In this document: in pieces, positions 1 to 64,000 of the stretch
How positions within the stretch are numbered: position 1 is the first letter of the stretch
Layout: each line of letters starts with the position of its first letter
Virus record (IMG/VR): IMGVR_UViG_3300021399_000001
Location: 69,905-133,904 of that record
Strand: one strand, 5' to 3'
DNA from: a virus
Lineage: Duplodnaviria; Heunggongvirae; Uroviricota; Caudoviricetes
Length of the DNA stretch: 64,000 nucleotides
Made by a program: the position numbers and the translations under genes
Notes under the pieces: model-generated
The model's input: the letters and a program-made list of their open reading frames with translations, nothing else
What the model was told of the DNA's origin: nothing
Database searches by the model: none

Positions 1-2685
1 TTCTATCAAAATCCACAATTTGTTGATGAAGAACTTGTGAATGGAGATGAGGTTGATTCTTATTATGCGGGTTTTTCTTTACCAGTTTGCGAAATTAGAG
101 AAACTGCGGATAATTATTTAGTTTCACCTGATGCCCCGACCGCTACGCTTACTCCAGAACAGTTGGATATTATTACTGGCGCGATTAGTAGTTTAAATGA
201 AGCTATTGAAAAAACGCAAAGTAATGTAGAGCATTATCCTATTGTGCGGAATGAGGTATGGTATACTTGGGATGCGGAAACACAAGACTACGTGAGCACA
301 GGTGTGCGCGCAAATGGTATTGTAGGGCCAGCAGGAACAGGTATTTCTTCCGTGGTTTTGAATGATGATTATACTTTAACTTTGAATTTAACCGATGGCA
401 CTTCCTTTACTTCTACTAGTATTCGTGGTGAAGTAGGTAATGGAATTGACGATATCGTTTTGAATAATGATTATACTTTAACTATTAGATATACTGATGG
501 AGAAGTTTATACTACTCCGTCTATTCGTGGCGCTGTAGGTGCTACACCACAATTTAGTATTGGAACAGTACAAGATGGGGCTGTTGCCGCTGCAACAATT
601 ACAGGCACCGCAGAAAATCCTGTTCTAAATTTGACGCTACCAAACGCGCATGTTCCAACTAGAGTTAGTCAGTTAGAAAATGACGCAAATTACGCGGTTG
701 ACGCTAATTACATTCATACTGATAATAACTATACTACTGCGGAGAAAGAAAAGTTAAATGGTATCGCGGCCGGCGCAGAAGTGAATGTAAATGCGGATTG
801 GAACGCAACTAGTGGTGATGCCCAAATTTTGAATAAACCCACAAATGTTTCAGCCTTTGAAAATGACGCTGGCTATCTCACTACTGAAACCGACCCAACT
901 GTTCCCGCGTGGGCTAAAGCCGCGCAAAAGCCTTCATATACGGCTGAAGAGGTTGGCGCTCCTACTGTCGCAGAAATGAATACTGCGATTGGAGAAGCGA
1001 TTAGCCATATTAATTCTTTTGATCTCGCGGTAGTTCAAGCATTACCAACACAAAATATTAGCACACATACTATCTATTTAGTTCCTAAAACTGGCGAAAC
1101 TAACGATGTATATGATGAGTATGTGTATATTAATAATGATTGGGAAATGATTGGTAATACTCAAATTGATTTAAGTAATTATGCGACAAAAGATGAATTA
1201 CCTGATGTTCCAGTACAGGACGTGCAGGTTGATGGAACGAGTATATTACAAGAAGGCGTTGCTAATGTGCCAATCGCGACTTCACTCGTGCCTGGCGTAG
1301 CAATTTTTGGTTCACAAAATGGCATTCAAGTAAGTAGTAAACAAGCTATGATTGTAGCAGCAAGTACAAATGATATTAAATTGGGGGGACACTCAAGAAA
1401 ACCGATTGTTCCATCAATGCAACATTATTCTGTATTTTGGGGTTTGGCAAAAGCTGCCGGCGATACCACGCAGTCGCAGTCCAATAATGATGCAGGCCAA
1501 TACACCGACGAAGCAAAAACCGCAATTCAAACTATGCTTGATGTTCCTGCGAAAAGCGATATACCTGATGTACCTGTGCAGGATATTAAAGTTAATGGCA
1601 CTTCAATATTAGATAATGGAATGGCAAATATACCTATAGCGAGCACAAATAATCTTGGTGTTGTTAAAGTTAATATGTCGTATGGTATAGGTATTTTAGA
1701 AGATGGCACTATTGGAATGGTTGCATCTTCAAATAGTACATTAAAACAAGGAATCTCAAATAGTACAGGCATTACTCCTGGTAGACAGCATACGGCTGTT
1801 TTTTATGGCTTAGCGAAAGCCGCCGGCCATGATGAAGCATCTTCTACCGAACCCGTCGGCACCTACACCCCCGAAGCCAAAGGCGCGATTCAATCTATGC
1901 TTGGTGTCTCCGACCTAATCGCAACAGCCGAAAACTCACTTGTTGCGTCAAAGGCGTATGCGGTTGGTGATGTCTTTACTGCGAATGGTAAGTTGTATAA
2001 AGCGACTGCGGCGATTGCGGCAGATGCGGCAATTATTCCCGCGGTTGAAGGTGAGGAGGTTGCGGGTGCGAATTGCGTTGAGACTAGTATTGGTGAGGGA
2101 TTTGTTAAAAAGACGGACTATGCAAATAATAATGATTTTGGTGTAATAAGTATTTTAGCAAATGGAGGACTTACATTAAATAGTCAAAAGAAATTATTTC
2201 TTGATATTGCTAATGAAAGTAATATTAAATCTAGTACAGGTTATTATAGACCGATTACAGCAAATACCAGTCATATTGCTTCATTCTACGGACTCGCCAA
2301 GGCAGCCGGAGATACGACCCAGTCCGCTTCTTCCAATGCAGTTGGCACTTACACCGACAATGCCAAAGCCTCCATCAAAGCAATGCTCGGTATAGTTGAC
2401 GGCTCCACAGGTACGGTAGATGTAAGTGGCGCTGCCCCAACAATAACCGCTGTTGAAAATACACGGTATGTTTGCGGCGAAGTCACTTCTCTTGATTTTA
2501 CACCAGCTGCGAGTGGAGTTTGTATTGTACGATTTACTTCTGGTTCAACTCCAACACTTCTTACTTTGCCTTCTACGGTTAAATTCCCAGAATGGTTTGA
2601 TTCAACAGCACTGGAAACTAACACAATCTATGAAATGTGTATTACCGATGGTATCTATGGGGCGGTGATGTCATGGGCGTTGTAA
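1..2685 (+). CDS. tail fibre protein, probably 5'-truncated (first ATG at 37; frame is open to the window edge)
   Basis: 882-aa ORF with no RBS before ATG-37. Carries 3 copies of a ~40-aa FYGLAKAAGDTTQS...GTYT.EAK.AI..MLG repeat and a duplicated IPDVPVQD..V.GTSIL..G.ANVPIA motif. C-terminal 120 aa are paralogous to the C-terminus of the 19964-21994 protein. Confidence 0.7.
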   Translation, partial: FYQNPQFVDEELVNGDEVDSYYAGFSLPVCEIRETADNYLVSPDAPTATLTPEQLDIITGAISSLNEAIEKTQSNVEHYPIVRNEVWYTWDAETQDYVSTGVRANGIVGPAGTGISSVVLNDDYTLTLNLTDGTSFTSTSIRGEVGNGIDDIVLNNDYTLTIRYTDGEVYTTPSIRGAVGATPQFSIGTVQDGAVAAATITGTAENPVLNLTLPNAHVPTRVSQLENDANYAVDANYIHTDNNYTTAEKEKLNGIAAGAEVNVNADWNATSGDAQILNKPTNVSAFENDAGYLTTETDPTVPAWAKAAQKPSYTAEEVGAPTVAEMNTAIGEAISHINSFDLAVVQALPTQNISTHTIYLVPKTGETNDVYDEYVYINNDWEMIGNTQIDLSNYATKDELPDVPVQDVQVDGTSILQEGVANVPIATSLVPGVAIFGSQNGIQVSSKQAMIVAASTNDIKLGGHSRKPIVPSMQHYSVFWGLAKAAGDTTQSQSNNDAGQYTDEAKTAIQTMLDVPAKSDIPDVPVQDIKVNGTSILDNGMANIPIASTNNLGVVKVNMSYGIGILEDGTIGMVASSNSTLKQGISNSTGITPGRQHTAVFYGLAKAAGHDEASSTEPVGTYTPEAKGAIQSMLGVSDLIATAENSLVASKAYAVGDVFTANGKLYKATAAIAADAAIIPAVEGEEVAGANCVETSIGEGFVKKTDYANNNDFGVISILANGGLTLNSQKKLFLDIANESNIKSSTGYYRPITANTSHIASFYGLAKAAGDTTQSASSNAVGTYTDNAKASIKAMLGIVDGSTGTVDVSGAAPTITAVENTRYVCGEVTSLDFTPAASGVCIVRFTSGSTPTLLTLPSTVKFPEWFDSTALETNTIYEMCITDGIYGAVMSWAL

Positions 2686-5600
2686 AATATACGGGGCCTG
2701 TGGCATCATTCCATTGCCCTACTAATGCGGAAATTAGAAGTTTGAAGGTTCATTTTAGTCCGAAGCAGTTGGGCGAAGGTACACCCAGTCCGGAGAATGT
2801 GAGGGAGATTGAGGGATGGGATGAGATTACAGTACAACATCATGATGATATTTATGGCGTCCCATCCGAGTATCAAAGAGTTGAATATATTAGAATAAAA
2901 ACTAATTCATATTTTGATTCTGGTTATGTACCAACCATTGCGCCAAAAATTATTACAAAAATAGAAATAATGACAAGTACGGATGCCGATTTATTTGGCT
3001 TTGCTAACAATATTGCGCCATCTTTTATTGTAAATCCTACTAATTATGGCACTTTTTGGTATGAAAGATGGGGATCGACTAATTACACAATAATAATTAA
3101 ACAGATTTTTAAACCCACAATTTGTGAGTTTGGACAAAATCAAATAATTGATGACACATTGCTTAAAACTTTTCCAAATACAGAATGGTCTACAAATACT
3201 CAAACAATAAGAATAGGTGGAGCAAGAAATACCCATAGTGATATGAAGCTATATTATTGTGATATTTACGATGGAACAAATCTTGTGTGTAGATTTGTAC
3301 CTTGTCGTAGAAAAGTTGATGACACGCTTGGATTATATGATAGTGTAAATGATGTTTTTCTGACAAATCAAGGAAGTGGAGCGCTTGAATGCGGGCCGGA
3401 TGTGGGTGAAACGGTTGAGTATGAATTTGGTGTGTTGGGGAAGAATAAGTTTGATAAAAGTCAAAGTGTAGACGGAAGAATAATGAAATCTAATGGTTCT
3501 AACTATACAGCAGAAAGCGGTTATTATATATCACCGTTTATACCGGTAACTGTTGGTGTATCATATACCAAGAATAGCCCAACGGTTGATGCTTATCATA
3601 GATTTGCTACATATTCATCTGATAATGTTGATTCATTCGTTCGCGTGCTTGATACATCTAATACAATCACAATAGAATCTGGTGAAAACTATATTAGATT
3701 TTGTGGCAAGATTACAGAACTAGATACAGCGCAACTAGAACTAGGCTCCACCACAACATCCTATGAACCCTACGACCCAAATAAAACTGTGTATGGTGGA
3801 TGGATTGATTTAATTAGTGGGGAAGTGTGTGAGGAATATATAGCTAAGGATATGGGCCAAATAAATTGGAATAAATCATCCTCTGGTAATAAATTTTATA
3901 TTACTGGCTTGTCCCCTAATTACCCATGGCAGTCTGATTTAACAATGTATTGCTCGATTTATAAATTTGATGGGACAAATGTCGGTCATAATTGGTATGG
4001 AGATAACTATACAATAAGATACTTTTATCTTCCTAGCGGCAATGTCAGAGAAATTTATATACATGATGAACGATACGATAATGTGCAAGATTTTAAAACC
4101 GCTATGGAAGGAATAAATTTAGTATATAAATTAAATACTCCCAACACCTACCATCTCGCCCCCACCCAACTCCAAACCTTCCTAGGTCAAAACAATGTCT
4201 GGTCCAATGCCGATTATGTTGAAGTAGAATACGACCTATACGAAACCCAAGAAATCCTTAACCGCAAAGCCTTTATTATGGCAAATCAACCTCATTTGGT
4301 TGCGCCGGAAGCTTCACAGTTACAATCTTTTACTACCGATTTGGCGGCGCCGCTAAAGGAGTGTAAAGTTTATTTTAAACCAAAACAAGACTTTAATGGC
4401 TATGATAAACCTTGGCCTGCGGGTGGAGGGAAGAATTTGTTTAATTGGAATGTTGAAGAATCTGTATCTACAACAGGATCTGATGCCTCTACTGCGAGAA
4501 CTTTTATTTTAAATACTTATGTTATTGGAATGGCAGCAAATAATTATTATAGATCAAATTATGAAAACTGGGTATTAAATCCTTCAATTTCAAACGGCAC
4601 TATTAGCTTTAGTAGCGGTACTGCGGGTGGTTATGGTATTGCGTTTCCGTTAAAATTACCCGCAGAACAAATATATTATTTAAGTGGCACAGGTAATGGT
4701 TATGTAAGCGCAACATATTATGATGAAAATGGTAATATGATATCATATCAAAATAATAGATTAAATAATACAATTTCTATACCCGCTAATGCAATTATAA
4801 CATTAATTGGATTCTATGCTTCTACGCCAAATACTTCTTTTATATTTTCTAATATCCAACTCGAAGCAGGTTCAACCGCCACATCTTATGAACCCTATGA
4901 AAATATATGCCCTATTGAGGGATGGGAAGGGTGTGATGTTACTCGCGCAGGTTTAAATATATTTGATATGAATACGTTTGCGAAAAGTTCAGGAAATTAT
5001 TCGGTGCAGGTGACAAATGGTGTTGCTGTTGGAACAGCAACAAGTTTTAATCAATTATTTAGTAAAGATGGTAAATATTTAATTTTTAATAATTTTTTAG
5101 AAAACCGAGTATATATACGAGTTACTGCTTATAATGAAGGGAATAATAACAGTGAACATAAAAATGGGTTACTAGTATGGGTTAGTTACACAACTGGCAC
5201 TAGCGATCACTATTATTTTTATAATGATGATTTAACTGCTACTACTCTTGAATTTTCAACCTCCGCTAATAAAACGATAAATAAAATAGGAGTTTCTTAT
5301 GCTAATGGTGGTGCTAATATTTGGCACATCACTGAGTTTCAAATCACTCCAGTACCAAATATAACTGCCTATTATCCTTACAATGCCGCCACAATCCCAA
5401 TAACCTTCCCCACAGAAGCGGGGACAATTTATGGAGGATATGTGGATTTGGTGAGGGGAGAGGTAGTTGCAACTTCTCAAATGATTACTGTCGATGGTTC
5501 ACAAACTCTTTATGGCCCTTACACTTTTTATAATGGGTCAACTTGTACAAATAGATATATTATAATTACGAACTTGCAAGGTGGATATTCTAGTTCTTAT

Positions 5601-5930
5601 AATACTGACGCTTCTTCTCATTTTAGTAGAGAACTCAGCACAATTTGGGCACATCCTGATAATTCTTCTTGGAAATATACCTATAACAATCAACAACTAC
5701 ATATGGTTTTTGAAAACTCTATAGTAGGTATTACTGAAGAAATGAGTTCTGGAGAAAGAACAGAAAAAATAAAAAACTGGTTAATAGAAAATAAACCGCA
5801 ATTTATATATCCGCTTTTAGCACCAATCCATTACTCAATAACTCCTGAAATATTAAAAACCCTCCGCGGCACCAATAATATATGGTCTTCCGCAAATGAT
5901 AAAATAGAAATCAAATATTGGAAACACTAA
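2673..5930 (+). CDS. large tail / receptor-binding protein (modular)
   Basis: ORF track 2637-5930; start ATG-2673 preferred by analogy with 21979 (GGGGCGGTGATG overlap architecture). Contains LKVHFSPKQLGEGTPSPENVREIEGW and KVYFKPKQ..PWPAGGGKNLFNW modules plus TSYEPY and TIYGGYVDLVRGEVV motifs shared with the 12637 and 21979 proteins. Confidence 0.7.
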   Translation: MGVVKYTGPVASFHCPTNAEIRSLKVHFSPKQLGEGTPSPENVREIEGWDEITVQHHDDIYGVPSEYQRVEYIRIKTNSYFDSGYVPTIAPKIITKIEIMTSTDADLFGFANNIAPSFIVNPTNYGTFWYERWGSTNYTIIIKQIFKPTICEFGQNQIIDDTLLKTFPNTEWSTNTQTIRIGGARNTHSDMKLYYCDIYDGTNLVCRFVPCRRKVDDTLGLYDSVNDVFLTNQGSGALECGPDVGETVEYEFGVLGKNKFDKSQSVDGRIMKSNGSNYTAESGYYISPFIPVTVGVSYTKNSPTVDAYHRFATYSSDNVDSFVRVLDTSNTITIESGENYIRFCGKITELDTAQLELGSTTTSYEPYDPNKTVYGGWIDLISGEVCEEYIAKDMGQINWNKSSSGNKFYITGLSPNYPWQSDLTMYCSIYKFDGTNVGHNWYGDNYTIRYFYLPSGNVREIYIHDERYDNVQDFKTAMEGINLVYKLNTPNTYHLAPTQLQTFLGQNNVWSNADYVEVEYDLYETQEILNRKAFIMANQPHLVAPEASQLQSFTTDLAAPLKECKVYFKPKQDFNGYDKPWPAGGGKNLFNWNVEESVSTTGSDASTARTFILNTYVIGMAANNYYRSNYENWVLNPSISNGTISFSSGTAGGYGIAFPLKLPAEQIYYLSGTGNGYVSATYYDENGNMISYQNNRLNNTISIPANAIITLIGFYASTPNTSFIFSNIQLEAGSTATSYEPYENICPIEGWEGCDVTRAGLNIFDMNTFAKSSGNYSVQVTNGVAVGTATSFNQLFSKDGKYLIFNNFLENRVYIRVTAYNEGNNNSEHKNGLLVWVSYTTGTSDHYYFYNDDLTATTLEFSTSANKTINKIGVSYANGGANIWHITEFQITPVPNITAYYPYNAATIPITFPTEAGTIYGGYVDLVRGEVVATSQMITVDGSQTLYGPYTFYNGSTCTNRYIIITNLQGGYSSSYNTDASSHFSRELSTIWAHPDNSSWKYTYNNQQLHMVFENSIVGITEEMSSGERTEKIKNWLIENKPQFIYPLLAPIHYSITPEILKTLRGTNNIWSSANDKIEIKYWKH

Positions 5931-6002
5931 ATAGAATAATCCAAAACCTTTTATACCACATAAATTATAGTGGGAAACTTCCCACAAAAGGAGGAATTCA
6001 TT

Positions 6003-6293
6003 ATGAATCAATATTATATCATTGAAATCCAACAGTACGATAATGGCGAATATGGTCATATCGTTCATTATGCTTTTGATGAGGATGCTTCTAAAGCACG
6101 TCTAAAGGCCGAATCTAAATATCACGAAGTTCTCGCGGCAGCCGCTATTTCAGAGCTACAATCTCACGCCGCAACACTTCTAACTGCGGACGGTCGCGTA
6201 ATTATGAACCAATGCTACAAGCACGCAATCGCCACTCCTGAACCAGAACCAGAGCCAACTCCAGAAGAAGTGGTAGAAGATGAGAACAATTGA
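6003..6293 (+). CDS. hypothetical protein (acidic, PEPEPEPTPEE tail)
   Basis: ATG preceded by AAGGAGG at 5989-5995; ORF track frame 5970-6293. Confidence 0.5.
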   Translation: MNQYYIIEIQQYDNGEYGHIVHYAFDEDASKARLKAESKYHEVLAAAAISELQSHAATLLTADGRVIMNQCYKHAIATPEPEPEPTPEEVVEDENN

Positions 6294-6849
6294 TTGGAAC
6301 CATGAGCGCAAGCGCACTCGTGATCGTTTAATAGAGTATGATATTTCAATTATGCCGCTATACCCCCATAGTGGGGGCATAGCGGTGCCATATCCACAAG
6401 AAGCAGAAAACATAACAATTACTATTCCTTCCATTATCGCAGAAGCACGACTAAAAGCAATATATCCTTGGGAAAATTATTCCTTAACTATTCTTTCCCA
6501 TCAAATGTATCTTATTGCGCGCGATAGTGGTTTCCCAGGAACAGAAAAACAATTTTTAGAAAAATTCGGTTCGCTTAATACGATAACAGAAAATAATGTT
6601 ATAGTAGGTACTATTAATACCTTTCCAATAGAAGGTGATACAAATGCGCTTTATTTAGACAGGGAAACTGGTATTCTCTATTATTTTAAGGCAACCGAAA
6701 ATACAATTAACGAAGAAATCGCCGCTATAACTGGAGCGGTAATAAAAGGTAAAGAAAATGAAATGACTTTTCTTTATATACCAGTTCGCGCGCTCCTTAT
6801 AGAAGATACGATTCTCAATTGCGGCGATGCGTCAGAATACATTGGCTGA
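6280..6849 (+). CDS. hypothetical protein
   Basis: 189-aa ORF overlapping the previous stop; no recognisable domain. Confidence 0.45.
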   Translation: MRTIDWNHERKRTRDRLIEYDISIMPLYPHSGGIAVPYPQEAENITITIPSIIAEARLKAIYPWENYSLTILSHQMYLIARDSGFPGTEKQFLEKFGSLNTITENNVIVGTINTFPIEGDTNALYLDRETGILYYFKATENTINEEIAAITGAVIKGKENEMTFLYIPVRALLIEDTILNCGDASEYIG

Positions 6850-6872
6850 AATGATGCCAAGGTGGTGGTTTA

Positions 6873-7373
6873 ATGGCAGCTACTGTTAAAACCAGAATAC
6901 AGTTGAAATATGATACTGAAGCCAATTGGAATAAGGCTATAAATTTCGTTCCACTAAAGGGTGAGGTCATCATATATTCAGCTGATGATTCTCACCCTTT
7001 TTGTCGTTTAAAGATAGGGGATGGGATTAATAAGGTAAGAGATTTACCTTTTATTCTTTCTAATAATAGTGTAGTAAATGAAGGATTTGTAGTGCGCGAA
7101 ACATATCAAGATTTTCCCGCAATAGGAAATGTTAACACGTTGTATATGGAAGGCTCTACAAACACTATTTACACTTGGACCAATGCGGGCGGATATGAAG
7201 CAAAATATGGCGTTTTGCCGCAATCAGTAACTACGGTTACAGAATGGGATCCAGGCGAAATGACTAAATTATTAGTAAAGAATAATACAGCAACATTACA
7301 AGTAATTAATGGAACCGAGCCTAGTTTAAGTTTAGATAATGTAACTGTCGCAGCTGGGTTTGGTCTTTTATAA
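6873..7373 (+). CDS. tail fibre-like protein with HylP-type N-terminal motif
   Basis: RBS GGTGGTGG. N-terminus EANWNKAINFVPLKGEVIIY...KIGDGINKVRDLPF matches the conserved N-terminal motif of phage tail fibre / hyaluronidase-like proteins. The same motif is in the 11386 ORF. Confidence 0.55.
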   Translation: MAATVKTRIQLKYDTEANWNKAINFVPLKGEVIIYSADDSHPFCRLKIGDGINKVRDLPFILSNNSVVNEGFVVRETYQDFPAIGNVNTLYMEGSTNTIYTWTNAGGYEAKYGVLPQSVTTVTEWDPGEMTKLLVKNNTATLQVINGTEPSLSLDNVTVAAGFGLL

Positions 7374-7387
7374 GGAGGAAGATATAT

Positions 7388-8671
7388 ATGGCGAGTTATA
7401 TTAGTCAAGTTAGTATTGGTGGAACAATCTACCCAGTTGGTAGTAGCTTATATGGTATTGAAAGTTCAACCTCCGGCGCAGGCAGAGTTATTACGTTAGA
7501 AAATTTTGATACTTTAACTACTGGCGTAACAGTATTTGTAAAATTTACTCGTTCTTGTAATTATTCAGAAGATGTTACTTTAAAAATAGGCGGCACAGCC
7601 GCTAAGCCAATAGCAATACCAGAAATAAATGTAGCAAGTACTAAACCAGAATTATGGGCTGAAAATGAAATTGTAGGTTTTACATATGACGGTACTTCTT
7701 GGGTAATGTTAGGAAAAACAGTATATAGTGATTGGACTTCTGGTGAAGTAACATCTAATAATTTTATTAATTCAGTTTCAACATTAAGTACCGCAGGCAA
7801 AGTAATTTCTTTAGCTGTTTTAGCAAAAGCTATAGATGCTAAAATTAATGCATTAAATGTATCTAGTATTTCTGGTACGGGAGCAGGGAAAACTTTGGCT
7901 TCTTTATCTGAAACTGATGGTAAAATCGCAGCGACTTTTCAAGATATTAGTATTACAAAATCACAAGTAAGTGATCTTGGCACTATAGGGCAAGCCGCAG
8001 AAAAAAATGTAGATACGTTTATTTCTGCTGGTACTACTAGTACTAATTTACCTACTTCTGCTGCGGTAGCGGGATTTGTAGAAGACGCAGTTGCAGGACT
8101 TACTGGCGCTATGCATTTAATTGGTACAACTACTACAGAATTAATTGATGGTGATACAACTGCTTCTGTTACCATAGATGGTCAAACAGTAACGCCACAA
8201 TCAGGTGATGTAGTTCTCTATGCGGGAAAAGAATTTGTATGGGACGGCACAAGTTGGGAGCTATTAGGTGATGAAGGCAGCTATGCCCTTAAAACCTCTA
8301 CAACACAAGTGGGTTCTGCTAGTGGATGGAACGCTGGAAAAGCAACAACTTTAACTAAAACTGATGTTTCAATTCCAAATGTAACATCTGTTGGAACTGC
8401 TCCAACTTTAACAAAATCAGACGTAAGTATTCCTAATATTACAAATGCTGGTAGTGCTACTACGGCATCTGTTGCTTCTGGTACTTTAACTATTACTAAT
8501 GGTTCAGCACCAACACTAGGTACTGCTATCTCTGCTACTCATATTGACTCTTGGAGTGCTGGATCTGCAACTACATTAGGTACTGCAATTTCAGCGACAC
8601 ATATTGATAGTTATACTGCCGGTTCAGCGCCTGCTTTAACTATTACGCCTACAACAGTAGTAAAGCCATAA
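7388..8671 (+). CDS. tail fibre / structural protein
   Basis: RBS AAGGAGGAAG. N-terminus ISQVSIGGTIYPVG..LYGI is paralogous to the 8684 ORF. Ser/Thr/Gly-rich repetitive C-terminus (TLGTAISATHIDS repeated twice). Confidence 0.6.
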   Translation: MASYISQVSIGGTIYPVGSSLYGIESSTSGAGRVITLENFDTLTTGVTVFVKFTRSCNYSEDVTLKIGGTAAKPIAIPEINVASTKPELWAENEIVGFTYDGTSWVMLGKTVYSDWTSGEVTSNNFINSVSTLSTAGKVISLAVLAKAIDAKINALNVSSISGTGAGKTLASLSETDGKIAATFQDISITKSQVSDLGTIGQAAEKNVDTFISAGTTSTNLPTSAAVAGFVEDAVAGLTGAMHLIGTTTTELIDGDTTASVTIDGQTVTPQSGDVVLYAGKEFVWDGTSWELLGDEGSYALKTSTTQVGSASGWNAGKATTLTKTDVSIPNVTSVGTAPTLTKSDVSIPNITNAGSATTASVASGTLTITNGSAPTLGTAISATHIDSWSAGSATTLGTAISATHIDSYTAGSAPALTITPTTVVKP

Positions 8672-8683
8672 GGAGTGATATGA

Positions 8684-9004
8684 ATGGGATATATACGTGA
8701 TGTGGCTATTGGCGGCGAAACTCATTTAATAGAACCCATTCTTTATGGTATTAGTTCAACCGCCGCGGCCACAGCAGCAAAAACTGCTACAATAAATAAT
8801 TTTGAATTAGTTGAGGGAGTAGTTGTGAAAATTTTATTTCAGCATGAAAATAGCGCAGCTACTCCTACGCTAAATATAAGTAATACTGGCGCGAAAAATA
8901 TATCTATGAAAGGTAATTGGAGCGCCGATGATATAATCACCTTTACCTATAATGGCACTAATTGGGTAATGGAAAATAAAGGTATTGAGGTGATTAGATT
9001 ATGA
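8684..9004 (+). CDS. small structural protein, paralogue of the N-terminus of the 7388 protein
   Basis: RBS AAGGAGTGA. Shares VAIGGETH..LYGISS and TFTYNGTNWVM motifs with the 7388 protein. Confidence 0.55.
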   Translation: MGYIRDVAIGGETHLIEPILYGISSTAAATAAKTATINNFELVEGVVVKILFQHENSAATPTLNISNTGAKNISMKGNWSADDIITFTYNGTNWVMENKGIEVIRL

Positions 9005-11229
9005 GCGTTTATTTAGGAAGAAATAAGGTTGGAGTCGCGCTTAAAGATACTAATCCAAATGTAATTGATAATGATACTTTGGAAGAACTTAATGATGCAA
9101 TTGGGTATCGTGTCGGAGATTATAATACTCGTAGTATTCCTCAAATGATTGAGGAAATGAAGAAAGACTTTTTTCAAACAAGAGATTATGATATTATGCC
9201 CGATTATCATGCAGAGCCTTGGGTGCGGCCGCAAGAATGGCCAGATTTAGATAGTTTGAACCTTCAAATGGAAGGCGATGACTTTATTTATATGACTTAT
9301 GATAATACAAGGGGCCGCGCGGCTATTGCTTGGCACATAGAAAAAACAACTAATGGCAAAAATATTGAAGTTACTATGGGACATATTAATAATGGAAATT
9401 ATGTTGTAGATGAAACAATCACCGGCACAAGCAATAATTATGTTAAATGGCTAACTGATGAAGATGATGATTACCCGGTAGTAAGAATTACTGGTGATAT
9501 TTATAGATGTTATAGTTATAATGTAAGTAAAGATGGAGCTACGCAACAATATAGGAAACAGCCCGTATTAGAAAGAATTGCATGGGTCCCTCATTTAAAA
9601 GAGTTTTGTAATAGTTATTCAACAAATGCGTGGGGCTTATTTACTTTACAGCGCGAAAAGGTAGCTAATGGTGAAGGCACAGCTTTAACTAGTTTATATT
9701 ATGCTTGGGCTTATTGTAGAGATTTAGAAGATTTAGATATTAGTGGACTAAGGACGCCTAATGTGACTAATATGGCTTCTACTTTTAGAGCATTAATGAA
9801 AATAAGAGAATTAGATTTAAGACATTTAACTGTTAATAAAGTTACAACTTTTGAATCATTATTTAATACCTGTAAAAATATTAAGCAAATTAACTTAACA
9901 GGATGGAAAACAAACTCATTAACTAATCTGTCTGCTGCTTTTGACAGCTGTTTTAGTCTACGAGAAATTAAAGATATAGAAAATTTTATTACTGATAAAG
10001 TAACAAGTTTTTATTACTTATTTAGTAATTGTCGTTCTATAAAAGAATTAGATTTAACAAAATGGAACACTGAAAAAGTAACTTCGTTAGCTTGTTGTTT
10101 TAATGGCTGCCATAGCCTTAAAGAACTAGATCTTTCTAATTGGGATATTTCAAAAGTAACTAATTGTTCCACAACTTTTGGTTATTGCTATTCATTAAAA
10201 AGATTAAATTTAAATGGATTACATACGGGCGTTTTAACTACAATTTATTATTTATTTTATGGATGCTATGCTTTAGGAGAGATAGATTTAACACCATTTA
10301 ATATAACCAACGCATGTACTAATATTACTAGTGCTTTTTCTGGCTGTTGGTCTGTAAAAGAACTTAACTTTCCAGAATGGGATGTTAGTGGTTTAGGAAA
10401 TGGAAATAATACGGGCAACAGTATTTTTTATAATTGTTATTCACTAGAAAAAATTACTGGTATATCAAATTGGGATTTTCATTTTACTAATAGTTTAAGT
10501 AGCATATTTCAAAATTGTTTTAGTCTAAAAACAGTAGATGTTAGTAATTGGAATGTAAGCTATACAACTAGTTTAGCTAGTATTTTTAATAGCTGTACTT
10601 CTTTAAAAGAAATAGATTTATCTAATTGGCAGCCTCAAAATTGTACAAATTTTTCTTCTATGTTTTCTAGTTGCACGAATTTAACTACTGTAGGAGATAT
10701 AAGTAATTGGGATACATCTAAAGTAACTACAATGTCCGCAATGTTTCGTTATTGTTATTCATTAAAAGAATTTCCGCCAATTCAAAATTGGGATTTATCC
10801 AATGTAACTAGTCTTGATAGCATATTTAGTGAATGCACTTCTTTAGAAGAAATTATTTGGAACAATGTAAATATACCAAAATGTACCAATGTATATCAAT
10901 TATTCCGGTTTAATCAGAATCTTAAAAAAATTGAAACAAAAAATTGGACTCTTGCTTCAAATATAGTTTATTCCGGGTCTTATTATATGATTTACGGCGA
11001 TTGTTGGCAACTTCGTGATATAGATGGAATAATAATACCATCTACCTACACAAATCTAGGTTTTGCAAATTGTGAAAATTTATCTCACACTTCCCTATTA
11101 AACATACTAAACCAACTTCCCCAGACAACCGCTGGCCACACAATACACATTACAACCGCGATAGCTAATCTTCTTACACCAGAAGAAAAAGCAATCGCAA
11201 CAAATAAAAACTGGACTATAGCCAACTAA
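9001..11229 (+). CDS. BspA-type leucine-rich-repeat (LRR_5) surface protein
   Basis: 742 aa. At least 15 tandem ~23-aa repeats of the form L.ELDLSNW..S.VTN....F..C.SLKE, typical of BspA/TpLRR repeats. Confidence 0.7.
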   Translation: MSVYLGRNKVGVALKDTNPNVIDNDTLEELNDAIGYRVGDYNTRSIPQMIEEMKKDFFQTRDYDIMPDYHAEPWVRPQEWPDLDSLNLQMEGDDFIYMTYDNTRGRAAIAWHIEKTTNGKNIEVTMGHINNGNYVVDETITGTSNNYVKWLTDEDDDYPVVRITGDIYRCYSYNVSKDGATQQYRKQPVLERIAWVPHLKEFCNSYSTNAWGLFTLQREKVANGEGTALTSLYYAWAYCRDLEDLDISGLRTPNVTNMASTFRALMKIRELDLRHLTVNKVTTFESLFNTCKNIKQINLTGWKTNSLTNLSAAFDSCFSLREIKDIENFITDKVTSFYYLFSNCRSIKELDLTKWNTEKVTSLACCFNGCHSLKELDLSNWDISKVTNCSTTFGYCYSLKRLNLNGLHTGVLTTIYYLFYGCYALGEIDLTPFNITNACTNITSAFSGCWSVKELNFPEWDVSGLGNGNNTGNSIFYNCYSLEKITGISNWDFHFTNSLSSIFQNCFSLKTVDVSNWNVSYTTSLASIFNSCTSLKEIDLSNWQPQNCTNFSSMFSSCTNLTTVGDISNWDTSKVTTMSAMFRYCYSLKEFPPIQNWDLSNVTSLDSIFSECTSLEEIIWNNVNIPKCTNVYQLFRFNQNLKKIETKNWTLASNIVYSGSYYMIYGDCWQLRDIDGIIIPSTYTNLGFANCENLSHTSLLNILNQLPQTTAGHTIHITTAIANLLTPEEKAIATNKNWTIAN

Positions 11230-11240
11230 GGAGGGATAAC

Positions 11241-11423
11241 ATGACAATAATCAACGGTATAATAACAGAAATAATTGCCGATGAGGGTAAATATCTCACA
11301 AATGATGATATAAATTATTCCACTCATTTATATCTTGGAAAAGACGATTCTCCCTCTAATTGGCGCGAAGTGGAGGTGCCGCAAGATGAGCAATTATCTA
11401 CAGAAAATAGTTTACCTTACTGA
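11241..11423 (+). CDS. hypothetical small protein
   Basis: RBS AGGAGGGATAAC ahead of the ATG; 60 aa. Confidence 0.45.
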   Translation: MTIINGIITEIIADEGKYLTNDDINYSTHLYLGKDDSPSNWREVEVPQDEQLSTENSLPY

Positions 11424-11832
11424 AGAACAGGCACAAACACTTTTTAATACTGGTTCAGTAACATCTAATGGTATTACAGTAAATTATAATGATAATGATT
11501 TATATGTCACATCTGATGACATACAAATAAAAGCAGACGCAACTACAAATTGGAATGAACGAACCACCTTTATTCCAAATAAAGGTGATATTATTATATA
11601 TTTAGATAAAAGAAATGTTAATGGAGTAAATATTCCAGGAATAAAAATAGGCGATGGTCTAGCATATGGAATTGATTTACCCTTTGTTGGAGATGAAATC
11701 GCCGCAGATTTATTATCGCACATAAATAATACTACAGTTCACATTACTGCGGCAGAACGCGCAAAATGGAATAATAAAATAAATTGCGAAAATGAAATAA
11801 CTAATGAAACATTAGTCTTATTTCGTGATTAA
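11386..11832 (+). CDS. tail fibre-like protein (HylP-type N-terminal motif)
   Basis: ATG-11386 preceded by GGAGGTG. Motif NWNERTTFIPNKGDIIIY...IKIGDGLAYGIDLPF is paralogous to the 6873 ORF. Confidence 0.55.
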   Translation: MSNYLQKIVYLTEEQAQTLFNTGSVTSNGITVNYNDNDLYVTSDDIQIKADATTNWNERTTFIPNKGDIIIYLDKRNVNGVNIPGIKIGDGLAYGIDLPFVGDEIAADLLSHINNTTVHITAAERAKWNNKINCENEITNETLVLFRD

Positions 11833-11844
11833 GGAGGATAAAAT

Positions 11845-12624
11845 ATGGCAGATATTAGCAAAATTACATTACCAAGTGGTACAACTTATGATATAAAAGA
11901 TACTGTAGCGCGTCAAACGGCTGGAGGAGGCTTACAGTTTCGTGGTATTACAACTACAGCCATCACCGATGGAGCTACTACTACAACCTATACTATAAGC
12001 GGAGAAACTGATAGTCGCACAGCCGCGAATGGAGATATGGTAGTTAATGGTAATAAAGAATTTATTTTTTCCACAAGTGATAATAAATGGCATGAATTGG
12101 GCGATAATAGTTCTTTAAAAGCATTAGCATATAAAGATAATGCATCAGGTAGTTATGTTAGTGCTAAAAGTGTCGCAGTTACAACAAAAACTACTTCAAA
12201 TAAAACAGCTACCGTATCACCTGCTAGTTCTGGAACAACAACTTATACTCCAGCAGGGAGCGTCAGTACTCCAACTATTTCAGTTGAAACCGCAGGTACA
12301 ACGACAACTATTAAAAATCCCACGGCAAGAGATATGGTAAGTTATATACGAGGATATAGCCCATCTGATGTTGCCCCGCAAGGTACTTCTATTAACCTCT
12401 GTTCTGTTGAAAATGAAACGTTGTTTTTGAATAGAGTTATTTATATAACTTCAGCTTCTATTGATACAACAAATGTAACAGTTAAAACAGGAGACGCTTC
12501 ATATACAGCCTCTCAACCTACTTTTTCAGGAACAGGTGTACGTTTAGTAACTGGTAATATACCAGTACCAAGTGAATATACTGCAACAATCACTACAGAA
12601 AATAAAACCGTTACAGTGTCTTAA
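11845..12624 (+). CDS. tail fibre-associated structural protein
   Basis: RBS AAGGAGGATAAA. N-terminus ISKITLPSGTTYDIKDT is similar to the N-terminus of the 12637 ORF (ISKIVLPDNTEYMIKDT). Confidence 0.6.
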   Translation: MADISKITLPSGTTYDIKDTVARQTAGGGLQFRGITTTAITDGATTTTYTISGETDSRTAANGDMVVNGNKEFIFSTSDNKWHELGDNSSLKALAYKDNASGSYVSAKSVAVTTKTTSNKTATVSPASSGTTTYTPAGSVSTPTISVETAGTTTTIKNPTARDMVSYIRGYSPSDVAPQGTSINLCSVENETLFLNRVIYITSASIDTTNVTVKTGDASYTASQPTFSGTGVRLVTGNIPVPSEYTATITTENKTVTVS

Positions 12625-12636
12625 TGGGGTGATGGA

Positions 12637-15351
12637 ATGCCAAACTATATTAGTAAAATAGTATTGCCCGATAATACTGAATATATGATAAAAGATACGC
12701 ATAATTTTTTACAACATCAAACTACCATTATAGCAAAAGAAGCAATTCAAGCAAATCGAGTTATACACGGGGATGCTAGTGGATATAAAATGCTTGTAGT
12801 AGATGATATAATTAATTTATCATATCCCATTCTCTTTACAACAGAGAGTATTGCAATAAATGGCACAACTATTAATACCTATGAAGTTTATTATAATATG
12901 CCAACATCTGGATTTACAGGCAGTACAATTACTTTAAATTCTCATACTATGACATATTTGGTAGGCTCATATACAGAAGATCATCAATTTAGATTGGAAT
13001 CTCCGATTGTTACTACAACTTTAGAAGCAGGAAAATATTACATTCCAATAGGAATTTCCAATGTAACTGATGGTACTGAATTATTCTTTTCTCCTCAATT
13101 AATTATTTATTATTATAATGGAGAAAATCTAATTATGCCTGTGACACGCGAAATAAATGGTGTAGAATTTATTAGAGGTACATGGACGGCCGCAAGCAAT
13201 GTCTGGACAGGTGCCAGCAAAGATAATGAATTATATGATGGCAAACAAATCCTTTTATATATGCCTTTCGGTGGAACAAGTACCGCCGCTACATTAAATT
13301 TAACTTTAGCTGATGGAACGACTACCGGCGCGAAAGATGTATATTATGAAAACACAACCCATTTTACGACTCATAAAGGCCAAAACTCTCAGATACCCCT
13401 TATTTATCATAAAGACTTATTACTTTCTAATGGAACCCATTATGAGGGTTGGTGGTTTATTGCAAATAGGGACACAAATGATAACTATAGATCTACACCG
13501 TATTATTATCATGTAAAACCTTATACTTTATTAGGACGTTATCAAATATGTTTAACAAAAGATGAAGAATATATATTACCAATTAATAACACCAATAATA
13601 ATATGGCAACAACAAAAACTCTTACAAGCGAAGCGTTTGATCCATTTGGTCCTATTTTTTATTATAATTCAACTGCTGTCAAACAATCTACAGAGACTGT
13701 AGGCGCGAATGTATTAATACAAAACTGTTGGGGTGATATACGCTATTCGTTTAATACAGGACAAACTTTAATACCCAATAAAGCAATTTATATAGTAGCG
13801 GTTCCATTAAGTAATGGTTTTGCTAAATTAGATGCTAATCCAATTTCGCAGACTTTGCCAACTACCGAAGATGGAAAAATATATATATTTTTAGGCGTAT
13901 CATATAGTAATTGCAATTTTCAAATGGTTCCTAATCATCCTGTCTATTACTATAAAAATAATAAAATACAACTATATTCAGGAATAGATGAAGAAATATT
14001 CAATGCTTATCCAACTAAAGAAATAAATGACAACGCTATCAATATTAATGATGGCGCTGAAAATATTCCTGCGAAAAAATTTATTGTTGATATAAAGCCA
14101 ATTCAAAGTGGTAGCGGCGCGCCTTCTCCAACAAACATAAGAACTATTTCTCCTAGAACTACCGCTACAATAAAAAGATTTGGAAAAAATATTCTTTCTC
14201 TTTCAGACAATTCTTATACACCCTCTGGAATGAGTATTATAATAAAAAATAATGAGGTATCCCTTAAAGGCACTTCTACTGGTACAATAAATCGTACAAT
14301 AGGTTCAATAGATTTATTAGCAGGAGTTACTTATACCATTAGTGGCACGAGATCTAGTGATATATTAGATTTGAATATTTTAAGAATTGATTTACGTAAT
14401 ACAAGCGGTGGAGTTATAGCTTCTGGAAGTAGTTATATGGGTTACTCTTATACTCCTACAGAGAATGTTACAGCACAAATTAATATTCGTATTGCAAGCG
14501 GTCAAACACTAGATTGTATAATTTATCCTAGAATAGAAATAGGAAATGCTATGACTTGGGAAGTAAATTGGGAGAACGAAGCAGGAGCAATTTATGGTGG
14601 TTTATTAGATACTCAAAACGGTACATTAACAGTTGATAGAATACTTTTTACTATTGATGGCAGCGATAATAGTCGAGTAGCAACTTTTACTGAAGAAACC
14701 GATTATAATCGTGTCCAAACAAATCTATATAATGATGTAGGAGTAGGTAATATTTTATTTGACGCTTGCAATAATTTTGAGCCAGTATTGGTAAACAATA
14801 AAGGATTATATAAAGTATGGAATAGTACGACTGCACCGCGTATGTTCTTCGGTTTACCAAAAACTATAACAAATATTGCTGAAGCCAAAGCGTGGTTCGC
14901 AGAAAATCCTACTCAAGTAGTCGCGCGAATTGCTTCTCCAGTAATTTATAATCTTACGCCGCTTCAAATTAAAACCTTATTAAAAGAATGTTCTTTTAGT
15001 GCTGACGCTGGCCCGATTTCTATCATATATTATATGGATCCAACTATATGCGCAGAAAGCATACCAGAGTTCATTATGAGCACAAATGCAGCGCAGTCTA
15101 ATACTTTAACGGGTACTTTATCATCTACTTCTCCAATAAAGAATGGAAAAATAATTTATTATATGACTAAATACGCTTTATTAAATCAGAATATGACCTT
15201 GACTTTAAAATATGGCACGTCTAACAATGATAGTGGCGCTATACCTATTTATAGTTATGGTACAACACGATGCACAACTGCTTATCCAGCACTTTGTGTG
15301 TTATCATTAGTATATTATAATGGGGCTTTTTATATAGTTCCAGGGCAATAA
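12637..15351 (+). CDS. large tail / receptor-binding protein
   Basis: 904 aa; RBS GGGGTGATGGA. Contains the module KKFIVDIKPIQSGSGAPSPTNIRTISP and the motif AGAIYGGLLDTQNGTLTVD, both shared with the 2673 and 21979 proteins. Confidence 0.7.
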   Translation: MPNYISKIVLPDNTEYMIKDTHNFLQHQTTIIAKEAIQANRVIHGDASGYKMLVVDDIINLSYPILFTTESIAINGTTINTYEVYYNMPTSGFTGSTITLNSHTMTYLVGSYTEDHQFRLESPIVTTTLEAGKYYIPIGISNVTDGTELFFSPQLIIYYYNGENLIMPVTREINGVEFIRGTWTAASNVWTGASKDNELYDGKQILLYMPFGGTSTAATLNLTLADGTTTGAKDVYYENTTHFTTHKGQNSQIPLIYHKDLLLSNGTHYEGWWFIANRDTNDNYRSTPYYYHVKPYTLLGRYQICLTKDEEYILPINNTNNNMATTKTLTSEAFDPFGPIFYYNSTAVKQSTETVGANVLIQNCWGDIRYSFNTGQTLIPNKAIYIVAVPLSNGFAKLDANPISQTLPTTEDGKIYIFLGVSYSNCNFQMVPNHPVYYYKNNKIQLYSGIDEEIFNAYPTKEINDNAININDGAENIPAKKFIVDIKPIQSGSGAPSPTNIRTISPRTTATIKRFGKNILSLSDNSYTPSGMSIIIKNNEVSLKGTSTGTINRTIGSIDLLAGVTYTISGTRSSDILDLNILRIDLRNTSGGVIASGSSYMGYSYTPTENVTAQINIRIASGQTLDCIIYPRIEIGNAMTWEVNWENEAGAIYGGLLDTQNGTLTVDRILFTIDGSDNSRVATFTEETDYNRVQTNLYNDVGVGNILFDACNNFEPVLVNNKGLYKVWNSTTAPRMFFGLPKTITNIAEAKAWFAENPTQVVARIASPVIYNLTPLQIKTLLKECSFSADAGPISIIYYMDPTICAESIPEFIMSTNAAQSNTLTGTLSSTSPIKNGKIIYYMTKYALLNQNMTLTLKYGTSNNDSGAIPIYSYGTTRCTTAYPALCVLSLVYYNGAFYIVPGQ

Positions 15352-15362
15352 GGAGTGATTTT

Positions 15363-15500
15363 ATGATTTTATTTAATTTTGGAATTGCTACAGAAGCAAA
15401 TGATTATGAAGCTGAAACTTTAGATCAAGTATGGATTAAAGACGATAACGGGCAGCTCGTTTTAATGGAGGATAATGACAATGAAAGCGATAAAGAATAA
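15363..15500 (+). CDS. hypothetical small acidic protein (45 aa)
   Basis: Not in the ORF track (<60 aa). ATG preceded by AAGGAGTGA; overlaps the next gene start. Confidence 0.35.
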   Translation: MILFNFGIATEANDYEAETLDQVWIKDDNGQLVLMEDNDNESDKE

Positions 15501-16410
15501 AAGCACGGGGATTGAAGTAAAAATATTACAAACCTTTTTAGGCGTTGATGTAGACGGTAAATTTGGCCCTAAAACTGCGGCCGCACTTAATAATTGGAAA
15601 CAATCTATGAGATTAGCCGCAAACGGAGAAATGTCAGAAAGCGATTGGAGCATTCTCGCAAAATCACTTCCAACCATTCGCAAGGGTGATAAAAATAAAT
15701 ATGTTAAAATGTGGCAATTATTCCTTGGAGTCGCGGCTGATGGAAATTTTGGTGATAAAACAAAAGCATCTACTCGCGCGTTCCAAACAACCTCAAAATT
15801 AACTGCTGATGGCATCGTAGGCCCTAAAACTTGGTTAAAAGCATTTACAGGAGAAACAAGTAAGACTACACCAGAAATAGCGCCAGCTCCCACTGATGGA
15901 AAAAATCTTCAACCAGTTAATTTTAAACAATATGATAGTCGTTGGGGCTCTGTGGTATTCACTAAAAATAACACCTACAACAAGAAGCAAACGATAAAAA
16001 ATTCTGGCTGCGGACCCACTTCTATGGCGGATATAGTCGCAACTTGGTGGGATAAATCTGCTACACCTAAAACTCTCGCGGCATTAGTTGTAGCAAATGG
16101 CTATCGCACTACCAATAGCGGCACTGCTTGGGGATTTTTTAAGTTTTGCGCGAAAAAGTACGGAGCAAGCAAGTTTATTCAAACAACTTCATTTGCTACT
16201 GCTGAAGCCGCAATTAAAGATGGCGCCTATGTCGTATGTAGTATGAAACCAGGTCTTTGGACTAATGGAGGCCACTACATTTGCTGGTGGTGGGTAGATG
16301 ATACTTATGTATATGTAAACGACCCAGCCAGTGCAAAAGCAGCTCGCGCGAAAGCGAAGAAAAACTTAATGAAAGATCAATGCAAGCAATACTTTATCTT
16401 CTACAAATAA
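15481..16410 (+). CDS. cell-wall hydrolase: 2x peptidoglycan-binding domain + C-terminal cysteine peptidase (C39/CHAP-like)
   Basis: ATG-15481 preceded by GGAGGA. Two PG_binding_1-like repeats (LQTFLGVDVDGKFGPKTAAAL and WQLFLGVAADGNFGDKTKAS). C-terminal region has Cys (NSGCGPTSMAD) and His (GGHYICWW) motifs. Confidence 0.6.
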   Translation: MKAIKNKSTGIEVKILQTFLGVDVDGKFGPKTAAALNNWKQSMRLAANGEMSESDWSILAKSLPTIRKGDKNKYVKMWQLFLGVAADGNFGDKTKASTRAFQTTSKLTADGIVGPKTWLKAFTGETSKTTPEIAPAPTDGKNLQPVNFKQYDSRWGSVVFTKNNTYNKKQTIKNSGCGPTSMADIVATWWDKSATPKTLAALVVANGYRTTNSGTAWGFFKFCAKKYGASKFIQTTSFATAEAAIKDGAYVVCSMKPGLWTNGGHYICWWWVDDTYVYVNDPASAKAARAKAKKNLMKDQCKQYFIFYK

Positions 16411-16423
16411 GGAAGTGATATAA

Positions 16424-19045
16424 ATGCCAACTAATGGATACAAAGCAAAGATATGGCAAGCTGGCAATGTTATTACTGATGATGCTTTAAATACTATGGA
16501 AGAAGGTATAGAAAAAGTTGTCTTAGTAAGTGAAACTGACCCTAATGAAAGATACAATAAAATTTGGGTTAGTAATAGAGGAAGTAGTGTAGAAATACCT
16601 ACATATAATGAAGTCGGTGGATTAATAGAAGGAACTAAAGTTATTAAAAATTTAGCTTTGGTTGGAAATATTATTGGAAGATTAACTAACCAACGTGCTA
16701 ATAAATCAAATAGTAACTATTTAAATCTTGCTACACAAACTGGTAATACAGGAAAAGATGTATTAAATTTAGTGGTTATTATTCCTGTAAAAGAAAATAC
16801 TATCTATAGTATAAATACAACTTGGGGTGCTGCTGGTAGTTGTTGGTGTAAAAATACTGATGATAACTTATTAACAATCGATTCTAATGGCATAGTAACA
16901 AGTAATAGCGGTGAATTTTTTAATAATGAAATACCGGTATTAGAAATGGTAGTTGGCAATACATCTGGTCAAAATGGTAGTTATACTAATACAGAAAATC
17001 AATATTTAGTTACTTCTCCTTCTGAAGCAGAGTTTTTAGTATTAACTGGTTCTATTACTAGATTTGCGCCAGGAGCAACTCTTGAAACTGTTACAGAGAA
17101 TAACTTTCAGTTAATAGTAGCAGAAACTGATCTACCAATTATGGGAAGAACTAAATATAGTTATCCCCAGGATGTTCCGGTTGTTACAATACCAAATTTA
17201 AAAATTAGTAATAACTTTATAGAACCAATTTTTCCTTATATTAAAACTCATATTAGTATTAATTCTAGAAAAGCATTACTACAGTTCTTTAATTTTAAAA
17301 AATTTAGAGCTACAACTCAAGAGGGTGGAAAACTTGATTTAACTACAACTGATCGTTTTTCTACTCCAGATTTTTGCTCTTTTACTGAAAATTTAACTAT
17401 TATAACTCATAATTCAAATAAAAAATTTCTTTATTGTACTAAAAATGTTGATACTAGTGTAACAGATATCAATGCAAATGGTTTTCAAACTGAACATACT
17501 TTTCCTGCAAATACTGAATTTATTCTTAGTTTCCAATTGGCCGGCACTAGTACAGTAGAAGAATACTTCAATGATGACATAGAATTCATCTTTACAGACT
17601 CTAATAATAATAAAATAAATTCTGTTGCAGAATTAAATGAAAAAGTGGAGCAACTTAAAGAGAATATAGGCGCAAAAGAATACAATATCCCAGATTATTA
17701 TTATACCGCTTCAGGAGATTGGCCTGGTCTTGATGCTAAAGTTGCGCAAATAAAATCTGCATTGCCAGAAAATGGTTTATCTTTTATTTTCTTTACTGAC
17801 CCTCATTTTTCTAAAAATGAAGGTCATAGTAAAGAACTTATACGTTATATTTTAGACAAAACAGGTATCCCATTCGCAATTTGCGGTGGAGATATTGCTA
17901 ATGTTGGCGGAGGAAAAAGTGCCTTACAAAATGAAGTAGAAACATATCAGGAGTATGTAAATGCTATTGGGAAAGAAAGGATTTTAACTATGCGCGGAAA
18001 TCACGACGTATATCAAAGTTATTCTGGTTATTTTGATAGTATTATAAGAACGACACAGACTACTTTTACATTGACAGAGCGCGTTAAATCAGACAAAACA
18101 ATACTTTCTGATAATAATTATCATTTTGTATTACAATATAATCCATCTGTATCTAGCAATTTAACATTAACAAAAATTACTATTAAATATGCAGATAATA
18201 CTAGTACCGAAATAACGGATAATTTTATAGGGTATTGGGAATCTGATAGTAATAAAATTTTATCATCTATTGATTTTACGGGCACTTATACTAATGGTAT
18301 TCCTTCTGCTGATACAATTAATTCTATTTTTTCTTCTGTGGGCGCATATTTTCTTGAAGAAAATATAGATAAACTATTTTGGGGCGATAGCCAATATTTC
18401 CCAAAATATGGAACCTATATTGTGCGCGATAAAAAATCTAATATTATACTTTTAATTTTAAATACAAACGACCATCAAGGAAGTGCTTCTATTCGTTTAT
18501 CTGAAAATATAAGTGATGCGCAAGTTGAATGGGTCAAAAGCGTATTAGAGGAATATAAAGATTGGAAAATTATTGTCTTATCACATATTTCATTTGGTTC
18601 TGAATTTAATGGAGAACGTTATTCTTTAACAAATGGAACATATACATTTGTACAAAATTGGAAAAGTAATATAACTTCTGGGCAGGCTGATAGTATAAAA
18701 ACGGCATTAGAAACAGTTAATACTACAGCTGGAAGTAGAAAAGTATTATTTCATTTAAGTGGCCACGCGCATTACGATTATGATAATGTTATAGGAAAAG
18801 CAAATCCAACCGCTTTGCCTTTAATAGAAATTGTTACTACTACCGATTCTTTACAAGGAGAAGGGTGGTATTTACCAAATGGCGCATCTGGTGATCCAAC
18901 AATACAAATTCAAGGCGGCACAAAAGGTACTTATACAGAACAAGCATTTGATGTATGCGTTTTTAATAGCACAACAAATATATTAAATATGTTCCGTATT
19001 GGCCGCGGAAATGATAGAGTTTATAATTTAAATACCGGCAGTTAA
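16424..19045 (+). CDS. tail protein with C-terminal calcineurin-like metallophosphatase domain
   Basis: 873 aa; RBS AAGGAAGTGA. The C-terminal half carries ordered phosphoesterase motifs: FTDPHF, CGGDIANVGGG, RGNHD and SGHAHYDYD. Confidence 0.65.
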   Translation: MPTNGYKAKIWQAGNVITDDALNTMEEGIEKVVLVSETDPNERYNKIWVSNRGSSVEIPTYNEVGGLIEGTKVIKNLALVGNIIGRLTNQRANKSNSNYLNLATQTGNTGKDVLNLVVIIPVKENTIYSINTTWGAAGSCWCKNTDDNLLTIDSNGIVTSNSGEFFNNEIPVLEMVVGNTSGQNGSYTNTENQYLVTSPSEAEFLVLTGSITRFAPGATLETVTENNFQLIVAETDLPIMGRTKYSYPQDVPVVTIPNLKISNNFIEPIFPYIKTHISINSRKALLQFFNFKKFRATTQEGGKLDLTTTDRFSTPDFCSFTENLTIITHNSNKKFLYCTKNVDTSVTDINANGFQTEHTFPANTEFILSFQLAGTSTVEEYFNDDIEFIFTDSNNNKINSVAELNEKVEQLKENIGAKEYNIPDYYYTASGDWPGLDAKVAQIKSALPENGLSFIFFTDPHFSKNEGHSKELIRYILDKTGIPFAICGGDIANVGGGKSALQNEVETYQEYVNAIGKERILTMRGNHDVYQSYSGYFDSIIRTTQTTFTLTERVKSDKTILSDNNYHFVLQYNPSVSSNLTLTKITIKYADNTSTEITDNFIGYWESDSNKILSSIDFTGTYTNGIPSADTINSIFSSVGAYFLEENIDKLFWGDSQYFPKYGTYIVRDKKSNIILLILNTNDHQGSASIRLSENISDAQVEWVKSVLEEYKDWKIIVLSHISFGSEFNGERYSLTNGTYTFVQNWKSNITSGQADSIKTALETVNTTAGSRKVLFHLSGHAHYDYDNVIGKANPTALPLIEIVTTTDSLQGEGWYLPNGASGDPTIQIQGGTKGTYTEQAFDVCVFNSTTNILNMFRIGRGNDRVYNLNTGS

Positions 19046-19058
19046 TTGAGGTGATATT

Positions 19059-19886
19059 ATGAAAATAGCAGACATTAGCCATTATCAAGGCACAATAGAT
19101 TGGCTTAAAGCCAACCAAGAACTTGAACTTGCTATTTTTCGTAGCTCCGTAGGAAGCAGCCTTGATACCAAATATACATACAACACACAAAATTGTATCA
19201 AGCCCTATGGCGCATATCACTATTTCAAAGCAGGAACTGCGGATGAAGCAAAAACAGAAGCGGCTTTTTTCTACAAAGTCGCTTCTGCCGCAAATCCTCT
19301 TTTCTATGTCTTTGATATAGAATATAGCAAGCAAAATTCTAAAACAACAAAACCAGTATGCCAAGCCGCGCTTGAAACGTTACGTAATTTAACTAACAAA
19401 AAAGTTGGTTTATATATAGGTCAAAGTCGTTATCCGTATATTAAAGACATAAGAGATAAGTTTGACTTTATTTGGATACCTCGCTATGGTAAAAACACAG
19501 GAGAAGCCGATTCAAAATACGCGCCCAAATATCCTTGTGATATGTGGCAATTTACAAGTAATGGCCACGTAGAGGGTATTAAGGGCAGAGTTGATTTAAA
19601 TAAATTATGTGGCGAAAAGAAACTAGATTTCTTCACAGCAAAGCCTGTTTCTACTCCAACTACTTTTAAGACGTTAAAAAAGAAAATGGAAGGGCAAGCA
19701 GTAAAGGAACTACAACAAAATCTTAACAAAATTATGAATTTGAATTTAAAAGTTGATGGTAAATTTGGTGATAAAACTGAAGCCGCAGTTAAAAAGTTCC
19801 AGAAAAAATATGGTTTGCGCGCGGACGGCTTATTTGGAAAACAGAGCAACGCCAAAATGACCGAGCTTTTAAAAAAATTATCCTAA
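19059..19886 (+). CDS. endolysin: GH25 muramidase + C-terminal peptidoglycan-binding domain
   Basis: RBS GAGGTGA. N-terminus IADISHYQGTIDW is a Glyco_hydro_25 signature. C-terminus LQQNL...VDGKFGDKTEAAVKKFQKKYGLRADGLFG is a PG_binding_1 domain. Confidence 0.75.
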   Translation: MKIADISHYQGTIDWLKANQELELAIFRSSVGSSLDTKYTYNTQNCIKPYGAYHYFKAGTADEAKTEAAFFYKVASAANPLFYVFDIEYSKQNSKTTKPVCQAALETLRNLTNKKVGLYIGQSRYPYIKDIRDKFDFIWIPRYGKNTGEADSKYAPKYPCDMWQFTSNGHVEGIKGRVDLNKLCGEKKLDFFTAKPVSTPTTFKTLKKKMEGQAVKELQQNLNKIMNLNLKVDGKFGDKTEAAVKKFQKKYGLRADGLFGKQSNAKMTELLKKLS

Positions 19887-19963
19887 AGTGTGAATCGCTT
19901 GTATACAAAAGAAGAGTAAATACTTTATAATGAAAGGTATACAAGTTGAAAAGGAGGGATAAA

Positions 19964-21994
19964 ATGGCTACAATAATGACTAAACGAGGACAGTTAGACA
20001 ATGTTGTTACTTATGAACATATTTGTGATACTGTCGCTGATATGGCTAATATAAATCCAAGTTATATAACTCTTGGTTCTGTTTGTATTGTAATCAAGGG
20101 AGAAAACGATGATTTGGAAGTTTATATGGCTGATAGTAGAAAAGAATGGAAAATTGTTTCATCTAGCTCTAGCGAAGGTAGCATAAGTAGCTCTGGGATT
20201 CATATTTGCGCGCAAGACGAATATGATAGTATTACAGGAATGCCTACTATTGAAGATCCGCTAAGTAATACTTTTTACCTTACGCCAGGTGGCAGTGAAA
20301 CAAATGATTTATATAATGAATGGATTTGGTTAGAAGATGATGAGGAATGGGAAAAATTTGGTAGCGCTGCAGCCGCTGTTTCTCAATCAGACTGGAATCA
20401 ATCTAATTCATCTGCTGATGATTTTATTAAAAATAAACCTGCTATTCGTCAACAAGCAAACGGCGGTGGAATATTAGAGAATGCGGCGATAAGTGCTTCG
20501 GGCCCTTATTCTCACGCCGAAGGTGGTAGTACCAGATCTACTGGCAATTGTTCACATGCCGAAGGTGCTGGAGCAACTGCTTCTGGGGCTTATTCGCATG
20601 CCGAAGGTGGCGGCACACAAGCATCTAATGAAGCGGCACATGCAGAAGGTTCAGGCACAACCGCTTCTGGACAAGTGTCACATGCAGAAGGTGGCGGCAC
20701 AACTGCTTCTGGACAAGCATCGCATGCCGAAGGCAGTAGTACAAATGCTGCCGGTGATCATTCCCATGCAGAAGGAGCGAACACAAAAGCTACTGGTGAT
20801 TATTCTCATGCAGAAGGAGCGAATACAAAAGCTATCGGTAATTATTCTCATGCAGAGGGCGGTAATACAGAAGCTACTGGTATTTATTCTCATACAGAGG
20901 GCACGGGCACTAAGGCTATCGGAACAGGAGCGCATGTCGAAGGCCAGGGAGGAACTGCCTCTGGCAGTAGCTCACACGCAGAAGGTAATTCAACAACCGC
21001 TTCTGGAGATGGTTCTCATTCAGAAGGTGGTGGAACAACTGCTTCTGGAAGTCATTCACACGCAGAAGGTGGTGGGACAGTAGCAAGTGGCGTTTATTCC
21101 CACGCCGAAGGCGCATATACAACAGCCAATCATCTGGCACAGCATGTATTCGGTACACATAATATTCCAGATAGTTCTACTGAACCTTCTGGGGCAATAG
21201 GAAATTATGTAGAAATAGTTGGTAATGGTTCTGATACTAATCATCGTTCCAATGCCCGCACCCTTGACTGGAATGGTAATGAAGAAGTTGCAGGCGACAT
21301 AATTGCATATGGTTGCGGCGGTGTGAATCCTATTAGTTTATCTAGCTTAAAAAATCAGGTAGATCAAAGCGTGTCTGATGTGCAGGTTAATGGTGTGTCT
21401 GTGGTTACGGATGGTGTGGCGAATGTGCCGGTGGCGACGGAACGCGAAGTATATGGGTTAATTGCTGTCGAATCTGTATCTGGAACTGGCCTGATGTTTA
21501 ATAATGGAAAGCTTCAAGTATGTCCCGCATCTGCATCTGATATAAAAGGTAGTTGGGGACAGTATAGAGTGCTTACTCCACCTTTACAGCACCAGTCCGC
21601 CTTCTACGGCCTTGCCAAAGCCGCAGGGGACACAACACAGTCACAGTCTAACAACGTCGTAGGAACTTACACCCCCGAAGCTAAAGCCGCAATAAAAGAC
21701 ATGCTAGGCATCACAGAAGGTATGAATATCGTTACTGTATCAGGAACAGCACCCACAATCAATGCTGCCAGCAATACACAATACCTTTGCGGCGAAGTGC
21801 TATCTCTGGACTTTACTCCAAGTGCTACAGGTATTTGTGATGTAATCTTTACTAGCGGCAGCACGCAAACAGTCCTTACCATACCAGCAACAGTAAAAAT
21901 GCCTGAATGGTTTGAAGTTGAAGCAAATAAGATATATGAGATTAGTATTACTAATGGAGTATATGGGGCGGTGATGGTATGGGAGAACGCCTAA
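19964..21994 (+). CDS. tail fibre with ~19 tandem 11-aa (YSHAEGGGTTASG) repeats
   Basis: ATG-19964 after AAGGAGGG (ORF track lists a TTG start at 19946). N-terminal domain is paralogous to the 25164 ORF. Central 33-bp periodic repeat. C-terminus is paralogous to the first fibre protein (FYGLAKAAGDTTQSQSNN...CGEVLSLDFTP). Confidence 0.7.
   Translation: MATIMTKRGQLDNVVTYEHICDTVADMANINPSYITLGSVCIVIKGENDDLEVYMADSRKEWKIVSSSSSEGSISSSGIHICAQDEYDSITGMPTIEDPLSNTFYLTPGGSETNDLYNEWIWLEDDEEWEKFGSAAAAVSQSDWNQSNSSADDFIKNKPAIRQQANGGGILENAAISASGPYSHAEGGSTRSTGNCSHAEGAGATASGAYSHAEGGGTQASNEAAHAEGSGTTASGQVSHAEGGGTTASGQASHAEGSSTNAAGDHSHAEGANTKATGDYSHAEGANTKAIGNYSHAEGGNTEATGIYSHTEGTGTKAIGTGAHVEGQGGTASGSSSHAEGNSTTASGDGSHSEGGGTTASGSHSHAEGGGTVASGVYSHAEGAYTTANHLAQHVFGTHNIPDSSTEPSGAIGNYVEIVGNGSDTNHRSNARTLDWNGNEEVAGDIIAYGCGGVNPISLSSLKNQVDQSVSDVQVNGVSVVTDGVANVPVATEREVYGLIAVESVSGTGLMFNNGKLQVCPASASDIKGSWGQYRVLTPPLQHQSAFYGLAKAAGDTTQSQSNNVVGTYTPEAKAAIKDMLGITEGMNIVTVSGTAPTINAASNTQYLCGEVLSLDFTPSATGICDVIFTSGSTQTVLTIPATVKMPEWFEVEANKIYEISITNGVYGAVMVWENA
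20505..21118 (+). repeat. 33-bp tandem repeat x ~19 inside the fibre gene (encodes YSHAEGGGTTASG units)
   Basis: Periodic xxxCATGCCGAAGGTGGCGGCACAACTGCTTCTGGA units with degenerate third positions. Confidence 0.8.
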
Positions 21995-24900
21995 AATTAA
22001 ATAGTGTAAGTGGAAATGTTGTTAGTTTTGATACGGATTTAGAAAAAAAGTTAGGTTCGTTGAAGATTGGAATTGAACCAGTACAAGAGGGTAGCGGAGA
22101 TCCTAGTCCGGATAATGTAAGAGCAATTAGTGGATGGACAGGGGCAAACGTAGTAACGGCAGGTATTAACATTTGGGATGAAGAATGGGAAATAGGTCGT
22201 TACGTTAATGGAGTAAAAGACACAATTAGCACTCAAATCAGGTGTGTAAATAGAATCCCGATAAAACCAAACACGCAATATTATGTTTACATCGGCACAA
22301 GTGGCGTTAGTCTGACAATACAATTTTTGTCGAGCGACGGGGCATATTTATCACAAGCCTATCGTTCAAACGCTGCTTTCACGTCCCCTGCAAATGCTCG
22401 GTATATGGTTTTTCATGCCAACACTACATACGGCACTACTTATAAACACGATATATCCATAAACTATCCGGCAACGAATAATAATTATCACTCCTACGTC
22501 GGCGCAACCTACCCCATCACTCTTCCTTCCGCGGCTGGGACTGTTTATGGAGGGGAGTTGGATTGGGTGAAAGGAATACTATCTGTAAATTGGATTAAAA
22601 TAAATGCTAGTGATTTAACATGGTCGCATTCTTCTAGCTATCCAGATGGAGTATTTCAAGCTCGACTGCCATACCCACGCTCTACTAATGAAATTAATGT
22701 TCTAAGTGATGTTTATAAAGGTGTATCTCATGGCTATGTAGTTGCTAATATGCCAAATCAAACAATTAAAGGCAATCAAAATTCTGTTTATAATTATAAT
22801 ATATATATACGCGATGATAGATATACAGCAACAGAAGATTTTAATAACAATCTAAATGCTAATATTATATATGAGTTAGAGACGCCCCGAGTCTATACTC
22901 TAATCCCCACCGAAATCTCCACCCTTCTGGGCGCGAACACGCTCTACGCCGATTGCGGTCCAATACAAGAGGCCTCATACTTCTCCCGCGATTATGTGCC
23001 TGTCACATCCGATACAGGCTTAATCACAATCACCGATGGTGTAGAAGCGCCGATTGATTCATTAAAAATCCATTTTGAACCAGTTCAGGAAGGAAGTGGG
23101 GATCCAAGTCCGGAGAATGTAAGGCCGATTTCAGGATGGAGTGGAGTGGAAGTAATGAGAACGGGGAAGAATTTATTTGATTTATCATGGATGCTGCTAC
23201 CCACCGGAACATTTGTGGATGGAGTTTTGACGGACACGATGTCAAATCTTGGTATAGCTTTCAACACAACTAACATCCCACACACTGAATATTATCAAAG
23301 ATTGTTTATTAGTGTAACAGCCAAACGTGATGCAGGGGGTTCTGATAGCCGTGGTTTAACATTTGTGGTGGTATATGATGATGGAAGTACAAGTAACAGC
23401 ATTTACTTTACAAAGAATACAGATTATGTCACTCGCACAGCTGTGACTGCGAATAATAAGAAAGTAGTAGGAATACGTATATCATATGGATCAGCACCAA
23501 ACGCGATTTGGAACATTAAAGATGTAATGATCGTTGCCGACACAACTCCTACCGCCTACGAACCCTACGCCGGCCAAACCTATCCAATAACCTTCCCATC
23601 CGAAGCAGGAACTGTATATGGAGGATATGTGGATGTGGCAAAGGGAGAGTTGGTGGTTGATAGAGGAATAGTAGATTTGAGTGCGCTAACATGGACTTAC
23701 AATACAGAATATAGATTTTTTCAGTCAAGTGCGTTTGACACTACTGAAAATCATCCTCAAAATGTTATCCCTGATATTTTGGTAGATATATACAAGCCAG
23801 TTGCCAATGGGGGATTAGTTACACTTGGAGATTTACCTGATATGAGCGTAACTATGCGCAACACTTACAAAGCACTTACTGTTAAAGATTCAAGATTTAC
23901 GGATGGTGTATCATATAAGGCGGCTATAGCCGGAACCAAGTGTATTTATCCACTTTCAGAGCCTCTCACTTATTCCTTAACCCCCACCCAACTTTCTACA
24001 ATCAAGGGCCTTAATAACATCTACTCCGATGCGAATGGAGCTATTGAAATGTCCTATTATTCTCCAGTAAAAGAGAATATTTTAAGCGCACGACGCCGCT
24101 CATTTGCTTGGGACTATAAAACTTACATTGCCTCCCACCCTGCCGTGCTACAAAAATTATGTAGTACTGGCAAAGCATCTAATTATTTTAATATAGGCGA
24201 TGAAATTATTATTCCTTGGACTGATAACGGTGGAAATGACCCAATAGAATATCAATATCCATTTGTAGTAACTCATTTTGGGGATGTGTATGATGAAAAT
24301 GGAGATTTACACGAGAATGGTATGTGGTTAATGGCGAAGTATGCTACGCCAAGCAATATTGTCTTTGACGCGGCAGAAAGCACCACAGTCGATTTGACCC
24401 AAGAGCCTAATGCTTTGCAGGGGTGGTATTATTGGGGAGTGGACGGCTCTAATTATACTGCACTTGAACTCAATACCGGCGACGCCATACCCACCACGCA
24501 CGCATCCGTTGTCAAGTGTGGGGTCAATAATGCAGGCGTTCTTCGTTATGGTTATAACCGCTGGAAGGACAGTGCCTATCGTCAGTGGCTTAACAGTGAC
24601 GCCGCAAAGAATGAGGGTTGGTGGACAGAGCAGCATATGGGAGACCATCCACCCGCTGCCGCGCAGCTTAACCTGCCCGGTTGGCTTGACGGCTTTACGG
24701 ATGAGTGGAAGGCTATTTTCAAGCCAGTCAAGGTTGATACAGCCTGCAATACCGTCACTGACGGCGGCGTGACTGATACGACCTATGATACATTCTTCTT
24801 GCCTTCGCTGGAGCAAATGTATGGCGCTCCACAGGCGGCTGGAGTTGAGGGCGATTATTGGGAATACTGGAAAGAGGAAACCGGGCTTGACACCCCTACC

Positions 24901-25101
24901 AACGGCTCCAGCTCCAACACGAACGAAGCGCGGAAAATTCCTTCGATCGCTAACCCGACCGGTAGTGCTGTCAACTGTTACCTGCGTTCTGCGATTCGCG
25001 GCAATGCGAGCGGTATGTGGTATGTGCACGCAGCAGGGTTCCTCGCCGGCAACTACGCGACCACCTCGTACCGCGCTCTGCCGGCTTGTGTAATCTACTA
25101 A
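21979..25101 (+). CDS. large tail / receptor-binding protein with GC-rich C-terminal domain
   Basis: 1040 aa. Two N-terminal EPVQEGSGDPSPxNVRxISGW modules plus TYPITxPSxAGTVYGG motifs. The last ~270 aa are encoded by DNA of ~55% GC. Confidence 0.7.
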   Translation: MGERLKLNSVSGNVVSFDTDLEKKLGSLKIGIEPVQEGSGDPSPDNVRAISGWTGANVVTAGINIWDEEWEIGRYVNGVKDTISTQIRCVNRIPIKPNTQYYVYIGTSGVSLTIQFLSSDGAYLSQAYRSNAAFTSPANARYMVFHANTTYGTTYKHDISINYPATNNNYHSYVGATYPITLPSAAGTVYGGELDWVKGILSVNWIKINASDLTWSHSSSYPDGVFQARLPYPRSTNEINVLSDVYKGVSHGYVVANMPNQTIKGNQNSVYNYNIYIRDDRYTATEDFNNNLNANIIYELETPRVYTLIPTEISTLLGANTLYADCGPIQEASYFSRDYVPVTSDTGLITITDGVEAPIDSLKIHFEPVQEGSGDPSPENVRPISGWSGVEVMRTGKNLFDLSWMLLPTGTFVDGVLTDTMSNLGIAFNTTNIPHTEYYQRLFISVTAKRDAGGSDSRGLTFVVVYDDGSTSNSIYFTKNTDYVTRTAVTANNKKVVGIRISYGSAPNAIWNIKDVMIVADTTPTAYEPYAGQTYPITFPSEAGTVYGGYVDVAKGELVVDRGIVDLSALTWTYNTEYRFFQSSAFDTTENHPQNVIPDILVDIYKPVANGGLVTLGDLPDMSVTMRNTYKALTVKDSRFTDGVSYKAAIAGTKCIYPLSEPLTYSLTPTQLSTIKGLNNIYSDANGAIEMSYYSPVKENILSARRRSFAWDYKTYIASHPAVLQKLCSTGKASNYFNIGDEIIIPWTDNGGNDPIEYQYPFVVTHFGDVYDENGDLHENGMWLMAKYATPSNIVFDAAESTTVDLTQEPNALQGWYYWGVDGSNYTALELNTGDAIPTTHASVVKCGVNNAGVLRYGYNRWKDSAYRQWLNSDAAKNEGWWTEQHMGDHPPAAAQLNLPGWLDGFTDEWKAIFKPVKVDTACNTVTDGGVTDTTYDTFFLPSLEQMYGAPQAAGVEGDYWEYWKEETGLDTPTNGSSSNTNEARKIPSIANPTGSAVNCYLRSAIRGNASGMWYVHAAGFLAGNYATTSYRALPACVIY

Positions 25102-25116
25102 TAAATAAAAGTAACA

Positions 25117-25140
25117 AGGAGGGAGTAATCCCTCCTTTAT
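25117..25140 (+). terminator. hairpin at the end of the tail-protein gene (possible terminator / RBS sequestration)
   Basis: AGGAGGGA-gtaa-TCCCTCCT followed by a weak T tract. The stem contains an RBS-like sequence. Confidence 0.4.
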
Positions 25141-25163
25141 CTATATAAAAGGAGGTAATTACA

Positions 25164-25355
25164 ATGCTTATTACTTCTAAACGCGGTGCCCAAGACAATA
25201 TCGTGACCTACGAACATATCTGCGACACCACAGAAGATTTTCAAAAAATTGACCCGCAATACATTACTTTAGGTTCAGTAGCAATTGTGCTACAAGGAGA
25301 GGCCGGTCTAGAAGTCTATATGGCTACCAGCGGCAAGGAATGGATTGCTTTATAA
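25164..25355 (+). CDS. small protein paralogous to the N-terminal domain of the SHAEG-repeat fibre
   Basis: RBS AAAGGAGG. SKRGAQDNIVTYEHICDTTEDFQKIDPQYITLGSVAIV aligns with aa 6-65 of the 19964 protein. Confidence 0.55.
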   Translation: MLITSKRGAQDNIVTYEHICDTTEDFQKIDPQYITLGSVAIVLQGEAGLEVYMATSGKEWIAL

Positions 25356-25365
25356 GGAGGTAAAT

Positions 25366-27150
25366 ATGGATATTTTAGATATTGTATTAGCTAAAAGTCT
25401 AACTCCGCAAGGACAAATAGATGCTTACGCGGCAAAAGCACAAAAGGCAGTAACTGATGCTAAAAGAGCCGTTAATGATATAGATTCTATTACAGAACAA
25501 ACAAACACAAACAATACAAATGCGCAAACGGCGTTGTCAAATGCGCAAGCAGCCGCGCAGGAATATGAAACTATCGTAGAAAACATAGATGATAAAATTG
25601 CGAGTATAGGTAAAACGCAAGTCGCCATTACCTCATCTTCAACGAATGACTATATAGCAAAAAATGTCATCCTTACATACTCTGATGATACAACCGCTAC
25701 TATCAATGATGCCGAGAGAAATTACAAATCTACCGGTAACAATGAAGATGGTAGTATGACCCAAAAAGCCATTACAGAAAAATTAAATCTTGGTGTCGCA
25801 AATAAAGGCAAAATCGCTATCGTTGGTGATGACGGTTTCATTACTTATGGCACATTAAAAGAAAGTGAAATAAATCAAGGCGGCAGTACTCCTACACCAA
25901 CTCCTACAAATAACGCTCTTGGCGTAATAATTGATTACGAAAATAAAACTTTCACTCGTTGTGAAGGCGCGGTAGGTCTTACTCCAGGCGCAGACTATAA
26001 TCAATTTACTATGTATGGCGGCCGCAAACGTTGTAATGTTAATGCGGCAGGCCGCATTACCGCTTGGTATGGCGATAGCAATTATGCGGATGATGGTAGT
26101 AATGGCGATGTAATGGTTTATCAGCCTAAATTCTACTATAAACGCACTATTAACAAGTCAGTAAATAATACTGTTGGTAAAATTGTCCGCAAAGAAACAC
26201 TTCTAATTAGTGAAACAGCGCAAGCTGGTTTTAAGCTTCATCCACGATTCAAATCCACTTCGGGCGAAACATTAGAATATGTATTATTACCAGCCTATGA
26301 AGGCAGCACATATGATGTTTCCATTTCTTCATTTAACAGAACTGATAACGGTGATATTGATTATAATAATGACTATCTAGTTTCTTGTGCCAATTCCAAA
26401 CCAACAACTAACATTACAATTTCTGACGCAGAAACTCTTGCGCGAAATAAAGGCGCGAACTGGCACATAAATGATATGGGTGTAGAAAGCATAAATCAAA
26501 TGCTATTTATGGTTGAATACGCCACGATGAATGGCCAAAATGCTATTGGCGCAGGCATAAGTAAGGCGTCTAATATGATGAATACCGGACTTACCGCAAC
26601 ATTAGGTAATGGCTCTGGTGAAGCGCCATCCACTTCAAATGCAGGCTATCGCGCAATATCATATCGTGGATATGAGAACTGGTGGGGCAATGCTTGGAGT
26701 TTTATTGGCGGCATTGGCATCAAAGGAGATAGTAATTCTAATCTTGGTATTCCATACATTGCTACTAACTTTAACTATGACCCAGAAAATTTAACTAATT
26801 ACGCTAATGTCGGTTTTAATATTTCCAAGGTTTCTAGTTGGGTATCAGCAATGGGATATGGTAATGAAACATATGATTGGATTTATCTACCTGCCGAATG
26901 TAATGGCGCAAATAGCGCAATTCCAGTAGGTGATAATTTCTGGACAATGACTAATTTTAATGTTAATTCAATAATTGGTTGCGGCGGAACCTATTCATTT
27001 GATACTTATGATGGCCCATTCTACTATGGATGTGATCGCGCGTATAATTATTCTTCTAATTCTTATAATGCGCGCGTAATGTACATTCCTACTAAAAATC
27101 CAACTTATACTGCTAACTATAATGATTGGTTAGCTAAAATGGGAGGTTGA
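25366..27150 (+). CDS. tail fibre / receptor-binding protein with N-terminal coiled coil
   Basis: ATG-25366 after AAGGAGG (ORF track 25345). 595 aa. Q/A-rich N-terminal coiled-coil region followed by a globular N/G/Y-rich C-terminal domain. Confidence 0.6.
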   Translation: MDILDIVLAKSLTPQGQIDAYAAKAQKAVTDAKRAVNDIDSITEQTNTNNTNAQTALSNAQAAAQEYETIVENIDDKIASIGKTQVAITSSSTNDYIAKNVILTYSDDTTATINDAERNYKSTGNNEDGSMTQKAITEKLNLGVANKGKIAIVGDDGFITYGTLKESEINQGGSTPTPTPTNNALGVIIDYENKTFTRCEGAVGLTPGADYNQFTMYGGRKRCNVNAAGRITAWYGDSNYADDGSNGDVMVYQPKFYYKRTINKSVNNTVGKIVRKETLLISETAQAGFKLHPRFKSTSGETLEYVLLPAYEGSTYDVSISSFNRTDNGDIDYNNDYLVSCANSKPTTNITISDAETLARNKGANWHINDMGVESINQMLFMVEYATMNGQNAIGAGISKASNMMNTGLTATLGNGSGEAPSTSNAGYRAISYRGYENWWGNAWSFIGGIGIKGDSNSNLGIPYIATNFNYDPENLTNYANVGFNISKVSSWVSAMGYGNETYDWIYLPAECNGANSAIPVGDNFWTMTNFNVNSIIGCGGTYSFDTYDGPFYYGCDRAYNYSSNSYNARVMYIPTKNPTYTANYNDWLAKMGG

Positions 27151-27155
27151 TGAAT

Positions 27156-27413
27156 ATGATAAATTATGGAAAAGTTCGTAGTTCAGAAATACCTCAAGAA
27201 ACTCAAATTACCACTGATTATGTTTATGTAGCATCCAACATAGAACCTTATGAATTATTAAATGAAGATAAGGTGCTAACTGGATATGAATATGACTATA
27301 CCGCTTATACCAAAGATGAATACATTCAATATATTGTAGAAAAAAATAATAAAACAATTACTGAATTAGAAGATGAATTAAGTGCTGTAAAAATACTTTT
27401 GGGGGTGGAGTAA
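27156..27413 (+). CDS. hypothetical protein (possible fibre chaperone)
   Basis: ATG-27156 after GGGAGG (ORF track 27147); 85 aa. Sits between the fibre gene and the carbohydrate-binding protein. Confidence 0.45.
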   Translation: MINYGKVRSSEIPQETQITTDYVYVASNIEPYELLNEDKVLTGYEYDYTAYTKDEYIQYIVEKNNKTITELEDELSAVKILLGVE

Positions 27414-27818
27414 ATGGCAACATTAAAAGATTTAGCCCTCAAACTCCGCCCGCTAATTGAAAAAGCATCCATTGCTCTTGATGATGCGGATGCTTTAGAA
27501 GCGATTCAGTTATTCCCGCGCTGGGATGACAGCGCAAAATATGAAGTAGGCGATAGAGTGCGCTTTCAAAATGTGCTTTATAAATGCCTACAAAGTCATA
27601 TTGCGCAACCTACTTGGACGCCTATTGCGGCGCCAAGTCTATGGGCAAAAGTTCTAATTCCCGACCCAGAAGTAATTCCAGAATGGGAACAGCCTGGTAG
27701 CACAAACGCTTATCAAATAGGAGACAAAGTACGCTACAATGGCAAAGTATATGAAAGTGTAATAGCAAATAATATTTGGTCGCCGGAGAGTTACCCACAA
27801 GGGTGGCGTGAAGTCTAA
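27414..27818 (+). CDS. tandem CBM5/12-like carbohydrate-binding protein
   Basis: RBS GGGGGTGGAG. Two copies of the W..Y..GD.V.Y.G..Y....W motif (YEVGDRVRFQNVLYKC...W and YQIGDKVRYNGKVYES...W). Confidence 0.5.
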   Translation: MATLKDLALKLRPLIEKASIALDDADALEAIQLFPRWDDSAKYEVGDRVRFQNVLYKCLQSHIAQPTWTPIAAPSLWAKVLIPDPEVIPEWEQPGSTNAYQIGDKVRYNGKVYESVIANNIWSPESYPQGWREV

Positions 27819-27821
27819 TAT

Positions 27822-27850
27822 TTGACTATCAATAAAAATTATGCTATAAT
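27822..27850 (+). promoter_or_regulatory. consensus phage promoter copy 1 (TTGACT, 17-nt spacer, TGcTATAAT)
   Basis: -35 TTGACT 27822-27827; extended -10 TGCTATAAT ending at 27850. Confidence 0.65.
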
Positions 27851-27918
27851 TATTACATCAGGAGGAGGAAAGGAACTCCTACCTGATGTAATAAAAATAT
27901 ATAAGGAGAGGAACTTAT

Positions 27919-28221
27919 ATGAAGTACTACAGTGATGTAACTAAGAAGTTTTATGACAATGCTAATGATTGTCTATCTGCTGAGCGCGAACTAATCGCCA
28001 AGCAGGAAAAGGAAGAATATGAAAAGAAGCGCATTGCGGCCGAACGCAAGGTTGCCGCAGATAAGGTAGAAGCCGCACGTAAGGCTATGAACGAAGCTCA
28101 GTCTGCCTACAAGAAGGAGCTAGAGGCTTTCTGTTCTAAATATGGCAGCTATCATTACTCTACCAAGGATGTCAGTGATATTCCTACCCTATTTAATGAT
28201 ATTTTCAATATCTTCCATTAA
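27919..28221 (+). CDS. hypothetical protein (coiled coil)
   Basis: RBS AAGGAGAGGAA; downstream of consensus promoter copy 1. Confidence 0.5.
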   Translation: MKYYSDVTKKFYDNANDCLSAERELIAKQEKEEYEKKRIAAERKVAADKVEAARKAMNEAQSAYKKELEAFCSKYGSYHYSTKDVSDIPTLFNDIFNIFH

Positions 28222-28276
28222 TGGGCTGGCCGTAAGGCCCTGGTCCACCTAACGGCGGGGCAATTCCCCGCAATAT

Positions 28277-28365
28277 GTCCGTATACTCAAGTGGCTGAAG
28301 AGATCGGTCTTGAAAATCGAGAGGTCAGGCAACTGGCGCGAGGGTTCGAATCCTTCTACGGACGC
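28277..28365 (+). tRNA. tRNA-Ser (anticodon TGA)
   Basis: Acceptor GTCCGTA/TACGGAC, T-arm GAGGG-TTCGAAT-CCTTC, long variable arm, CCA encoded. Confidence 0.65.
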
Positions 28366-28372
28366 CAATATG

Positions 28373-28443
28373 TGGTTGGTAGTTTAACGGTAAAACTCCT
28401 GGTTGTGGCCCTGGTAATGCAGGTTCGACTCCTGTCCTTCCAT
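28373..28443 (+). tRNA. tRNA-His-like (anticodon GTG) with tandem U-U mismatches in the acceptor stem
   Basis: Perfect standard 7/2/4/7/4/1/5/7/5/4/5/7/5/7 geometry. Anticodon loop TTGTGGC. G at position -1. Acceptor 5' TGGTTGG versus 3' CCTTCCA gives two U-U pairs. CCA encoded. Confidence 0.45.
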
Positions 28444-28447
28444 CCAT

Positions 28448-28522
28448 ATCCCACTGGCGGAATTGGCATACGCGCTAATCTAAGGAGTTAGTTTTTTCCG
28501 AGTTCGAATCTCGGGTGGGATA
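28448..28522 (+). tRNA. tRNA with atypical anticodon loop (CTAAGGA, apparent anticodon AAG)
   Basis: Perfect acceptor ATCCCAC/GTGGGAT, T-arm CCGAG-TTCGAAT-CTCGG, CCA encoded. The anticodon assignment is uncertain. Confidence 0.45.
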
Positions 28523-28526
28523 CCAT

Positions 28527-28555
28527 TTGACTTTTTACATAAATTCTGATATAAT
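28527..28555 (+). promoter_or_regulatory. consensus promoter copy 2
   Basis: TTGACT, 17-nt spacer, TGATATAAT. Drives the noncoding leader and tRNA-Val cluster. Confidence 0.65.
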
Positions 28556-28779
28556 ATTTATAGAAAGGACGGAATCCACCCGATATGGCTGTGGCTACAA
28601 GGTGCGGAAGGGTGGCGGTAGTATTACGCCTCAACTGGAGAAACGATATACCAATTGAGGATGAAATAAAGCATAATAACGCAAGAGAGTAATACATGAC
28701 GTGAGTACTTACTGATAAAGAATGTAGCCGTGCTTCTGGCGGCGCGTTACCGACATACTTATATGGACGCCAGATTTAT
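28556..28779 (+). ncRNA. promoter-driven noncoding leader / candidate small RNA upstream of tRNA-Val
   Basis: Lies directly downstream of consensus promoter copy 2 (-10 at 28550-28555). No RBS-supported ORF. GC-enriched, with hairpins such as CCTCAACTGG...CCAATTGAGG. Confidence 0.3.
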
Positions 28780-28852
28780 GCGAGGTTAGCTCAGCTGGGA
28801 GAGCATTTGCCTTACAAGCAAAGGGTCAGCGGTTCAAGTCCGTCACTTCGCA
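28780..28852 (+). tRNA. tRNA-Val (anticodon TAC)
   Basis: GCGAGGT...ACTTCGC acceptor, D-arm GCTC-AGCTGGGAGA-GAGC, anticodon stem TTTGC/GCAAA with loop CTTACAA, CCA encoded. Confidence 0.7.
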
Positions 28853-28896
28853 CCAAGACCCATACAGCAATTTACAAGCTGGACTGAAAATCCCGA

Positions 28897-28966
28897 AAGA
28901 TTGTGGGTTCGACTCCCACTCCGCTCCACCATCTATGGGGCGGTGGCGCAGCGGCAGACGCACGTG
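28897..28966 (+). other. permuted tRNA-like halves: 3' half (T-arm + acceptor + ACCA) then a 5-nt linker then 5' half (GGGGCGG + D-arm)
   Basis: GTGGG-TTCGACT-CCCAC then CCGCTCC-A-CCA at 28903-28931. tctat linker. GGGGCGG-TG-GCGC AGCGGCAGA CGC at 28937 onward. The two acceptor strands are complementary to each other (6 Watson-Crick pairs plus 1 G-U). Confidence 0.4.
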
Positions 28967-28988
28967 AAAGAAAATGGGTCTAGATTAT

Positions 28989-29063
28989 GGCTTGATAACT
29001 TATGCGGTCTGTAGTGCTGGTCTGAAAAACCAGAGGGTGATGGTTCGACTCCATCTCAAGCCA
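28989..29063 (+). tRNA. tRNA-Phe (anticodon GAA)
   Basis: Acceptor GGCTTGA/TCAAGCC, anticodon stem CTGGT/ACCAG with loop CTGAAAA, T-arm GATGG-TTCGACT-CCATC, CCA encoded. Confidence 0.7.
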
Positions 29064-29140
29064 CCATGAGGACGTTACTTGATTGGATATGCCAAACCGT
29101 TGCTTACGTCCAAGTAAAAAAATAAGAAGGAACGGTGTAT

Positions 29141-29212
29141 GGGAGACTGGCGTAATGGTAGCGTAGCAGATTCTTAATCTGTCTGGTCAGGGTTCAAATC
29201 CCTGGTTTCCTA
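29141..29212 (+). tRNA. tRNA-Lys (anticodon CTT)
   Basis: T-arm CAGGG-TTCAAAT-CCCTG, anticodon loop TTCTTAA, acceptor GGGAGAC/GTTTCCT (with G-U pairs), CCA encoded. Confidence 0.55.
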
Positions 29213-29392
29213 CCAATAAGGTTCCTATTACCTATAAAATAGGTAGGCACAAACAGCAATTTTCTTATATAAGTATTGGATGATATATAGAAAATTGAGC
29301 TGCCAAATACTAAAGGCCGTCGTTATTAAGCAAAACGAGTGCCTAGAAAAAAAGTTGATACTTAATCAAGCTTTTAGTATTTGGTATTATTT

Positions 29393-29464
29393 ATCGGTAT
29401 AGTTCAACGGATAGAACATGACACTTCTAATGTCATTATCTGGGTTCAATTCCTAGTACCGATG
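29393..29464 (+). tRNA. tRNA-Arg (anticodon TCT)
   Basis: Acceptor ATCGGTA/TACCGAT, D-arm GTTC-AACGGATA-GAAC, anticodon stem TGACA/TGTCA with loop CTTCTAA, CCA encoded. Confidence 0.65.
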
Positions 29465-29472
29465 CCACTTAT

Positions 29473-29545
29473 GGGCTTATAGTTCATCTGGTAGAACGCA
29501 TCCCTTGCAAGGATGAGGTGCCCGGTTCGAGTCCGGGTAGGTCCA
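29473..29545 (+). tRNA. tRNA-Ala (anticodon TGC)
   Basis: GGGCTTA acceptor, anticodon stem CATCC/GGATG with loop CTTGCAA, T-arm CCCGG-TTCGAGT-CCGGG, CCA encoded. Confidence 0.7.
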
Positions 29546-29549
29546 CCAT

Positions 29550-29623
29550 GTTCCACTAGCACAATTGGCTAATGCATCTGACTCTTAATCAGGGGAGTCT
29601 GGGTTCGAATCCCAGGTGGAGCA
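29550..29623 (+). tRNA. tRNA-Lys (anticodon CTT), second copy
   Basis: Acceptor GTTCCAC/GTGGAGC, anticodon loop CTCTTAA, T-arm CTGGG-TTCGAAT-CCCAG, CCA encoded. Confidence 0.5.
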
Positions 29624-29731
29624 CCAGATGGCGCGAAAGCACGGCGCCAAACCCAAAGCAGCGTCATGAACTGTACAGTGTCTTGTGTGTTTCCTATTTC
29701 CACAAGTAAAGCTAACAAAAATAGGTCGCGA

Positions 29732-29803
29732 GCTCCCATAGGCTAATGGATAGACCATTGCGCTACGGACGCAACAGTGAAGGTTCGAATCCTTCTGGGA
29801 GTG
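29732..29803 (+). tRNA. tRNA-Arg (anticodon ACG)
   Basis: Acceptor GCTCCCA/TGGGAGT, anticodon stem TTGCG/CGCAA with loop CTACGGA, T-arm GAAGG-TTCGAAT-CCTTC, CCA encoded. Confidence 0.65.
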
Positions 29804-29810
29804 CCATTTT

Positions 29811-29921
29811 GGGGAGGTATCCAAGTAGTCAAAGGAGCCAGCCGGTGAGTCTGGTGCTTATACCGGTATGCTAGCTATGACCAATAAGCTTCGCAGGTGC
29901 AAATCCTGTCCCTCCCCACCA
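29811..29921 (+). ncRNA. atypical ~108-nt tRNA-like gene (GGGGAGG...CCTCCCC-A-CCA) with TGCAAAT T-loop
   Basis: Terminal strands form an acceptor-like stem, and CCA is encoded. T-arm GCAGG-TGCAAAT-CCTGT. The interior is ~30 nt longer than any class II tRNA. No canonical 7-nt anticodon loop found (U33 is missing). Confidence 0.4.
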
Positions 29922-29926
29922 TTTAT

Positions 29927-30010
29927 GCGTCAGTATGCCTAGTAGCGAGGGCCCCGCGCTGTAAACGCGGCACGTCAGAAACACCGGTGGTGCAAATCCA
30001 TCCTGGCGCA
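29927..30010 (+). tRNA. tRNA-Tyr (anticodon GTA), class II, T-loop TGCAAAT
   Basis: Acceptor GCGTCAG/CTGGCGC, anticodon stem CCGCG/CGCGG with loop CTGTAAA, 15-nt variable arm, CCA encoded. Confidence 0.65.
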
Positions 30011-30085
30011 CCACAGCTAGACACGCACAGCAATCTTTTCTACTATTAGCGCCATTCATGCTGAAATTAGAATGTGTCTAGATTT

Positions 30086-30156
30086 AGGAGACTGGTGTAA
30101 CGGTAGCATATCCGGCTCCAACCCGGCTGGTTAGGGTTCAAATCCTTAGTCTCCTG
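30086..30156 (+). tRNA. tRNA-Trp (anticodon CCA)
   Basis: Acceptor AGGAGAC/GTCTCCT, anticodon loop CTCCAAC, T-arm TAGGG-TTCAAAT-CCTTA, CCA encoded. Confidence 0.6.
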
Positions 30157-30160
30157 CCAT

Positions 30161-30231
30161 GCCGCATTAGTTCAACGGCAGAACAGTACTTTCGTAAAGT
30201 ACATATATTTGTTCAATTCAAATATGCGGCT
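30161..30231 (+). tRNA. tRNA-Thr (anticodon CGT)
   Basis: Acceptor GCCGCAT/ATGCGGC (perfect), anticodon stem GTACT/AGTAC with loop TTCGTAA, T-arm ATTTG-TTCAATT-CAAAT. No encoded CCA. Confidence 0.6.
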
Positions 30232-30236
30232 TATAA

Positions 30237-30311
30237 CGTTCTGTAACTCAGTTGGTATAGAGTGCCATCCTGATAAGATGGAAGTCGCTGGTTCAAATCC
30301 AGCCAGAACGA
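30237..30311 (+). tRNA. tRNA-Ile (anticodon GAT)
   Basis: Acceptor CGTTCTG/CAGAACG, anticodon stem CCATC/GATGG with loop CTGATAA, T-arm GCTGG-TTCAAAT-CCAGC, CCA encoded. Confidence 0.65.
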
Positions 30312-30314
30312 CCA

Positions 30315-30735
30315 ATAAGGTTCATCCTAGAATACCTCCTTGTCGCGAAAGGGAAAAGGGTCTGCTTCAGCTAATAATATGAGAACAGCAGAGCTTGTAT
30401 TATGTATTTGCAGTATGTAAATGCCGGGAGTTCTCTTGCCCCGTAAGGTAGTCCGGAATACGCACAAGATTCGCTCGGTAACTGGATATATCGTAACTAG
30501 TAACTATCCAGGAAGTAGCTGTCCTTTGATTTTTGATAGCCGAAACTGCACGCGCGTGAAGTCGTGTGAGGTGCCCGATGGGCGTGCCAACCAATAGTAA
30601 CAAGAGGCACAATGGAGTATACACAACGCGAGTGTTAACTCCCATTCATTTATACGTCACTCGTGGCAAGTAAGATGATAGAACTGATGGATTGAGGCCC
30701 AAAGGTATTGATTCCTAACTTGCTGCGAGATTTAT
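30315..30735 (+). ncRNA. GC-enriched structured noncoding block (unclassified candidate ncRNA)
   Basis: ~420 nt with no RBS-supported ORF. GC well above the local average. Many local hairpins, for example GCCGGGAG...TCCGG. Confidence 0.3.
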
Positions 30736-30809
30736 CGGGAACTAGCTCAGTAGGTCAGAGCGGCGGCCTTATAAGCCGTGTGTCCTGGGTTCGAGTCCCA
30801 GGTTCCCGA
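30736..30809 (+). tRNA. tRNA with anticodon TAT (Ile-AUA-reading type?)
   Basis: Acceptor CGGGAAC/GTTCCCG, D-arm GCTC-AGTAGGTCA-GAGC, anticodon stem GCGGC/GCCGT with loop CTTATAA, T-arm CTGGG-TTCGAGT-CCCAG, CCA encoded. Confidence 0.55.
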
Positions 30810-30826
30810 CCAATATGGGGTCGTAG

Positions 30827-30891
30827 TGTAAAGAACACGCTCGGAAAGCAAGGGCCGAGAAAACAAAGGGCAGTACCGAGAGGCTCCACCA
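30827..30891 (+). other. degenerate tRNA-like element ending in CCA
   Basis: Has a D-arm GTGT-AAAGA-ACAC and a CTCGG...CCGAG stem but no canonical T-loop. Ends GGCTCC-A-CCA just upstream of the RBS of the 30908 gene. Confidence 0.25.
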
Positions 30892-30907
30892 ATATAAGGA
30901 AGATATA

Positions 30908-31066
30908 ATGAATAAGTATAAATTTGGTCGTATTACTTTTGGCACTATCCTTACAGTAGTGATGTTTAGTATTGGTTTTGACATCAGAACTTGGCAGTTT
31001 TGGGTGATTTATGGTTGTGCGTGGATGATGTCTTTTATGACTTTTTTGGAGGATTTTAACGGATGA
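30908..31066 (+). CDS. small hydrophobic membrane protein (52 aa)
   Basis: Not in the ORF track. ATG after AAGGAAG. Translation MNKYKFGRITFGTILTVVMFSIGFDIRTWQFWVIYGCAWMMSFMTF... Confidence 0.45.
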   Translation: MNKYKFGRITFGTILTVVMFSIGFDIRTWQFWVIYGCAWMMSFMTFLEDFNG

Positions 31067-31209
31067 TGAAATTCTTTTACGCTTTTATAGCAGCCTTTAA
31101 TTTATTTTGCTTTTATACTTTTCAAGATAATGCTATATGGGTACGTGGTCTTAGTCTTTCATGTTGTCTTTTAATGTGCCTATGTACAATAATTGAAGTG
31201 AATAGATAA
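31063..31209 (+). CDS. small hydrophobic membrane protein (48 aa)
   Basis: ATGA overlap with the previous ORF. Translation MMKFFYAFIAAFNLFCFYTF...CCLLMCLCTIIEVNR. Confidence 0.4.
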   Translation: MMKFFYAFIAAFNLFCFYTFQDNAIWVRGLSLSCCLLMCLCTIIEVNR

Positions 31210-31307
31210 TGCGTCCTTACCGAATCAGCAAACGGCGTGGTCTGCAAAACCATTGATAAGCGGGGCAGCACCGCTAGGACGCTCCAAAAAAAAGAAGAAG
31301 GAGTTTT

Positions 31308-31514
31308 ATGGCAATAAAAATTATTAAACATGGTCAACTGATATTAAGAGCGACTTGTCCTCGTTGTGATTGTATTTTTGAATTTATGCCATCTGATATG
31401 GATATTAAAGGGCCTTTATATGCGCCAATTGAATTTATAAATTGTCCAGAATGTGGCAATGAAATCACTTGGTGGTATGAAGATAAATCAGGACGCAAAT
31501 ATGAGTATATGTAA
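31308..31514 (+). CDS. small zinc-ribbon protein (CxxC...CxxC)
   Basis: RBS GAAGGAG. IKIIKHGQ..TCPRCDC...CPECGNEI is paralogous to the 43028 ORF. Confidence 0.55.
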   Translation: MAIKIIKHGQLILRATCPRCDCIFEFMPSDMDIKGPLYAPIEFINCPECGNEITWWYEDKSGRKYEYM

Positions 31515-31525
31515 AGGAGAAAAGT

Positions 31526-32500
31526 ATGTTTGATCTAATTTTAGCTGTTGTTGTTATTATTGCAGGTTTTGGCGTGGCAAGTGTAGTGTTCCCAGACGTA
31601 ACGAAGCGTAATGGTGACACGAAAAGTAGGAGTTCGATTCGCACAGTTATTCGTGCTGCTGCTTTCGTTATTGCCGTAGGGTTGATTATTCTTTCTTGTA
31701 TTTCTTATGTGCCAACTGGTTATACTGGTATTGTGACAACTTTTGGTAAGGTACATGAACACACACTTGATGCAGGCATTAATTTTCATGCGCCTTGGGA
31801 TAATGTAATTACTATGGATAATCGTGAACAACGTGCATCTTTCCAGTTGGAAGCATTTTCAAAGGATATTCAGCAAGTAGATATTCAAGGTTCTATCAAC
31901 TATAATATTGATAAGCTAACCGCTATGAATCTATACAAGGACGTAGGCACCGGATATGTCAATATTCTAATTGGTCCTCGTATTCAGGAAGATGTAAAGA
32001 TTGTTATTGCTCGTTATACCGCTGAAAATCTAATTGCTAGTCGTCAAGAGGCAGCTAATGCTATTGAGACTCTTATTCGTGATGAATTAACTTCAAAGGG
32101 TATTAATGTAATTTCTCTTGCGGTGGAAAATATTGATTTTACTGATGCTTTTGAATCTGCTGTTGAGGCAAAGCAGGTTGCTACGCAAGAAAAGCAGCGT
32201 GCTCAGACCCAGCAAGAGCAGGCAACTATGGAAGCAGAACAAGCCGCAAAGCGTAAGAGAATTGAAGCAGAAGCCGCGGCAGAGGTAGCAAAGGTGCAAG
32301 CAGACGCAGACGCATATTCTACACAGGTGAAGGCTGCCGCAGAAGCAGAAGCTAATGAAAAGATTAATAAGTCTCTAACTGAAGAACTTGTAAATTATCG
32401 TCAAATTCAGCGTTGGAATGGAGAACTTCCTCAATTTGTTGGCGGCGGCTCCACTATTCCAATCCTTAATATGGGCGAAACTACCGAAACTACGGATTAA
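31526..32500 (+). CDS. SPFH / band-7 (HflC/prohibitin-like) membrane protein
   Basis: RBS AAAGGAGAAAAG. N-terminal TM helix followed by YVPTGYTGIVTTFGKV and a typical SPFH core. Long AEAEA coiled-coil tail. Confidence 0.7.
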   Translation: MFDLILAVVVIIAGFGVASVVFPDVTKRNGDTKSRSSIRTVIRAAAFVIAVGLIILSCISYVPTGYTGIVTTFGKVHEHTLDAGINFHAPWDNVITMDNREQRASFQLEAFSKDIQQVDIQGSINYNIDKLTAMNLYKDVGTGYVNILIGPRIQEDVKIVIARYTAENLIASRQEAANAIETLIRDELTSKGINVISLAVENIDFTDAFESAVEAKQVATQEKQRAQTQQEQATMEAEQAAKRKRIEAEAAAEVAKVQADADAYSTQVKAAAEAEANEKINKSLTEELVNYRQIQRWNGELPQFVGGGSTIPILNMGETTETTD

Positions 32501-32513
32501 TATAAATACTTAT

Positions 32514-32541
32514 AACGCACGGGAAACCGTGCGTTTTTTCT
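32514..32541 (+). terminator. rho-independent terminator
   Basis: AACGCACGG-gaaa-CCGTGCGTT stem followed by TTTTTCT. Overlaps the -35 of the next promoter. Confidence 0.7.
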
Positions 32542-32542
32542 A

Positions 32543-32571
32543 TTTGACTTTGAATAGAAATTATAGTATAA
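32543..32571 (+). promoter_or_regulatory. consensus promoter copy 3
   Basis: TTGACT, 17-nt spacer, TATAAT. Conserved leader TTATTTTAGAAAGAGAAAAGGAG. Confidence 0.65.
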
Positions 32572-32604
32572 TTATTTTAGAAAGAGAAAAGGAGAGCAAA
32601 ATAT

Positions 32605-32787
32605 ATGTCTATTGTTTACACTTTGATTAGCCCTTTGAAGAACTCTGTTGAAACTCGCGTAAAAATTACTAATTTTGAGGAACGAGAACATGGTATTTAT
32701 TTCATTTGGGAAGGTAGCCAATGTTTTGTAAACTGGAATGTATTGGGCACCTATACTCTTGTGGAGGAAGATAAACATGACACTTGA
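32605..32787 (+). CDS. hypothetical protein
   Basis: RBS AAGGAGAGC; 60 aa. Confidence 0.5.
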   Translation: MSIVYTLISPLKNSVETRVKITNFEEREHGIYFIWEGSQCFVNWNVLGTYTLVEEDKHDT

Positions 32788-33238
32788 CGAATGTAGAGTG
32801 GAAACTCAAAAGCACATAGAAAAAGTGCGTAAGTATATCCGCTTTTTTACCGATAGATTAACTACTCGTGGTGTAGAACATGATGCCGCAAAACTTGAAT
32901 CTCCAGAGGTTGAATTATTTGCTGAGCATACTGAACAACTTGCCACATTAGAATATGGATCACAAGAATATAAGCAAGCATTAGAAGCTCTAAAGCCAGC
33001 TTTAGAGCATCATTATGCTACTTATCGTCATCATCCAGAACATTTTCCTAATGGTATTAATGATATGAATTTGATTGATTTAGTGGAATTAATGGCTGAC
33101 TGGAAAGCTTCTAGTGAGCGTCATAATAATGGAAATCTTTTAAAAAGCATAGAAATTAATGCCAAACGATTTGGTATTAGTAATCAATTAACACAGATAT
33201 TGCTTAATACAGCAAAGATTATGGAAGAACATGAATAA
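32777..33238 (+). CDS. hypothetical protein (His-rich HHY..YRHHPEHF)
   Basis: ATG-32777 after GGAGGAAG (ORF track 32738). Confidence 0.5.
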   Translation: MTLDECRVETQKHIEKVRKYIRFFTDRLTTRGVEHDAAKLESPEVELFAEHTEQLATLEYGSQEYKQALEALKPALEHHYATYRHHPEHFPNGINDMNLIDLVELMADWKASSERHNNGNLLKSIEINAKRFGISNQLTQILLNTAKIMEEHE

Positions 33239-33372
33239 TAAACAACAATTAACTCATGATTTTATAAAATTCGTAATGGAAAATTATGGAATACGATTAA
33301 CTATGACTGAATCAGATGAAGAAACATTTGAAACTTTTTTCCCTGATTTAGTTGAAATATTGGAGAAAGAAA

Positions 33373-33483
33373 ATGATACAAATTAATTTATTTGGATTTT
33401 TATTAATTGGCGCGACAGGATATATATTTGGATGGTTCGCGCGAAAAGTATACGAAAGGAGAAATATAAATGATAACACATAA
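33373..33483 (+). CDS. small membrane peptide (36 aa)
   Basis: Not in the ORF track. GGAGAAAG RBS. Translation MIQINLFGFLLIGATGYIFGWFARKVYERRN... Confidence 0.35.
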   Translation: MIQINLFGFLLIGATGYIFGWFARKVYERRNINDNT

Positions 33484-34018
33484 TGATGGTACTATTAAAA
33501 TTGAAATGCCCGATTTACATATACCAGAATCAGAAGTGGATAATGTTGTTCGCAATTTTCTTCATTCACGTGATGTAAAGGCGATTGAAACTAAGATTGA
33601 AGATTTAAAGCAAACGCTTTTATCATTGGAAAATAATAATAATCGTCTTCAAAAGCGTTTCAATGAAATTTATGAAGAAAAATGGAAAGACAATGAACTA
33701 ATGGAAATGAAGCTAAAGATGGAGCGCGCAATTCGTGAGAGAAGCTATGGCTTCCCGCTAACCGAAGAAGAACGGAATCGTTCCTATGACTGGCAGCGCA
33801 AGCACGATTCAGAAGTTCATTCTAATCCAGAAGGCTATCATGGTGCTTCTGGCGGCGGTTTCTCATACACTTTTTATCCTACTGGACTAGGCACTACTTG
33901 TAATTGTTTTTGTAATCAATGTAAGGCAAAGGCCATTCGTGAAGCGGGCGAAAAATGGTATGATAGATGCAAGGAGCTTGGTGGCGTTTGTGAAGTTGTT
34001 GGATGGGAGGCTTTCTAA
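33470..34018 (+). CDS. hypothetical protein (coiled coil + Cys-rich C-terminus)
   Basis: RBS AAAGGAGAAATATAA; 182 aa. Confidence 0.5.
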   Translation: MITHNDGTIKIEMPDLHIPESEVDNVVRNFLHSRDVKAIETKIEDLKQTLLSLENNNNRLQKRFNEIYEEKWKDNELMEMKLKMERAIRERSYGFPLTEEERNRSYDWQRKHDSEVHSNPEGYHGASGGGFSYTFYPTGLGTTCNCFCNQCKAKAIREAGEKWYDRCKELGGVCEVVGWEAF

Positions 34019-34021
34019 CTT

Positions 34022-34411
34022 ATGATACACTCTTATGAAACATTAAAGAAAAATACTGTAGTCGGTTATAAATTAAATGATGATAAGTATTATAAGCGCG
34101 GCAGAGCATTGGCTGCAACTTTAACTGATAAAGGTATAAATGTAAGCGTTGAAGATATAGATACACATTATATGTATACTGTACCATATAATGAACTAAT
34201 ATTTCTAAAACCATTAAATGATTTAGACCGTGAATGTATCATGCCCATCGAAGAGTTTATAGAATTAGTTGAAACTGGATTCATAACTGATTATGATGGT
34301 AGTGGTAATTATAGCGATGGAGAATATCGTTATGGTTATGTAGATTTTTATCCTAGTTTTCTTAAAAATGCAGCTAAAAAATATAAGTATGTGTGTTGGT
34401 ATAACAAATGA
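34022..34411 (+). CDS. hypothetical protein
   Basis: 129-aa ORF in an operon-like run of genes. Confidence 0.45.
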   Translation: MIHSYETLKKNTVVGYKLNDDKYYKRGRALAATLTDKGINVSVEDIDTHYMYTVPYNELIFLKPLNDLDRECIMPIEEFIELVETGFITDYDGSGNYSDGEYRYGYVDFYPSFLKNAAKKYKYVCWYNK

Positions 34412-34602
34412 AATTTATTTATGATGATAATTTGTATGATGCAATGAAAGACGTATATGATTATGCTTATCGTGTTTTCTTTGGAAAGGCTCCAATAGAT
34501 GTTATATATCGTATGAATTATGGCAACAAGGGAGCAGAGCAAAAAGTTTTACAGTATATTTGGGACACCTATATTGAACCGAAAGGAGAAAATAATGAGT
34601 AA
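34408..34602 (+). CDS. hypothetical protein
   Basis: 64-aa ORF; ATGA overlap with the upstream gene. Confidence 0.4.
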   Translation: MKFIYDDNLYDAMKDVYDYAYRVFFGKAPIDVIYRMNYGNKGAEQKVLQYIWDTYIEPKGENNE

Positions 34603-35185
34603 TATTTACTTTACAAGCGACACTCATTTTTCACATAATCGCGGCTTTCTTTATGAGCCACGCGGTTTTTCATCTATTGAAGAACATGATGAGACTATTA
34701 TAGAAAATTGGAATAAAGTAGTAAAACCAGAAGATATTGTTTTTCTTCTTGGTGATACTATGTTAAATAATAATGATAAAGGAATTGAATGTCTTAATAA
34801 GTTAAACGGCTCTATTTGGTTTATTCGCGGCAACCATGATTCAGGAGAGCGCATTTATCGTATTTATCATGAGTGTCCACATATTCATTTTTTAGAGGGC
34901 GGTTCTGAAAATTTTGCTACAATTGCTACAATTAAGAAATTTAATGGCTATAATGTATACTTATCACATTATCCAACTTACACCAGTTATATTGAAAATA
35001 TGGCGCCATTAAAGAAACATATGCTGAATTTTCATGGACATACACATTCAAAAAATAAGTTTTATCAAGATATTCCATTCATGTATAATGTAGCACTTGA
35101 CGCGCATAATAACGCGCCAGTATCTTTTGATGAAATTATTTCAGATATTGAAGCAAAAGCAAACGAATGTATTGCTATGCTATAA
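34595..35185 (+). CDS. calcineurin-like metallophosphoesterase
   Basis: ATG-34595 after AAAGGAGAAAATAATG (ORF track 34520). Motifs SDTHFSH, LGDTM, RGNHD and HGHTH. Confidence 0.65.
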   Translation: MSNIYFTSDTHFSHNRGFLYEPRGFSSIEEHDETIIENWNKVVKPEDIVFLLGDTMLNNNDKGIECLNKLNGSIWFIRGNHDSGERIYRIYHECPHIHFLEGGSENFATIATIKKFNGYNVYLSHYPTYTSYIENMAPLKKHMLNFHGHTHSKNKFYQDIPFMYNVALDAHNNAPVSFDEIISDIEAKANECIAML

Positions 35186-35285
35186 AGAAATATATTTATG
35201 CTAGCAGCTATCTTTTTATTAACATTATTATTAATTTGGCTATGGTGCATAATACAAGATATAAATAATATATGAGAGGGGAAAC

Positions 35286-35495
35286 ATGGGACTACTCAAA
35301 CGAGGGCTTCGCGCAAAAACTAATCTAATAGATGATTATTTAGTAGATTTTACAACAGAAGAATTAAATGATATTTTAAAACAAGCGCCTCTCTTAATTA
35401 AAAATAAAGAAGAAAAATCAGAGATTATAAATTTAACTACCTCGCGCGAATTAAATCATTTAAAAAGACGAATGTGGAAATTCTATCATAAATAA
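35286..35495 (+). CDS. hypothetical protein
   Basis: RBS GAGAGGGGAAAC; 69 aa. Confidence 0.45.
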   Translation: MGLLKRGLRAKTNLIDDYLVDFTTEELNDILKQAPLLIKNKEEKSEIINLTTSRELNHLKRRMWKFYHK

Positions 35496-35524
35496 TTGAC
35501 TCTCTACTAAAATTATGATATAAT
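35496..35524 (+). promoter_or_regulatory. consensus promoter copy 4
   Basis: TTGACT, 17-nt spacer, TGATATAAT. Confidence 0.65.
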
Positions 35525-35659
35525 TATTATAATGAAAGGAGAGAAGATGAATGTGTTGGTTAGTGTTGATTGGTTTATTCAGCTTGATTCTCATTTTCTG
35601 TAAAATCTATGATAAAATTGAAGATTATATCTGGCAAAAAAGATGGAGGAATTCATAAC

Positions 35660-36070
35660 ATGAAATCATCAAAGAATTGGTTTATTTATGCTTATCCCGA
35701 AATGTACGGCGGACTTCATGGTATGTATGCCTATGAAGTAGCGAGCGGTATATCTTACGACGAAGCGTGCGATTGGGGCCATGAGCTTGCCTATGAAACT
35801 GTAGAATCTTATTTGCGCGCAGATGAAATTTATTCTACTGATGATTTTATGGACGAATTTTATGACGGCGCAGAATGGGATGACCGCTATGAGGATGAAT
35901 ATTGGGACGCCTATGAAGAAGTCATGCAGGAGCAATGCGCTTTTGAAGTTTGGCCTTTTAAGGATGGAGTAACTATTGCTGACTATGAAAAGTGGCAAAA
36001 GGAAAATATGGAGCCTCATGATTTCATTGAGCGCTATTGCCGCCAACTCACAGAGGAAGATTATGTGTAA
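35660..36070 (+). CDS. hypothetical acidic protein
   Basis: ATG-35660 after GGAGGAATTCATAAC (ORF track 35609). A 36-codon hydrophobic upstream ORF at 35550-35657 may also be translated. Confidence 0.5.
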   Translation: MKSSKNWFIYAYPEMYGGLHGMYAYEVASGISYDEACDWGHELAYETVESYLRADEIYSTDDFMDEFYDGAEWDDRYEDEYWDAYEEVMQEQCAFEVWPFKDGVTIADYEKWQKENMEPHDFIERYCRQLTEEDYV

Positions 36071-36269
36071 TTTAGAGTCTCAACTCAAACAAGCAACAGA
36101 TTGTATTGATTTACTTTTAAAAAGAATAGACGATTTAAATGATGATCTTTCTGAATCACAACAATTAAATCGTTATTATGAAGATAGAATAATGGAACTA
36201 GAACAAGAAAAATCTGCTCTTTATTTACAATTAGAAGAATGGGAAAATTCCTACTACAAACTTATTTGA
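36063..36269 (+). CDS. coiled-coil protein (68 aa)
   Basis: ATG-36063 after GAGGAAGATT (ORF track 35976). Confidence 0.45.
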   Translation: MCNLESQLKQATDCIDLLLKRIDDLNDDLSESQQLNRYYEDRIMELEQEKSALYLQLEEWENSYYKLI

Positions 36270-36294
36270 CTTTTTTCGTAAATTCTGTTATAAT
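36266..36294 (+). promoter_or_regulatory. consensus promoter copy 5 (upstream of the Ro60-like gene)
   Basis: TTGACT, 17-nt spacer, TGTTATAAT. Confidence 0.65.
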
Positions 36295-36358
36295 ATTATT
36301 GTAAGAAAGAAACGAGCCCTAGTCCAGGGCTGACCAAATGAAAAGGAGAAAATAAATT

Positions 36359-44881: not shown

Positions 44882-44965
44882 GGCCCCGTGGCGTAACAGG
44901 TAGGCGCAGCAGACTTAAAATCTGCTATCCGTAAGGGTGTACCGGTTCAAATCCGGTCGGGGCTA
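44882..44965 (+). tRNA. tRNA-Leu (anticodon TAA), class II
   Basis: Acceptor GGCCCCG/CGGGGCT, anticodon stem GCAGA/TCTGC with loop CTTAAAA, 15-nt variable arm, T-arm ACCGG-TTCAAAT-CCGGT, CCA encoded. Confidence 0.7.
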
Positions 44966-44971
44966 CCATAT

Positions 44972-45056
44972 GGCCTAGTGGCGCAACTGGTGAGACGCGG
45001 CAGACTCAAAATCTGTTACGGTAGAAACGCTGTGGGTTCAAATCCCACCTGGGCTA
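44972..45056 (+). tRNA. tRNA-Leu (anticodon CAA), class II
   Basis: Acceptor GGCCTAG/CTGGGCT, anticodon loop CTCAAAA, long variable arm, T-arm GTGGG-TTCAAAT-CCCAC, CCA encoded. Confidence 0.65.
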
Positions 45057-45060
45057 CCAT

Positions 45061-45089
45061 TTGACTTTCTTCTAAAATTATAGTATACT
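45061..45089 (+). promoter_or_regulatory. consensus promoter copy 13
   Basis: TTGACTTTCTTCTAAAATTATAGTATACT. Confidence 0.6.
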
Positions 45090-45119
45090 AATTATAGTAA
45101 AGTGAAAGGAATTAATAAA

Positions 45120-45383
45120 ATGGAAAGAGAATTTGCCATTCTTCATAATCATTTTATAGATGAAAAAACTCGTGGTTTAGCTGCGATAGCATTATTTCAG
45201 AAAGGCAAAATTCGTATTTATGCTGATAGTATTGATATTCCAAATATTATTAAGTTATATTATTTAGCAGAACATTTGGCACATGTCAGTATAGAAAAAT
45301 TTGTTGGACGAATTTTAAAATCTATTGATAATAAAAAATTTTATTGTAAACATAGATGGTATATAAAAGAAAATAATATTTGA
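45120..45383 (+). CDS. hypothetical protein
   Basis: ATG-45120 after GTGAAAGGAATTAATAAA (ORF track 45102). Confidence 0.45.
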   Translation: MEREFAILHNHFIDEKTRGLAAIALFQKGKIRIYADSIDIPNIIKLYYLAEHLAHVSIEKFVGRILKSIDNKKFYCKHRWYIKENNI

Positions 45384-45408
45384 CTTTCTTCTAAAATCGT
45401 AGTATAAT
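45380..45408 (+). promoter_or_regulatory. consensus promoter copy 14
   Basis: TTGACTTTCTTCTAAAATCGTAGTATAAT. Confidence 0.6.
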
Positions 45409-45443
45409 AATTACAGTAAAGGGAAAGAGAAAGGATACATTCA

Positions 45444-45590
45444 ATGATTAAATGTGAAACTTTTGAGCACGATTACCAAGTAGTAAATTTTTGTAATGAG
45501 AATCACATTACTAAAGAAAATATAATTTCATTGCATTTTAATCCTGAATTGTTATTTAGTTATAGATTATTCTATGAGGTAAATGATTGA
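45444..45590 (+). CDS. hypothetical small protein (48 aa)
   Basis: RBS GAGAAAGGATACATTCA; not in the ORF track. Confidence 0.35.
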   Translation: MIKCETFEHDYQVVNFCNENHITKENIISLHFNPELLFSYRLFYEVND

Positions 45591-45615
45591 CTTTTAGCAG
45601 AAAATCTGCTATAAT
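45587..45615 (+). promoter_or_regulatory. consensus promoter copy 15 (drives the tRNA / ncRNA block)
   Basis: TTGACT, 17-nt spacer, TGCTATAAT. Confidence 0.6.
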
Positions 45616-45695
45616 AAATATGTAAGGCGGCCACAGCAAATATTATTCAAGCAGTAATCTTTTAAATTATGTAGCTAAAAATCCGCCTAGAATTT

Positions 45696-45769
45696 GGGGT
45701 TGTAATCGAATTGGCATAGGTACTGCGCTTAGAACGCAGGTTTTGAGAGTTCGACTCTCTCCTTCCCCA
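45696..45769 (+). tRNA. class-I tRNA with anticodon TAG and tandem U-U mismatches in the acceptor stem
   Basis: Exact 74-nt standard geometry. Acceptor GGGGTTG/CTTCCCC, anticodon stem CTGCG/CGCAG with loop CTTAGAA, short variable arm GTTTT, T-arm GAGAG-TTCGACT-CTCTC, CCA encoded. Confidence 0.5.
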
Positions 45770-46385
45770 CCAAGACACATTCAGCAACTCAAAGTTTATC
45801 TTTGAATCGTCAGTTCAAATCTGACCTCGCGCATCGCGCAAGTAGCATAGTGGATAATGCAAAAGACAGAAAATGTGTCTAGTACGAGACTTGCAATCAC
45901 CACCCGCCTTCGGTGATAAAACAGGGGTTAACACTCGTTTGTGAGTAACGCTCGGAAAACGCCTGTATAAAAAAGAAAGAAGCGAGGACAGCCAGCCCAA
46001 CAGCTGTGGGTATGGTGGTAACTCTCACATCCTAGGAGTCCTGACGCTGTTATTGGACTTAATACTCAACGGAGTTGGTACCCAAACAAATCCTAGGATG
46101 TTATGGTATCAAGTGAAGAGCCTTCTCGTGGCGATACTGATTTCGACGAATCTTCACAATGAAGAACGGCTAGAATCGCGTTCCCTATAATTCCTCGTAG
46201 AAATTATAGTCTTAGTCACTAGCAATAAATATTAAAGAGCGCATTTCCCGTCCTGATCAGCGAGTAGAAATGCCAAAGAGCTCCCAGTGATATTGGGCGG
46301 GTGCGAGCACCCGTATAAGGGAACCCGGGGTGTACGAGAAAGCGTGGATAAGAGTGGACCGGCCACGATGAAATAGCTCACTTTA
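45770..46385 (+). ncRNA. GC-enriched structured noncoding block (unclassified)
   Basis: ~615 nt with no ORF. Contains a T-arm-like hairpin GTCAG-TTCAAAT-CTGAC, many long-range stems (for example GGGTA...TACCC and GTGAAGA...TCTTCAC), and an S-element-like AAATTATAGTCTTAG. Confidence 0.3.
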
Positions 46386-46389
46386 ATAT

Positions 46390-46418
46390 TTGACTTTTTC
46401 TTCAAATCATGCTATAAT
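46390..46418 (+). promoter_or_regulatory. consensus promoter copy 16 (drives the structured RNA and HNH gene)
   Basis: TTGACT, 17-nt spacer, TGCTATAAT; leader TATTATAGTAAAGAGGAAAGG. Confidence 0.6.
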
Positions 46419-46439
46419 TATTATAGTAAAGAGGAAAGG

Positions 46440-47140
46440 AAGTAGATACTCTATTTAATAAAATGGTTGAACCAAGTGAAGAAGAGCTAACCACTCTGCT
46501 TGGGCTATCTGAATAACAGCCATACGATTTAGCGGGATACTACTAAATCGCGGCCGCAAAATCAGTAATGATTAGCGATAAAGAGAAACTCTGAATGTTA
46601 AGGGTAGGCGCTTGGTTATCCGCTAACAAAAGCACGATTCCTCACGGCATCATAATAGAAGTCAAGCGTTAAAAGCGTAGACTGAATCCTAGTTAGGGTT
46701 TAGCTGGTGACTTGTATCAAACCTAGGAAAGACCAACAAGATGCTATTGTCGTTGAAACCTAGAAATAGGCTATAAGTGAGGTTTACGGTAAAAGTAGCT
46801 TAAAGTGACAACAAGTTCTTGGTATTAGAACAAATAATACATATTTGATTTATTATTAAAGAATTTGCTGAATGGTTTAAGTGAAATTTGGGAGTAGACA
46901 ATCTCCCCGTTGCTAGTCGAAAGACAGGGTGAAGAAGTTAAAGGGTCGCTACCTTTGGCTCAGCCTTCATCTTCAACGTGGCTGAATATGTTTAGAAGGA
47001 TAATACAAGTACGGCGAAGGTCGCAACGGTTTTATTAAATAGGGTATTTGCCCTAAACTTTAAGGTAGCATTGGAGTAATTAACCAATGAGACAAAGATG
47101 CTCCTACATCGGCTTAAAGTTTAAAATATAATCATAGGAG
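46440..47140 (+). ncRNA. structured noncoding block upstream of the second HNH endonuclease (candidate ribozyme or ncRNA)
   Basis: ~700 nt with no ORF. Follows promoter copy 16. Contains ACTACTAAATCGCGG (similar to the group I intron R element GACTAAAT) and a downstream TAGTCG. Confidence 0.3.
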
Positions 47141-47148
47141 TGATTTAT

Positions 47149-47559
47149 ATGAAAGCAGGAGATAAAAGAATTTGCCAAATTTGTGGCACAGAATTTGAAA
47201 TTATTGATAAAGGATGGAGTAGAAAATACTGTTATAAATGCTCTCCAAAAATTGATAAATCTGGAAAAACTTTGACATACGCGGAAAATATTACGATAAA
47301 ACGTCGTGCTATTAAAGAAATGTTAATTGCTTATAAAGGTGGAAAATGTGAACGATGTGGCTATGATAAGTGTAATAGAGCCTTAGAATTTCATCATATT
47401 AACCCACAAGAAAAAGATTTTGGTATTTCTAACAATATCAATCGTAATATTGAAGAATTAAAATCAGAAGTTGATAAATGTATTCTTTTATGTTCCAATT
47501 GCCATGCCGAAGTTCATCAAGAACTTTATGATAAAGGTCTTTTAAAAGAAGAATTTTAG
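47149..47559 (+). CDS. HNH endonuclease with N-terminal zinc finger
   Basis: ATG-47149 after TAGGAGTGATTTAT. CQICGTEF...CYKCSP is a zinc ribbon. EFHHINP...LLCSNCHAEVH is the HNH motif. Confidence 0.7.
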   Translation: MKAGDKRICQICGTEFEIIDKGWSRKYCYKCSPKIDKSGKTLTYAENITIKRRAIKEMLIAYKGGKCERCGYDKCNRALEFHHINPQEKDFGISNNINRNIEELKSEVDKCILLCSNCHAEVHQELYDKGLLKEEF

Positions 47560-47678
47560 GCGGATTCGCTCAGTGGTTGAGCAGTCGGCTGGTTGGATAG
47601 AAATAGTCCTCGTTGAGTGCAAGACTCAAATCCAGCACCATTAACCGACCTAGGGGAGTTCAATTCTCTCATCCGCCG
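47559..47678 (+). tRNA. tRNA (anticodon GGT? Thr-like) with a 49-nt insertion in the anticodon loop
   Basis: Acceptor GGCGGAT/ATCCGCC (perfect), D-arm GCTC-AGTGGTT-GAGC, T-arm GGGAG-TTCAATT-CTCTC, CCA encoded. Anticodon-stem strands GTCGG (47584-47588) and CCGAC (47645-47649) are separated by 56 nt. Confidence 0.45.
47590..47643 (+). other. minihelix-like element nested in the anticodon loop of the preceding tRNA
   Basis: GCTGGTT then an 18-nt spacer then TTGAG-TGCAAGA-CTCAA then ATCCAGC-A-CCA. The T-loop variant TGCAAGA resembles the TGCAAAT loops seen elsewhere. Confidence 0.35.
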
Positions 47679-47961
47679 CCATAGTCACGTAGAGGACTTA
47701 TTCTCTATGCTTGCTCAATGTCCAACTTATGTGAACGCGCGAAGTCACATAAGAGAGTCAACCCTTCCGAAGTACGAAGGAACCCCTAAAATGGTCTGTG
47801 GGGATAAACGGCATCATGAACCGTCTAATGTAGTTGACAAAGAGTATAGGTTCGTTAGGCTCCTAAGAAAAGCCTATCACCATCACGATAGCAAATAAGT
47901 GAATAAACGGATACGCGGTTAGCTGACCTTAAAGCTATTCTAATCTAGAGGAGAATAAAAT

Positions 47962-48501
47962 ATGAATGACGTAAGACTAAAGATTCTACCGCCTTGGACT
48001 ATTACAATTCGTAAGTTTGAGGCATTATTCGACGGTGATCCGCAGATTGCTTGTAATTGTAATTTCGCAGGTTCTAATCCTTCCATCGTATTAGCCTGTA
48101 ATAACGGCGACAAGGTCGCTGCCCTACAGCAGATTCTTCCTTCAGAAGTTTCTTTTGGTAATATTAAGCTAGCTGTAAGTGTAGATGGTACTCCTTCTAA
48201 TCGTGCTTTTACCAGCAAGGTTGAACTATTTGATACAGCTTTTAAAGGCAATCCTGTTTACGCTTATTCTGTATGTCCAGCTGAAGAAGGTTATCAATGG
48301 ATTGGAACTACTTATGTAGTATTTAATAACTGCGTAGTACAATTCGCTGCTGATAATCTAAATGATTGTCATGGCGTTATTAGTACTCTATATGAAACCA
48401 TTGCTAATGAGCTTCTAACTGGTCCTGCTACTGAAGGTGTATTTTATAATACAAATGTAGAGCGTGCAGGACTTGGTAAACCTCTAGGTGAGTGGCCATA
48501 A
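47962..48501 (+). CDS. hypothetical protein
   Basis: RBS AGAGGAGAATAAAAT; 179 aa. Confidence 0.5.
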   Translation: MNDVRLKILPPWTITIRKFEALFDGDPQIACNCNFAGSNPSIVLACNNGDKVAALQQILPSEVSFGNIKLAVSVDGTPSNRAFTSKVELFDTAFKGNPVYAYSVCPAEEGYQWIGTTYVVFNNCVVQFAADNLNDCHGVISTLYETIANELLTGPATEGVFYNTNVERAGLGKPLGEWP

Positions 48502-48514
48502 GCCACTCCATTGT

Positions 48515-48587
48515 GGGCCTATAGTTCAGCGGCTAGAATGTCCGGTTGTCTCCCGGAAGATCGCAGGTTCAAATCCTGTTAGGCTCG
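48515..48587 (+). tRNA. tRNA-Asp (anticodon GTC)
   Basis: Acceptor GGGCCTA/TAGGCTC, anticodon stem TCCGG/CCGGA with loop TTGTCTC (unusual U37), T-arm GCAGG-TTCAAAT-CCTGT, CCA encoded. Confidence 0.55.
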
Positions 48588-48679
48588 CCAGTTTGGTGCT
48601 TATAGTTTCGACCATTTAAAACTCGAAACTAATTTTAGACTCAATCAGCAATTATTTACTTGCATGTGGGGCCGGAAGT

Positions 48680-48735
48680 ATTGGTTTGACTCCAGTTCTC
48701 TCCGCCATATGGGGAGATAGTGTAACGATAGCACG
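48680..48735 (+). other. permuted tRNA-like halves: T-arm + TCTCTCC-G-CCA, then tat linker, then GGGGAGA + D-arm
   Basis: ATTGG-TTTGACT-CCAGT then TCTCTCC G CCA at 48680-48707. GGGGAGA-TA-GTGT AACGATA GCAC at 48711-48735. The acceptor strands are mutually complementary. Confidence 0.4.
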
Positions 48736-48759
48736 CCGTATAGTATGAGTCTAGTATAG

Positions 48760-48833
48760 CTGGGTGTAGCGCAGTTTGGTAGCGTGCTAGATTTGGGATC
48801 TAGAGGCCGTGAGTTCGAATCTCACCACCCAGA
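48760..48833 (+). tRNA. tRNA-Pro (anticodon TGG)
   Basis: Acceptor CTGGGTG/CACCCAG, anticodon stem CTAGA/TCTAG with loop TTTGGGA, T-arm GTGAG-TTCGAAT-CTCAC. No encoded CCA. Confidence 0.6.
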
Positions 48834-48887
48834 CTTCTTAACCGGGTTTGAAGATTATCCCAATTGTAAAATCTTCCCCTTTCTTTC

Positions 48888-48916
48888 TTGACTTTTTCTA
48901 GAATTTTTGATATAAT
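48888..48916 (+). promoter_or_regulatory. consensus promoter copy 17
   Basis: TTGACT, 17-nt spacer, TGATATAAT. Confidence 0.6.
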
Positions 48917-48946
48917 AAATATATCAAAGGAAAGGAAATAAATAAT

Positions 48947-49174
48947 ATGGATAAGAAAGAATTGTCCGCGCAAGCAACCAAGGCTGAATTTGTTAAGTCT
49001 ATTCATCATTGGTTAATGAATACGCTTAAACAAAATGGTAAAGAAGAATATAGTGATTGTTTTACTATTGAAGGTTCTAGTATTATGTGCCAACTGCCCG
49101 CGGATTATTTTAATCTGTACTCTATTCCTGCGAATACTAAAATTGAAATGAAATTTATTTCTAAGAAATCTTAA
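48947..49174 (+). CDS. hypothetical protein
   Basis: RBS AAAGGAAAGGAAATAAATAAT. Downstream of promoter copy 17. Confidence 0.5.
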   Translation: MDKKELSAQATKAEFVKSIHHWLMNTLKQNGKEEYSDCFTIEGSSIMCQLPADYFNLYSIPANTKIEMKFISKKS

Positions 49175-49210
49175 AGTTTTAAGCCGTTACAGCAATCTTT
49201 TTTATAAGTG

Positions 49211-49275
49211 GTTAATTTATTTTGATTGAGAAGCAAAATGATAGATGGTTCAAGTCCATCACGATTAAAATTAAC
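49211..49275 (+). other. three-arm tRNA-like element (closing stem + hairpin + T-arm), no CCA
   Basis: GTTAATTT...AAATTAAC closing stem enclosing ATTTTG-attgagaag-CAAAAT and GATGG-TTCAAGT-CCATC. Confidence 0.3.
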
Positions 49276-49385
49276 GGCTTAGTATTATTATAAGAGACAA
49301 GGCACATGCAGCAATTACTTTTATAATTACAAAATATAGATATTGGACAGTATATTAAAGTAAATTATTAGTGCCTTGAATTTAT

Positions 49386-49457
49386 GCCGGCGTGGCGCAA
49401 CGGTAGCGCAATCGCCTTGTAAGCGATAGGTTGTGGGTTCGATTCCCTCCGCCGGCT
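49386..49457 (+). tRNA. tRNA-Thr (anticodon TGT)
   Basis: Acceptor GCCGGCG/CGCCGGC, D-arm GCGC-AACGGTA-GCGC, anticodon stem ATCGC/GCGAT with loop CTTGTAA, CCA encoded. Confidence 0.65.
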
Positions 49458-49479
49458 CCATAACAAAAAGGAGTTTACT

Positions 49480-49905
49480 ATGAGATTTTTCGCTAAGAAG
49501 AAATTAAATCCAAATTCAAGTTTTGTTCCACCTTCAGTTGAAAAGAAATGCGAACATAAATTTCAAGATTTCCCATGGTATTTAACTTGGGATATACAAT
49601 ATAATCGTTACATGATTAAAGTAATTGAACCTTATGTTTGTATCTTTTGCGGTGAAAGACGTGACAAAGTTTTGGCCTCTTATACAGGTACAAATTATAA
49701 AGAGGGTGACAAACTTTTAAACGAACTCCGAAAACGTTTTGATAATCACATTAAATATCAAGAAGAAGTAGAAGATATGATAAATGATATGCTGCTTGTA
49801 GACCCAGAATATTTAAAGTGGTATCACTTATTACGCGAACAACAAGACCCTTCTACATCGCGCCCACAAGCTAATTTTAATAAAAGTCCAGAATTGAAAT
49901 TATAA
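49480..49905 (+). CDS. hypothetical protein
   Basis: RBS AAAAAGGAGTTTACT; 141 aa. Confidence 0.5.
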   Translation: MRFFAKKKLNPNSSFVPPSVEKKCEHKFQDFPWYLTWDIQYNRYMIKVIEPYVCIFCGERRDKVLASYTGTNYKEGDKLLNELRKRFDNHIKYQEEVEDMINDMLLVDPEYLKWYHLLREQQDPSTSRPQANFNKSPELKL

Positions 49906-49924
49906 TTAATAGGCACACACAGCA

Positions 49925-50004
49925 ACTTACATAGATAATCTATGAGTCATCGGTTCGAGCCCGATTATGCAAGCCAAAATTTTGCGTATCGCCCAGTCGG
50001 TAGG
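49925..50004 (+). other. minihelix-like element ending TATGCAA-G-CCA, then aaatt linker, then tRNA 5' half (TTGCGTA + D-arm GCCC-AGTCGGTA-GGGC)
   Basis: TTACATA then CATAGATaATCTATG hairpin then ATCGG-TTCGAGC-CCGAT then TATGCAA G CCA at 49925-49974. TTGCGTA-TC-GCCC... at 49980 onward. Both 5' 7-mers pair with TATGCAA. Confidence 0.4.
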
Positions 50005-50030
50005 GCAATAGAAAATAATGTGCCTAGATG

Positions 50031-50101
50031 ATGGGGACTAACCTAATGGAAGGGTCTTCGGCTCTGACCCGAAGTGTGATAGTTCAATTCTATCGTCCCC
50101 A
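50031..50101 (+). tRNA. tRNA-Gln (anticodon CTG)
   Basis: Acceptor TGGGGAC/GTCCCCA, anticodon stem TTCGG/CCGAA with loop CTCTGAC, T-arm GATAG-TTCAATT-CTATC, CCA encoded. Confidence 0.6.
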
Positions 50102-50107
50102 GCCATA

Positions 50108-50180
50108 TGGGAGTGTAGCTCAGTAGGGAGAGCACTAGACTTTTAATCTAGGCGTCGAGGGTCCGATTCCCTCCACTCTC
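50108..50180 (+). tRNA. tRNA-Lys (anticodon TTT)
   Basis: Acceptor GGGAGTG/CACTCTC, anticodon stem CTAGA/TCTAG with loop CTTTTAA, T-arm GAGGG-TCCGATT-CCCTC, CCA encoded. Confidence 0.6.
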
Positions 50181-50193
50181 ACCAATTATAATA

Positions 50194-50281
50194 TGCGGTA
50201 TTAGCGTAGAGGCCGAACGCGGGAGTTTGCTAAACTCTGTCGATCTTCAGTGATCCGAAGGTTCGAATCCTTCATGCCGCG
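50194..50281 (+). tRNA. tRNA-Ser (anticodon GCT), class II
   Basis: Acceptor GCGGTAT/ATGCCGC, anticodon loop TTGCTAA, 17-nt variable arm, T-arm GAAGG-TTCGAAT-CCTTC, CCA encoded. Confidence 0.65.
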
Positions 50282-50504
50282 CCAAGTGTGGACAGTAGGC
50301 TTGGAAGCAGCCACCTGATAATGAGTCTTTAATTTTTCCATCTGTGCGAAATGTATTATAGGCTACGTTTGTTATAATGCCCTATAAGTATGATGTGCAG
50401 ATGGATAATAGAAATATGAAGTTTGGCGTAAAAGCACACCACAAATATTGAGCTGGCCAGAGTAGCGTGCAGAAAGCTCAAGAGAATAAACACGGGGTTA
50501 CTAC

Positions 50505-50612
50505 ACAATGCGGTGGCGGAACAGGTAGACGCTACACATAAGATATTGGAATCGTCGCTGAAAAAGTGCTGGCATTTTGGAAACAATATCATGTAAGGTG
50601 CAAATCCTTACC
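50505..50612 (+). ncRNA. atypical ~108-nt tRNA-like gene with TGCAAAT T-loop (second of this kind)
   Basis: D-arm-like GGCG GAACAGGTAGA CGCT. An internal 7-bp stem GATATTG...CAATATC encloses 38 nt. T-arm TAAGG-TGCAAAT-CCTTA followed by CCCGCAT. Approximate boundaries. Confidence 0.3.
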
Positions 50613-50775
50613 CGCATTTTTAATTTAAAAGTTATTATGAATTTGTGCTAATATAGATTAATTGGTAAATCACCGTCATATGATAAAGGAGATGCGCGTT
50701 CGAAACTCGCTATTGGCCCGAGTTTGATACACTCGGTTATGTATCCGTTTGCCGACGCCGTTATTCGTCGGATAT

Positions 50776-50846
50776 GCGCCATTGGTGTAACGGTAACATA
50801 GGTGCCTTCCAAGCATCTGTTGTGGGTTCGAGTCCCATATGGCGCT
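50776..50846 (+). tRNA. tRNA-Gly (anticodon TCC)
   Basis: Acceptor GCGCCAT/ATGGCGC (perfect), anticodon stem GGTGC/GCATC with loop CTTCCAA, T-arm GTGGG-TTCGAGT-CCCAT, CCA encoded. Confidence 0.65.
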
Positions 50847-50935
50847 CCAGGATGCTTTAGATAGATTCAGCAATTATACATCTCTTGCATTGAGGCCTTC
50901 GGAATCATCCACCGATTGTATTCTATCTAGTATAT

Positions 50936-51008
50936 AGGCGTGTAGCCAAGCGGTTAAGGCACATGGCTTTGACCCATGCATTCGCTGGTTCAAATCCAGC
51001 CACGCCTG
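50936..51008 (+). tRNA. tRNA-Gln (anticodon TTG)
   Basis: Acceptor AGGCGTG/CACGCCT, anticodon stem CATGG/CCATG with loop CTTTGAC, T-arm GCTGG-TTCAAAT-CCAGC, CCA encoded. Confidence 0.6.
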
Positions 51009-51112
51009 CCAATTTTAGACGCCATTGCGCCACAACAACAGCAATTATTTTGTAGCTCCATTTTATTTTTTTATTTATAAGGCGTCTAGTAAATATTCGA
51101 GGAGGTTATCGG

Positions 51113-51427
51113 ATGAATACAGATATTTTAGATTTTATCGCTCGCAGATTTCCTATTACAAATGGAGACACATCTGACTGGATGGGCAAAAATTGTTACT
51201 ATTTCGCGCGCATACTTAAATCTAGATTTAAGGGAGAAATTTGGTACGATTTAGTAGATGGACATTTTTTATTTAAGCGTGGAGATTATTTTTTTGATTG
51301 GACTGGTATTAGAACTGACTATAATTGGGATAAGCCTGAAACAGTTGATAATTTAGTCCGCTGGTCTGATTATAAGAAAGCCGACCCAGTACATTATGAT
51401 AGAATTGTGAGGGATGTAATAGAATGA
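51113..51427 (+). CDS. hypothetical protein
   Basis: RBS CGAGGAGGTTATCGG; 104 aa. Confidence 0.5.
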   Translation: MNTDILDFIARRFPITNGDTSDWMGKNCYYFARILKSRFKGEIWYDLVDGHFLFKRGDYFFDWTGIRTDYNWDKPETVDNLVRWSDYKKADPVHYDRIVRDVIE

Positions 51428-51672
51428 GTAAGTTCCTATCCAATATTAAAGATTTAAGTGCTTTTATTGAAGCAATTAAGGAATGCAAGAATGATGTATT
51501 CCTTCTCAAGAATGATGGCAGCGAACAATTTAATCTAAAAAGTTCATTATCTGCCTACATTGCTTTGGGAAGGCTTGCGGATGAACACGGAGATGAATAT
51601 GAAATCTTTTGTAATTCAGCCGCGGATGAATCAAAACTTTTAAAGTTTTTTTATGAACGTGACGCCCGCTAA
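51424..51672 (+). CDS. hypothetical protein
   Basis: ATGA overlap with the previous gene; 82 aa. Followed by a terminator. Confidence 0.45.
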   Translation: MSKFLSNIKDLSAFIEAIKECKNDVFLLKNDGSEQFNLKSSLSAYIALGRLADEHGDEYEIFCNSAADESKLLKFFYERDAR

Positions 51673-51690
51673 TGCGGGCGATTTTTTTAT
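51658..51690 (+). terminator. rho-independent terminator
   Basis: GACGCCCGC-taat-GCGGGCG stem followed by ATTTTTTTAT. Confidence 0.7.
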
Positions 51691-51708
51691 ATATGTGTGG
51701 TGAAATAG

Positions 51709-54525
51709 ATGTCTAAAAAATTAATTTCTGGAAAAAATTTAAAATATAAATCTTCTAATATTCAACGACAATTTAACTTTATGAATTTTGGTAATTTATA
51801 CTATTATCCAGGATTTAGTACAAATTTCTTTTACTTTAATTCTTTAATGTCTAATTATGAGAGAAACCCTCCAAATCCGATGTATGCTCAAAAAGCACAT
51901 ATAATAGGTTCAGGGGCTTTAACAAAATTGTCTAATATTCCAGGCATAGGAACACAACAAGAAGCGAAAAATACTTTTCTACTTGATCAAATAACACAAA
52001 TTTTAAGTATTTTAAATTTAGCTGTTGAACAAGAAAGAGCAAATGAACTAAAATTTATAGATGATAAAATAGCTATGTTAAGAAATAGTATAGATCCTAA
52101 ATATTATAAAAAAAATCAAGACCTTGCTGCTATTGAGCACTTACTTTCACAATTAAAATCAGATGATGGAAGTATAAATTATATGGCTTTGATAGCTTTA
52201 CTTAACACAATAGAACAAGGATTTGAAAATTCTAAAGGAATTTTTGAATTTGAAATGCAACACTTATTAGATTTAGATGTAGCTGTTAAAAAAAATAGAG
52301 CCGCATTAGAAAATCAAATAAGAGGTCTAATGAAAACAGAACGATTTCGAAATAAACCTTTAGAAGATCAAGAAACTATTGTCCAAAAGGCTCTAGAAAA
52401 AAGAAATAGAATAAGGGTAAATGCTTATTTAAAACAAGGACATTTAAAAAATATACCAAGTTTTAAAAAATATATGGCTAAAATGACAACCGCAGATTAT
52501 AAAATTGCTGATTGGATTTCAAAAGAAGTCCAAAATGTATTAGATAATAATTATAAGTTATGGGCAAATTTAATACAAGCTAACAATTTAACAAGAAACG
52601 GATATCAAACATTAACAGAACAAATTCGTTCAACAATTATTAATTCTGTCGCTGCTTTTGCGGCAGATCATCAAGCAGAAATTCTAAAAGACGCACTAGA
52701 TAAGTTAAACGTGGATGGATTTTGCAATGAATTAATTAATAGTTATAACATATCAATTAATACACAAATTAATAACGTTCCAGAAGATTTTGGTATTCAA
52801 GAAAATAAACTAAAATTATTCCAAGAACGAATTGCAGGTAATTTAAATACTTTTCATTCCGCAGAAGGAATTTATCAAGCTTTAGAAGAAGTTATGACAA
52901 AAATGAAAAGAAAATCTCAAGATTCTTACACACCAGAAGAACAACTAATAGATGCTACATTAGGAAAAAATACAGTTACAAATTTTTACGAAGATACAAT
53001 TGAACCCGTAAATAATTTAATAAAACAGTTTGAACGTATTATTGAATTAGAAAATAAGAATAAAGCTGCTGTTACGATAAATAGAAATAATGAAACTCGT
53101 GATCTCGAAGCTACGATCGTAATTGACGGCGAAAAAACAATCAAATGGAATTTAAGTGAACAATTTTCTCAAGCTCACTTAAATCTTTATCAACGCAATA
53201 ACGTTCCTAAAACATTTAAAAATATAGTAACTAATATGAAACGCGCGGCAGGTAAAAAAATTCGTGATGAAGTTGTCAACATAATCAGCGCTACTCATTC
53301 TCAAGCTGCACATGATTTAGAAAGAGATATGGCCCATGCATTACAACAAATTAAAGTAGTAGTAAAAGGACCAGACATTTCTGAAATACTTCAAGGATTT
53401 GATAAAACCTGGTCTATTAAATTATGGACAGGACAAGATTTGGTTAAAAACGATGTAATAGAAATTGTCGTGGGCATGCCAAATGGAAGACAAACAAGTA
53501 TGACAATAAATAATCTTTTAAAAAATAATTTAGATGCTATAAATTTTTCAAAATACAACAAGCATTTTTTTCAAGGGTACTCTGATGTTTTCCAGGAATT
53601 TCAATCACAATTCCAGCAAGCCATACAAAAAGATATGGTAGAAACTAGAAATTCTAAAGAATTTACTAAGTATGATGCTATGGCTAAACGTTTTTTTGAA
53701 ACACAAAAAATCAAAGAAGAAATGATACAAAAAATAGAAAATCTATACGGAGAATATGAACAAGAATTATCCAATAAAATTAAAGATGAGAAAAAACGTG
53801 ATGCAGCTATTAAAAACATTCGAGATGCTGCAATGAAATTTATTTCTTCCATTAAAGAAACACTTTATGTTAGCAGCACAATGAAAACTTATAGTACATA
53901 TCAAAATGATTTAGGATTCACCGGCGGCAGTTTAGGAGCAAATATTGATTCTCAAATAGATTCATTTGATCAAATATTTAGCGCGGCAGGTATTCCTATA
54001 GAACCATCTTTAAAAGAATGGTTAAAATTTGCCATATTAAATTGTTCGTCCGTTAGCGTAATTGGTGAAAGAAATAAAGATTTTATTGAAAATTATTTGG
54101 GTGGACTAGCTGTTTTTGCACTATTTAATGAAGGTGGTGCTGAGTTACAATTATTAGCACAACAATTGCCAAATCAAGAATTAATTACTACAAATAATGT
54201 TATGCATCTATATAGATTGAATGGCGTTTATTATCCTGGCTCTTTTGTCTTAAAACAAGTAATAAACAATTTAAATGCAGTATCTGAACAAATTAATCAA
54301 ATAAAATCATTATCCGCTAATAAAAATATAATGATTTATAACCCAGCTTCTTATTCAATGCTACCAAATGGAAAAAACTCAAAGCAACAAAACGTGACCG
54401 ATCCTTGGGGACAAGTTGGCAGCGAAGTAAGCAGCGGAGTAAAAATTAAAGTGCTATTCCTTGCAGGATTATTAGATGTTGTAAAAGGTCTGCATGCACA
54501 AATGAATTTTGAACTTCCAACTTAA
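51709..54525 (+). CDS. large K/N/Q-rich alpha-helical protein of unknown function (938 aa)
   Basis: Single long ORF with a coiled-coil-like composition. No recognisable catalytic motif. Confidence 0.5.
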   Translation: MSKKLISGKNLKYKSSNIQRQFNFMNFGNLYYYPGFSTNFFYFNSLMSNYERNPPNPMYAQKAHIIGSGALTKLSNIPGIGTQQEAKNTFLLDQITQILSILNLAVEQERANELKFIDDKIAMLRNSIDPKYYKKNQDLAAIEHLLSQLKSDDGSINYMALIALLNTIEQGFENSKGIFEFEMQHLLDLDVAVKKNRAALENQIRGLMKTERFRNKPLEDQETIVQKALEKRNRIRVNAYLKQGHLKNIPSFKKYMAKMTTADYKIADWISKEVQNVLDNNYKLWANLIQANNLTRNGYQTLTEQIRSTIINSVAAFAADHQAEILKDALDKLNVDGFCNELINSYNISINTQINNVPEDFGIQENKLKLFQERIAGNLNTFHSAEGIYQALEEVMTKMKRKSQDSYTPEEQLIDATLGKNTVTNFYEDTIEPVNNLIKQFERIIELENKNKAAVTINRNNETRDLEATIVIDGEKTIKWNLSEQFSQAHLNLYQRNNVPKTFKNIVTNMKRAAGKKIRDEVVNIISATHSQAAHDLERDMAHALQQIKVVVKGPDISEILQGFDKTWSIKLWTGQDLVKNDVIEIVVGMPNGRQTSMTINNLLKNNLDAINFSKYNKHFFQGYSDVFQEFQSQFQQAIQKDMVETRNSKEFTKYDAMAKRFFETQKIKEEMIQKIENLYGEYEQELSNKIKDEKKRDAAIKNIRDAAMKFISSIKETLYVSSTMKTYSTYQNDLGFTGGSLGANIDSQIDSFDQIFSAAGIPIEPSLKEWLKFAILNCSSVSVIGERNKDFIENYLGGLAVFALFNEGGAELQLLAQQLPNQELITTNNVMHLYRLNGVYYPGSFVLKQVINNLNAVSEQINQIKSLSANKNIMIYNPASYSMLPNGKNSKQQNVTDPWGQVGSEVSSGVKIKVLFLAGLLDVVKGLHAQMNFELPT

Positions 54526-54612
54526 CAAAATTATTAAGAAAACAGCTATATTTATTACTTATTATATGAGAAATGATTTTCATTTCATCTTATCCACGGA
54601 GGGGGAAGACCA

Positions 54613-55128
54613 ATGGGAATACAAGCCCAACAAATATGGGAGTGGATAGGTAAAAACTTATGGCAAATAATTGTTCTTGGCTCTTTATTTATTCAAATTG
54701 CTCCCATAAAAATAAATCCTTGGTCTGCCTTAGTCAAATGGATTGGAAAATTAATTACCGGTGATGCGTGCACAAAAATTGATGGCTTAGTCGAAAAAGT
54801 AAATAAAATTGATGGATTAGTCCAATCGGTAAATAATCTTAAAACCGACATAAACAATATCAATCAAGAAGTAATGACAAATGAAAAAGATCGTATACGC
54901 TGGGAAATTTTAGATTTTGCTAATTCATGTCATAATGGCAGAAAACACACTCGTGATGAATATCGGCATATAGATAAATTAAATCATAAGTATATTCAAC
55001 TATTAGAACAAACCGATGACAGTAATGGTGAGTTTGAAGCTGAATATGATTATATTAAAGAACTATACGCAGAACGTATTCGTAAAAATGATTTCTTAGA
55101 AAACAGGGAGGGAATATCAAATGACTAA
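54613..55128 (+). CDS. XhlA-like membrane protein (possible lysis accessory)
   Basis: RBS GGAGGGGGAAGACCA. N-terminal TM segment WIGKNLWQIIVLGSLFIQIAPIKINPWS followed by a coiled coil. Immediately upstream of a holin-like gene. Confidence 0.35.
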   Translation: MGIQAQQIWEWIGKNLWQIIVLGSLFIQIAPIKINPWSALVKWIGKLITGDACTKIDGLVEKVNKIDGLVQSVNNLKTDINNINQEVMTNEKDRIRWEILDFANSCHNGRKHTRDEYRHIDKLNHKYIQLLEQTDDSNGEFEAEYDYIKELYAERIRKNDFLENREGISND

Positions 55129-55330
55129 TTTTAAACAATGGATCGCAGCCGCAGGCGTTCGCGCGCTAAAAACTGTCGCTCAAACAGCAGTAGCAACTAT
55201 AGGTACTAGCGCTGTTATTTCAGAAGTTAATTGGGTAATGGTAGCATCTGCTTCTGTACTCGCAGGCATATTAAGTTTATTAACTAGTATTGCTGGCTTA
55301 CCAGAACTAAAAGAAAAGGAAGAAGCTTAA
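55121..55330 (+). CDS. holin (LL-H-like small two-TM protein)
   Basis: 69 aa. KQWIAAAGVRALKTVAQTAVATIGTSAV followed by a second TM segment and a charged C-terminus KEKEEA. Confidence 0.5.
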   Translation: MTNFKQWIAAAGVRALKTVAQTAVATIGTSAVISEVNWVMVASASVLAGILSLLTSIAGLPELKEKEEA

Positions 55331-55352
55331 TGCTTCTTCCTTGACTTTTTTT
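55322..55352 (+). terminator. rho-independent terminator fused to the next promoter
   Basis: GGAAGAAGC-ttaat-GCTTCTTCC stem followed by TTGACTTTTTTTAT. Confidence 0.65.
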
Positions 55353-55369
55353 ATATTTTATTATATAAT
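55341..55369 (+). promoter_or_regulatory. consensus promoter copy 18 (upstream of the RNase H operon)
   Basis: TTGACT, 17-nt spacer, TATAAT. Confidence 0.6.
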
Positions 55370-55396
55370 ATTATTATAAGAAAAGGAGGATATTCT

Positions 55397-55897
55397 GTGG
55401 AAAAGCGTAGTAAAGAAAAAATTATACCACTCGAAATTTATACTGATGGTTCATTAAAGAAAATGGGACAGCAATCTACATTTGGTGGTTGGGCTTTTTA
55501 TGCGCTAAGAGAAGGAAACGACTTTTATCATAAATCTGGAAGCGTTCCAATGACTACTAACCAACGCATGGAATTAAAAGCTATTCTTGAAGCATTAAAG
55601 TATGCACAGAATATCCGCCAAAAAGGTGAAAAAGTAATTATTTATAGTGATTCTGCTTATGCCATTAATTGCTATAATCAAGAATGGTATAATAATTGGC
55701 GAACCAATGGATGGCAAAATTCTAAAAAGCAGCCAGTAGCAAACCAAGATTTATGGATAGAAATTGTGCCTTTCTTTGATAATTTTTGGTATGATTTCCG
55801 AAAAGTTGAGGGGCATGCTGGTAATTACTGGAATGAGCGTTGTGACCAACTTGCCCAATTAGAAGCAGAAACGCTAAAAATACATTGGCGAGGTTAA
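55397..55897 (+). CDS. rnhA: ribonuclease HI
   Basis: GTG start after AAAAGGAGGATATTCT. IYTDGS, TNQRMELKAILEAL, IYSDSAYAIN and GHAGNYWNERCDQLA are the RNase H catalytic motifs. Confidence 0.75.
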   Translation: MEKRSKEKIIPLEIYTDGSLKKMGQQSTFGGWAFYALREGNDFYHKSGSVPMTTNQRMELKAILEALKYAQNIRQKGEKVIIYSDSAYAINCYNQEWYNNWRTNGWQNSKKQPVANQDLWIEIVPFFDNFWYDFRKVEGHAGNYWNERCDQLAQLEAETLKIHWRG

Positions 55898-55898
55898 T

Positions 55899-56240
55899 AT
55901 GGATACTAGTATTTATGAAGTAACACGAGAAGATTATAAAGGTTTTGTAAACCAAATTAAACCTGAATGTCGTGACGTAAAGATTGAGAAAATCGGCGAA
56001 ACTCATGTCGCGGCTAAAATTTATAGTAAAAAGACTGGGAAATGTCTCTGTAGTAGAGTAGCATATTCTGCTGATTATGGAGACCCAGACCCAGAGCGCT
56101 ATTACATTTTTGAAATGCCCGACAATGATGAACGTTGCGCCGCTATTCCAGTGCAGCGTATCACGCTCACTTCAAAAGAAGAAGTTCAAGCATTTTTTGA
56201 TGCAGTAAAGAAATTACAAGAGGAACAAAGCAATGGTTGA
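55899..56240 (+). CDS. hypothetical protein
   Basis: 113-aa ORF in an operon with the RNase H gene. Confidence 0.45.
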   Translation: MDTSIYEVTREDYKGFVNQIKPECRDVKIEKIGETHVAAKIYSKKTGKCLCSRVAYSADYGDPDPERYYIFEMPDNDERCAAIPVQRITLTSKEEVQAFFDAVKKLQEEQSNG

Positions 56241-56445
56241 ATTATTTCCTAACGTGCCTCAATACATAAGAGATTTAGCAAAATATTGGGTTGACTTAGC
56301 ACTAAAACAAAAAAATATTTTTGAAGGTGTAAAAATGGTATCCGATTTTGCTAATTCTTGTATTAATGAAGAGGATAAAGAATTTGTTGATTTTTATTTT
56401 AGATTAAGATTGGAGCAATTAAAGAATGAAAATAATAATGATTAG
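56233..56445 (+). CDS. hypothetical protein
   Basis: 70-aa ORF with overlapping start. Confidence 0.4.
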   Translation: MVELFPNVPQYIRDLAKYWVDLALKQKNIFEGVKMVSDFANSCINEEDKEFVDFYFRLRLEQLKNENNND

Positions 56446-57004
56446 CGGGAAAAGCATGTCCGGTAAAGACACCGTGGCAAATATTATGAAAAGAAATCTA
56501 GAGAATGCTGGAAAGCGTGTATTAATTATGCACTTTGCAGATTTAGTTAAATATTATGCAACACAATACTTTAATTGGAATGGTGAAAAGGATGAAGCAG
56601 GCCGCAGTCTATTACAAGAAATTGGAACAACTGTTATGCGCGGCCGTTACCCAGAGTATTGGGCTGAAATTATTGGAAAATTTATTGACGCCTATACTAT
56701 TCCAGAGCATAGTTTTTTTGATTACATTCTAATTCCTGATTGGCGTTTTATAAATGAATATGAAATTGTTTATGATTATGCTGCCATTCAAAATAATAAA
56801 ACAATTACTATTCGTGTAATAAGACATGATGAAAATGGCTTAGAGTGGGAAAATCCCAACATGACCACTGACCAATTGAAACACATCAGTGAGTGTGAAC
56901 TTGATAATTTCGCATTTAACTGGATTATAGAGAATTGTAAGGGACTTGAAGATCTAGAAGGTAGCGTAGATGAAATTCTAAAAGAGGAGCATTTTTATGA
57001 TTGA
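56426..57004 (+). CDS. P-loop deoxynucleoside monophosphate kinase (T4 gp1-like)
   Basis: MKIIMISGKSMSGKDTVA Walker A at the N-terminus, as in the T4 dNMP kinase. Confidence 0.55.
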   Translation: MKIIMISGKSMSGKDTVANIMKRNLENAGKRVLIMHFADLVKYYATQYFNWNGEKDEAGRSLLQEIGTTVMRGRYPEYWAEIIGKFIDAYTIPEHSFFDYILIPDWRFINEYEIVYDYAAIQNNKTITIRVIRHDENGLEWENPNMTTDQLKHISECELDNFAFNWIIENCKGLEDLEGSVDEILKEEHFYD

Positions 57005-58124
57005 CTATTTCACTAGTGAACCAATGCGCTATTGGGCGCCCGCGAGTTCTATGTCTCCCGCTGTTAAACGCCAGCATCTTGAACAAATGATTGCAAGCGG
57101 TCAATATATCTGGAGCCGCAAGTATGATGGAAACTGGTCACGAGCAGTTATTACACCAGAACGCAATGCTCTTCAAACTCGCGGCATTAGTAAGAAAACT
57201 GGCACTTATGGCGAAATTCAAAATAAAATTTTCTTTTGGGAAGATGTAGTAAATGCGTTCACTGACACTACGGTGATACTCGGTGAAGTTTATCTTCCCG
57301 GCGGCATTGATAAAGATGTAGGTTCTATTCTACGTTGTTTAGACCCTAAGGCTCAGGCTCGACAAAAAGATAAGAAACTTGAATGGCGTATTTTTGATAT
57401 ACTTGCTCTAAACGGAAAAGATATGATGAATACTGCTGTAGAAGAACGTGTAAAATTTATTCCAGAAGTAGTAAGAATGATAAATAGCCCACTCGTTACT
57501 GGAATTGAATATCATTATATGGACGAAGATTTCTTTGATGATTTAAATAATATTTTTTCTGAAGGCGGCGAAGGTGCTGTTTGTTATAAACGTTCTTCTA
57601 TTTATATTCCAGGGAAGCGTGGTCCTTCTGCTTGGGACACTTGTAAAGTAAAGCAAGAAATTTCCGCAGATGTAGATTGTTTCATTACTGGTATTGAACC
57701 AGCTGTACGCGATTATACCGGAAAGGATATTGGTTCATGGAATCTATGGGAAGATGAACGTAGCGGCGAAAAAATAACTGGTGAATTGTACGGCGAATAT
57801 CGTAATGGTAGAGCTATTCGTCCAGTATCTAAAGGATACTTTTATGGATGGCCCGGCGCTATTTATACCAGTGTGTACGACGATAGTGGCAATATTATTC
57901 CATTATGTAAAGTCGCTGGTTTAACAGAAGATTTCAAAACTGAACTTCGTGATAATTTTGATGAATGGTATATGTGCCCGCTAACTATTGGCGGAATGAT
58001 GGTTTCAACGGCTCAAGCAGAAAGTGATGGAACTGGTATTTCAATTCGCCACCCTTATATAAAGAGTATTAGAAAGGATGACATCAATCCAAAAGATTGT
58101 ACATTGTCAAAAATTCTTTCTTAA
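56997..58124 (+). CDS. ATP-dependent DNA (or RNA) ligase, small phage type
   Basis: Motif I SRKYDGNW (KxDG), motif III ILGEVYLPGG, motif IV GEGAVCYK, motif V CKVKQEISADVDCFITG. 375 aa. Confidence 0.6.
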   Translation: MIDYFTSEPMRYWAPASSMSPAVKRQHLEQMIASGQYIWSRKYDGNWSRAVITPERNALQTRGISKKTGTYGEIQNKIFFWEDVVNAFTDTTVILGEVYLPGGIDKDVGSILRCLDPKAQARQKDKKLEWRIFDILALNGKDMMNTAVEERVKFIPEVVRMINSPLVTGIEYHYMDEDFFDDLNNIFSEGGEGAVCYKRSSIYIPGKRGPSAWDTCKVKQEISADVDCFITGIEPAVRDYTGKDIGSWNLWEDERSGEKITGELYGEYRNGRAIRPVSKGYFYGWPGAIYTSVYDDSGNIIPLCKVAGLTEDFKTELRDNFDEWYMCPLTIGGMMVSTAQAESDGTGISIRHPYIKSIRKDDINPKDCTLSKILS

Positions 58125-58166
58125 TATAAATAAATAAGTTGTCCCTCCGACAACGAGGAGGATTAA

Positions 58167-58763
58167 ATGAGCGACCTAGAATTTTTGGGCTTTGCTAACG
58201 ATGTTAGCACTTTAGACCCAGTTATGTATCAATATTTTAATCAACTCTTAAATAAAAGAACTATTATTTTAAATTCAGAAATTGATGAAAGTATTTTAGA
58301 AACAGTAGTTCTTCCACTAAAAGACTTTGAAAATGATAAGGATGATACTCCAATTACATTAATTTTAAATACTCCAGGCGGTTCAGTAGCAGATGGGCTT
58401 ATGTTATGCAATGTTATAGATAACTATAAGCACCCATTAGAAATTATTGTCCCCTCATATTCTTGTAGTATGGGAACAATTATATTATGCTCTGGAAACA
58501 AAAATCCAAACATTACAAAAAAAGCTTACCCATTTTCATTTGCTTTATTCCATAGCGGCCAAACTTATGTTGGCGGCGAGTCAACTTCGGTAGATGATGT
58601 AATTGATTTTAATCGCGCAGTTGATAATAAAATTCGCGATTATGTAGTCAAAAATACTAATATCTCTGAAGAACTGTATGCGGCTCATCATAGAAAACAG
58701 TGGTATCTTACCGCTGAAGAAATGCTACAGTATGGATTAATAGATGAAATTATTGGGGCGTGA
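58167..58763 (+). CDS. ClpP-like serine protease subunit
   Basis: NTPGGSVADGL, SYSCSMGTIIL (catalytic Ser), FALFHSG (His), LTAEEMLQYGLIDEII. Confidence 0.65.
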   Translation: MSDLEFLGFANDVSTLDPVMYQYFNQLLNKRTIILNSEIDESILETVVLPLKDFENDKDDTPITLILNTPGGSVADGLMLCNVIDNYKHPLEIIVPSYSCSMGTIILCSGNKNPNITKKAYPFSFALFHSGQTYVGGESTSVDDVIDFNRAVDNKIRDYVVKNTNISEELYAAHHRKQWYLTAEEMLQYGLIDEIIGA

Positions 58764-60012
58764 TAATGTGATTAATTTTCTTGATACTTCTGCTATTTTA
58801 AATGGAGCATTAGATTTATATGATAATATTTATATTAGTCCATTAGCCATAGCGGAATTAGAGAATATAAAAACCTCTATTCATAAAGATGATAATCTCA
58901 AGTATAAAGCGCGACAAGCTGTCCGTGCCATACTTTCCAATAAAAAAATAAAAGTTCTACCCGTTTCACAGAAGCAGGTAGATAAAATTTTTAAAGAATA
59001 TCCCTTCCTAATGGATATTAATGACCACTATTTATTATGCGAAGCGGTAGCCATTAATAGAAAAAAGGCGCATGTGAATTTCGTAACAAGTGATGGCGCA
59101 TTATATGAAATGGCGCAATATTTAGAATTACAGGAAGTTACATATTTAAATGAACCAGAACAAGAACAAGTTAAAGATGCATTTTATTGTGGTTATGGAA
59201 AGTATTATCCAACAGATGATGAACTTATAACTCTATACTCAGAAGGACTAAATAAAAACGTATTAAACGCAAAAGTAAATGAATATTGCGAAATATTTGA
59301 CAAAGAAGGTAATTTAGCTGATATATTACGATGGGATGGTAAATCATATCAAAGATTACGTTATACAAATATTGAAAATAAAACATTAGGTATAAAAGTT
59401 TCCCCACGTAATTTAAATCAAAAAATGATGTTTGATTTATTACAAAATCCAAATATTCCAATTAAACTTATTACTGGTGTTTATGGTAGTGGCAAAGATT
59501 ATTGTGCACTTATACATGCACTAAATTTAATTGAAAAAGGAAAGAAAAATAAGCTAGTATTTGTCCGTAATCTAATTGATTTAAAAGATACTCCGCAGAT
59601 TGGTTTCCTTCCAAATGATATAGAACAGAAAATTGGTTGGGGACTTGGGCCTATAAAAGATATTTTAGGCGGCGATGAAGCGCTTGAAATCTTTACCTCT
59701 CAAGATCAAATCGAAGCTGTAAATTTAGGTTTTTGCCGCGGGCGCAGCTGGGAAAATGCGATTATCTACGTTACTGAAGGACAGAATCTTACAAGTTCTC
59801 AAATAAAATTATTAATTTCTCGTCTAGGTGAGGGCTCTGAAATTATTATTAATGGCGACTATCACGGTCAGGTTGATAAAGAAATTTTTGAAAAGGATAA
59901 CGGAATAAAAGCAATGCAAAAAAAGTTAGTTGGTCAAACTATGTTTGGGTGCATTGATTTAATTAAAACAGAAAGAAGCAAAATGGCTGAATTAGCCACA
60001 TTATTAGATTGA
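58744..60012 (+). CDS. PIN domain + PhoH-like ATPase (PhoH2/YlaK type)
   Basis: N-terminus NFLDTSAILNG...ISPLAIAELE is a PIN domain. C-terminus ITGVYGSGKDY (Walker A)...IINGDYHGQVD is PhoH-like. Confidence 0.65.
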   Translation: MKLLGRDNVINFLDTSAILNGALDLYDNIYISPLAIAELENIKTSIHKDDNLKYKARQAVRAILSNKKIKVLPVSQKQVDKIFKEYPFLMDINDHYLLCEAVAINRKKAHVNFVTSDGALYEMAQYLELQEVTYLNEPEQEQVKDAFYCGYGKYYPTDDELITLYSEGLNKNVLNAKVNEYCEIFDKEGNLADILRWDGKSYQRLRYTNIENKTLGIKVSPRNLNQKMMFDLLQNPNIPIKLITGVYGSGKDYCALIHALNLIEKGKKNKLVFVRNLIDLKDTPQIGFLPNDIEQKIGWGLGPIKDILGGDEALEIFTSQDQIEAVNLGFCRGRSWENAIIYVTEGQNLTSSQIKLLISRLGEGSEIIINGDYHGQVDKEIFEKDNGIKAMQKKLVGQTMFGCIDLIKTERSKMAELATLLD

Positions 60013-60039
60013 GGGAGAGAAATCTCCCTCTTTTTATTT
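60011..60039 (+). terminator. rho-independent terminator
   Basis: GAGGGAGA-gaaa-TCTCCCTC stem followed by TTTTTATTTTT, running into the next -35. Confidence 0.7.
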
Positions 60040-60068
60040 TTGACTTTTTTCAGATTTTATGGTATAAT
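60040..60068 (+). promoter_or_regulatory. consensus promoter copy 19
   Basis: TTGACT, 17-nt spacer, TGGTATAAT. Confidence 0.6.
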
Positions 60069-60138
60069 AAAAGAAAAAAGGAGTAAAGTATGGGCCAATA
60101 TTTTGAAGAAAATTGGTATTGGATTAAAGGAGGATTTT

Positions 60139-60255
60139 ATGAATAGTCCTTGTGTTAAGTGCAACCCTAAAAAAGAAGATTGTTATAAATGGTCTACTTG
60201 TTTTAAGCGAAAATTATGGGTTAAAATTTGTAAAATTTTTGGAGGTATAATATGA
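60139..60255 (+). CDS. small Cys-rich protein (38 aa)
   Basis: ATG-60139 after TAAAGGAGGATTTT. ORF track 60040 starts inside the promoter TTGACT. An 18-codon uORF at 60090 has a strong RBS. Confidence 0.35.
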   Translation: MNSPCVKCNPKKEDCYKWSTCFKRKLWVKICKIFGGII

Positions 60256-60908
60256 AAAATGAAAAGCCACTTGGTTATCTAGGCGGAGACATTATGACTT
60301 TTGGAAGCAATCTTGCGCGTGAATACGAATACGAGCAATTTAAAAAGGCAGAAATTCCAGGAGAAGTATATTCGCCCGTTCAAAACAAATCAATTAATGA
60401 TAAATCAAATATGACAGAAGAAGAAAACAATGTACTCGCAGAGAAGATTGTTGCTGCTGATGTAGAGCGTTTATGGAATAGTGACTATACTGTGCTTTGT
60501 CCAGAACAATCCGCCATTGGCACTATGTGTGAAATGGGGATTTTATATGGTTGGAAATATATGCTTGAACATATCGCTGATGAAGCCAAGGAAAAGTTCT
60601 GGCAAAAATATAATAATGATGAAACAGCACAAAGAATAGATTCTAATTATAGAAACATGACTCAAGAAGAAAAAGCATATATGTATGATTGCTTTTATGA
60701 AGTTATGAATAAACAATGGCAAAAACAAAATTATGCTCATTATTTTGATATTCGCACTAATCATCTAAATGAAAAAGATTGGCGTCGTAGTTTTTCTATA
60801 AATCAATTTTTGTATGGAATTATTCTCGCGGCAACTGCCGATGGAACTTTACATAATTCATTTGATGAAATTTTACCAATTTTGAAGGAGAAATATAAAG
60901 ATGAATGA
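60252..60908 (+). CDS. nucleoside 2-deoxyribosyltransferase-like protein
   Basis: PLGYLGGDIMT...YSPV and GTMCEMGILYG (putative nucleophile Glu) fit the NDT fold pattern. Confidence 0.45.
   Translation: MKNEKPLGYLGGDIMTFGSNLAREYEYEQFKKAEIPGEVYSPVQNKSINDKSNMTEEENNVLAEKIVAADVERLWNSDYTVLCPEQSAIGTMCEMGILYGWKYMLEHIADEAKEKFWQKYNNDETAQRIDSNYRNMTQEEKAYMYDCFYEVMNKQWQKQNYAHYFDIRTNHLNEKDWRRSFSINQFLYGIILAATADGTLHNSFDEILPILKEKYKDE

Positions 60909-64000: not shown

What the first reader, a model, noticed from the sequence alone, without database searches (positions are those of the whole stretch)
28897..50004. Three loci where a tRNA 3' half with encoded CCA is followed after 3-5 nt by a tRNA 5' half with a matching acceptor strand (permuted order)
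Three loci show the same layout: 28903-28931 then 28937-28966, 48680-48707 then 48711-48735, and 49951-49974 then 49980-50004. Each has a T-arm plus 3' acceptor strand plus discriminator plus CCA, a short linker (tctat, tat, aaatt), then a 5' acceptor strand plus canonical D-arm. The upstream 3' strand and downstream 5' strand are mutually complementary: CCGCTCC with GGGGCGG, TCTCTCC with GGGGAGA, TATGCAA with TTGCGTA. This is the order expected for circularly permuted or split tRNA genes, or for products of recombination between tRNA copies. It is not expected for ordinary tRNA arrays. Seeing the same architecture three times argues against chance.
Basis: seen in the sequence. Interest (0 to 1): 0.8.

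Follow-up and report, generated by a model that had tools for sequence, protein, structure and literature searches.

The report
Phage Y-RNA-like tRNA mimics, Ro partner
The three "back-to-front tRNA" loci are real, but they are most likely not tRNA genes: they are tRNA-shaped modules inside a repeated small-RNA frame (11 copies here) that travels with a phage Ro60-like protein, so they look like a new, widespread variant of bacterial Y RNAs.

Summary
At all three loci a T-arm, 3' acceptor strand, discriminator and CCA are followed after 3-5 nt by a complementary 5' acceptor strand and a D-arm. Pairing is 7/7 at each locus, against 0-6 (median 3) at ordinary tRNA junctions in the window. A fourth such locus lies at 45773-45880.

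Each locus sits inside a conserved frame: an 8-10 bp closing stem P1 (5' wAGRC... / ...GYCUw-G 3'), then an unpaired A-CAGCAA plus U-rich tract, a variable insert, and an A-rich tract. The window holds 11 frames, all on the tRNA strand inside tRNA arrays; only 4 carry a tRNA-like insert. In 140 related phage contigs I found 276 distinct frames, 71 of them with this module. P1, the T stem and the acceptor hairpin covary. The "anticodon" is not conserved between orthologues.

Best reading: these are Y-RNA-like (YrlA-like) tRNA mimics bound by a phage Ro paralogue, a new variant of a known kind. The binding and the function are inferred, not shown.

The parts
28856..28981 (+). P1 is AGACCCAT (28856-28863) paired with ATGGGTCT (28974-28981). 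CAGCAA lies at 28865-28870. A cis hairpin CTGGA-CTGAAAA-TCCCG follows, then T-arm 28903-28919, acceptor hairpin CCGCTCC / ACCATCTAT / GGGGCGG at 28921-28943, and D-arm 28946-28961.
   Evidence: The MFE fold has P1 closing a multibranch junction, z = -2.8. The orthologue L003 2933 keeps ACCA.
29244..29345 (+). Framed element without a tRNA-like insert. P1 is TAGGCAC/GTGCCTA; CAGCAA lies at 29254.
   Evidence: fold z = -3.0.
30017..30081 (+). Short framed element. P1 is CTAGACAC/GTGTCTAG; CAGCAA lies at 30028.
   Evidence: fold z = -3.0.
45625..45688 (+). Atypical framed element with only a 6-bp P1 (AGGCGG/CCGCCT); CAGCAA lies at 45634.
   Evidence: fold z = -1.5. This is the weakest member.
45773..45880 (+). 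T-arm 45809-45825; acceptor hairpin CTCGCGC / ATC / GCGCAAG (6/7 pairs, no CCA); D-arm 45845-45860. The trans stem is AAAGA/TCTTT.
   Evidence: fold z = -3.4.
48636..48753 (+). P1 is TAGACTCA/TGAGTCTA; CAGCAA at 48646-48651; T-arm 48680-48696; acceptor hairpin TCTCTCC / GCCATAT / GGGGAGA; D-arm 48720-48734.
   Evidence: A 14-sequence RNAalifold run supports P1, the T stem and an 8-bp acceptor hairpin; 14 of 22 pairs show compensatory changes.
49180..49281 (+). Framed element with a 10-bp P1 (TAAGCCGTTA/TAACGGCTTA). It has only a T-arm-like hairpin, GATGG-TTCAAGT-CCATC.
   Evidence: Rfam tRNA model scores 19.9 bits, below threshold.
49298..49378 (+). Framed element without a tRNA-like insert. 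P1 is CAAGGCAC/GTGCCTTG.
49910..50026 (+). P1 is TAGGCACA/TGTGCCTA; CAGCAA at 49920-49925; T-arm 49949-49965; acceptor hairpin TATGCAA / GCCAAAATT / TTGCGTA; D-arm 49991-50006. The trans stem is ATAGA/TCTAT.
   Evidence: fold z = -3.5. The best Rfam hit is YrlA RF02553, full length, 23.6 bits, E 0.0026, below the 69-bit threshold.
50858..50929 (+). Short framed element. P1 is TAGATAGA/TCTATCTA.
51016..51088 (+). Atypical framed element. P1 is TAGACGCC/GGCGTCTA, with 15 nt between the 5' arm and CAGCAA.
36359..37891 (+). Gene for the Ro60-like protein (Pfam DUF2828 + DUF7788; PHROG 850 'RNA-binding protein'). This is the inferred protein partner of the framed RNAs.
31526..32500 (+). Band-7/SPFH protein gene (context: RNA-repair island).
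   Evidence: Pfam Band_7, E 7e-29. A Band-7 gene also lies beside the Ro-like gene in phages Baudelaire and LAh_9.
34520..35185 (+). Metallophosphoesterase gene (context).
   Evidence: Pfam Metallophos; PHROG 547 phosphoesterase.
38810..39196 (+). Gene for a cREC_REC cyclic-phosphate-processing domain protein (context).
   Evidence: Pfam PF20274, E 4.5e-18.
39689..40339 (+). RNA ligase gene (context).
   Evidence: Pfam RNA_ligase PF09414, E 3e-18; PHROG 548.

Best explanation
The loci are Y-RNA-like non-coding RNAs of the YrlA type. They are encoded in many copies inside the phage's tRNA operons.

Each RNA has three parts:
- A closing stem P1, formed by its own 5' and 3' ends.
- An unpaired A-CAGCAA plus U-rich strand next to that stem.
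- A variable 'cargo'.

In 4 of the 11 window copies the cargo is a complete tRNA mimic: T-arm, 7-8 bp acceptor hairpin, D-arm, and an anticodon-stem analogue that leads into P1. Because the RNA's ends lie in the 'anticodon' side, this reads in DNA as a 3' half followed by a 5' half.

Inferred mechanism:
1. The RNAs are co-transcribed with the flanking tRNAs. RNase P and 3' processing of those neighbours release them.
2. P1 with the CAGCAA strand is the docking site for the phage Ro60-like (DUF2828) ring protein.
3. The tRNA-shaped cargo recruits, or acts as a decoy for, tRNA-recognising factors. This would serve the adjacent RNA-repair set (Band-7, phosphoesterase, cREC, RNA ligase) during infection.
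4. Copies that keep N-CCA plus a junction-like spacer and a 7-bp acceptor stem are probably opened by RNase P. The result would be a two-piece, CCA-ended RNA, as shown experimentally for M. smegmatis YrlA.

The modules probably descend from tRNA-tRNA junctions of such arrays, but they are old lineages.
For: Shown here:
- 11 frames lie on the tRNA strand within arrays. The frame consensus comes from 274 elements. Strand bias is 276 versus 4.
- CAGCAA is predicted mostly unpaired next to P1.
- 71 modules have U8-A9, canonical D and T arms and a 7-bp acceptor. After computational un-permuting, 58 of 71 are called as cloverleaf tRNAs.
- Compensatory changes occur in P1, the T stem and the acceptor hairpin.
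- The trans anticodon stem averages 3.62 of 5 pairs, against 2.60 +/- 0.10 in the swapped control.
- N-CCA opens the acceptor loop in 23 of 71 modules, against about 1.1 expected. The spacers resemble real junction spacers.
- The DUF2828 protein has the Ro60 fold.
- Frames lie directly beside this gene in Mycobacterium phages Baudelaire and Faith1, Bacillus PK-3 and Chewbecca, Listeria 805405-1, Enterococcus GVEsP-1, Felix-O1-like pEP20, Fusobacterium phiKSUM, Staphylococcus S-CoN_Ph12 and Aeromonas LAh_9.
- 47 of 54 metagenomic Ro-anchored loci have at least one frame.
- Rfam YrlA is the top, full-length but sub-threshold hit for locus 3 and for the Faith1 module.

From the literature:
- YrlA has the layout 5' stem strand with a Ro motif, T arm, acceptor-like stem-loop, D arm. 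M. smegmatis YrlA is cut by RNase P and receives CCA (PMC4201824).
- YrlA 'resemble circularly permuted tRNAs', with a proposed dimeric pre-tRNA origin (10.1101/312249).
- Phage phiLo Ro60 binds RNAs that have a 5'-3' stem flanking a bulge with a CGAA motif (PMC12135203).
Against: - No binding, expression or processing data exist for these RNAs. The protein-RNA link rests on gene neighbourhood alone.
- The published bacterial Ro-binding motif GNCGAAN0-1G is absent; CAGCAA takes its place.
- Rfam YrlA scores at most 23.6 bits against a threshold of 69, and gives nothing for loci 1 and 2.
- In the window the Ro-like gene lies 6-13 kb from the frames, not within the 4 kb used by Chen et al.
- 7 of 54 Ro-anchored loci showed no frame within 10 kb. 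In the Vibrio phage only a partial frame was seen.
- A competing cis hairpin can replace the trans stem in most modules.
Confidence: 0.75

Rival explanations
1. These are genuine circularly permuted tRNA genes. The precursor is circularised, for example by the phage RNA ligase after the P1 region is trimmed. RNase P and 3' processing then open it at the acceptor, giving functional decoding tRNAs as in Cyanidioschyzon merolae or Thermofilum.
For: The gene order is permuted, with encoded N-CCA, junction-like spacers and 7-bp acceptor stems. After un-permuting, 58 of 71 modules are called tRNAs. The phage encodes an RNA ligase, a cREC protein and a phosphoesterase.
Against: - The anticodon is not conserved between orthologues: GTG versus GTA at locus 2, and TAA, CAA or GAT at locus 3. 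Loops of 3-9 nt and stop or odd 'anticodons' occur.
- 48 of 71 modules lack CCA, and many acceptor loops are only 3-5 nt.
- The G3:U70 pair and other identity features are not kept in orthologues.
- The folds show no bulge-helix-bulge geometry. Instead a long, asymmetric internal loop carries CAGCAA.
- Seven of the eleven frames have no tRNA cargo.
- The implied isoacceptors are already encoded normally.
Confidence: 0.07
2. The frames are Ro-independent structural spacers or processing elements of phage tRNA operons. They might act as insulators that help RNase P or RNase Z cut neighbouring tRNAs, or as stability elements. The tRNA-like inserts would be incidental.
For: In the window and its relatives the frames abut tRNA 3' ends and are followed within 5-13 nt by the next tRNA. 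Other structured RNAs (ROOL, drum, DUF3800-XI) share this context.
Against: In Faith1, Baudelaire, phiKSUM, S-CoN_Ph12 and LAh_9 the frames sit directly beside the Ro-like gene, with no tRNA array around them. The T5 tRNA region (28-41 kb) has no such frames, and no Ro-like ORF lies in 1-50 kb. The conserved single-stranded CAGCAA next to a conserved helix is typical of a protein-binding site.
Confidence: 0.1
3. These are decaying remnants of tandemly duplicated tRNA genes, or recombination debris, with no function of their own.
For: N-CCA plus spacers look like tRNA-tRNA junctions. The CCA has eroded in more distant relatives.
Against: Base pairing is kept through compensatory changes in P1, the T stem and the acceptor hairpin. 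The frame is conserved across phages of Actinobacteria, Firmicutes, Proteobacteria and Fusobacteria. Orientation is strictly single-stranded. The modules have no close tRNA parent.
Confidence: 0.04
4. These are DNA-level elements: MITE-like mobile repeats or recombination sites whose terminal inverted repeats are the 'P1' arms.
For: The repeats are short, carry terminal inverted repeats (TAGAC.../...GTCTA) and are scattered in intergenic DNA.
Against: The arms differ between copies yet stay complementary, whereas a transposable family shares one TIR sequence. G.U pairs extend the stems, which only makes sense in RNA. Orientation is 276 to 4 in favour of the transcribed strand. No target-site duplication or transposase is evident.
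Confidence: 0.02

Closest known systems
YrlA Y RNAs of bacteria and mycobacteriophages (Chen et al. 2014, PMC4201824; Wang et al. 2018; Rfam RF02553)
   Same: - The ends pair into a stem next to a short, conserved, single-stranded protein-binding motif.
- The order is T-arm, then an acceptor-like stem-loop, then the D-arm, so the RNA is a circularly permuted tRNA mimic.
- The genes lie with a Ro60-type protein and RNA-repair genes.
- Several Y RNAs occur per locus, some without the full tRNA mimic (like YrlB).
- A 7-bp acceptor version exists that RNase P opens and that ends in CCA (M. smegmatis).
   Different: - The motif is A-CAGCAA, not GNCGAAN0-1G.
- The partner is the DUF2828/DUF7788 branch. 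It resembles Ro60 by fold, but sequence HMM searches against PDB chains do not detect it.
- Up to 11 copies are interleaved with tRNA genes, rather than 1-2 beside rsr.
- One third encode N-CCA plus a junction-like spacer.
- Many keep a cis anticodon-arm-like hairpin.
- Rfam YrlA scores stay far below threshold.
Thermus phage phiLo Ro60 with Yrl1/Yrl2 (PMC12135203; PDB 9L5Y)
   Different: phiLo uses a canonical TROVE protein and a CGAA motif. Its RNAs were not described as tRNA mimics or as part of tRNA arrays.
Circularly permuted tRNA genes of Cyanidioschyzon merolae, other algae and Thermofilum pendens
   Same: The 3' half lies upstream of the 5' half, with a short linker at the acceptor end. 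Leader and trailer pair with each other.
   Different: Those have a bulge-helix-bulge motif cut by the splicing endonuclease and a circular intermediate. They have conserved anticodons and supply essential isoacceptors. None of this holds here.
Two-piece (permuted) tmRNA (Rfam RF04321)
   Same: It is a bacterial precedent for a permuted tRNA-like gene whose linker is removed to give two base-paired pieces with a CCA end. It gives a weak hit at locus 1 (17.7-20 bits).
   Different: There is no tag reading frame, no pseudoknots and no conserved G3:U70. ARAGORN finds no tmRNA. The score is far below the 47-bit threshold.
tRNA-like RNAs released by RNase P (mascRNA/MEN-beta)
   Same: They are tRNA-shaped non-decoding modules recognised by tRNA-processing enzymes.
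   Different: They are eukaryotic, in normal order, and have no Ro-type frame.

Membership tests
YrlA / bacterial Y RNA (RF02553) | The 5' and 3' ends pair to form the closing stem. | tested here: met
   All 11 window elements have a 6-10 bp P1. It covaries among copies and orthologues.
YrlA / bacterial Y RNA (RF02553) | The tRNA-like domain has the order T arm, acceptor-like stem-loop, D arm, with tRNA tertiary-interaction nucleotides. | tested here: met
   4 of 11 window elements and 71 modules in relatives have TTCRANY T loops, U8-A9 and A14..GG..A21 D loops. 58 of 71 are called cloverleaf after un-permuting.
YrlA / bacterial Y RNA (RF02553) | A conserved Ro-binding motif GNCGAAN0-1G lies near the 5' end. 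| tested here: not met
   The frame consensus is wAGRCnCnnA-CAGCAA. The CGAA-type motif is absent from the window elements.
YrlA / bacterial Y RNA (RF02553) | The sequence reaches the Rfam gathering score of 69 bits. | tested here: not met
   The best score is 23.6 bits at locus 3. Loci 1 and 2 give no YrlA hit. Faith1 scores 21.7 bits.
YrlA / bacterial Y RNA (RF02553) | The RNA is encoded near a Ro60 orthologue and on the same strand. | tested here: met
   The Ro-fold gene lies at 36359-37888 on the same strand, 6-13 kb from the frames. In 10 of 11 cultured phage lineages the frames are immediately adjacent to it.
YrlA / bacterial Y RNA (RF02553) | The RNA is physically bound by the Ro60 protein. 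| not testable with these tools
   This needs RIP/CLIP or EMSA.
Circularly permuted tRNA genes (algal/archaeal type) | The 3' half lies upstream of the 5' half, with complementary acceptor strands. | tested here: met
Circularly permuted tRNA genes (algal/archaeal type) | A bulge-helix-bulge motif forms where leader and trailer pair. | tested here: not met
   The folds show an 8-10 bp P1 followed by a long asymmetric internal loop: CAGCAA plus U-rich on one strand and about 7 A-rich nt on the other.
Circularly permuted tRNA genes (algal/archaeal type) | A conserved, functional anticodon and identity elements supply a needed isoacceptor. | tested here: not met
   The anticodon changes among orthologues, loop lengths are irregular and normal genes already supply these isoacceptors.
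Circularly permuted tRNA genes (algal/archaeal type) | A circular RNA intermediate and a mature normal-order tRNA are produced. | not testable with these tools
   This needs circular RT-PCR or RNA-seq.
Two-piece permuted tmRNA (RF04321) | The sequence reaches the model score, and has a tag ORF and a conserved G3:U70. | tested here: not met
   The score is 17.7-20 bits against a threshold of 47. ARAGORN finds no tmRNA. G3:U70 is lost in orthologues.
Ro60/TROVE protein family (for the 510-aa protein) | An alpha-helical HEAT-like ring plus a C-terminal vWA domain with a MIDAS motif. | tested here: met
Ro60/TROVE protein family (for the 510-aa protein) | Sequence-level match to the Pfam TROVE domain or to Ro60 chains. 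| tested here: not met
   Pfam gives only DUF2828 + DUF7788. phmmer and profile HMM searches against PDB sequences find nothing.
MITE-like DNA repeat | A shared terminal inverted repeat sequence, both orientations, and target-site duplication. | tested here: not met
   The arms differ between copies but stay complementary. Strand bias is 276:4. G.U pairs occur in the stems.

The most novel reading that the evidence does not exclude
The N-CCA-bearing modules are true RNase P substrates. They mature into two-piece, CCA-ended RNAs that can be aminoacylated. Alternatively, the phage's cREC, phosphoesterase and RNA-ligase set re-joins them into normal-order tRNAs. Either way the phage would carry a reserve of permuted tRNAs that host anticodon nucleases cannot disable. 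This would be the first permuted-tRNA maturation pathway in bacterial viruses.
Probability: 0.07. Interest if true: 0.9.

Novelty: new variant of a known kind. Interest (0 to 1): 0.6.

Why it matters
If correct, three consequences follow.

- **A function for DUF2828.** This 'domain of unknown function' protein is among the most widespread in large phages. tblastn finds it in 704 cultured phages, including Felix-O1-like, Listeria P100-like, Enterococcus, Staphylococcus, Bacillus and cluster-L mycobacteriophages. More than 7800 homologues turned up in metagenomes. It would be a Ro60 paralogue with its own, so far unannotated, Y-RNA family. That family is absent from Rfam 15, and I found no description of it in the papers I could search.

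- **Tractable systems for an old question.** What Ro-Y RNPs and their tRNA-mimic modules actually do could then be studied in well-characterised phage-host pairs.

- **Support for the dimeric-tRNA origin of Y RNAs.** These RNAs retain N-CCA, tRNA-junction-like spacers and anticodon-arm relics. They look like intermediates between tRNA dimers and Y RNAs, which supports the published idea that YrlA arose from dimeric pre-tRNAs.

There is also a practical point. Several annotated 'hypothetical proteins' and start codons in cultured phage genomes overlap these RNAs and are probably wrong.

Tried and rejected
- **Alanine identity or a mini-tmRNA.** Window loci 1 and 2 have G3:U70, but their orthologues do not (GAGGAGA/TCTCCTC and GGGGTAG/CTACCCC). 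There is no tag ORF, and the tmRNA models score far below threshold.
- **Known ribozyme or other Rfam family.** Permissive Rfam scans of the inter-tRNA regions found nothing relevant.
- **Decoys for specific anticodon nucleases.** Some modules mimic Tyr, His or Asn (GUN) anticodons. The 'anticodon' set is heterogeneous and not conserved, so I did not adopt this idea.
- **Recent copies of neighbouring tRNAs.** Rejected by identity to 1560 genuine tRNAs.
- **Further frames with variant motifs.** Relaxed searches gave only AT-rich noise.
- **Literature I could not reach.** Burroughs & Aravind 2016 (NAR 44:8525) is said to predict tRNA-like RNAs with Band-7 and Rot/TROVE modules. I could not retrieve it by three identifiers. 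The Sim et al. 2020 review and the Chen 2014 supplement were also unavailable. Prior description of this frame therefore cannot be fully excluded.
- **Phage identity.** A megablast of the tRNA region and a tblastn of the 938-aa ORF against cultured phages gave no close relative.
- **T5 negative control.** This covers only 1-50 kb of the T5 genome.

Full report
**Observation**

ARAGORN and Rfam find about 30 ordinary tRNA genes in two array regions, 28.2-30.8 kb and 40.6-51.0 kb. They also find ROOL, drum and DUF3800-XI RNAs, which fits a large phage. The three loci are not called as tRNAs. The locus 3 coordinates are about 2 nt off. Each acceptor pairing is 7/7. Real tRNA-tRNA junctions in the window give 0-6 pairs (median 3). 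7/7 occurs in only 6 of 812 non-cognate combinations.

Every locus is bracketed by an 8-10 bp inverted repeat. The 5' arm is followed after 0-3 nt by CAGCAA. A script found 11 such frames in the window. All are on the tRNA strand and inside the arrays. Nine are clear-cut. Two are atypical: 45625 has a 6-bp stem, and 51016 has a 15-nt gap. One frame, at 45773-45880, holds a fourth permuted tRNA-like module without CCA. One has only a T-arm-like hairpin. The other six have AU-rich inserts with no tRNA features. MFE folds show P1 closing a multibranch junction, with z-scores from -1.4 to -3.5.

**Relatives**

Two protein-anchored scans of viral contigs gave 140 loci, mostly from contigs of 100-200 kb. 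These hold 276 distinct frames on the coding strand and 4 on the other strand.

The consensus is ww-AGRCnCnnA-CAGCAA-(U-rich) ... (A-rich)-nGnGYCUw-G. CAGCAA is predicted to be mostly unpaired next to P1.

Seventy-one frames carry the T-arm, acceptor hairpin and D-arm module. These modules have U8-A9, GCUC-AAUUGGUA-GAGC-type D arms and 7-bp acceptor stems.

RNAalifold on 14 members of the locus 2 class recovers P1, the T stem and an 8-bp acceptor hairpin. Compensatory changes occur in 14 of 22 pairs, and G.U pairs extend P1.

A five-pair 'anticodon stem' forms in trans between the segment after the D-arm and the segment before the variable loop. It averages 3.62 of 5 pairs, against 2.60 +/- 0.10 when the segments are swapped between modules. 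A competing cis hairpin is possible in most modules.

**Not decoding tRNAs**

After computational un-permuting, ARAGORN of 71 modules as cloverleaf tRNAs. The 'anticodon' differs between orthologues: GTG or GTA at locus 2, and TAA, CAA or GAT at locus 3. It is sometimes 2 or 4 nt long, or a stop anticodon. The G3:U70 pair of window loci 1 and 2 is not kept in orthologues. Forty-eight of 71 acceptor loops lack CCA.

N-CCA is nevertheless strongly enriched: 23 of 71 loops against about 1.1 expected. The spacers that follow it resemble real junction spacers (TAT, TATATG, TCTAT).

No module is a recent copy of any of 1560 genuine tRNAs in these phages. Best identity is 0.51-0.79, with no consistent isotype. 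The modules are therefore old, separately evolving tRNA mimics. Their form suggests descent from tRNA-tRNA junctions.

**The protein partner**

Between the two arrays lies an RNA-repair island:

| Window coordinates | Gene product |
|---|---|
| 31526-32497 | Band-7/SPFH |
| 34520-35182 | metallophosphoesterase |
| 36359-37888 | 510-aa DUF2828 + DUF7788 protein |
| 38810-39193 | cREC cyclic-phosphate-processing domain |
| 39689-40336 | RNA ligase |

tblastn finds homologues in 704 cultured phages. In mycobacteriophages Baudelaire and Faith1 the homologue is annotated 'Ro-like RNA binding protein'.

**Linkage of RNA and protein**

The P1-CAGCAA frame lies directly beside this gene in 10 of 11 cultured lineages examined.

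| Phage | Frames | With tRNA-like module | Position |
|---|---|---|---|
| Mycobacterium Baudelaire | 1 | 0 | just 3' of the gene |
| Mycobacterium Faith1 | 3 | 1 (the middle one) | tandem, just 3' of the gene |
| Bacillus PK-3 | 6 | 2 | tRNA array upstream of the gene |
| Bacillus Chewbecca | 4 | 1 | tRNA array upstream of the gene |
| Listeria 805405-1 | 3 | 0 | tandem, just 5' of the gene |
| Enterococcus GVEsP-1 | 3 | 2 | just 5' of the gene |
| Escherichia pEP20 (Felix-O1-like) | 4 | 1 | tRNA array just 3' of the gene |
| Fusobacterium phiKSUM | 1 | 0 | just 5' of the gene |
| Staphylococcus S-CoN_Ph12 | 3 | 0 | tandem, just 3' of the gene |
| Aeromonas LAh_9 | 8 | 0 | six just 5' of the gene; Band-7 and RNA ligase 2 downstream |
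| Vibrio R10Z | partial only | 0 | 5' arm plus CAGCAA upstream of the gene; no 3' arm found |

Several of these loci have no tRNA array nearby. The frame therefore follows the protein and not the tRNAs.

Among metagenomic Ro-anchored loci of at least 15 kb, 47 of 54 have at least one frame within 10 kb.

The whole tRNA region of phage T5 has no such frames, and 1-50 kb of T5 has no Ro-like ORF. One isolated candidate lies at 39584-39660.

**Comparison with the literature**

- Chen et al. 2014 defined YrlA as a 5' stem strand with a Ro motif, then a T arm, an acceptor-like stem-loop and a D arm. They showed that M. smegmatis YrlA, which has a 7-bp stem, is cut by RNase P and receives CCA. They searched only genomes annotated with a TROVE domain (22 phages), and they discarded hits that overlapped tandem tRNAs.
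- Wang et al. [quoted passage not shown] They propose an origin from dimeric pre-tRNA.
- A 2025 study showed that phage phiLo Ro60 binds RNAs with a 5'-3' stem flanking a bulge that carries CGAA.
- Rfam's YrlA model is the top, full-length hit for window locus 3 (23.6 bits, E 0.0026) and for the Faith1 module (21.7 bits). Both scores are far below the 69-bit threshold. Loci 1 and 2 give no YrlA hit.

**Verdict**

The loci work like YrlA-type Y RNAs but fail two membership criteria: the sequence motif and the model score. I file them as a new variant of a known kind. They form a P1-CAGCAA Y-like RNA family that pairs with the DUF2828 branch of Ro60-like proteins. The family is often multi-copy inside tRNA operons, and a subset of copies carry permuted tRNA mimics.

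Shown here: the sequence anatomy, the covariation, the protein fold and the gene linkage.

Inferred only:
- co-transcription with the flanking tRNAs and release by their processing;
- binding of the Ro-like protein to the frame;
- RNase P opening of the N-CCA copies;
- a role in RNA repair or quality control during infection.

I could not read Burroughs & Aravind 2016, so some prior computational mention of these RNAs cannot be excluded.

Noticed in passing
window 46448-47042, 44660-44756, 28222-28269: ROOL RNA (331 bits), drum RNA (50.3 bits) and DUF3800-XI RNA (64.5 bits) lie in the same tRNA-array regions.
   Followed up: no
window 42223-42342 and 47559-47681: These are tRNA genes with long inserts in the anticodon loop. 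tRNA-Val(CAC) has a 44-nt insert containing a T-arm-like hairpin (ARAGORN intron mode; Rfam tRNA 44.8 bits). A tRNA-Thr(GGT) call has a 49-nt insert and appears only in ARAGORN intron mode.
   Followed up: partly
window 29811-29922 and 50511-50617: Two further tRNA-like stretches are in normal order but carry inserts of about 40-50 nt, and no tool calls them. The first has GGGGAGG...GCAGGTGCAAATCCTGT-CCCTCCCC-ACCA. The second has GCGGTGG...GTAAGGTGCAAATCCTTAC-CCGCA without CCA.
   Followed up: no
window 45061, 45380, 46390, 48888: A near-identical promoter-like box, TTGACTTTyTTCTAAAAT..TAGTATAaT, recurs. It is followed about 30 nt later by a strong RBS and a small ORF or an RNA such as ROOL. 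It looks like a repeated strong sigma-70-type early promoter.
   Followed up: no
window 41319-41795 and 47140-47559: HNH/NUMOD4 homing-endonuclease-like genes are interspersed in the tRNA arrays, as in T5.
   Followed up: no
L141 5484-5627; L149 6495-6584; L151 4899-5000: Annotated features in cultured phages overlap framed RNAs and are probably mis-annotations. The cases are Baudelaire gp61, Staphylococcus phage S-CoN_Ph12 CDS0026, and the first ~100 nt of the Aeromonas LAh_9 DUF2828 ORF, where the protein match starts at 5001.
   Followed up: partly
L152 (phage T5) 39584-39660, minus strand: A single frame-like element, TACTCTTAT-TA-CAGCAA...ATAAGAGTA-G, lies downstream of T5.080, a single-pass membrane protein. 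It is near tRNA-Arg and stable RNA X. No Ro-like ORF occurs in T5 1-50 kb. The annotated 'tRNA-like stable RNAs' of T5 are in normal order, not permuted.
   Followed up: partly
L148 (Faith1) 4472-4728: In mycobacteriophage frames the P1 5' strand reads UGGAC or UGGUC. This recalls the GGUC of the vertebrate Y RNA Ro-binding helix (GGUCCGA). It hints that the CAGCAA frame and the classical Ro site may be homologous (motif).
   Followed up: no
window 50647-50719: A weak tRNA call (37.7 bits) has anticodon ATG (His), a poorly paired acceptor stem (3/7) and no CCA. It may be a pseudogene or another tRNA-like RNA.
   Followed up: no

What the first reader, a model, noticed from the sequence alone, without database searches (positions are those of the whole stretch)
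29811..50612. Unusual T-loop variant TGCAAAT shared by tRNA-Tyr and two oversized (~108-nt) tRNA-like genes
tRNA-Tyr (29927-30010) and two long tRNA-like genes (29811-29921 and ~50505-50612) replace the near-universal TTCRANY T-loop with TGCAAAT (G at position 55). The nested minihelix at 47590 has TGCAAGA. The two long genes have acceptor-like terminal helices but ~30 extra internal nucleotides and no canonical 7-nt anticodon loop. One of them (29811-29921) also encodes CCA. They may be class II tRNAs with insertions, Y-RNA-like tRNA mimics, or regulatory tRNA-like RNAs.
Basis: seen in the sequence. Interest (0 to 1): 0.6.

Follow-up and report, generated by a model that had tools for sequence, protein, structure and literature searches.

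The report
Phage tRNA look-alikes without anticodons
A giant phage's tRNA gene cluster holds two RNAs that are tRNA-shaped at the top but have no anticodon; one belongs to a large family of phage RNAs that is in no RNA catalogue I could search, and both carry a rare "G55" elbow that in this phage group goes mainly with tRNA-like RNAs that do not decode.

Summary
GGTGCAAATCC occurs three times in the window, each time as a T arm: tRNA-Tyr (29927-30013), E1 (29811-29921) and E2 (refined to 50507-50619). Neither E1 nor E2 has a usable anticodon loop.

E2 belongs to a large family with no Rfam 15 match (at least 120 viral contigs, 98 mostly Bacillota genomes, cultured phages such as phi3T and Ln-9). 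Members have:
- a covarying 7-bp acceptor stem;
- a tRNA-Leu-type D arm;
- a 6-bp T stem;
- a hypervariable hairpin in place of the anticodon arm;
- no encoded CCA and no conserved discriminator.

E1 looks like a relative of a class II tRNA-Tyr gene type seen in related phages. It has a 9-nt loop, a 35-nt extra arm and an encoded ACCA. It is 95-99% identical across four phages whose flanking tRNAs are only 59-83% identical.

G55 covaries with A18 in the D loop across hundreds of phage tRNAs. In this phage group it is rare in decoding tRNAs (2%, half of them Tyr) but dominant in tRNA-like modules.

Best reading: these are non-decoding, tRNA-scaffolded small RNAs matured by tRNA-processing enzymes. 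Their molecular target is unknown.

The same window also encodes a Ro60-like protein, RNA-repair genes, circularly permuted tRNA-like RNAs, and tRNAs split by nested tRNA-like inserts.

The parts
29811..29921 (+). E1: a 111-nt tRNA-like RNA resembling a class II tRNA-Tyr. Acceptor GGGGAGG/CCUCCCC (29811-17 / 29911-17). D arm UCC-AAGUAGUCAAA-GGA (29820-36, with A18). Hairpin CCAG-CCGGUGAGU-CUGG (29838-54, 9-nt loop). Long arm GCUUAU...AUAAGC (29856-89). T arm GCAGG-UGCAAAU-CCUGU (29893-29909). One extra C at 29910. Encoded ACCA (29918-21).
   Evidence: RF00005 at 25.6 bits, below the gathering score. Coordinates. Four variants are 95-99% identical while flanking tRNAs are 59-83% identical. Similarity to the L492/L493 tRNA-Tyr.
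29927..30013 (+). Class II tRNA-Tyr (GUA) with T loop UGCAAAU (G55) and D loop AGUAGCGA (A18); CCA is encoded.
   Evidence: Rfam tRNA at 42.9 bits. ARAGORN finds it only at -ps90. 7 of 15 distinct tRNA-Tyr genes in relatives also have a UGC T loop.
50507..50619 (+). E2: a 113-nt member of a large phage family of tRNA-like RNAs. Acceptor AAUGCGG/CCGCAUU. U8-G9. tRNA-Leu-type D arm GCG-GAACAGGUAGA-CGC (50516-32). 9-nt linker. Variable hairpin (50542-50590). AU. 6-bp T stem GUAAGG/CCUUAC with loop UGCAAAU (50593-50611). Discriminator U. No CCA.
   Evidence: No Rfam hit. Family found. Covariation. Model R1 scores it 86.6 bits, and an ortholog not used to build the model (L450) scores 84.9 bits.
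47592..47640 (+). Context: a 49-nt acceptor/T-arm minihelix (GUUGGAU...UUGAG-UGCAAGA-CUCAA-AUCCAGC-ACCA) nested in the anticodon loop of the tRNA at 47559-47681. Removing it leaves the loop CUGUUAA (Asn, GUU).
   Evidence: Pairs 3 and 4 of its acceptor stem covary in L471/L507.
42258..42301 (+). Context: a 44-nt minihelix (GUGAGAU...CGCAG-UUCAACU-CUGCC-GUCUCGC-ACCA) nested in the anticodon loop of the tRNA at 42223-42342. Removing it leaves the loop CUUUCAA (anticodon UUC).
   Evidence: Ortholog in L455.
28856..28990 (+). Context: a circularly permuted tRNA-like RNA (T arm, acceptor 3' strand plus ACCA, loop, acceptor 5' strand, D arm) closed by the terminal stem AGACCCAU/AUGGGUCU. This is a Y-RNA/YrlA-like layout. 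Similar units lie at about 45773-45880 and 49910-50027.
   Evidence: Weak tmRNA_permuted hit of 17.7 bits. The L001 ortholog has UGCAAAU together with D loop AAGUUAGCAGA, instead of UUCGACU together with AGCGGCAGA.
36359..37891 (+). Context: a Ro60/TROVE-fold RNA-binding protein (Pfam DUF2828 + DUF7788).
   Evidence: Pfam. phrog_850 'RNA-binding protein'. AF2 model with pLDDT 80.6. The top 11 Foldseek PDB hits are TROVE/Ro60/Rsr, E from 6e-8 to 7e-4, aligned over the full length.
39689..40339 (+). Context: an RNA ligase (PF09414). Together with cREC_REC (38810-39196) and a metallophosphoesterase (34520-35185) it forms an RNA heal-and-seal gene set inside the tRNA region.
   Evidence: Such a module is described for jumbo phages in PMC7824862.

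Best explanation
E1 and E2 are non-decoding, tRNA-scaffolded small RNAs.

Shown by comparative analysis:
- They keep the parts of a tRNA that maturation enzymes read: the acceptor stem, the T arm and a D arm that docks on it (the elbow).
- The anticodon arm is replaced. In the E2 family a hypervariable hairpin sits where a class II variable arm would. In E1 there is a 9-nt-loop hairpin plus a 35-nt arm.

Inferred:
- They are cut out of the tRNA-array transcript, or in small phages out of an mRNA, by RNase P at the 5' end.
- At the 3' end, the CCA-less E2 family would be cut by RNase Z and then receive CCA, as for CCA-less tRNAs of Bacillota. E1, which encodes CCA, would be trimmed.
- The tRNA fold makes them stable.
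- They stay out of translation because they have no anticodon and no conserved synthetase identity elements. The unusual 7+6 acceptor/T stack and the G55 T loop, which cannot be converted to pseudouridine, may add to this.
- The replaced arm is the working part, a displayed hairpin or sequence that binds a protein or RNA partner. That partner is not identified.

The G55 T loop is an alternative elbow in which A18-G55 replaces G18-Psi55 while G19-C56 is kept.
For: Structure of the E2 family:
91 of them have a perfect 7-bp acceptor and a 6-bp T stem.
- All 7 acceptor pairs and 4 of 6 T-stem pairs change on both sides: 309 double-change cells against 77 in shuffles.
- 104 distinct acceptor strands occur among 172 members.

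No decoding:
- The family interior is 43-82 nt in the pattern-selected set, and whole members reach 203 nt in related jumbo phages. It has no conserved sequence and no 7-nt U33/R37 loop.
- The discriminator is A 54%, U 30%, G 9%, C 7%, and CCA is encoded in 3 of 172 members.
- ARAGORN, with or without introns, and Rfam both fail to find an anticodon in E1 or E2.

Elbow:
- Among 540 phage tRNAs, T loops starting TTC have a GG D loop in 358 and AG only in 3. T loops starting TGC have AG only in 75 and GG in 14.
- Orthologous permuted RNAs swap UUCGACU/..CGG.. for UGCAAAU/..UAG...
- Inside the E2 family, D loop AGG goes with UGC, AUG with UGA (G19-C56 becomes U19-A56), and GGG with UUC.

Selection:
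- E1 is 95-99% identical in four phages whose flanking tRNA-Arg is 72-74% identical in most pairs (identical in one pair) and whose tRNA-Tyr is 59-83% identical. All six variable sites preserve the helices.

Trans-acting product rather than punctuation:
- Related jumbo phages carry 3-5 E2-type genes in tandem, 10-250 nt apart, with different inserts.

G55 tracks non-decoding modules in this phage group:
- 15 of 804 distinct tRNAs have it, and 7 of those are Tyr.
- By comparison, 29 of 37 E2-type genes have UGCAAAU and 19 of 25 nested minihelices have G at that position.

Precedent:
- S. aureus tRNA-Gly species that serve cell-wall synthesis rather than the ribosome have TGC/TGT instead of TTC (PMC7826273).
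Against: - No expression, processing or binding data exist. Every functional step is inferred.
- G55 is not restricted to non-decoding RNAs. Some phages have whole tRNA sets with UGC or AGC T loops (for example L055), and the window's own tRNA-Tyr has it.
- The A18 rule is not absolute. E2-family members with an AGG D loop and a UUC T loop exist, and the 19:56 and G18:U55 switches inside the family each rest on about one lineage.
- The 75-sequence alignment was pre-selected for perfect pairing, so its 100% paired figure is circular. Only the covariation counts carry weight.
- No target was found. The E1 and E2 interiors have no complementarity to the window beyond chance (12 and 10 nt).
- Most family members have neither their own promoter nor a terminator (36 of 191 have a terminator-like hairpin). 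That also fits a purely cis role.
- E1 has only four near-identical copies, so its secondary structure is unsupported by double compensatory changes.
Confidence: 0.5

Rival explanations
1. They are Y-RNA-like partners of the phage's Ro60-like protein. The tRNA-like RNA would dock on or tether the TROVE ring as part of an RNA quality-control or repair particle.
For: - The window encodes a full-length Ro60/TROVE-fold protein about 6.4 kb downstream of E1.
- It sits beside an RNA ligase, a cRec domain protein and a phosphoesterase.
- Jumbo phages with ROT/TROVE proteins are expected to have a tRNA-like partner (PMC7824862).
Against: - No Y_RNA or YrlA match at E<=10.
- In Y RNA and YrlA the termini form the Ro-binding stem. 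In E1 and E2 the termini form an acceptor stem.
- The E2 family lives in hundreds of small Bacillota (pro)phages. Their recurrent neighbours within 3 kb are an ArpU-like regulator, an HNH endonuclease and terminase, not a Ro-like gene.
- The window has better-fitting candidates, the permuted tRNA-like RNAs closed by a terminal stem.
Confidence: 0.12
2. They are free-standing copies of a class of tRNA-shaped intervening or mobile elements. In the same phage group such elements sit inside tRNA anticodon loops. On this reading their conservation reflects propagation and excision, not a trans-acting function.
For: - E1 shows presence/absence polymorphism. L001 and L104 lack it (a different spacer sits between the Arg and Tyr genes), yet it is near-identical where present.
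- Related phages carry 43-117 nt minihelices or whole anticodon-less tRNA-like units inside anticodon loops. These mostly have G55-type loops and NCCA tails. One example is the 91-nt unit in L486, with an A18 D arm and a UGCAAUU T loop.
Against: - No mobility mechanism or associated enzyme was identified.
- E2-family members occupy a conserved genomic slot in small phages and diverge extensively, which looks like vertical descent.
- E2-type genes lack the NCCA tail typical of the nested units.
Confidence: 0.15
3. They are cis-acting tRNA-like punctuation. Their only role would be to recruit RNase P and RNase Z to cut a polycistronic transcript, and the RNA itself would be a by-product.
For: - Most members lack their own promoter or terminator.
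- In small phages they sit between the regulatory module and the HNH/terminase genes. That slot can also hold an ordinary phage tRNA, as with tRNA-Met in PhiM247 (PMC10763512).
Against: - Tandem arrays of 3-5 copies occur with no ORFs between them.
- A long hairpin is always retained, although a minihelix would be enough for cleavage.
- The D arm and the elbow covariation are conserved.
- E1 is constrained over its whole length.
Confidence: 0.12
4. They are decoding tRNAs after all. This could be through splicing of an insert, as appears to be needed for other tRNAs in this phage, or through reading by an expanded loop (the 9-nt loop in E1).
For: - In this phage group many tRNAs regain a perfect 7-nt loop when a nested insert is removed.
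- E1 resembles a tRNA-Tyr gene type that carries a 47-49 nt insert.
- E1 encodes ACCA with A73.
Against: - ARAGORN with introns and relaxed thresholds finds nothing in E1 or E2.
- There is no U33/R37 context anywhere in either RNA.
- The E2-family interior and discriminator are unconserved and CCA is absent.
- Rfam scores are 25.6 bits for E1 and no hit for E2.
Confidence: 0.06
5. They are decaying tRNA pseudogenes, or chance resemblances.
For: They fail tRNA detectors.
Against: - An 11-mer occurs three times in the correct structural context.
- There are hundreds of family members with compensatory changes.
- E1 is more conserved than its neighbouring tRNAs.
Confidence: 0.02

Closest known systems
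Non-proteogenic tRNA-Gly of Staphylococcus (NP1-3; S. epidermidis Ia/Ib)
   Same: The T loop has UGC/UGU instead of UUC, so no Psi55 can form. Canonical D-loop/T-loop contacts are altered. These species are kept out of ribosomal translation while remaining tRNA-shaped (PMC7826273; PMC13443448).
   Different: They keep a normal anticodon arm (UCC), are charged by GlyRS and feed the Fem transferases. They are cellular genes. E1 and E2 have no anticodon loop, and the E2 family has no conserved identity elements.
Bacterial Y RNA / YrlA with Ro60 (Rsr)
   Same: A non-decoding RNA with a tRNA-like module (T arm, D arm, acceptor-like stem), encoded near a Ro60/TROVE protein and RNA-repair genes. This window has such a protein.
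   Different: In Y RNA and YrlA the 5' and 3' ends form the Ro-binding stem and the tRNA-like part is internal. E1 and E2 end in an acceptor stem. There is no Rfam hit. The E2 family's recurrent 3-kb neighbours include no Ro-like gene. The permuted RNAs at 28856, 45773 and 49910 fit this layout better.
Class II tRNA-Leu and tRNA-Tyr
   Same: E2's U8-G9 and D arm GCG-GAAYAGGUAGA-CGC are of tRNA-Leu type, and the family model's next hits are the real tRNA-Leu genes. E1 shares its D arm, T stem and discriminator A with a phage class II tRNA-Tyr. In both, a hairpin sits directly 5' of the T stem, like a long variable arm.
   Different: No anticodon stem-loop. A 6-bp T stem (in E1 the sixth layer is a C-C mismatch). 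Inserts far longer than any variable arm. G55.
tmRNA tRNA-like domain
   Same: An acceptor stem plus T arm with the anticodon arm replaced by other RNA.
   Different: No tag reading frame and no pseudoknots. ARAGORN tmRNA mode finds nothing. A full D stem is present, and the RNAs are only about 110 nt long.
Phage T4 stable RNAs 'species 1 and 2' (rnaC, rnaD) in the T4 tRNA cluster (recalled from memory, not checked here)
   Same: Small stable RNAs of unknown function, co-transcribed with phage tRNAs and matured by the tRNA-processing machinery, with tRNA-like termini.
   Different: No sequence relationship was tested. These are T4 RNAs of a Gram-negative host. No G55 or Leu/Tyr-type D arm is known to me.
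Engineered 'tRNA scaffold' RNAs (recalled from memory)
   Same: The anticodon arm is replaced by a cargo hairpin, so that the cell's tRNA enzymes process and stabilise the chimera. This is the architecture seen in the E2 family.
   Different: It is a laboratory design, not a natural family, and it uses normal T loops.

Membership tests
tRNA (Rfam RF00005) | Score at or above the gathering threshold (29 bits) | tested here: not met
   E1 scores 25.6 bits. E2 has no hit at E<=10. tRNA-Tyr, by contrast, scores 42.9 bits.
tRNA (Rfam RF00005) | Anticodon arm with a 7-nt loop (U33, anticodon, purine 37) | tested here: not met
   E1 has the 9-nt loop CCGGUGAGU. E2 has a 9-nt linker plus a 49-nt hairpin. 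ARAGORN with introns and relaxed thresholds finds nothing.
tRNA (Rfam RF00005) | Acceptor stem, D arm and T arm in cloverleaf order | tested here: met
Class II tRNA (Leu/Ser/Tyr) | Long variable arm next to the T stem, plus class II D-arm features | tested here: inconclusive
   The D arms are of Leu type (E2) and Tyr type (E1), and a hairpin abuts the T stem with 2-3 nt between. The arms are 35-150 nt long and the anticodon arm is missing, so the homology of the arm is inferred only.
Y RNA / YrlA | The 5' and 3' termini pair to form the Ro60-binding stem, with the tRNA-like module internal | tested here: not met
   The termini form an acceptor stem.
Y RNA / YrlA | Match to the Rfam Y_RNA or YrlA models | tested here: not met
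   No such hit at E<=10.
Y RNA / YrlA | A Ro60/TROVE protein encoded in the same genome | tested here: met
   The protein from 36359-37891 has a Ro60/TROVE fold. This does not hold for the small phages carrying E2-type genes, within 3 kb.
Y RNA / YrlA | Binding to Ro60 | not testable with these tools
   Needs gel-shift or co-purification.
tmRNA | tRNA-like domain plus tag-peptide reading frame | tested here: not met
   ARAGORN -m finds 0 genes. There is no tmRNA hit over E1 or E2.
tRNA-Sec | 13-bp acceptor/T stack arranged 8+5 (bacteria), 6-bp D stem, UCA anticodon | tested here: not met
   The stack has 13 layers but is arranged 7+6. The D stem is 3 bp. There is no UCA loop.
Non-proteogenic tRNA-Gly type | UGC/UGU T loop with non-canonical D-loop contacts | tested here: met
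   UGCAAAU occurs in E1, E2 and Tyr, with an A18-type D loop in E1 and Tyr. The literature feature is from PMC7826273.
Non-proteogenic tRNA-Gly type | Gly identity, UCC anticodon, use by Fem transferases | tested here: not met
   There is no anticodon loop. The D arms are of Leu and Tyr type.
E2-type phage tRNA-like family (model R1, defined here) | 7-bp acceptor, UG, D arm GCG-GAAYAGGUAGA-CGC, variable insert ending ..AU, 6-bp T stem with loop UGCAAAU, no CCA | tested here: met
   E2 scores 86.6 bits, but it was in the training set. The independent ortholog L450 scores 84.9 bits, and about 37 further members in related jumbo phages score 47-85 bits. E1 scores only 24.5 bits, the same as real tRNA-Leu genes, so it is not a member.

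The most novel reading that the evidence does not exclude
E1 and E2 are the free-standing form of a previously undescribed class of tRNA-shaped elements. The class also occurs nested inside the anticodon loops of many tRNAs of this phage group (Asn, Lys, the UUC tRNA, Ile, Leu, Thr, His, Trp).

The nested form would act as a 'tRNA-in-tRNA' intron. RNase P and 3'-end processing would release the inner tRNA-like unit. The phage's own heal-and-seal enzymes (cRec, phosphoesterase, RNA ligase) would then rejoin the outer halves.

If so, the phage's supply of exactly those tRNAs that host anticodon nucleases attack would depend on phage-encoded repair. The G55 elbow would mark the units that must not enter translation.
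Probability: 0.2. Interest if true: 0.92.

Novelty: new variant of a known kind. Interest (0 to 1): 0.7.

Why it matters
- It defines a large, easily recognised family of phage and prophage tRNA-like RNAs that is not in Rfam 15 and not annotated in the GenBank phage records I inspected. The family includes genetically tractable systems (phi3T in B. subtilis, Leuconostoc dairy phages, Enterococcus and Listeria phages), so its function can be tested directly.
- It shows that the near-universal G18-Psi55 elbow contact has a natural, covarying alternative (A18-G55) that is common in phages. This bears on tRNA folding, on TruB and TrmH dependence, on tRNA gene finders (default ARAGORN missed the tRNA-Tyr), and possibly on evasion of host factors that read the elbow.
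- It suggests that nature uses the 'tRNA scaffold' trick to make stable small RNAs with interchangeable cargo hairpins.
- Together with the Ro60-like protein, the repair enzymes, the permuted tRNA-like RNAs and the split tRNAs, it marks this phage group as a rich system for tRNA-centred conflict biology.

Tried and rejected
- Rfam at gathering and at E<=10 thresholds over both elements, and over 20 family loci, gave only a sub-threshold tRNA hit for E1.
- ARAGORN in default, intron, relaxed and tmRNA modes found no anticodon or tag in E1 or E2.
- Plain MFE folding is not informative. E2 has z = -0.5 and tRNA-Tyr z = -0.1.
- blastn of E1 against GenBank phages found nothing.
- The neighbour protein 51709-54525 has no relatives in IMG/VR.
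- An antisense-target search of the E1 and E2 interiors against the window gave only chance-level matches.
- A search for a dedicated promoter or terminator around family members found a weak terminator enrichment only.
- I considered that the 'UAAG' before the E2 hairpin is a relic anticodon loop (U33-AAG-R37). I rejected this because its distance from the D stem varies and no anticodon stem can form.
- I considered a link between the E2 family and DNA packaging, because of its position before HNH/terminase. I rejected this as unsupported, because that slot can also hold an ordinary phage tRNA (PMC10763512).
- Sequence and profile searches of the DUF2828 protein against the PDB found nothing. 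Only the fold comparison revealed Ro60.
- Literature searches for A18/G55, for tRNA-like RNAs near terminase, and for nested minihelix introns found no prior description. The searchable library is limited, so this is weak evidence of novelty.
- The DOI 10.1093/nar/gkw722 was not held.

Full report
SETTING

The window is a phage-like stretch with all long ORFs on the + strand. It holds a 23-kb tRNA region (28.2-51.0 kb) with 29 tRNAs by default ARAGORN. At the gathering threshold Rfam adds a ROOL RNA (46448-47042), a drum RNA (44660-44756) and a DUF3800-XI RNA (28222-28269).

One protein of the region (47962-48501) has 60 relatives at 77-97% identity in IMG/VR, on contigs of up to about 190 kb. 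The source is therefore a member of a large group of jumbo phages.

THE OBSERVATION

GGTGCAAATCC occurs exactly three times in the window, always as a stem-loop with the 7-nt loop TGCAAAT, followed by a strand that pairs with an upstream acceptor strand.

- tRNA-Tyr (29927-30013). This is a bona fide class II tRNA: Rfam 42.9 bits, anticodon GUA. Default ARAGORN misses it.
- E1 (29811-29921). It aligns to the tRNA model at 25.6 bits, under the 29-bit gathering score. It has a 9-nt loop where the anticodon loop should be, about 35 extra nucleotides in the variable region, and an encoded ACCA.
- E2. It has no Rfam match at all. Its true extent is 50507-50619: a 7-bp acceptor, U8-G9, D arm GCG-GAACAGGUAGA-CGC, a 9-nt linker, a 49-nt hairpin, AU, a 6-bp T stem, and no CCA.

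E2 BELONGS TO A LARGE FAMILY WITH NO RFAM MATCH

How it was found:
- A sensitive blastn of E2 against GenBank phages hit 50 records (Leuconostoc, Enterococcus, Bacillus, Geobacillus, Listeria, Lactobacillus phages). The hits matched its 5' or 3' end only. In the three records I inspected they lay in unannotated intergenic DNA.
It also found 98 stretches among 185,579 representative genomes, mostly Bacillota and at most two per genome, as expected for prophages.

Structure:
- Of 119 unique viral sequences, 91 have a perfect 7-bp acceptor and a 6-bp T stem.
- In a 75-sequence alignment every acceptor pair and four of six T-stem pairs show changes on both sides: 309 cells against 77 ± 7 in shuffles, and far above slid controls. 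The alignment was pre-selected for pairing, so only the covariation counts carry weight.
- 172 perfect-acceptor members carry 104 different acceptor strands.

No sign of decoding or charging:
- The interior is 43-82 nt in this set, and whole members reach 203 nt in jumbo phages. It has no conserved sequence. It consists of a short purine-rich linker followed by a hairpin whose 3' strand ends two nucleotides before the T stem, which is where a class II variable arm sits. There is no anticodon stem-loop.
- CCA is encoded in 3 of 172 members. The discriminator is A 54%, U 30%, G 9%, C 7%. Position 74 is U in 58%. There is thus no conserved synthetase identity, and the 3' end would need RNase Z plus CCA addition. 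That route for CCA-less precursors in Bacillota is established knowledge recalled from memory.

Model and membership:
- A covariance model (R1) scores E2 at 86.6 bits. The next window hits are the real tRNA-Leu genes (32.5 and 24.8 bits) and E1 (24.5 bits). E2 is therefore tRNA-Leu-derived, and E1 is not a member.
- None of 20 family loci has an Rfam hit over the element.

Genomic context:
- In small phages the element lies downstream of an ArpU-like regulator and upstream of HNH endonuclease and terminase genes, on the same strand. I labelled those gene clusters from their sequences; I ran no profile search on them. That slot can also hold an ordinary phage tRNA (PMC10763512).
- Only 19% of members have a terminator-like hairpin downstream, against 4% in shuffled sequence, and there is no consistent promoter.
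- In the jumbo-phage relatives R1 finds about 37 members, up to five per locus. They often stand in tandem 10-250 nt apart, with the same acceptor but different inserts. L450 5906-6018 is the direct ortholog of E2, at 84.9 bits.

E1 IS A CONSTRAINED RELATIVE OF A tRNA-Tyr TYPE

- Pattern scans of IMG/VR and of the metagenome collection recovered three further copies (L256, L255 = L355, L358).
- They are 95-99% identical to E1. The tRNA-Arg immediately upstream is 72-74% identical in most pairs (identical between L255 and L358), and the tRNA-Tyr immediately downstream is 59-83% identical.
- The six variable sites are all structure-neutral (C-G to U-G in the long arm, the T stem and pair 1-72, plus changes at unpaired or wobble positions).
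- Other relatives (L001, L104) have an unrelated 100-nt spacer at this place. E1 is therefore an accessory gene under strong constraint, or one that was recently exchanged between phages.
- Its D arm (UCC-AAGUAGUCAAA-GGA), its T stem (GCAGG/CCUGU) and the extra C before the acceptor 3' strand match a class II tRNA-Tyr of relatives L492 and L493 (GCC-AAGUGGUCAAA-GGC; GCAGG-UUCAAAU-CCUGU-C). That gene carries a 47-49 nt insert ahead of its CUGUAAA loop. The D and T loops differ only by G18 to A and U55 to G; E1 also has no GUA loop.

THE G55 T LOOP IS AN ALTERNATIVE ELBOW THAT COVARIES WITH A18

- A scan for GGTGCAAATCC(N10)ACCA found at least 120 viral stretches. 106 of 122 matches have a 5/5 T stem, and they cover many isotypes.
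- In 540 ARAGORN tRNAs from those loci, TTC loops go with a GG D loop in 358 cases and with AG only in 3. TGC loops go with AG only in 75 and with GG in 14, and several of the 14 read xAGG.
- Orthologous permuted tRNA-like RNAs in the window and in L001 swap UUCGACU with AGCGGCAGA for UGCAAAU with AAGUUAGCAGA.
- Within the E2 family, D loop GAAUAGGUAGA goes with UGC, GAAUAUGUAGA with UGA (four genes of one lineage, plus two intermediates), and AAAUGGGUAGA with UUC. This fixes the register as A18-G19-G20 and fits the known tertiary pairs 18:55 and 19:56.
- The rule is not absolute, because members with AGG and UUC exist.
- In this jumbo-phage group 804 distinct tRNAs have TTC in 679, TCC in 67 and TGC in only 15, of which 7 are tRNA-Tyr (7 of 15 Tyr genes). 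By contrast, 29 of 37 E2-type genes have UGCAAAU, and 19 of 25 nested minihelices have G at that position.
- The only precedent I found is the non-proteogenic tRNA-Gly of staphylococci. Those have TGC/TGT instead of TTC, no pseudouridine, and altered D/T contacts (PMC7826273; PMC13443448).

MECHANISM

Shown by comparative analysis: a tRNA-like acceptor/T stack of 7+6 layers, a D arm docked on the T loop, replacement of the anticodon arm, and no conserved charging determinants.

Inferred:
- excision by RNase P at the 5' end, and by RNase Z or exonucleases at the 3' end;
- CCA addition for the E2 type;
- stability conferred by the tRNA fold;
- exclusion from translation;
- function carried by the replaced arm.

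Tandem diversified copies argue for trans-acting products rather than mere punctuation. I found no target: there is no complementarity in the window beyond chance. My confidence in the structural claims is about 0.9. My confidence in the functional model as a whole is about 0.5.

THE Ro60 LEAD

ORF 36359-37891 (Pfam DUF2828 + DUF7788; phrog_850 'RNA-binding protein') gave no PDB hit by sequence or profile. Its AF2 model (pLDDT 80.6) matches TROVE/Ro60/Rsr structures over the full length as the top 11 hits, with E from 6e-8 to 7e-4.

It lies among an RNA ligase, a cRec domain protein and a metallophosphoesterase. This is the kind of repair module described for jumbo phages, where a ROT/TROVE protein is expected to have a tRNA-like partner (PMC7824862).

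E1 and E2 do not have the Y-RNA layout. The window does contain at least three circularly permuted tRNA-like RNAs closed by a terminal stem (about 28856-28990, 45773-45880 and 49910-50027), and these do have it. I therefore rate 'E1/E2 are Y RNAs' at about 0.12.

RELATED PHENOMENON INSIDE THE FINDING'S SPAN

The 'nested minihelix' is real and general.
- In the window, the tRNAs at 42223-42342 and 47559-47681 carry inserts of exactly 44 and 49 nt. Each insert is an acceptor/T-arm minihelix running from G1 to ACCA. Removing them leaves the loops CUUUCAA and CUGUUAA.
- In relatives, 33 distinct tRNAs (Asn, Lys, the UUC tRNA, Ile, Leu, Thr, His, Trp) gave a minihelix parse for inserts of 43-117 nt. 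The inserts lie mostly between positions 34|35 or 35|36, and 22 end in NCCA. Several are whole anticodon-less tRNA-like units with an A18 D arm and a G55 T loop, for example L486.
- The nested acceptor stems covary (window GUUGGAU/AUCCAGC against L471 GUCAGAU/AUCUGGC).
- These units have the same architecture as E1 and E2. That motivates the 'novel case', in which the free-standing and nested forms are one class.

VERDICT

- The finding is real.
- The T-loop variant is a widespread, covarying alternative elbow.
- E2 is a member of a large phage family of tRNA-like RNAs that has no Rfam match and that I found described nowhere.
- E1 is a rare, highly constrained tRNA-like RNA resembling a phage tRNA-Tyr type.
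- Both are best read as non-decoding tRNA-scaffolded RNAs.
- Their function remains to be shown.

Noticed in passing
window 42223-42342 and 47559-47681; L449-L508 (e.g. L471 6800-6925, L486 5708-5873, L449 9362-9505, L468 8274-8407); L186 2155-2297: Many tRNAs of this jumbo-phage group are interrupted in the anticodon loop by 43-117 nt inserts. The inserts are themselves acceptor/T-arm minihelices or whole tRNA-like units ending in NCCA. Removing them restores perfect 7-nt loops (Asn GUU, Lys UUU, UUC, Ile UAU, Leu UAA, Thr UGU, His GUG, Trp CCA). The insertion sites are mostly 34|35 or 35|36. This may be a new kind of tRNA intron that depends on RNase P plus the phage RNA ligase.
   Followed up: partly
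window ~28856-28990, ~45773-45880, ~49910-50027; related stem-closed units at ~30014-30085 and ~49180-49282: A repeated family of RNAs closed by a terminal stem, with 5' ..ACAGCAA and 3' GAAAAU.. next to the stem. Three of them contain a circularly permuted tRNA-like core (T arm, acceptor 3' strand with CCA, loop, acceptor 5' strand, D arm). This is a YrlA/Y-RNA-like layout. The only Rfam hit was a weak tmRNA_permuted match (17.7 bits).
   Followed up: partly
window 36359-37891: A DUF2828/DUF7788 protein whose predicted structure matches Ro60/TROVE over its full length. Sequence and profile searches of the PDB saw nothing. More than 7,800 homologs exist in metagenomes.
   Followed up: yes
window 34520-35185, 38810-39196, 39689-40339, 31526-32500: A metallophosphoesterase, a cRec (cyclic-phosphate processing Rec) domain protein, an RNA ligase (PF09414) and an SPFH/Band-7 protein sit inside the tRNA region. 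This looks like an RNA heal-and-seal module.
   Followed up: partly
window 46448-47042, 44660-44756, 28222-28269; L161 667-1248; L159 230-335: ROOL, drum and DUF3800-XI RNAs lie among the tRNAs. In other phages a ROOL or drum RNA sits directly next to an E2-type tRNA-like gene.
   Followed up: no
L449-L508 and window 50109-50184: A second non-canonical T loop, UCC (C55, e.g. UCCGAUU), occurs in 67 of 804 distinct tRNAs of this phage group, spread over many isotypes.
   Followed up: no
L456 9771-10039, L460 3839-4107, L470 5637-5902, L484 8407-8672, L493 12799-13065: Relatives carry tRNAs with a CUA anticodon (amber suppressor; ARAGORN labels them 'Pyl'), interrupted by inserts of about 175 nt. 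Other tRNAs (several Leu, Pro and Ser genes) carry inserts of 200-730 nt, some of them containing an ORF. I took these for group I introns from their length and position but did not test that. This raises the possibility of TAG recoding in part of the group.
   Followed up: no
L360 1509-1651 (49 near-identical copies in IMG/VR), L191 11362-11509, L411, L424, L429, L442: A longer RNA type with the same tRNA-Leu-type 5' end and D arm, an internal T-arm-like hairpin (GGGUUCGAUUCCC) and a GAUUAAAAAC motif. Model R1 scores these at 54-63 bits over about 145 nt. They may be a sub-family with a nested T arm.
   Followed up: no
L035 ~1040-1064 and L129 (70-97 nt): Very short RNAs that start like tmRNA (GGGG..GAUUCGACG) and end in a G55 T arm plus ACCA. 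They look like a tRNA-like domain only, with no tag region.
   Followed up: no
L059 3573-3680; L073 / L087 (107 nt): Other solitary anticodon-less tRNA-like genes with G55 T loops and an encoded ACCA. ARAGORN finds no tRNA on those loci. They are unrelated in sequence to E1 and E2.
   Followed up: partly
window 41319-41795: An HNH/NUMOD4 homing-endonuclease-like ORF lies between tRNA genes.
   Followed up: no

Follow-up and report, generated by a model that had tools for sequence, protein, structure and literature searches.

Flanking tRNAs or tRNA-like structures can set the ends of other transcripts through RNase P and RNase Z, a mode of processing known as tRNA punctuation. Phage tRNA clusters also house free-standing homing endonucleases such as T4 SegB. 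ROOL and GOLLD are large ornate RNAs of tRNA islands in phages and prophages for which no associated protein is known (PMC5737381, PMC12286853); both are typical of such islands in phages and form cages (PMC12286853), the ROOL cage being a self-assembled octamer. The drum RNA family was described with a 3' Rho-independent terminator (PMC5737381). YrlA RNAs are found near Ro60 in phages, and one of them, the CCA-tailed YrlA of M. smegmatis, is cut by RNase P (PMC4201824).

The window analyzed here, a stretch of 64,000 nt, contains nine intervals (blocks) within positions 30315-47945, all on the + strand and placed among tRNAs, promoters and ORFs. The region is probably an RNA island of a large uncultured rumen phage, in which tRNAs and folded non-coding RNA modules form an RNA toolkit. 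ARAGORN places 29 tRNAs at 28277-51011 and finds no tmRNA in the window. Terminators are few, and all 13 near-consensus promoters lie on the + strand. The initial annotation had placed promoters just before several blocks, and near-consensus TTGACT-N17-TATAAT elements do stand directly 5' of block 2 (40336) and block 8 (46390); another (45587) precedes a tRNA-Leu and block 7.

Homologous sequences come from about 30 related metagenomic phage contigs, across which the conservation of the blocks is a mosaic. The blocks are real in that they are free of ORFs and conserved in relatives, but several details of their first description need revision. Parts of them are GC-rich, yet the contrast claimed (42-50% against 33%) is too sharp: the window has 36.7% GC, and the blocks range from 38 to 50%, the lower end (38-39%) being that of blocks 3 and 8. 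The division into nine units does not hold, as alignments to relatives give about 20 separately closed modules, some of them present in the window only; the blocks are composites of such RNA modules. Single-sequence folding energies are ordinary (z from -1.46 to +0.44), and it is covariation, not folding energy, that justifies calling the region highly structured. Counted over related sequences, block 1 and parts of block 7 show it strongly; elsewhere it is weak or untestable.

Large RNAs with and without a known family

The larger RNA modules, and a protein that bears on them, are the following.

30315..30735, + strand: block 1 (B1), predicted new structured RNA of ~420 nt, from homologues and covariation
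36359..37891, + strand: protein with a predicted Ro60/TROVE fold (AF2 pLDDT 81.5, Foldseek)
44660..44756, + strand: drum RNA (RF02958) within block 6 (44536-44880), by Rfam score
45771..45885, + strand: YrlA-like tRNA-mimic module of 115 nt with which block 7 begins, one of 4 copies in the window
45896..46158, + strand: block 7 core, predicted new structured RNA of ~260 nt, 8 loci
46227..46390, + strand: block 7b module, 164 nt, closed by AAAUAUUAAAG / CUUUAAUAUU
46448..47042, + strand: ROOL RNA (RF03087), block 8, by Rfam score

The initial annotation offered large phage ncRNAs of unknown type as its fallback, which is largely right, with the exception of block 8, part of block 6 and the start of block 7. 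Block 8 is, judging by its Rfam match, a full-length ROOL RNA: it covers model positions 1-574 of 574 and scores 331.1 bits (gathering score 99.1). It has its own promoter (46390-46418), and six related phage loci carry a ROOL RNA at the corresponding position. Block 6 contains, by the same kind of match, a drum RNA (50.3 bits, gathering score 43), which relatives carry with 52-71 bits at this position and at a second one. No terminator-like site was seen near 44756-44880; a tRNA-Leu follows instead.

B1 occupies exactly the whole gap between tRNA-Ile(GAU) and tRNA-Ile(UAU). We found 27 distinct homologues, and the gap from tRNA to tRNA is filled with the same exactness in 25/25 full-length homologues examined. 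B1 has 13 helices, and RNAalifold finds compensatory changes in 41 of its 70 pairs; over 8 sequences, 33 pairs show double changes, whereas shuffled alignments give 14.1±2.5 and slid controls 4-12. The block 7 core behaves in the same way, with double changes in 14 of 58 pairs compared with 4.5±1.4 after shuffling and 0-2 in slid controls. Neither RNA has a real Rfam match at E<=10; both were seen in a single metagenomic phage clade and in none of 185,579 reference genomes. At least these two RNAs, B1 and the block 7 core, appear to be large and conserved without belonging to a known family, and their compensatory changes argue for strong structural selection on both. Block 7b is present in 5 loci as 3 sequence types, and its helices covary, as in GCAUUUC/GAAAUGC, GCUUUUC/GAAAAGC and GCCUAAC/GUUAGGC.

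The start of block 7 resembles a bacterial Y RNA of the YrlA type. The module consists of a terminal stem, a CAGCAA motif, a V hairpin, a T arm, a closed acceptor-like stem and a D arm, and scores 110 bits with its own covariance model. The 12 distinct copies are 99% paired, with 14 of 21 pairs covarying, in an alignment that was fitted to the model. All 4 window copies enclose a T arm, an acceptor-like stem-loop and a D arm within an end-to-end stem, in the order seen in YrlA. The Rfam model of YrlA (RF02553, gathering score 69) has no match at 45771-45885, and its best match in the window reaches 23.6 bits (49931-50030, E 0.03). The motif GNCGAAN0-1G, which YrlA has in the 5' strand of its Ro60-binding stem, is absent; the 5' strands of the copies read AAGACnCAnnCAGCAAY.

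The gene at 36359..37891 belongs to the same island and lies 8 kb upstream of the block 7 module, 7.4-12 kb from the YrlA-like copies taken together. Its predicted structure shows a Ro60 fold (TROVE ring and vWA): the top 12 Foldseek matches in the PDB are all Ro60/TROVE proteins, aligned over the full length with probability 1.00 and TM 0.41-0.60. Pfam assigns DUF2828 and DUF7788 to the protein and no TROVE domain, and no PDB entry matches by sequence. This protein is the likely partner that would bind the YrlA-like RNAs.

Smaller modules and possible spacer or leader sequences

Blocks 2-5 and 9 appear, less firmly, to be strings of smaller conserved hairpin modules.

40336..40364, + strand: promoter TTGACT-N17-TATAAT, 11/12 consensus, with TG extension
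40370..40596, + strand: block 2, cassette of ~200 nt, with relatives in L001, L012 and L003
40810..40896, + strand: block 3 module a, common to L001, L003 and L012 (84-98%)
40897..40983, + strand: block 3 module b, hairpin of ~75 nt followed by the invariant UAUAAAUAGGAAAAACCAA, conserved in 9 loci
40977..41161, + strand: block 3 modules c and d, each with its own closing stem as read from the sequence
41896..42030, + strand: block 4 module a, in L012, L002, L005, L007 and L003 at 75-94%
42032..42094, + strand: block 4 module b, three-helix hairpin of 63 nt, almost invariant in 10/10 loci
42199..42217, + strand: hairpin GCGGnCACCAGAGCnCCGC directly 5' of tRNA-Glu, in 10/10 loci with 2 covarying pairs
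42422..42680, + strand: block 5 module, closed by CAGACUUCGCAAC / GUUGCGAAcgGUCUG, a stem read from the sequence
47682..47945, + strand: block 9, hairpin-rich RNA of ~265 nt, 4 loci at 89-96% identity

The promoter at 40336..40364 drives block 2, two tRNA-Met genes and block 3, and is kept in 11 loci together with the 5' hairpin GGUGAGGG..CCCUCAC. The block 2 cassette enlarges the loop of a conserved leader hairpin 5' of tRNA-Met; it is restricted to L001, L012 and L003, at 97-98% identity, and at the same spot in other loci it is absent or replaced by unrelated sequence. In block 3, the closing stem of module b covaries (GGCGC/GCGCC against AGCGC/GCGCU), while modules c and d are closed by AAAUGAGUA/UACUCAUUU and CCACGCG/CGCGUGG and are shared with L004 (99%) and L005 (82%), and with L001, L002 and L012 (96-99%), respectively. 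Module b of block 4 shows compensatory change in 4 pairs and recurs in 16 IMG/VR contigs, all belonging to the one clade. Block 5, which relatives keep only at 42582-42680, leads into the 5' UTR of ORF 42687, and the final ~70 nt of block 9 are the 5' UTR of ORF 47962. Variation among the 4 loci of block 9 is too small for a covariation test; for blocks 2, 5 and 9 and the segments 46159-46226 and 41162-41318 in general, homologues are too few or too alike. The two segments are found in the window only, and some of all these stretches may be spacer or decayed sequence.

It is unlikely that this description extends to most of the blocks, as non-functional spacer made of decayed tRNAs and recombination scars that owe their GC content and hairpins to tRNAs. 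Their mosaic presence and absence in relatives, the window-only segments, the orphan T-arm hairpins of the island and the ordinary folding z-scores are consistent with it. However, compensatory change keeps the helices of B1, the block 7 core, 7b, the YrlA-like family and modules 3b and 4b; module 4b stays near-invariant across 10 loci whose flanks differ; and two of the RNAs, ROOL and drum, belong to established families. The spacer reading may still hold for blocks 2 and 5 and the window-only inserts.

The blocks could also be cis-acting leaders or trailers for tRNA processing or for translation of downstream ORFs, not trans-acting RNAs, which we consider improbable. Blocks 5 and 9 are best conserved at their 3' ends, which enter ribosome-binding sites, block 2 enlarges a leader hairpin, another conserved hairpin immediately precedes tRNA-Glu, and B1 is always followed by an AUA-reading tRNA. 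By contrast, a role in trans is known or assumed for ROOL, drum and YrlA-type RNAs, no known processing signal comes near the elaboration of B1 and the block 7 core, and modules shift position among relatives, as drum does between its two sites.

Split tRNAs, endonuclease genes and coding potential

Two tRNAs of the island are interrupted, and genes for an RNA ligase and two endonucleases lie among the blocks.

39689..40339, + strand: Rnl2-like RNA ligase (Pfam RNA_ligase, 3e-18; T4 Rnl2 in PDB, E 1.5e-3; phrog_548)
41319..41795, + strand: HNH endonuclease gene between blocks 3 and 4 (Pfam HNH_3, NUMOD4, I-HmuI NUMOD-like)
42223..42342, + strand: tRNA-Glu(UUC) with a 44-nt insert after nt 35 (42258-42301), Rfam tRNA 44.8 bits over 117 nt, ARAGORN intron mode
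47149..47559, + strand: second HNH endonuclease gene (Pfam HNH)
47559..47681, + strand: tRNA-Asn(GUU) with a 49-nt insert after nt 34 (47592-47640) ending in ACCA, ARAGORN intron mode

The initial annotation preferred a group I intron and homing-endonuclease arrangement, a reading that we rejected, since no intron family matches and no exon is interrupted by a block. The claim of two HNH genes itself is borne out by Pfam. The first is absent from the same position in relatives and the second lacks syntenic conservation there; both are free-standing and specific to the window. A reading of the blocks as group I or II introns, or remnants of such introns, spread through the tRNA cluster by these endonucleases is very improbable. 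The HNH genes do sit between blocks, the tRNA genes of the clade are insertion hot spots, and the relatives L080 and L078 have a tRNA split by an ORF-containing insert of ~450 nt. Against this, Rfam covariance searches of single blocks returned no Intron_gpI or Intron_gpII even at E<=10, and none in relatives; Intron_gpI recognized no group I core (P3-P9 with P7), whether with the gathering score as cut-off or with E<=5-10, and any Rfam match to a group II domain V/VI signature was absent too. RNaseP, tmRNA, 6S, Y_RNA and GOLLD are likewise missing, in searches of B1 and block 7 at E<=10 and of 30000-48600 at E<=5. Complete tRNAs, promoters or ORFs border every block, and in relatives these modules occur in the absence of the HNH genes. 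The strings compared to intron R and S elements fall within ROOL (46520, 46908) or in a window-only insert (46212).

Split exons, which the initial annotation could not identify, do adjoin blocks 4 and 9, but the inserts of these tRNAs are minihelices, neither blocks nor group I introns, and at 44-49 nt are too short for a group I core. Both lie in the anticodon loop of the window's only tRNA-Glu(UUC) and tRNA-Asn(GUU) and resemble a tRNA acceptor minihelix with terminal ACCA; in tRNA-Glu this is a 7-bp stem, a T-arm-like hairpin and ACCA. At the same places in relatives tRNA-Glu is uninterrupted and tRNA-Asn plain, while the minihelix pattern recurs in relatives, and the insert stem in the L009 orthologue of tRNA-Asn carries two compensatory changes. 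We found no literature reports of minihelix inserts in tRNA anticodon loops. The split tRNAs suggest a new kind of enzyme-dependent tRNA splicing, with RNase P and 3' tRNA processing as probable cutting activities given the acceptor minihelix and its final ACCA.

Small proteins encoded in the blocks, or a reassigned stop codon that leaves them free of ORFs only under table 11, are hardly credible: a relative has a tRNA(CUA), and blocks 2 and 9 have open runs of 72 codons, but these begin or finish inside tRNAs, no block is open from end to end in the standard code or under any single stop reassignment, aligned homologues of B1 and the block 7 core vary evenly over codon positions with no 3-nt periodicity, and substitutions come as compensating pairs.

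A proposed RNA toolkit and its known counterparts

The RNA island that we propose would be read from strong sigma-70-type promoters as long + strand transcripts, in which tRNAs alternate with independently folding ncRNA modules, each with its own terminal stem: ROOL, drum, several YrlA-like mimics, B1, the block 7 core and smaller conserved hairpins. A tRNA adjoins most modules on at least one side, and therefore the host enzymes that trim tRNAs would free the modules as discrete stable RNAs, with RNase P acting on the 5' ends of the tRNAs and RNase Z or exonucleases on their 3' ends. The YrlA-like mimics would most likely bind the Ro60-like protein. The island also encodes a phosphoesterase, and its Rnl2-like ligase consists of the nucleotidyltransferase domain only. 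Together with the RNA modules, these enzymes may form a phage toolkit that supplies, guards or repairs tRNA and other RNA during infection.

As in mitochondrial transcripts and in the release of mascRNA from MALAT1, tRNAs would flank other RNAs in one transcript and set their ends, here in a bacteriophage. The HNH genes recall T4 SegB in being inserted between RNA genes and missing in close relatives; they belong to another nuclease family. The split tRNAs share short anticodon-loop inserts without a ribozyme core with the protein-dependent tRNA splicing of archaea and eukaryotes and with T4 Pnkp/Rnl1 repair, and the phage has genes for an RNA ligase and a phosphoesterase near them. By contrast, no bulge-helix-bulge motif was seen, and the inserts follow nt 34 or 35, not 37/38.

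B1 and the block 7 core resemble ROOL and GOLLD as large, many-helix, phage-borne RNAs beside tRNAs, with a strong promoter of their own or shared and no partner protein known, but match neither these nor any other Rfam model in sequence or structure. The drum copy passes the curated threshold of its family, with higher scores in relatives, and differs from it by being embedded in a longer ORF-free block with tRNA-Leu next to it and no terminator. The YrlA-like modules have the same order of elements as YrlA (PMC4201824), and N-CCA in the acceptor loop of three copies is comparable to the CCA tail of the M. smegmatis RNA. They depart from YrlA in carrying the conserved AGACnCA..CAGCAAY and AAAAUGnGUCUAG in place of its 5' motif, and in being present as four copies per genome, spread among the tRNAs and away from the Ro60 gene.

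A mosaic of modules between the tRNAs

The tRNA island spans positions 28277-51011 of the window on the + strand and carries 29 tRNAs according to ARAGORN, with more from Rfam. The nine GC-enriched blocks singled out by the initial annotation (blocks 1 to 9: 30315-30735, 40370-40596, 40750-41318, 41796-42222, 42420-42680, 44536-44880, 45770-46385, 46440-47140 and 47680-47945) are the stretches remaining between tRNAs, promoters and short ORFs. Their reported lack of supported ORFs is borne out: the ORFs within them are short and unsupported, and in no block does any frame stay open, whether the standard code is applied or TAG, TGA or TAA is treated as a sense codon. Coding through reassignment of these stops is rejected on the missing open frame and the absence of codon periodicity. 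The contrast in GC content, given as 42-50% against 33%, is smaller here (38-50% in the blocks, 36.7% in the window). Single-sequence folding energies are ordinary and uninformative as proof of structure (z-scores from -1.46 to +0.44), and the case for structure must therefore rest on comparison with relatives.

No close relative is present among GenBank phages, where matches are limited to HNH fragments. The RNA ligase gene of the island (39689-40339), used as a query, recovered 14 IMG/VR loci on contigs of up to 181 kb, and pattern scans added further ones. Conservation of the blocks in these loci (L-numbers below) is mosaic, with pieces present or absent from locus to locus, which makes each block a string of separate modules: the nine intervals are real but composite. 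Near-identical promoters close to consensus (TTGACT-N17-TATAAT), strong and often followed by ATACAAGGTGAGGGAAA or a similar sequence, occur 13 times in the region, without exception on the + strand.

Promoters of the region
32544, 35496, 36266, 37939, 39365, 40336, 42971, 43232, 44178, 45380, 45587, 46390, 48888 (+)

Consensus promoters directly before several blocks, as first described, are seen at 40336 (block 2) and 46390 (block 8); the promoter at 45587 precedes tRNA-Leu and block 7. Recombination at the repeated promoters is a likely source of the cassette mosaic. The frequency of terminator-like sites in the region does not exceed that in shuffles.

Rfam was run at curated thresholds and, in addition, at E<=5 over 30000-48600 and at E<=10 for block 1 or block 7 alone.

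Known RNA families
28222-28269, DUF3800-XI RNA at the 5' edge of the tRNA island (64.5 bits)
44660-44756, drum RNA inside block 6 (50.3 bits against a threshold of 43)
46448-47042, full-length ROOL RNA, equivalent to block 8 (331 bits, model positions 1-574 of 574)

No DUF3800 protein that could partner the drum and DUF3800-XI RNAs was found among the ORFs scanned. The same Rfam check, proposed with introns in mind, yielded ROOL and drum and no intron, RNase P, tmRNA or GOLLD family even at the relaxed thresholds; assignment of the remaining blocks to group I/II introns, RNase P RNA, tmRNA, GOLLD, 6S or Y_RNA is rejected for want of any Rfam signal. The reading of the blocks as introns with homing endonucleases fails accordingly. 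Both HNH endonuclease genes are confirmed by Pfam, yet no block ever interrupts an exon, and the R- and S-like strings noted at 46520 and 46908 are located within ROOL. The HNH genes are missing at these positions in relatives that retain the flanking modules, and they behave as free-standing endonucleases. The fallback reading, novel non-coding RNAs, holds for most of the sequence but not for blocks 6 and 8. The outcome is composite: these two blocks are members of known families, and one part is a divergent Y-RNA-like element.

Large structured RNAs

The RNA of block 1 (30315-30735, +; hereafter B1) has a homologue of about 420 nt in all 8 of the first loci, and finally in 27 distinct sequences. 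It occupies precisely the interval from an upstream tRNA to a following AUA- or AUG-reading tRNA. In 25 loci the tRNA immediately 3' of B1 (30736-30812, +, in the window) always has the loop CUUAUAA (Ile-UAU, 17 cases) or CUCAUAA (CAU, 9 cases). Across 8 sequences, the predicted structure has 13 helices with 76 pairs and is 93.9% paired. Double changes affect 33 of these pairs, whereas shuffles give 14.1+-2.5 (0/500) and slid-partner controls 4-12; with 25 sequences, compensatory change is found in 41 of 70 pairs. Variability is level across codon positions. The conserved pattern matched 14 times in 185,579 reference genomes, each time by chance according to nhmmer. B1 is a well-supported large structured RNA without a described family. 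A reduced RNase P RNA was rejected, as the AGUCCGG/CCGGA likeness is not kept and the window has CCCAAA there. In two loci (L080, 1044-1575; L078, reverse strand) an insert of about 450 nt interrupts the tRNA that follows B1. A 136-aa ORF takes up almost all of this insert, leaving no space for a ribozyme core, and there is no Rfam match, which dismisses a group I intron.

Comparison with relatives divides block 7 into four parts.

Parts of block 7
45771-45885, YrlA-like module
45896-46158, core, present in 8 loci
46159-46226, insert found in the window only
46227-46390, module 7b, 164 nt with a 10-bp closing stem

The 58 pairs of the core are 97.5% paired, and 14 of them have double changes; the corresponding values are 4.5+-1.4 for shuffles (0/500) and 0-2 for slid controls. 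Module 7b occurs in three sequence types, and its helices covary between them. B1 and the block 7 core probably represent new classes of large phage RNA in a ROOL/GOLLD-type setting.

The other blocks are likely, but not proven, to be non-coding RNAs as well. Block 2 is an expansion of about 200 nt in a leader hairpin common to all loci, 3' of the same promoter; its place is empty or taken by unrelated cassettes elsewhere. Block 3 comprises four modules, one of which (module b, about 75 nt) is conserved in 9 loci, its closing stem covarying; the final 150 nt or so of the block are AT-rich and specific to the window. In block 4, a 63-nt hairpin confined to this clade is almost invariant in 10 of 10 loci, accompanied by optional modules and a conserved hairpin preceding tRNA-Glu. 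Block 5 consists of a stem-closed module followed by a 5' UTR. Block 9 is hairpin-rich and ends 3' in a 5' UTR; its 4 loci, at 89-96% identity, are too alike for a covariation test.

YrlA-like modules and the Ro60-like protein

Orphan T-arm hairpins led to four homologous copies of a tRNA-mimic module in the window.

YrlA-like modules
28854-28986 (+)
45771-45885 (+), in block 7
48635-48757 (+)
49909-50030 (+)

Their layout runs from a terminal stem through a CAGCAAY motif, a V hairpin, a T arm, an acceptor-like stem-loop and a D arm to AAAAUGnGUCUAG, and the acceptor loop of 3 of the 4 copies contains N-CCA with a short spacer. The same order of elements is found in the YrlA Y RNAs of bacteria and phages, one of which is cut by RNase P and CCA-tailed (PMC4201824). 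The Rfam YrlA model gives one copy a weak full-length match (23.6 bits against a gathering score of 69, E 0.03), and the GNCGAAN0-1G motif was sought in the window copies and is absent. Since the Rfam threshold is not reached and the motif is lacking, the modules differ from the YrlA family and are kept outside it; we file them as RNAs that probably work like YrlA. With a model trained on the four window copies, 12 distinct full-length copies score >=69 bits, spread over the window and six relatives. These are 99.2% paired, with double changes in 14 of 21 pairs; the alignment behind these figures had been fitted to the model. An interpretation as circularly permuted functional tRNA genes was dismissed: an anticodon stem can be drawn in one copy only, with too long a loop. 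Shorter modules of the form stem-CAGCAA...stem-UAG that lack the tRNA-like core are found at 30020-30081, 45623-45693 and 49182-49282 (all +).

Protein genes in the island
34520-35185, metallophosphoesterase
36359-37891 (+), protein with Ro60/TROVE and vWA folds (Pfam DUF2828 and DUF7788; model pLDDT 81.5)
39689-40339, Rnl2-like RNA ligase of 216 aa with the nucleotidyltransferase domain only

With the predicted structure of the Ro60-like protein, the top 12 PDB matches are all Ro60/TROVE, one of them a phage Ro60. Its gene is unusually GC-rich (~50%). The DUF2828/DUF7788 family is very large (7834 matches at E<=1e-10). Its 704 GenBank phage records include phages of Escherichia, Salmonella, Mycobacterium, Listeria and Bacillus, and the best match has <40% identity. 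The ligase and metallophosphoesterase genes adjoin the Ro60-like gene and possibly form an RNA heal-and-seal pair.

Interrupted tRNAs and the proposed working of the island

The window's only tRNA-Glu(UUC) and its only tRNA-Asn(GUU) are interrupted in the anticodon loop, as are tRNAs of the relatives.

Interrupted tRNAs
42223-42342, tRNA-Glu(UUC), 44-nt insert
47559-47681, tRNA-Asn(GUU), 49-nt insert
L001: 14167, 2699
L005: 3074, 14148
L006: 5290, 16476
L008: 11974, 14205
L009: 12402
L002: 7237
L023: 2659(-)
L015: 7155(-)
L017: 2226(-)

Fourteen inserts in the clade, hosted by Glu, Asn, Leu(UAA), Ile(UAU) and Lys(UUU) tRNAs, follow one shared rule: they are 44-105 nt long, are placed after nucleotide 34 or 35 and end in ACCA (13/14; ACAA once), and the 7-bp stem at their start is 7/7 paired in 12 of them and 6/7 paired in the other 2. 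Their removal restores a canonical 7-nt loop with the anticodon of uninterrupted syntenic orthologues. Inside, they hold anything from a T-arm minihelix to a complete cloverleaf. Covariation is seen in the insert stems (for instance GUUGGAU/AUCCAGC versus GUCAGAU/AUCUGGC) and, in genes that are interrupted, also in the outer acceptor stems (for instance CGGGAAC/GUUCCCG versus CGAUCCC/GGGAUCG), which speaks for selection on both parts.

An acceptor stem with ACCA is the classic minihelix substrate of RNase P, and on this basis we propose that RNase P and a tRNA 3'-end nuclease remove the insert. The first enzyme would cleave at the 5' end of the insert and leave a 3'-OH on the 5' exon, the second would cut after CCA and leave a 5'-phosphate on the 3' exon, and the anticodon loop would finally be closed again by the phage Rnl2-like ligase. 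Such a new kind of tRNA intron, read from sequence, is a tentative proposal that we hold at rather less than even likelihood. Literature searches returned no report of ACCA-ended, acceptor-shaped tRNA inserts excised in this way. In one relative the excised piece would be a tRNA(CUA): a complete cloverleaf, so called by ARAGORN, is nested at L006 5325-5401 inside tRNA-Ile(UAU) 5290-5441, a possible amber suppressor carried in another tRNA.

Other tRNA-like elements lie near block 1. An 84-nt class II tRNA (Tyr-like, GUA), detected by Rfam only, occupies 29927-30010. Just upstream, at 29810-29922, a 113-nt element with an 8-bp acceptor stem, T arm and ACCA may be another interrupted tRNA; its insert departs from the 7-bp/ACCA rule. 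Directly after tRNA-Ile(UAU), at 30817-30891, lies a 75-nt tRNA-like RNA (GGGGUCG...GGCUCC-ACCA, G3-U70-type acceptor), which receives no call from ARAGORN or Rfam and is kept in three relatives (L008, L077, L083).

The modules are co-oriented with the tRNAs, lie behind strong promoters and abut tRNA ends exactly. We infer that tRNA-processing enzymes would free them as stable RNAs; YrlA-like RNAs would then bind the Ro60-like protein, and the island as a whole may serve tRNA supply and RNA surveillance or repair in infection. Freed ROOL would form a cage, as ROOL and GOLLD were shown in 2025 to form RNA-only cages (PMC12286853). The size and complexity of B1 and the block 7 core make a similar RNA-only assembly our leading guess for their role, one that we would still expect to fail somewhat more often than not.

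Splicing of the inserts, if it occurs, would make them the first tRNA introns of bacteria or phages to be excised through tRNA end-processing rather than by a ribozyme or splicing endonuclease. B1 offers a new target for structure determination, a 420-nt RNA with at least 13 helices and 27 natural variants, and the genomic context ties these enigmatic RNAs to RNA repair and the supply of tRNA. To our knowledge, ROOL and GOLLD were previously the sole large RNAs known from phage tRNA islands; in the present island ROOL is accompanied by drum and the YrlA-like mimics, by an RNA ligase and a Ro60-like protein, and by two or more additional large RNAs with strong covariation.

What the first reader, a model, noticed from the sequence alone, without database searches (positions are those of the whole stretch)
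34595..57004. Dispersed RNA-repair enzyme set (metallophosphoesterase, RNA ligase, P-loop kinase) next to a ~35-gene tRNA complement
An Rnl-type ligase (39689-40339; KxDG, EGYG, KxK motifs), a stand-alone calcineurin-like phosphoesterase (34595-35185) and a P-loop kinase (56426-57004) supply the three activities of Pnkp/Rnl tRNA-repair systems: end healing by 2',3'-phosphatase and 5'-kinase, then sealing. Phages use these to counter host anticodon nucleases. Together with the very large tRNA set this suggests heavy investment in tRNA supply and repair. The same ligase could also process the split or insertion-bearing tRNA-like genes described above.
Basis: inference. Interest (0 to 1): 0.6.

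Follow-up and report, generated by a model that had tools for sequence, protein, structure and literature searches.

The report
Phage RNA ligase repair cluster
A large, tRNA-rich phage carries a compact set of genes with matching promoters (a Ro60-like RNA-binding ring, a cREC cyclic-phosphate-processing protein, a short Rnl2-type RNA ligase and an optional metallophosphoesterase) that most likely mends or joins broken tRNAs, while the distant "kinase" is an ordinary dNMP kinase of the DNA-replication operon.

Summary
The three ORFs exist and belong to the stated superfamilies. The ligase motifs KxDG, EGYG and KxK are present and invariant in homologues.

The proposed three-enzyme Pnkp/Rnl pathway is only partly supported.
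- The kinase (56426-57004) is a T4 gp1-type dNMP kinase. It lies in a conserved RNase H-dNMP kinase-DNA ligase-ClpP-PhoH operon that persists in relatives with no RNA ligase nearby.
- No polynucleotide kinase is in the window.

- A Ro60/TROVE+vWA ring protein lies at 36359-37891.
- A cREC (cyclic-phosphate-processing receiver) protein lies at 38810-39196.

Ro-like, cREC and ligase form a triad conserved in 11 related viral contigs. The phosphoesterase is a variable accessory, present in 4 of 7 informative loci. Each unit has a copy of one near-consensus promoter. cREC-ligase and TROVE links in phage RNA repair have already been predicted computationally, so this is a new variant of a known, untested kind.

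In passing, two tRNA genes here and more in relatives carry precise tRNA-like or minihelix inserts (7-bp stem, discriminator, CCA) inside the anticodon, and empty-site alleles exist. The ligase might rejoin such tRNAs. That idea is untested and has counter-evidence.

The parts
34595..35185 (+). Calcineurin-type metallophosphoesterase (196 aa), a variable accessory of the cluster. Predicted to remove 2'/3' phosphates; activity untested.
   Evidence: It matches Pfam Metallophos_2 and Metallophos and phrog_547, and all five motifs are intact. The best PDB sequence match is Aquifex aq_1665, 1xm7. It is present in L002, L005, L006 and L013 but absent in L007, L009 and L010. Homologues lie next to an Rnl1 ligase plus AAA_33 kinase in phage PHB05 and near a PNK in YB07.
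36266..36294 (+). Promoter TTGACT-N17-TATAAT in front of the Ro60-like gene.
   Evidence: It is one of 16 exact matches on the + strand, against 0.05 expected.
36359..37891 (+). Ro60/TROVE-like ring protein with a vWA domain (510 aa; DUF2828+DUF7788). Predicted RNA-binding platform.
   Evidence: It matches Pfam DUF7788 at 5e-34, DUF2828 at 1e-28 and phrog_850 'RNA-binding protein' at 7.5e-116. The AF2 model has pLDDT 78.8. The ten best Foldseek PDB hits are all Ro60/Rsr/TROVE, including Thermus phage phiLo Ro60. The MIDAS residues D309-T-S311-x-S313 are invariant.
37905..37934 (+). Terminator-like hairpin with a T-run after the Ro60-like gene.
   Evidence: Found by the consensus scan.
37939..37967 (+). 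Promoter TTGACT-N17-TATAAT in front of the small-ORF and cREC unit.
38810..39196 (+). cREC (cyclic-phosphate-processing receiver) domain protein (128 aa). Predicted 2',3'-cyclic phosphodiesterase; activity untested.
   Evidence: It matches Pfam PF20274 at 4.5e-18 over profile positions 2-87 of 88, and phrog_1479. D12, D13, D69-H70-D71-L72-G73, D88, K91 and H106 are invariant in 13 homologues. It is present in every locus of the clade that has the ligase.
39365..39393 (+). Promoter TTGACT-N17-TATAAT in front of orf39427 and the ligase.
39427..39672 (+). Small ORF (81 aa) of unknown function, in the same predicted transcription unit as the ligase.
   Evidence: It is conserved directly upstream of the ligase in L008-L012 at 44-51% identity. 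It has no Pfam or PHROG match.
39689..40339 (+). Short Rnl2-superfamily RNA ligase (216 aa). It consists of the nucleotidyltransferase domain only, with K44 as the adenylylation lysine.
   Evidence: It matches PF09414 at 3.3e-18 and phrog_548. Motifs I, Ia, III, IIIa, IV and V are invariant. The AF2 model has pLDDT 91. The best Foldseek hit is T4 Rnl2 (2hvr, E 2e-11), followed by NgrRnl and TbREL1.
40336..40364 (+). Promoter overlapping the ligase stop codon. It drives a 230-nt leader and two tRNA-Met genes (40597-40750).
56426..57004 (+). dNMP kinase (192 aa). Examined because the finding names it, and judged NOT part of the RNA module.
   Evidence: It matches phrog_139 at 6e-29 and Pfam DNMK at 34.1 bits against a 27.1-bit cut-off. 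T4 gp1 (1dek) is the best PDB match, including the QxxGT and PDxR motifs. Its end overlaps the start of the ATP-dependent DNA ligase (56997-58124). It lies downstream of the promoter at 55341 and of RNase H. The same operon is found in L020, L027 and L028, which have no RNA ligase nearby.

Best explanation
The real unit is a compact block at about 34.6-40.3 kb, not a trio spread over 22 kb. It has four components, and several of them carry copies of the same near-consensus promoter.
- A Ro60/TROVE-like ring protein, inferred to hold damaged or misfolded RNA.
- A cREC protein, predicted to open 2',3'-cyclic phosphate ends.
- A short Rnl2-type ligase, which adenylylates K44 and seals a 3'-OH/5'-phosphate break.
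- In some genomes, a metallophosphoesterase, predicted to remove the remaining 2'/3' phosphate.

The likely substrates are tRNAs, both the phage's own 32 and the host's, cut by host anticodon-type nucleases or during processing.

What is shown: family membership, intact catalytic motifs, the Ro60 fold, conserved synteny and the shared promoter.

What is inferred: every enzymatic activity and the substrate.

The 5'-kinase step has no assigned enzyme in the window. The P-loop protein at 56426 is a dNMP kinase of the replication operon.
For: - Families and motifs are established.
- The ligase fold is closest to T4 Rnl2.
- The DUF2828/DUF7788 protein has the Ro60 fold. Its ten best PDB hits are all Ro60, Rsr or TROVE.
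- Ro-like, cREC and ligase occur together in all 11 related IMG/VR loci that cover the region, even though cREC identity is only 48-77%.
- cREC and ligase are both absent near the Ro-like gene in three other relatives, L020, L027 and L028. Their presence therefore co-varies.
- In L019 cREC lies 0.9 kb upstream of a 58%-identical Ro-like gene, in a different gene order.
- In L014 a 42%-identical ligase lies 6.5 kb from a Ro-like gene.
- Streptomyces phage Faust, an unrelated tRNA-rich phage, has a Ro-like protein, the same short ligase, a metallophosphoesterase, a second RNA ligase and an annotated polynucleotide kinase scattered through its tRNA region.
- Copies of the TTGACT-N17-TATAAT promoter precede the Ro-like, cREC and ligase units. 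There are 16 copies in the window against 0.05 expected.
- PMC7824862 reports operonic links of cRec to several RNA ligase families, and ROT/TROVE proteins in phage RNA repair.
- PMC9503650 describes ligase-cREC-kinase-(calcineurin) neighbourhoods.
Against: - No activity has been tested for this ligase family, for cREC or for this phosphoesterase family.
- There is no polynucleotide kinase in the 64-kb window. Walker A motifs occur only in the dNMP kinase, PhoH and two unlikely ORFs. Repair of 5'-OH ends is therefore unexplained.
- The phosphoesterase family occurs in 1823 phage records, against 76 for the ligase, and it is missing from 3 of 7 informative relatives.
- Homologues of the short ligase in a crAss-like phage, a Campylobacter phage and a podovirus lie among DNA-replication genes and have no cREC nearby.
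- The synteny evidence comes mostly from one phage clade, so shared ancestry inflates it.
- No Y-RNA-like partner was found.
Confidence: 0.55

Rival explanations
1. The phosphoesterase, the ligase and the P-loop kinase together form a T4 Pnkp/Rnl-like pathway, in which the kinase phosphorylates 5'-OH RNA ends.
For: All three ORFs exist with intact motifs. The literature mentions a 'nucleotide kinase' in some ligase-cREC neighbourhoods. Polynucleotide activity of a gp1-like kinase cannot be excluded by sequence alone.
Against: The kinase matches dNMP kinase families and not PNK or AAA_33. It overlaps the DNA ligase gene in an operon headed by RNase H. That operon is conserved in L020, L027 and L028, where no RNA ligase, cREC or phosphoesterase lies within 10 kb of the Ro-like gene. 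Phages with a bona fide trio use an AAA_33/PNK-type kinase placed next to the ligase.
Confidence: 0.08
2. tRNA splicing. The ligase, perhaps helped by the Ro-like protein, rejoins the halves of phage tRNAs whose anticodon is interrupted by a nested tRNA-like element. The nested element would be cut out by tRNA end-processing enzymes: RNase P at its 5' end, and a cut after CCA at its 3' end. That would leave 3'-OH and 5'-phosphate ends, so no kinase would be needed.
For: - Two interrupted tRNAs lie 2 and 7 kb downstream of the ligase, at 42223-42342 and 47559-47681.
- Each insert is exactly a 7-bp stem, an internal hairpin, a discriminator and CCA.
- Removing the insert in silico gives canonical Glu(UUC) and Asn(GUU) tRNAs. 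Asn has no other gene in the window.
- Empty-site alleles fix the boundaries to the nucleotide.
- Stems show compensatory changes between relatives.
- This model would explain why no kinase is present.
Against: - Relatives L020, L027 and L028 have interrupted tRNAs but no ligase within 10 kb of the Ro-like gene.
- Streptomyces phage Faust has the short ligase and 29 uninterrupted tRNAs in the 49-kb region examined.
- The enzyme that would cut after CCA is not identified.
- Rnl2-type enzymes prefer nicked duplexes to loop breaks (established knowledge, from memory).
- There is no expression or splicing data.
Confidence: 0.15
3. The genes are neighbours without a common pathway. The short ligase would serve DNA replication, for example by sealing RNA-DNA junctions or nicks. 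cREC and the phosphoesterase would degrade nucleotide or ADP-ribose-derived defence signals. The Ro-like protein would work with a host exonuclease such as PNPase.
For: Ligase homologues lie among DNA polymerase, RNase H and exonuclease genes in cr116_1, Campylobacter phage WX1 and podovirus MW202615. cREC is also predicted to process cyclic ADP-ribose derivatives. The phage phiLo Ro60 assembles with Y-like RNAs and host PNPase (PMC12135203). The Ro-like gene occurs alone in L020, L027 and L028. Each gene has its own promoter.
Against: The window already has an ATP-dependent DNA ligase in the replication operon. cREC and the ligase are gained or lost together in the clade, with 11 loci having both and 3 having neither. 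The ligase fold is closest to RNA-specific enzymes. The cluster sits inside the tRNA and ncRNA zone, not in the replication module.
Confidence: 0.17

Closest known systems
cRec-RNA ligase neighbourhoods and ROT/TROVE proteins in phage RNA repair (comparative-genomic predictions; PMC7824862, PMC9503650)
   Same: The domain families are the same: cREC next to an RNA ligase, an occasional calcineurin-like phosphoesterase, and a TROVE RNA-binding protein, all in tRNA-rich phages.
   Different: Here the ligase is an Rnl2-type protein with only the nucleotidyltransferase domain. The Ro-like gene is part of the conserved block. No kinase, sirtuin, MazG, Nudix or 2H partner is adjacent. The described type-2 neighbourhood uses a T4 Rnl1-like ligase plus a kinase.
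T4 Pnkp + Rnl1 tRNA repair against the PrrC anticodon nuclease (established knowledge)
   Same: The logic of healing RNA ends and then sealing them with an ATP-dependent, lysine-adenylylating ligase encoded by a phage.
   Different: There is no Pnkp here, neither its kinase nor its HAD phosphatase. The ligase is Rnl2-like, not Rnl1. Healing would fall to cREC and a metallophosphoesterase. The 5'-kinase step is unassigned.
T4 Rnl2, Naegleria NgrRnl (Rnl5) and Trypanosoma REL1
   Same: They are the best structural matches, and all six nucleotidyltransferase motifs are shared.
   Different: The window protein has 216 aa. It lacks the Rnl2 C-terminal domain and the Rnl5 N-terminal domain. TM-scores normalised to the target are only 0.4-0.6.
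Bacterial rsr-yrlBA-rtcBA RNA-repair operon (Salmonella; PMC7790460) and Ro60-Y RNA-PNPase complexes (PMC4201824, PMC12135203)
   Same: A Ro60-type ring protein is encoded beside an RNA ligase, in a setting rich in tRNA or tRNA-like RNA.
   Different: The ligase is ATP-dependent and Rnl2-like rather than RtcB. No RtcA or RtcR is present. No YrlA-like RNA was detected. The Ro-like protein belongs to the DUF2828 branch.
T4 gp1 deoxynucleoside monophosphate kinase (PDB 1dek)
   Same: The window kinase shares the GxxxSGKDT P-loop and the QxxGT and PDxR motifs, and it lies in a nucleotide/DNA-metabolism operon.
   Different: Overall identity is low, and its substrate range is untested.

Membership tests
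Rnl2-superfamily ATP-dependent RNA ligase (PF09414) | Nucleotidyltransferase motifs I (KxDG), Ia, III, IIIa, IV and V. | tested here: met
   K44-I-D46-G47, R64, E105, F128-D129, E185-G186 and K206/K208 are present and invariant in 40 homologues. Pfam gives 66.9 bits against a 27-bit cut-off.
Rnl2-superfamily ATP-dependent RNA ligase (PF09414) | Nucleotidyltransferase fold closest to RNA ligases rather than DNA ligases. | tested here: met
   The best Foldseek hits are T4 Rnl2, NgrRnl, TbREL1 and archaeal Rnl3. DNA ligases appear only from rank 31.
Canonical Rnl2 (T4 Rnl2 equivalog, TIGR02307) | A C-terminal domain following the nucleotidyltransferase domain, giving about 330 aa. | tested here: not met
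   The protein ends at residue 216, just after motif V. The TIGR02307 score is 34 bits against a 197-bit cut-off, covering profile positions 22-223 of 326.
T4-type Pnkp/Rnl healing-and-sealing system | A polynucleotide 5'-kinase (PNK/AAA_33-type P-loop) encoded with the ligase. | tested here: not met
   The only candidate is a dNMP kinase 16 kb away in the replication operon. There is no other kinase-like P-loop in the window. The rest of the genome was not available.
T4-type Pnkp/Rnl healing-and-sealing system | A 2',3'-phosphate-removing enzyme linked to the ligase. | tested here: inconclusive
   A metallophosphoesterase with intact motifs lies 4.5 kb upstream, but it is present in only 4 of 7 informative relatives. 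It has no sequence match to known RNA-healing phosphatases in the PDB. Its activity is not testable here.
cREC (PF20274) | A divergent receiver domain with conserved acidic residues, found in an RNA-repair context and never with a histidine kinase. | tested here: met
   Pfam gives 66.2 bits against a 27-bit cut-off. D12, D13, D69 and D71 are invariant. It lies 0.5 kb upstream of an RNA ligase, and no histidine kinase is present in the window.
cREC (PF20274) | Cyclic-phosphodiesterase activity. | not testable with these tools
   The activity is only predicted in the literature, which states that it remains experimentally uncharacterised.
Ro60/TROVE + vWA ring proteins | A HEAT-repeat ring plus a vWA domain with a MIDAS motif. 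| tested here: met
   The AF2 model matches phiLo TROVE (9kop), D. radiodurans Rsr (2nvo) and Xenopus and human Ro60 over more than 530 aligned columns. The DxSxS motif D309-S311-S313 is invariant.
Ro60/TROVE + vWA ring proteins | A partner Y RNA or YrlA-like RNA encoded nearby. | tested here: not met
   There is no Rfam YrlA or Y RNA hit at E<=1 in 27800-51800. No GNCGAAN0-1G motif occurs outside coding sequence or known RNAs.
T4 gp1-type dNMP kinase (PF21448, phrog_139) | The family profile match plus motifs beyond the P-loop. | tested here: met
   DNMK scores 34.1 bits against a 27.1-bit cut-off, and phrog_139 scores 6e-29 over residues 1-187. The alignment to 1dek covers the P-loop and the QxxGT...PDxR region.

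The most novel reading that the evidence does not exclude
This phage clade carries tRNA genes with a second tRNA, or a tRNA minihelix, nested precisely inside the anticodon. Each nested element is a 7-bp acceptor-like stem, a discriminator and CCA. The nested element would be released by ordinary tRNA end-processing. The short Rnl2-type ligase of this cluster would then rejoin the outer halves, which would have 3'-OH and 5'-phosphate ends. That would be protein-dependent tRNA splicing in a bacteriophage with no healing kinase. The reverse reading is also possible: the inserts could be genomic footprints of mature tRNAs mis-ligated into anticodon-nuclease breaks.
Probability: 0.15. Interest if true: 0.9.

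Novelty: new variant of a known kind. Interest (0 to 1): 0.42.

Why it matters
The biological role of Rnl2-type ligases in phages has never been settled. The activities of cREC and of the DUF2828 Ro-like proteins are only predictions.

This cluster offers a small, conserved set of genes in which those predictions can be tested together, with a natural substrate pool of 32 phage tRNAs beside it.

The analysis also corrects an attractive but wrong assignment: the "kinase" is a replication enzyme. That leaves a concrete open question about how 5' ends are made ligatable, or whether the ligase works on ends that need no healing.

The tRNA-in-anticodon inserts seen in passing would be a new kind of gene arrangement if confirmed. 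They provide a candidate substrate of exactly that second type.

Tried and rejected
- Megablast of 34000-41000 against GenBank phages found nothing, so there is no close cultured relative.
- Sequence search of the Ro-like protein against the PDB found nothing. Only the fold search worked.
- I looked for a Y RNA or YrlA partner with Rfam at E<=1 and with the GNCGAAN0-1G motif. None was found.
- I looked for a hidden polynucleotide kinase with a Walker A scan of all frames, and with Pfam and PHROG scans of the small ORFs in and around the cluster. None was found.
- I tested whether the phosphoesterase resembles known RNA-healing phosphatases by PDB sequence search. The only match was the uncharacterised Aquifex aq_1665.
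- I tested whether the ligase is exclusive to phages with interrupted tRNAs. It is not. Faust has the ligase and no interrupted tRNA in the 49-kb region examined, and L020, L027 and L028 have interrupted tRNAs with no ligase nearby.
- I considered that the 44-49-nt inserts are group I introns or known ribozymes. They are too short and have no Rfam hit.
- I considered a bulge-helix-bulge intron. The structure is instead a closed 7-bp stem with an ACCA tail.
- Conserved non-coding pieces at 40890-40985 and 42025-42100 gave unremarkable folding z-scores.
- Three literature searches for nested, minihelix or short tRNA introns in phages found nothing relevant in the held library.

Full report
OBSERVATION

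The three ORFs named in the finding are present on the + strand at the stated coordinates.

- The phosphoesterase (34595-35185) passes both Pfam metallophosphatase models and matches phrog_547 at 2e-46. It keeps all five metal-binding motifs.
- The ligase (39689-40339, 216 aa) matches PF09414 at 3.3e-18.
- In an alignment of 40 homologues at 66-91% identity, these residues are invariant, as are R64, F128-D129 and E185-G186.
- The homologue search reported more than 7900 clusters at E<=1e-5, and the 120 best listed are almost all 213-224 aa long. The protein is therefore a full-length member of a large family, not a fragment.
- The AlphaFold model (pLDDT 91) is closest to T4 Rnl2, then Naegleria NgrRnl and Trypanosoma REL1. 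DNA ligases rank far lower.
- The protein consists of the nucleotidyltransferase domain only. It lacks the C-terminal domain of Rnl2, and it scores far below the Rnl2 equivalog cut-off.
- ARAGORN finds 29 tRNAs. Adding a tRNA-Tyr seen by Rfam and two insert-bearing tRNAs brings the total to 32.

THE KINASE IS NOT PART OF THE SYSTEM

The P-loop protein at 56426-57004 is a dNMP kinase by every sequence test.

- It matches phrog_139 (deoxynucleoside monophosphate kinase) at 6e-29 over its whole length, and the Pfam DNMK model above its cut-off.
- Its best PDB match is T4 gp1. The alignment covers the P-loop and also the family-specific QxxGT and PDxR stretches.
- Its phage homologues are annotated as dNMP kinases.
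- Its end overlaps the start of an ATP-dependent DNA ligase (56997-58124). It lies downstream of RNase H (55397-55897) and of a promoter at 55341. The next promoter copy is at 60040, after ClpP and PhoH.
- The same order, RNase H, DNMK, DNA ligase, then ClpP and PhoH where the sequence extends, is found in three related contigs (L020, L027, L028). None of them has an RNA ligase, cREC or phosphoesterase within 10 kb of the Ro-like gene.
- A Walker A scan of all six frames found no other credible kinase in the window.
- Phages that do carry a complete healing and sealing set use an AAA_33/PNK-type kinase next to the ligase. In E. coli phage PHB05 the order is phosphoesterase, Rnl1-type ligase, AAA_33 protein. 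Streptomyces phage Faust has an RNA ligase and an ATPase annotated as polynucleotide kinase close together.

Two genes lie between the phosphoesterase and the ligase.

- The first (36359-37891, 510 aa) matches DUF2828 and DUF7788 and phrog_850 'RNA-binding protein' at 7.5e-116. Its model (pLDDT 78.8) matches Ro60/TROVE proteins in all ten best PDB hits. These include D. radiodurans Rsr, Xenopus and human Ro60, and the Ro60 of Thermus phage phiLo. The vWA MIDAS motif is invariant.
- The second (38810-39196, 128 aa) matches the cREC_REC family at 4.5e-18. It keeps an invariant acidic pocket of D12, D13 and D69-H70-D71.
- The literature predicts that cREC opens 2',3'-cyclic phosphates and reports operonic links of cREC to several RNA ligase families (PMC7824862). 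It also states that the activity is untested (PMC9503650).

LINKAGE

- Fourteen IMG/VR loci carry a relative of the ligase.
- In all 11 loci of the close clade that cover the region, the Ro-like gene, cREC and the ligase occur in the same order. Identities are 71-92% for the ligase, 57-96% for the Ro-like protein and 48-77% for cREC.
- The phosphoesterase is present in four of these loci. It is absent in three that have enough upstream sequence, including L007, where its flanking small ORF is retained.
- In L019, cREC sits upstream of a 58%-identical Ro-like gene. In L014, a 42%-identical ligase lies 6.5 kb from a Ro-like gene.
- In L020, L027 and L028 the Ro-like gene is present without cREC or ligase nearby. 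Across the informative loci, cREC and ligase are thus present together or absent together, while the Ro-like gene is the older resident.
- Most of this evidence comes from one clade and is not phylogenetically independent.
- An independent case is Streptomyces phage Faust. Its tRNA region holds a Ro-like protein, the same short ligase, a metallophosphoesterase, a second ligase and a PNK.
- Against a fixed RNA role, the short ligase sits among DNA polymerase, RNase H and exonuclease genes in a crAss-like phage, a Campylobacter phage and a podovirus.

EXPRESSION SIGNALS

- The window has 16 exact copies of TTGACT-N17-TATAAT, all on the + strand between 27822 and 60068. Chance would give 0.05.
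- Copies lie directly in front of the Ro-like gene (36266), the cREC unit (37939), the ligase unit (39365), the tRNA-Met pair (40336), the ROOL RNA (46390) and the RNase H operon (55341).
- A terminator-like hairpin follows the Ro-like gene.
- The cluster genes are therefore separate units sharing one promoter type. This fits co-regulation but does not show it.

MECHANISM

The best-supported reading, at confidence 0.55, is an RNA-end repair module.

1. The Ro-like ring holds the damaged RNA.
2. cREC opens the cyclic phosphate.
3. The metallophosphoesterase, where present, removes the phosphate.
4. The ligase seals the break through a K44-AMP intermediate.

All four activities are inferred from family membership and from the cited comparative-genomic work. 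The 5'-kinase step is unassigned. Either the kinase lies in the unseen two-thirds of the genome, or the host supplies it, or the ligase acts on breaks that already carry a 5'-phosphate.

COMPARISON WITH KNOWN SYSTEMS

- It works like the T4 Pnkp/Rnl1 pathway, but it fails that system's defining kinase test and uses different healing domains.
- It resembles the cREC-ligase neighbourhoods and the TROVE association already predicted for phages. It differs in ligase type, in the fixed Ro-like partner and in lacking kinase, sirtuin and MazG genes.
- It parallels the bacterial rsr-rtcB operon, but RtcB is absent and no Y RNA was detected.
- I rate it a new variant of a known, still untested kind.

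- Two tRNA genes carry inserts of 44 nt (42258-42301) and 49 nt (47592-47640) inside the anticodon.
- Each insert is exactly a 7-bp stem, an internal hairpin (T-arm-like in the first), a discriminator A and CCA.
- Removing the inserts gives canonical tRNA-Glu(UUC) and tRNA-Asn(GUU).
- Relatives carry the same design in Ile(UAU), Leu(UAA) and Gln(UUG). Their inserts are 47-77 nt, and the longest fold as cloverleaves.
- Empty-site alleles exist. L010 has the uninterrupted Glu gene. The window has the uninterrupted Ile(UAU) gene that is interrupted in L002, L006 and L007.
- The stems show compensatory changes between relatives.
- Because a 7-bp acceptor stem directs RNase P (PMC4201824), excision by tRNA end-processing could leave 3'-OH/5'-P halves that a ligase could join without a kinase.
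- This is a hypothesis only. Interrupted tRNAs occur in relatives with no ligase nearby. Faust has the ligase and no interrupted tRNA in the region examined.
- I found no description of such inserts in the held literature.

VERDICT

The ligase is a real RNA ligase in an RNA-repair setting. The kinase assignment is wrong, and the phosphoesterase link is weak.
- Interest is 0.42. The most novel reading not excluded is ligase-dependent rejoining of tRNAs split by nested tRNA-like inserts, with probability about 0.15.

Noticed in passing
window 42223-42342 (insert 42258-42301) and 47559-47681 (insert 47592-47640); also L002:2699-2849, L006:14148-14282, L007:5290-5441, L009:11974-12093, L010:12402-12525, L020:8074-8218, L027:7714-7864, L028:2162-2304: tRNA genes are interrupted inside the anticodon by a nested tRNA-like element made of a 7-bp stem, a discriminator and CCA. 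The elements are 44-77 nt, and the longest fold as cloverleaves. Removing them in silico restores canonical Glu(UUC), Asn(GUU), Ile(UAU), Leu(UAA) and Gln(UUG) tRNAs. Empty-site alleles exist, namely L010:9638-9713 for Glu and window 30736-30812 for Ile, and the stems show compensatory changes. L027 and L028 were only flagged by ARAGORN and not analysed further. No description was found in the held literature.
   Followed up: partly
L007:5325-5401 (the insert within tRNA-Ile): At relaxed threshold ARAGORN reads this 77-nt nested element as a cloverleaf tRNA with anticodon CUA, which would be amber-suppressor-like. The 71-nt insert in L020 reads as Tyr(GUA)-like.
   Followed up: no
window 46448-47042 (+): A full-length ROOL RNA (Rfam RF03087, 331 bits) lies about 30 nt downstream of one of the repeated promoters (46390-46418), inside the tRNA zone.
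   Followed up: no
window 44660-44756 (+) and 28222-28269 (+): A drum RNA (RF02958, 50.3 bits) and a DUF3800-XI RNA (RF02975, 64.5 bits) both score above their gathering thresholds. The second lies directly in front of the first tRNA of the array.
   Followed up: no
window 27822-60068 (+), 16 sites: There are 16 exact copies of TTGACT-N17-TATAAT, often with an extended -10 TG, all on the + strand, against 0.05 expected by chance. They define one promoter class for the tRNA, ncRNA, small-gene and replication regions.
   Followed up: partly
window 41319-41795 and 47140-47559: Two HNH-type endonuclease genes (one HNH_3 plus NUMOD4, one HNH) lie just upstream of the two interrupted tRNA genes. The second ends at the first base of the interrupted tRNA-Asn.
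   Followed up: no
window 40365-40596, 40751-41318 and 41796-42222: These long non-coding stretches flank the tRNA-Met pair and the HNH gene. They show patchy 75-99% conservation in relatives and have no Rfam match. Folding z-scores of two conserved pieces were unremarkable.
   Followed up: partly
window 29927-30010: This is a tRNA-Tyr(GUA) with a long variable arm. ARAGORN default misses it, but Rfam (42.9 bits) and ARAGORN at relaxed threshold find it.
   Followed up: yes
window 60252-62178: A nucleoside 2-deoxyribosyltransferase-like gene is followed by a xanthine/uracil permease-family gene (PF00860, 1e-61). A membrane nucleobase transporter is unusual cargo for a phage. A permease of the same family also appears in relative L028.
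   Followed up: no
window 31526-32500; L024:17320-18240: An SPFH/Band 7 protein lies between the tRNA array and the repair cluster. Streptomyces phage Faust, which is unrelated, also has a Band-7-like gene inside its tRNA region.
   Followed up: no
window 36001-38000: The Ro-like gene has markedly higher G+C than its neighbours (0.44 against 0.32-0.34).
   Followed up: no
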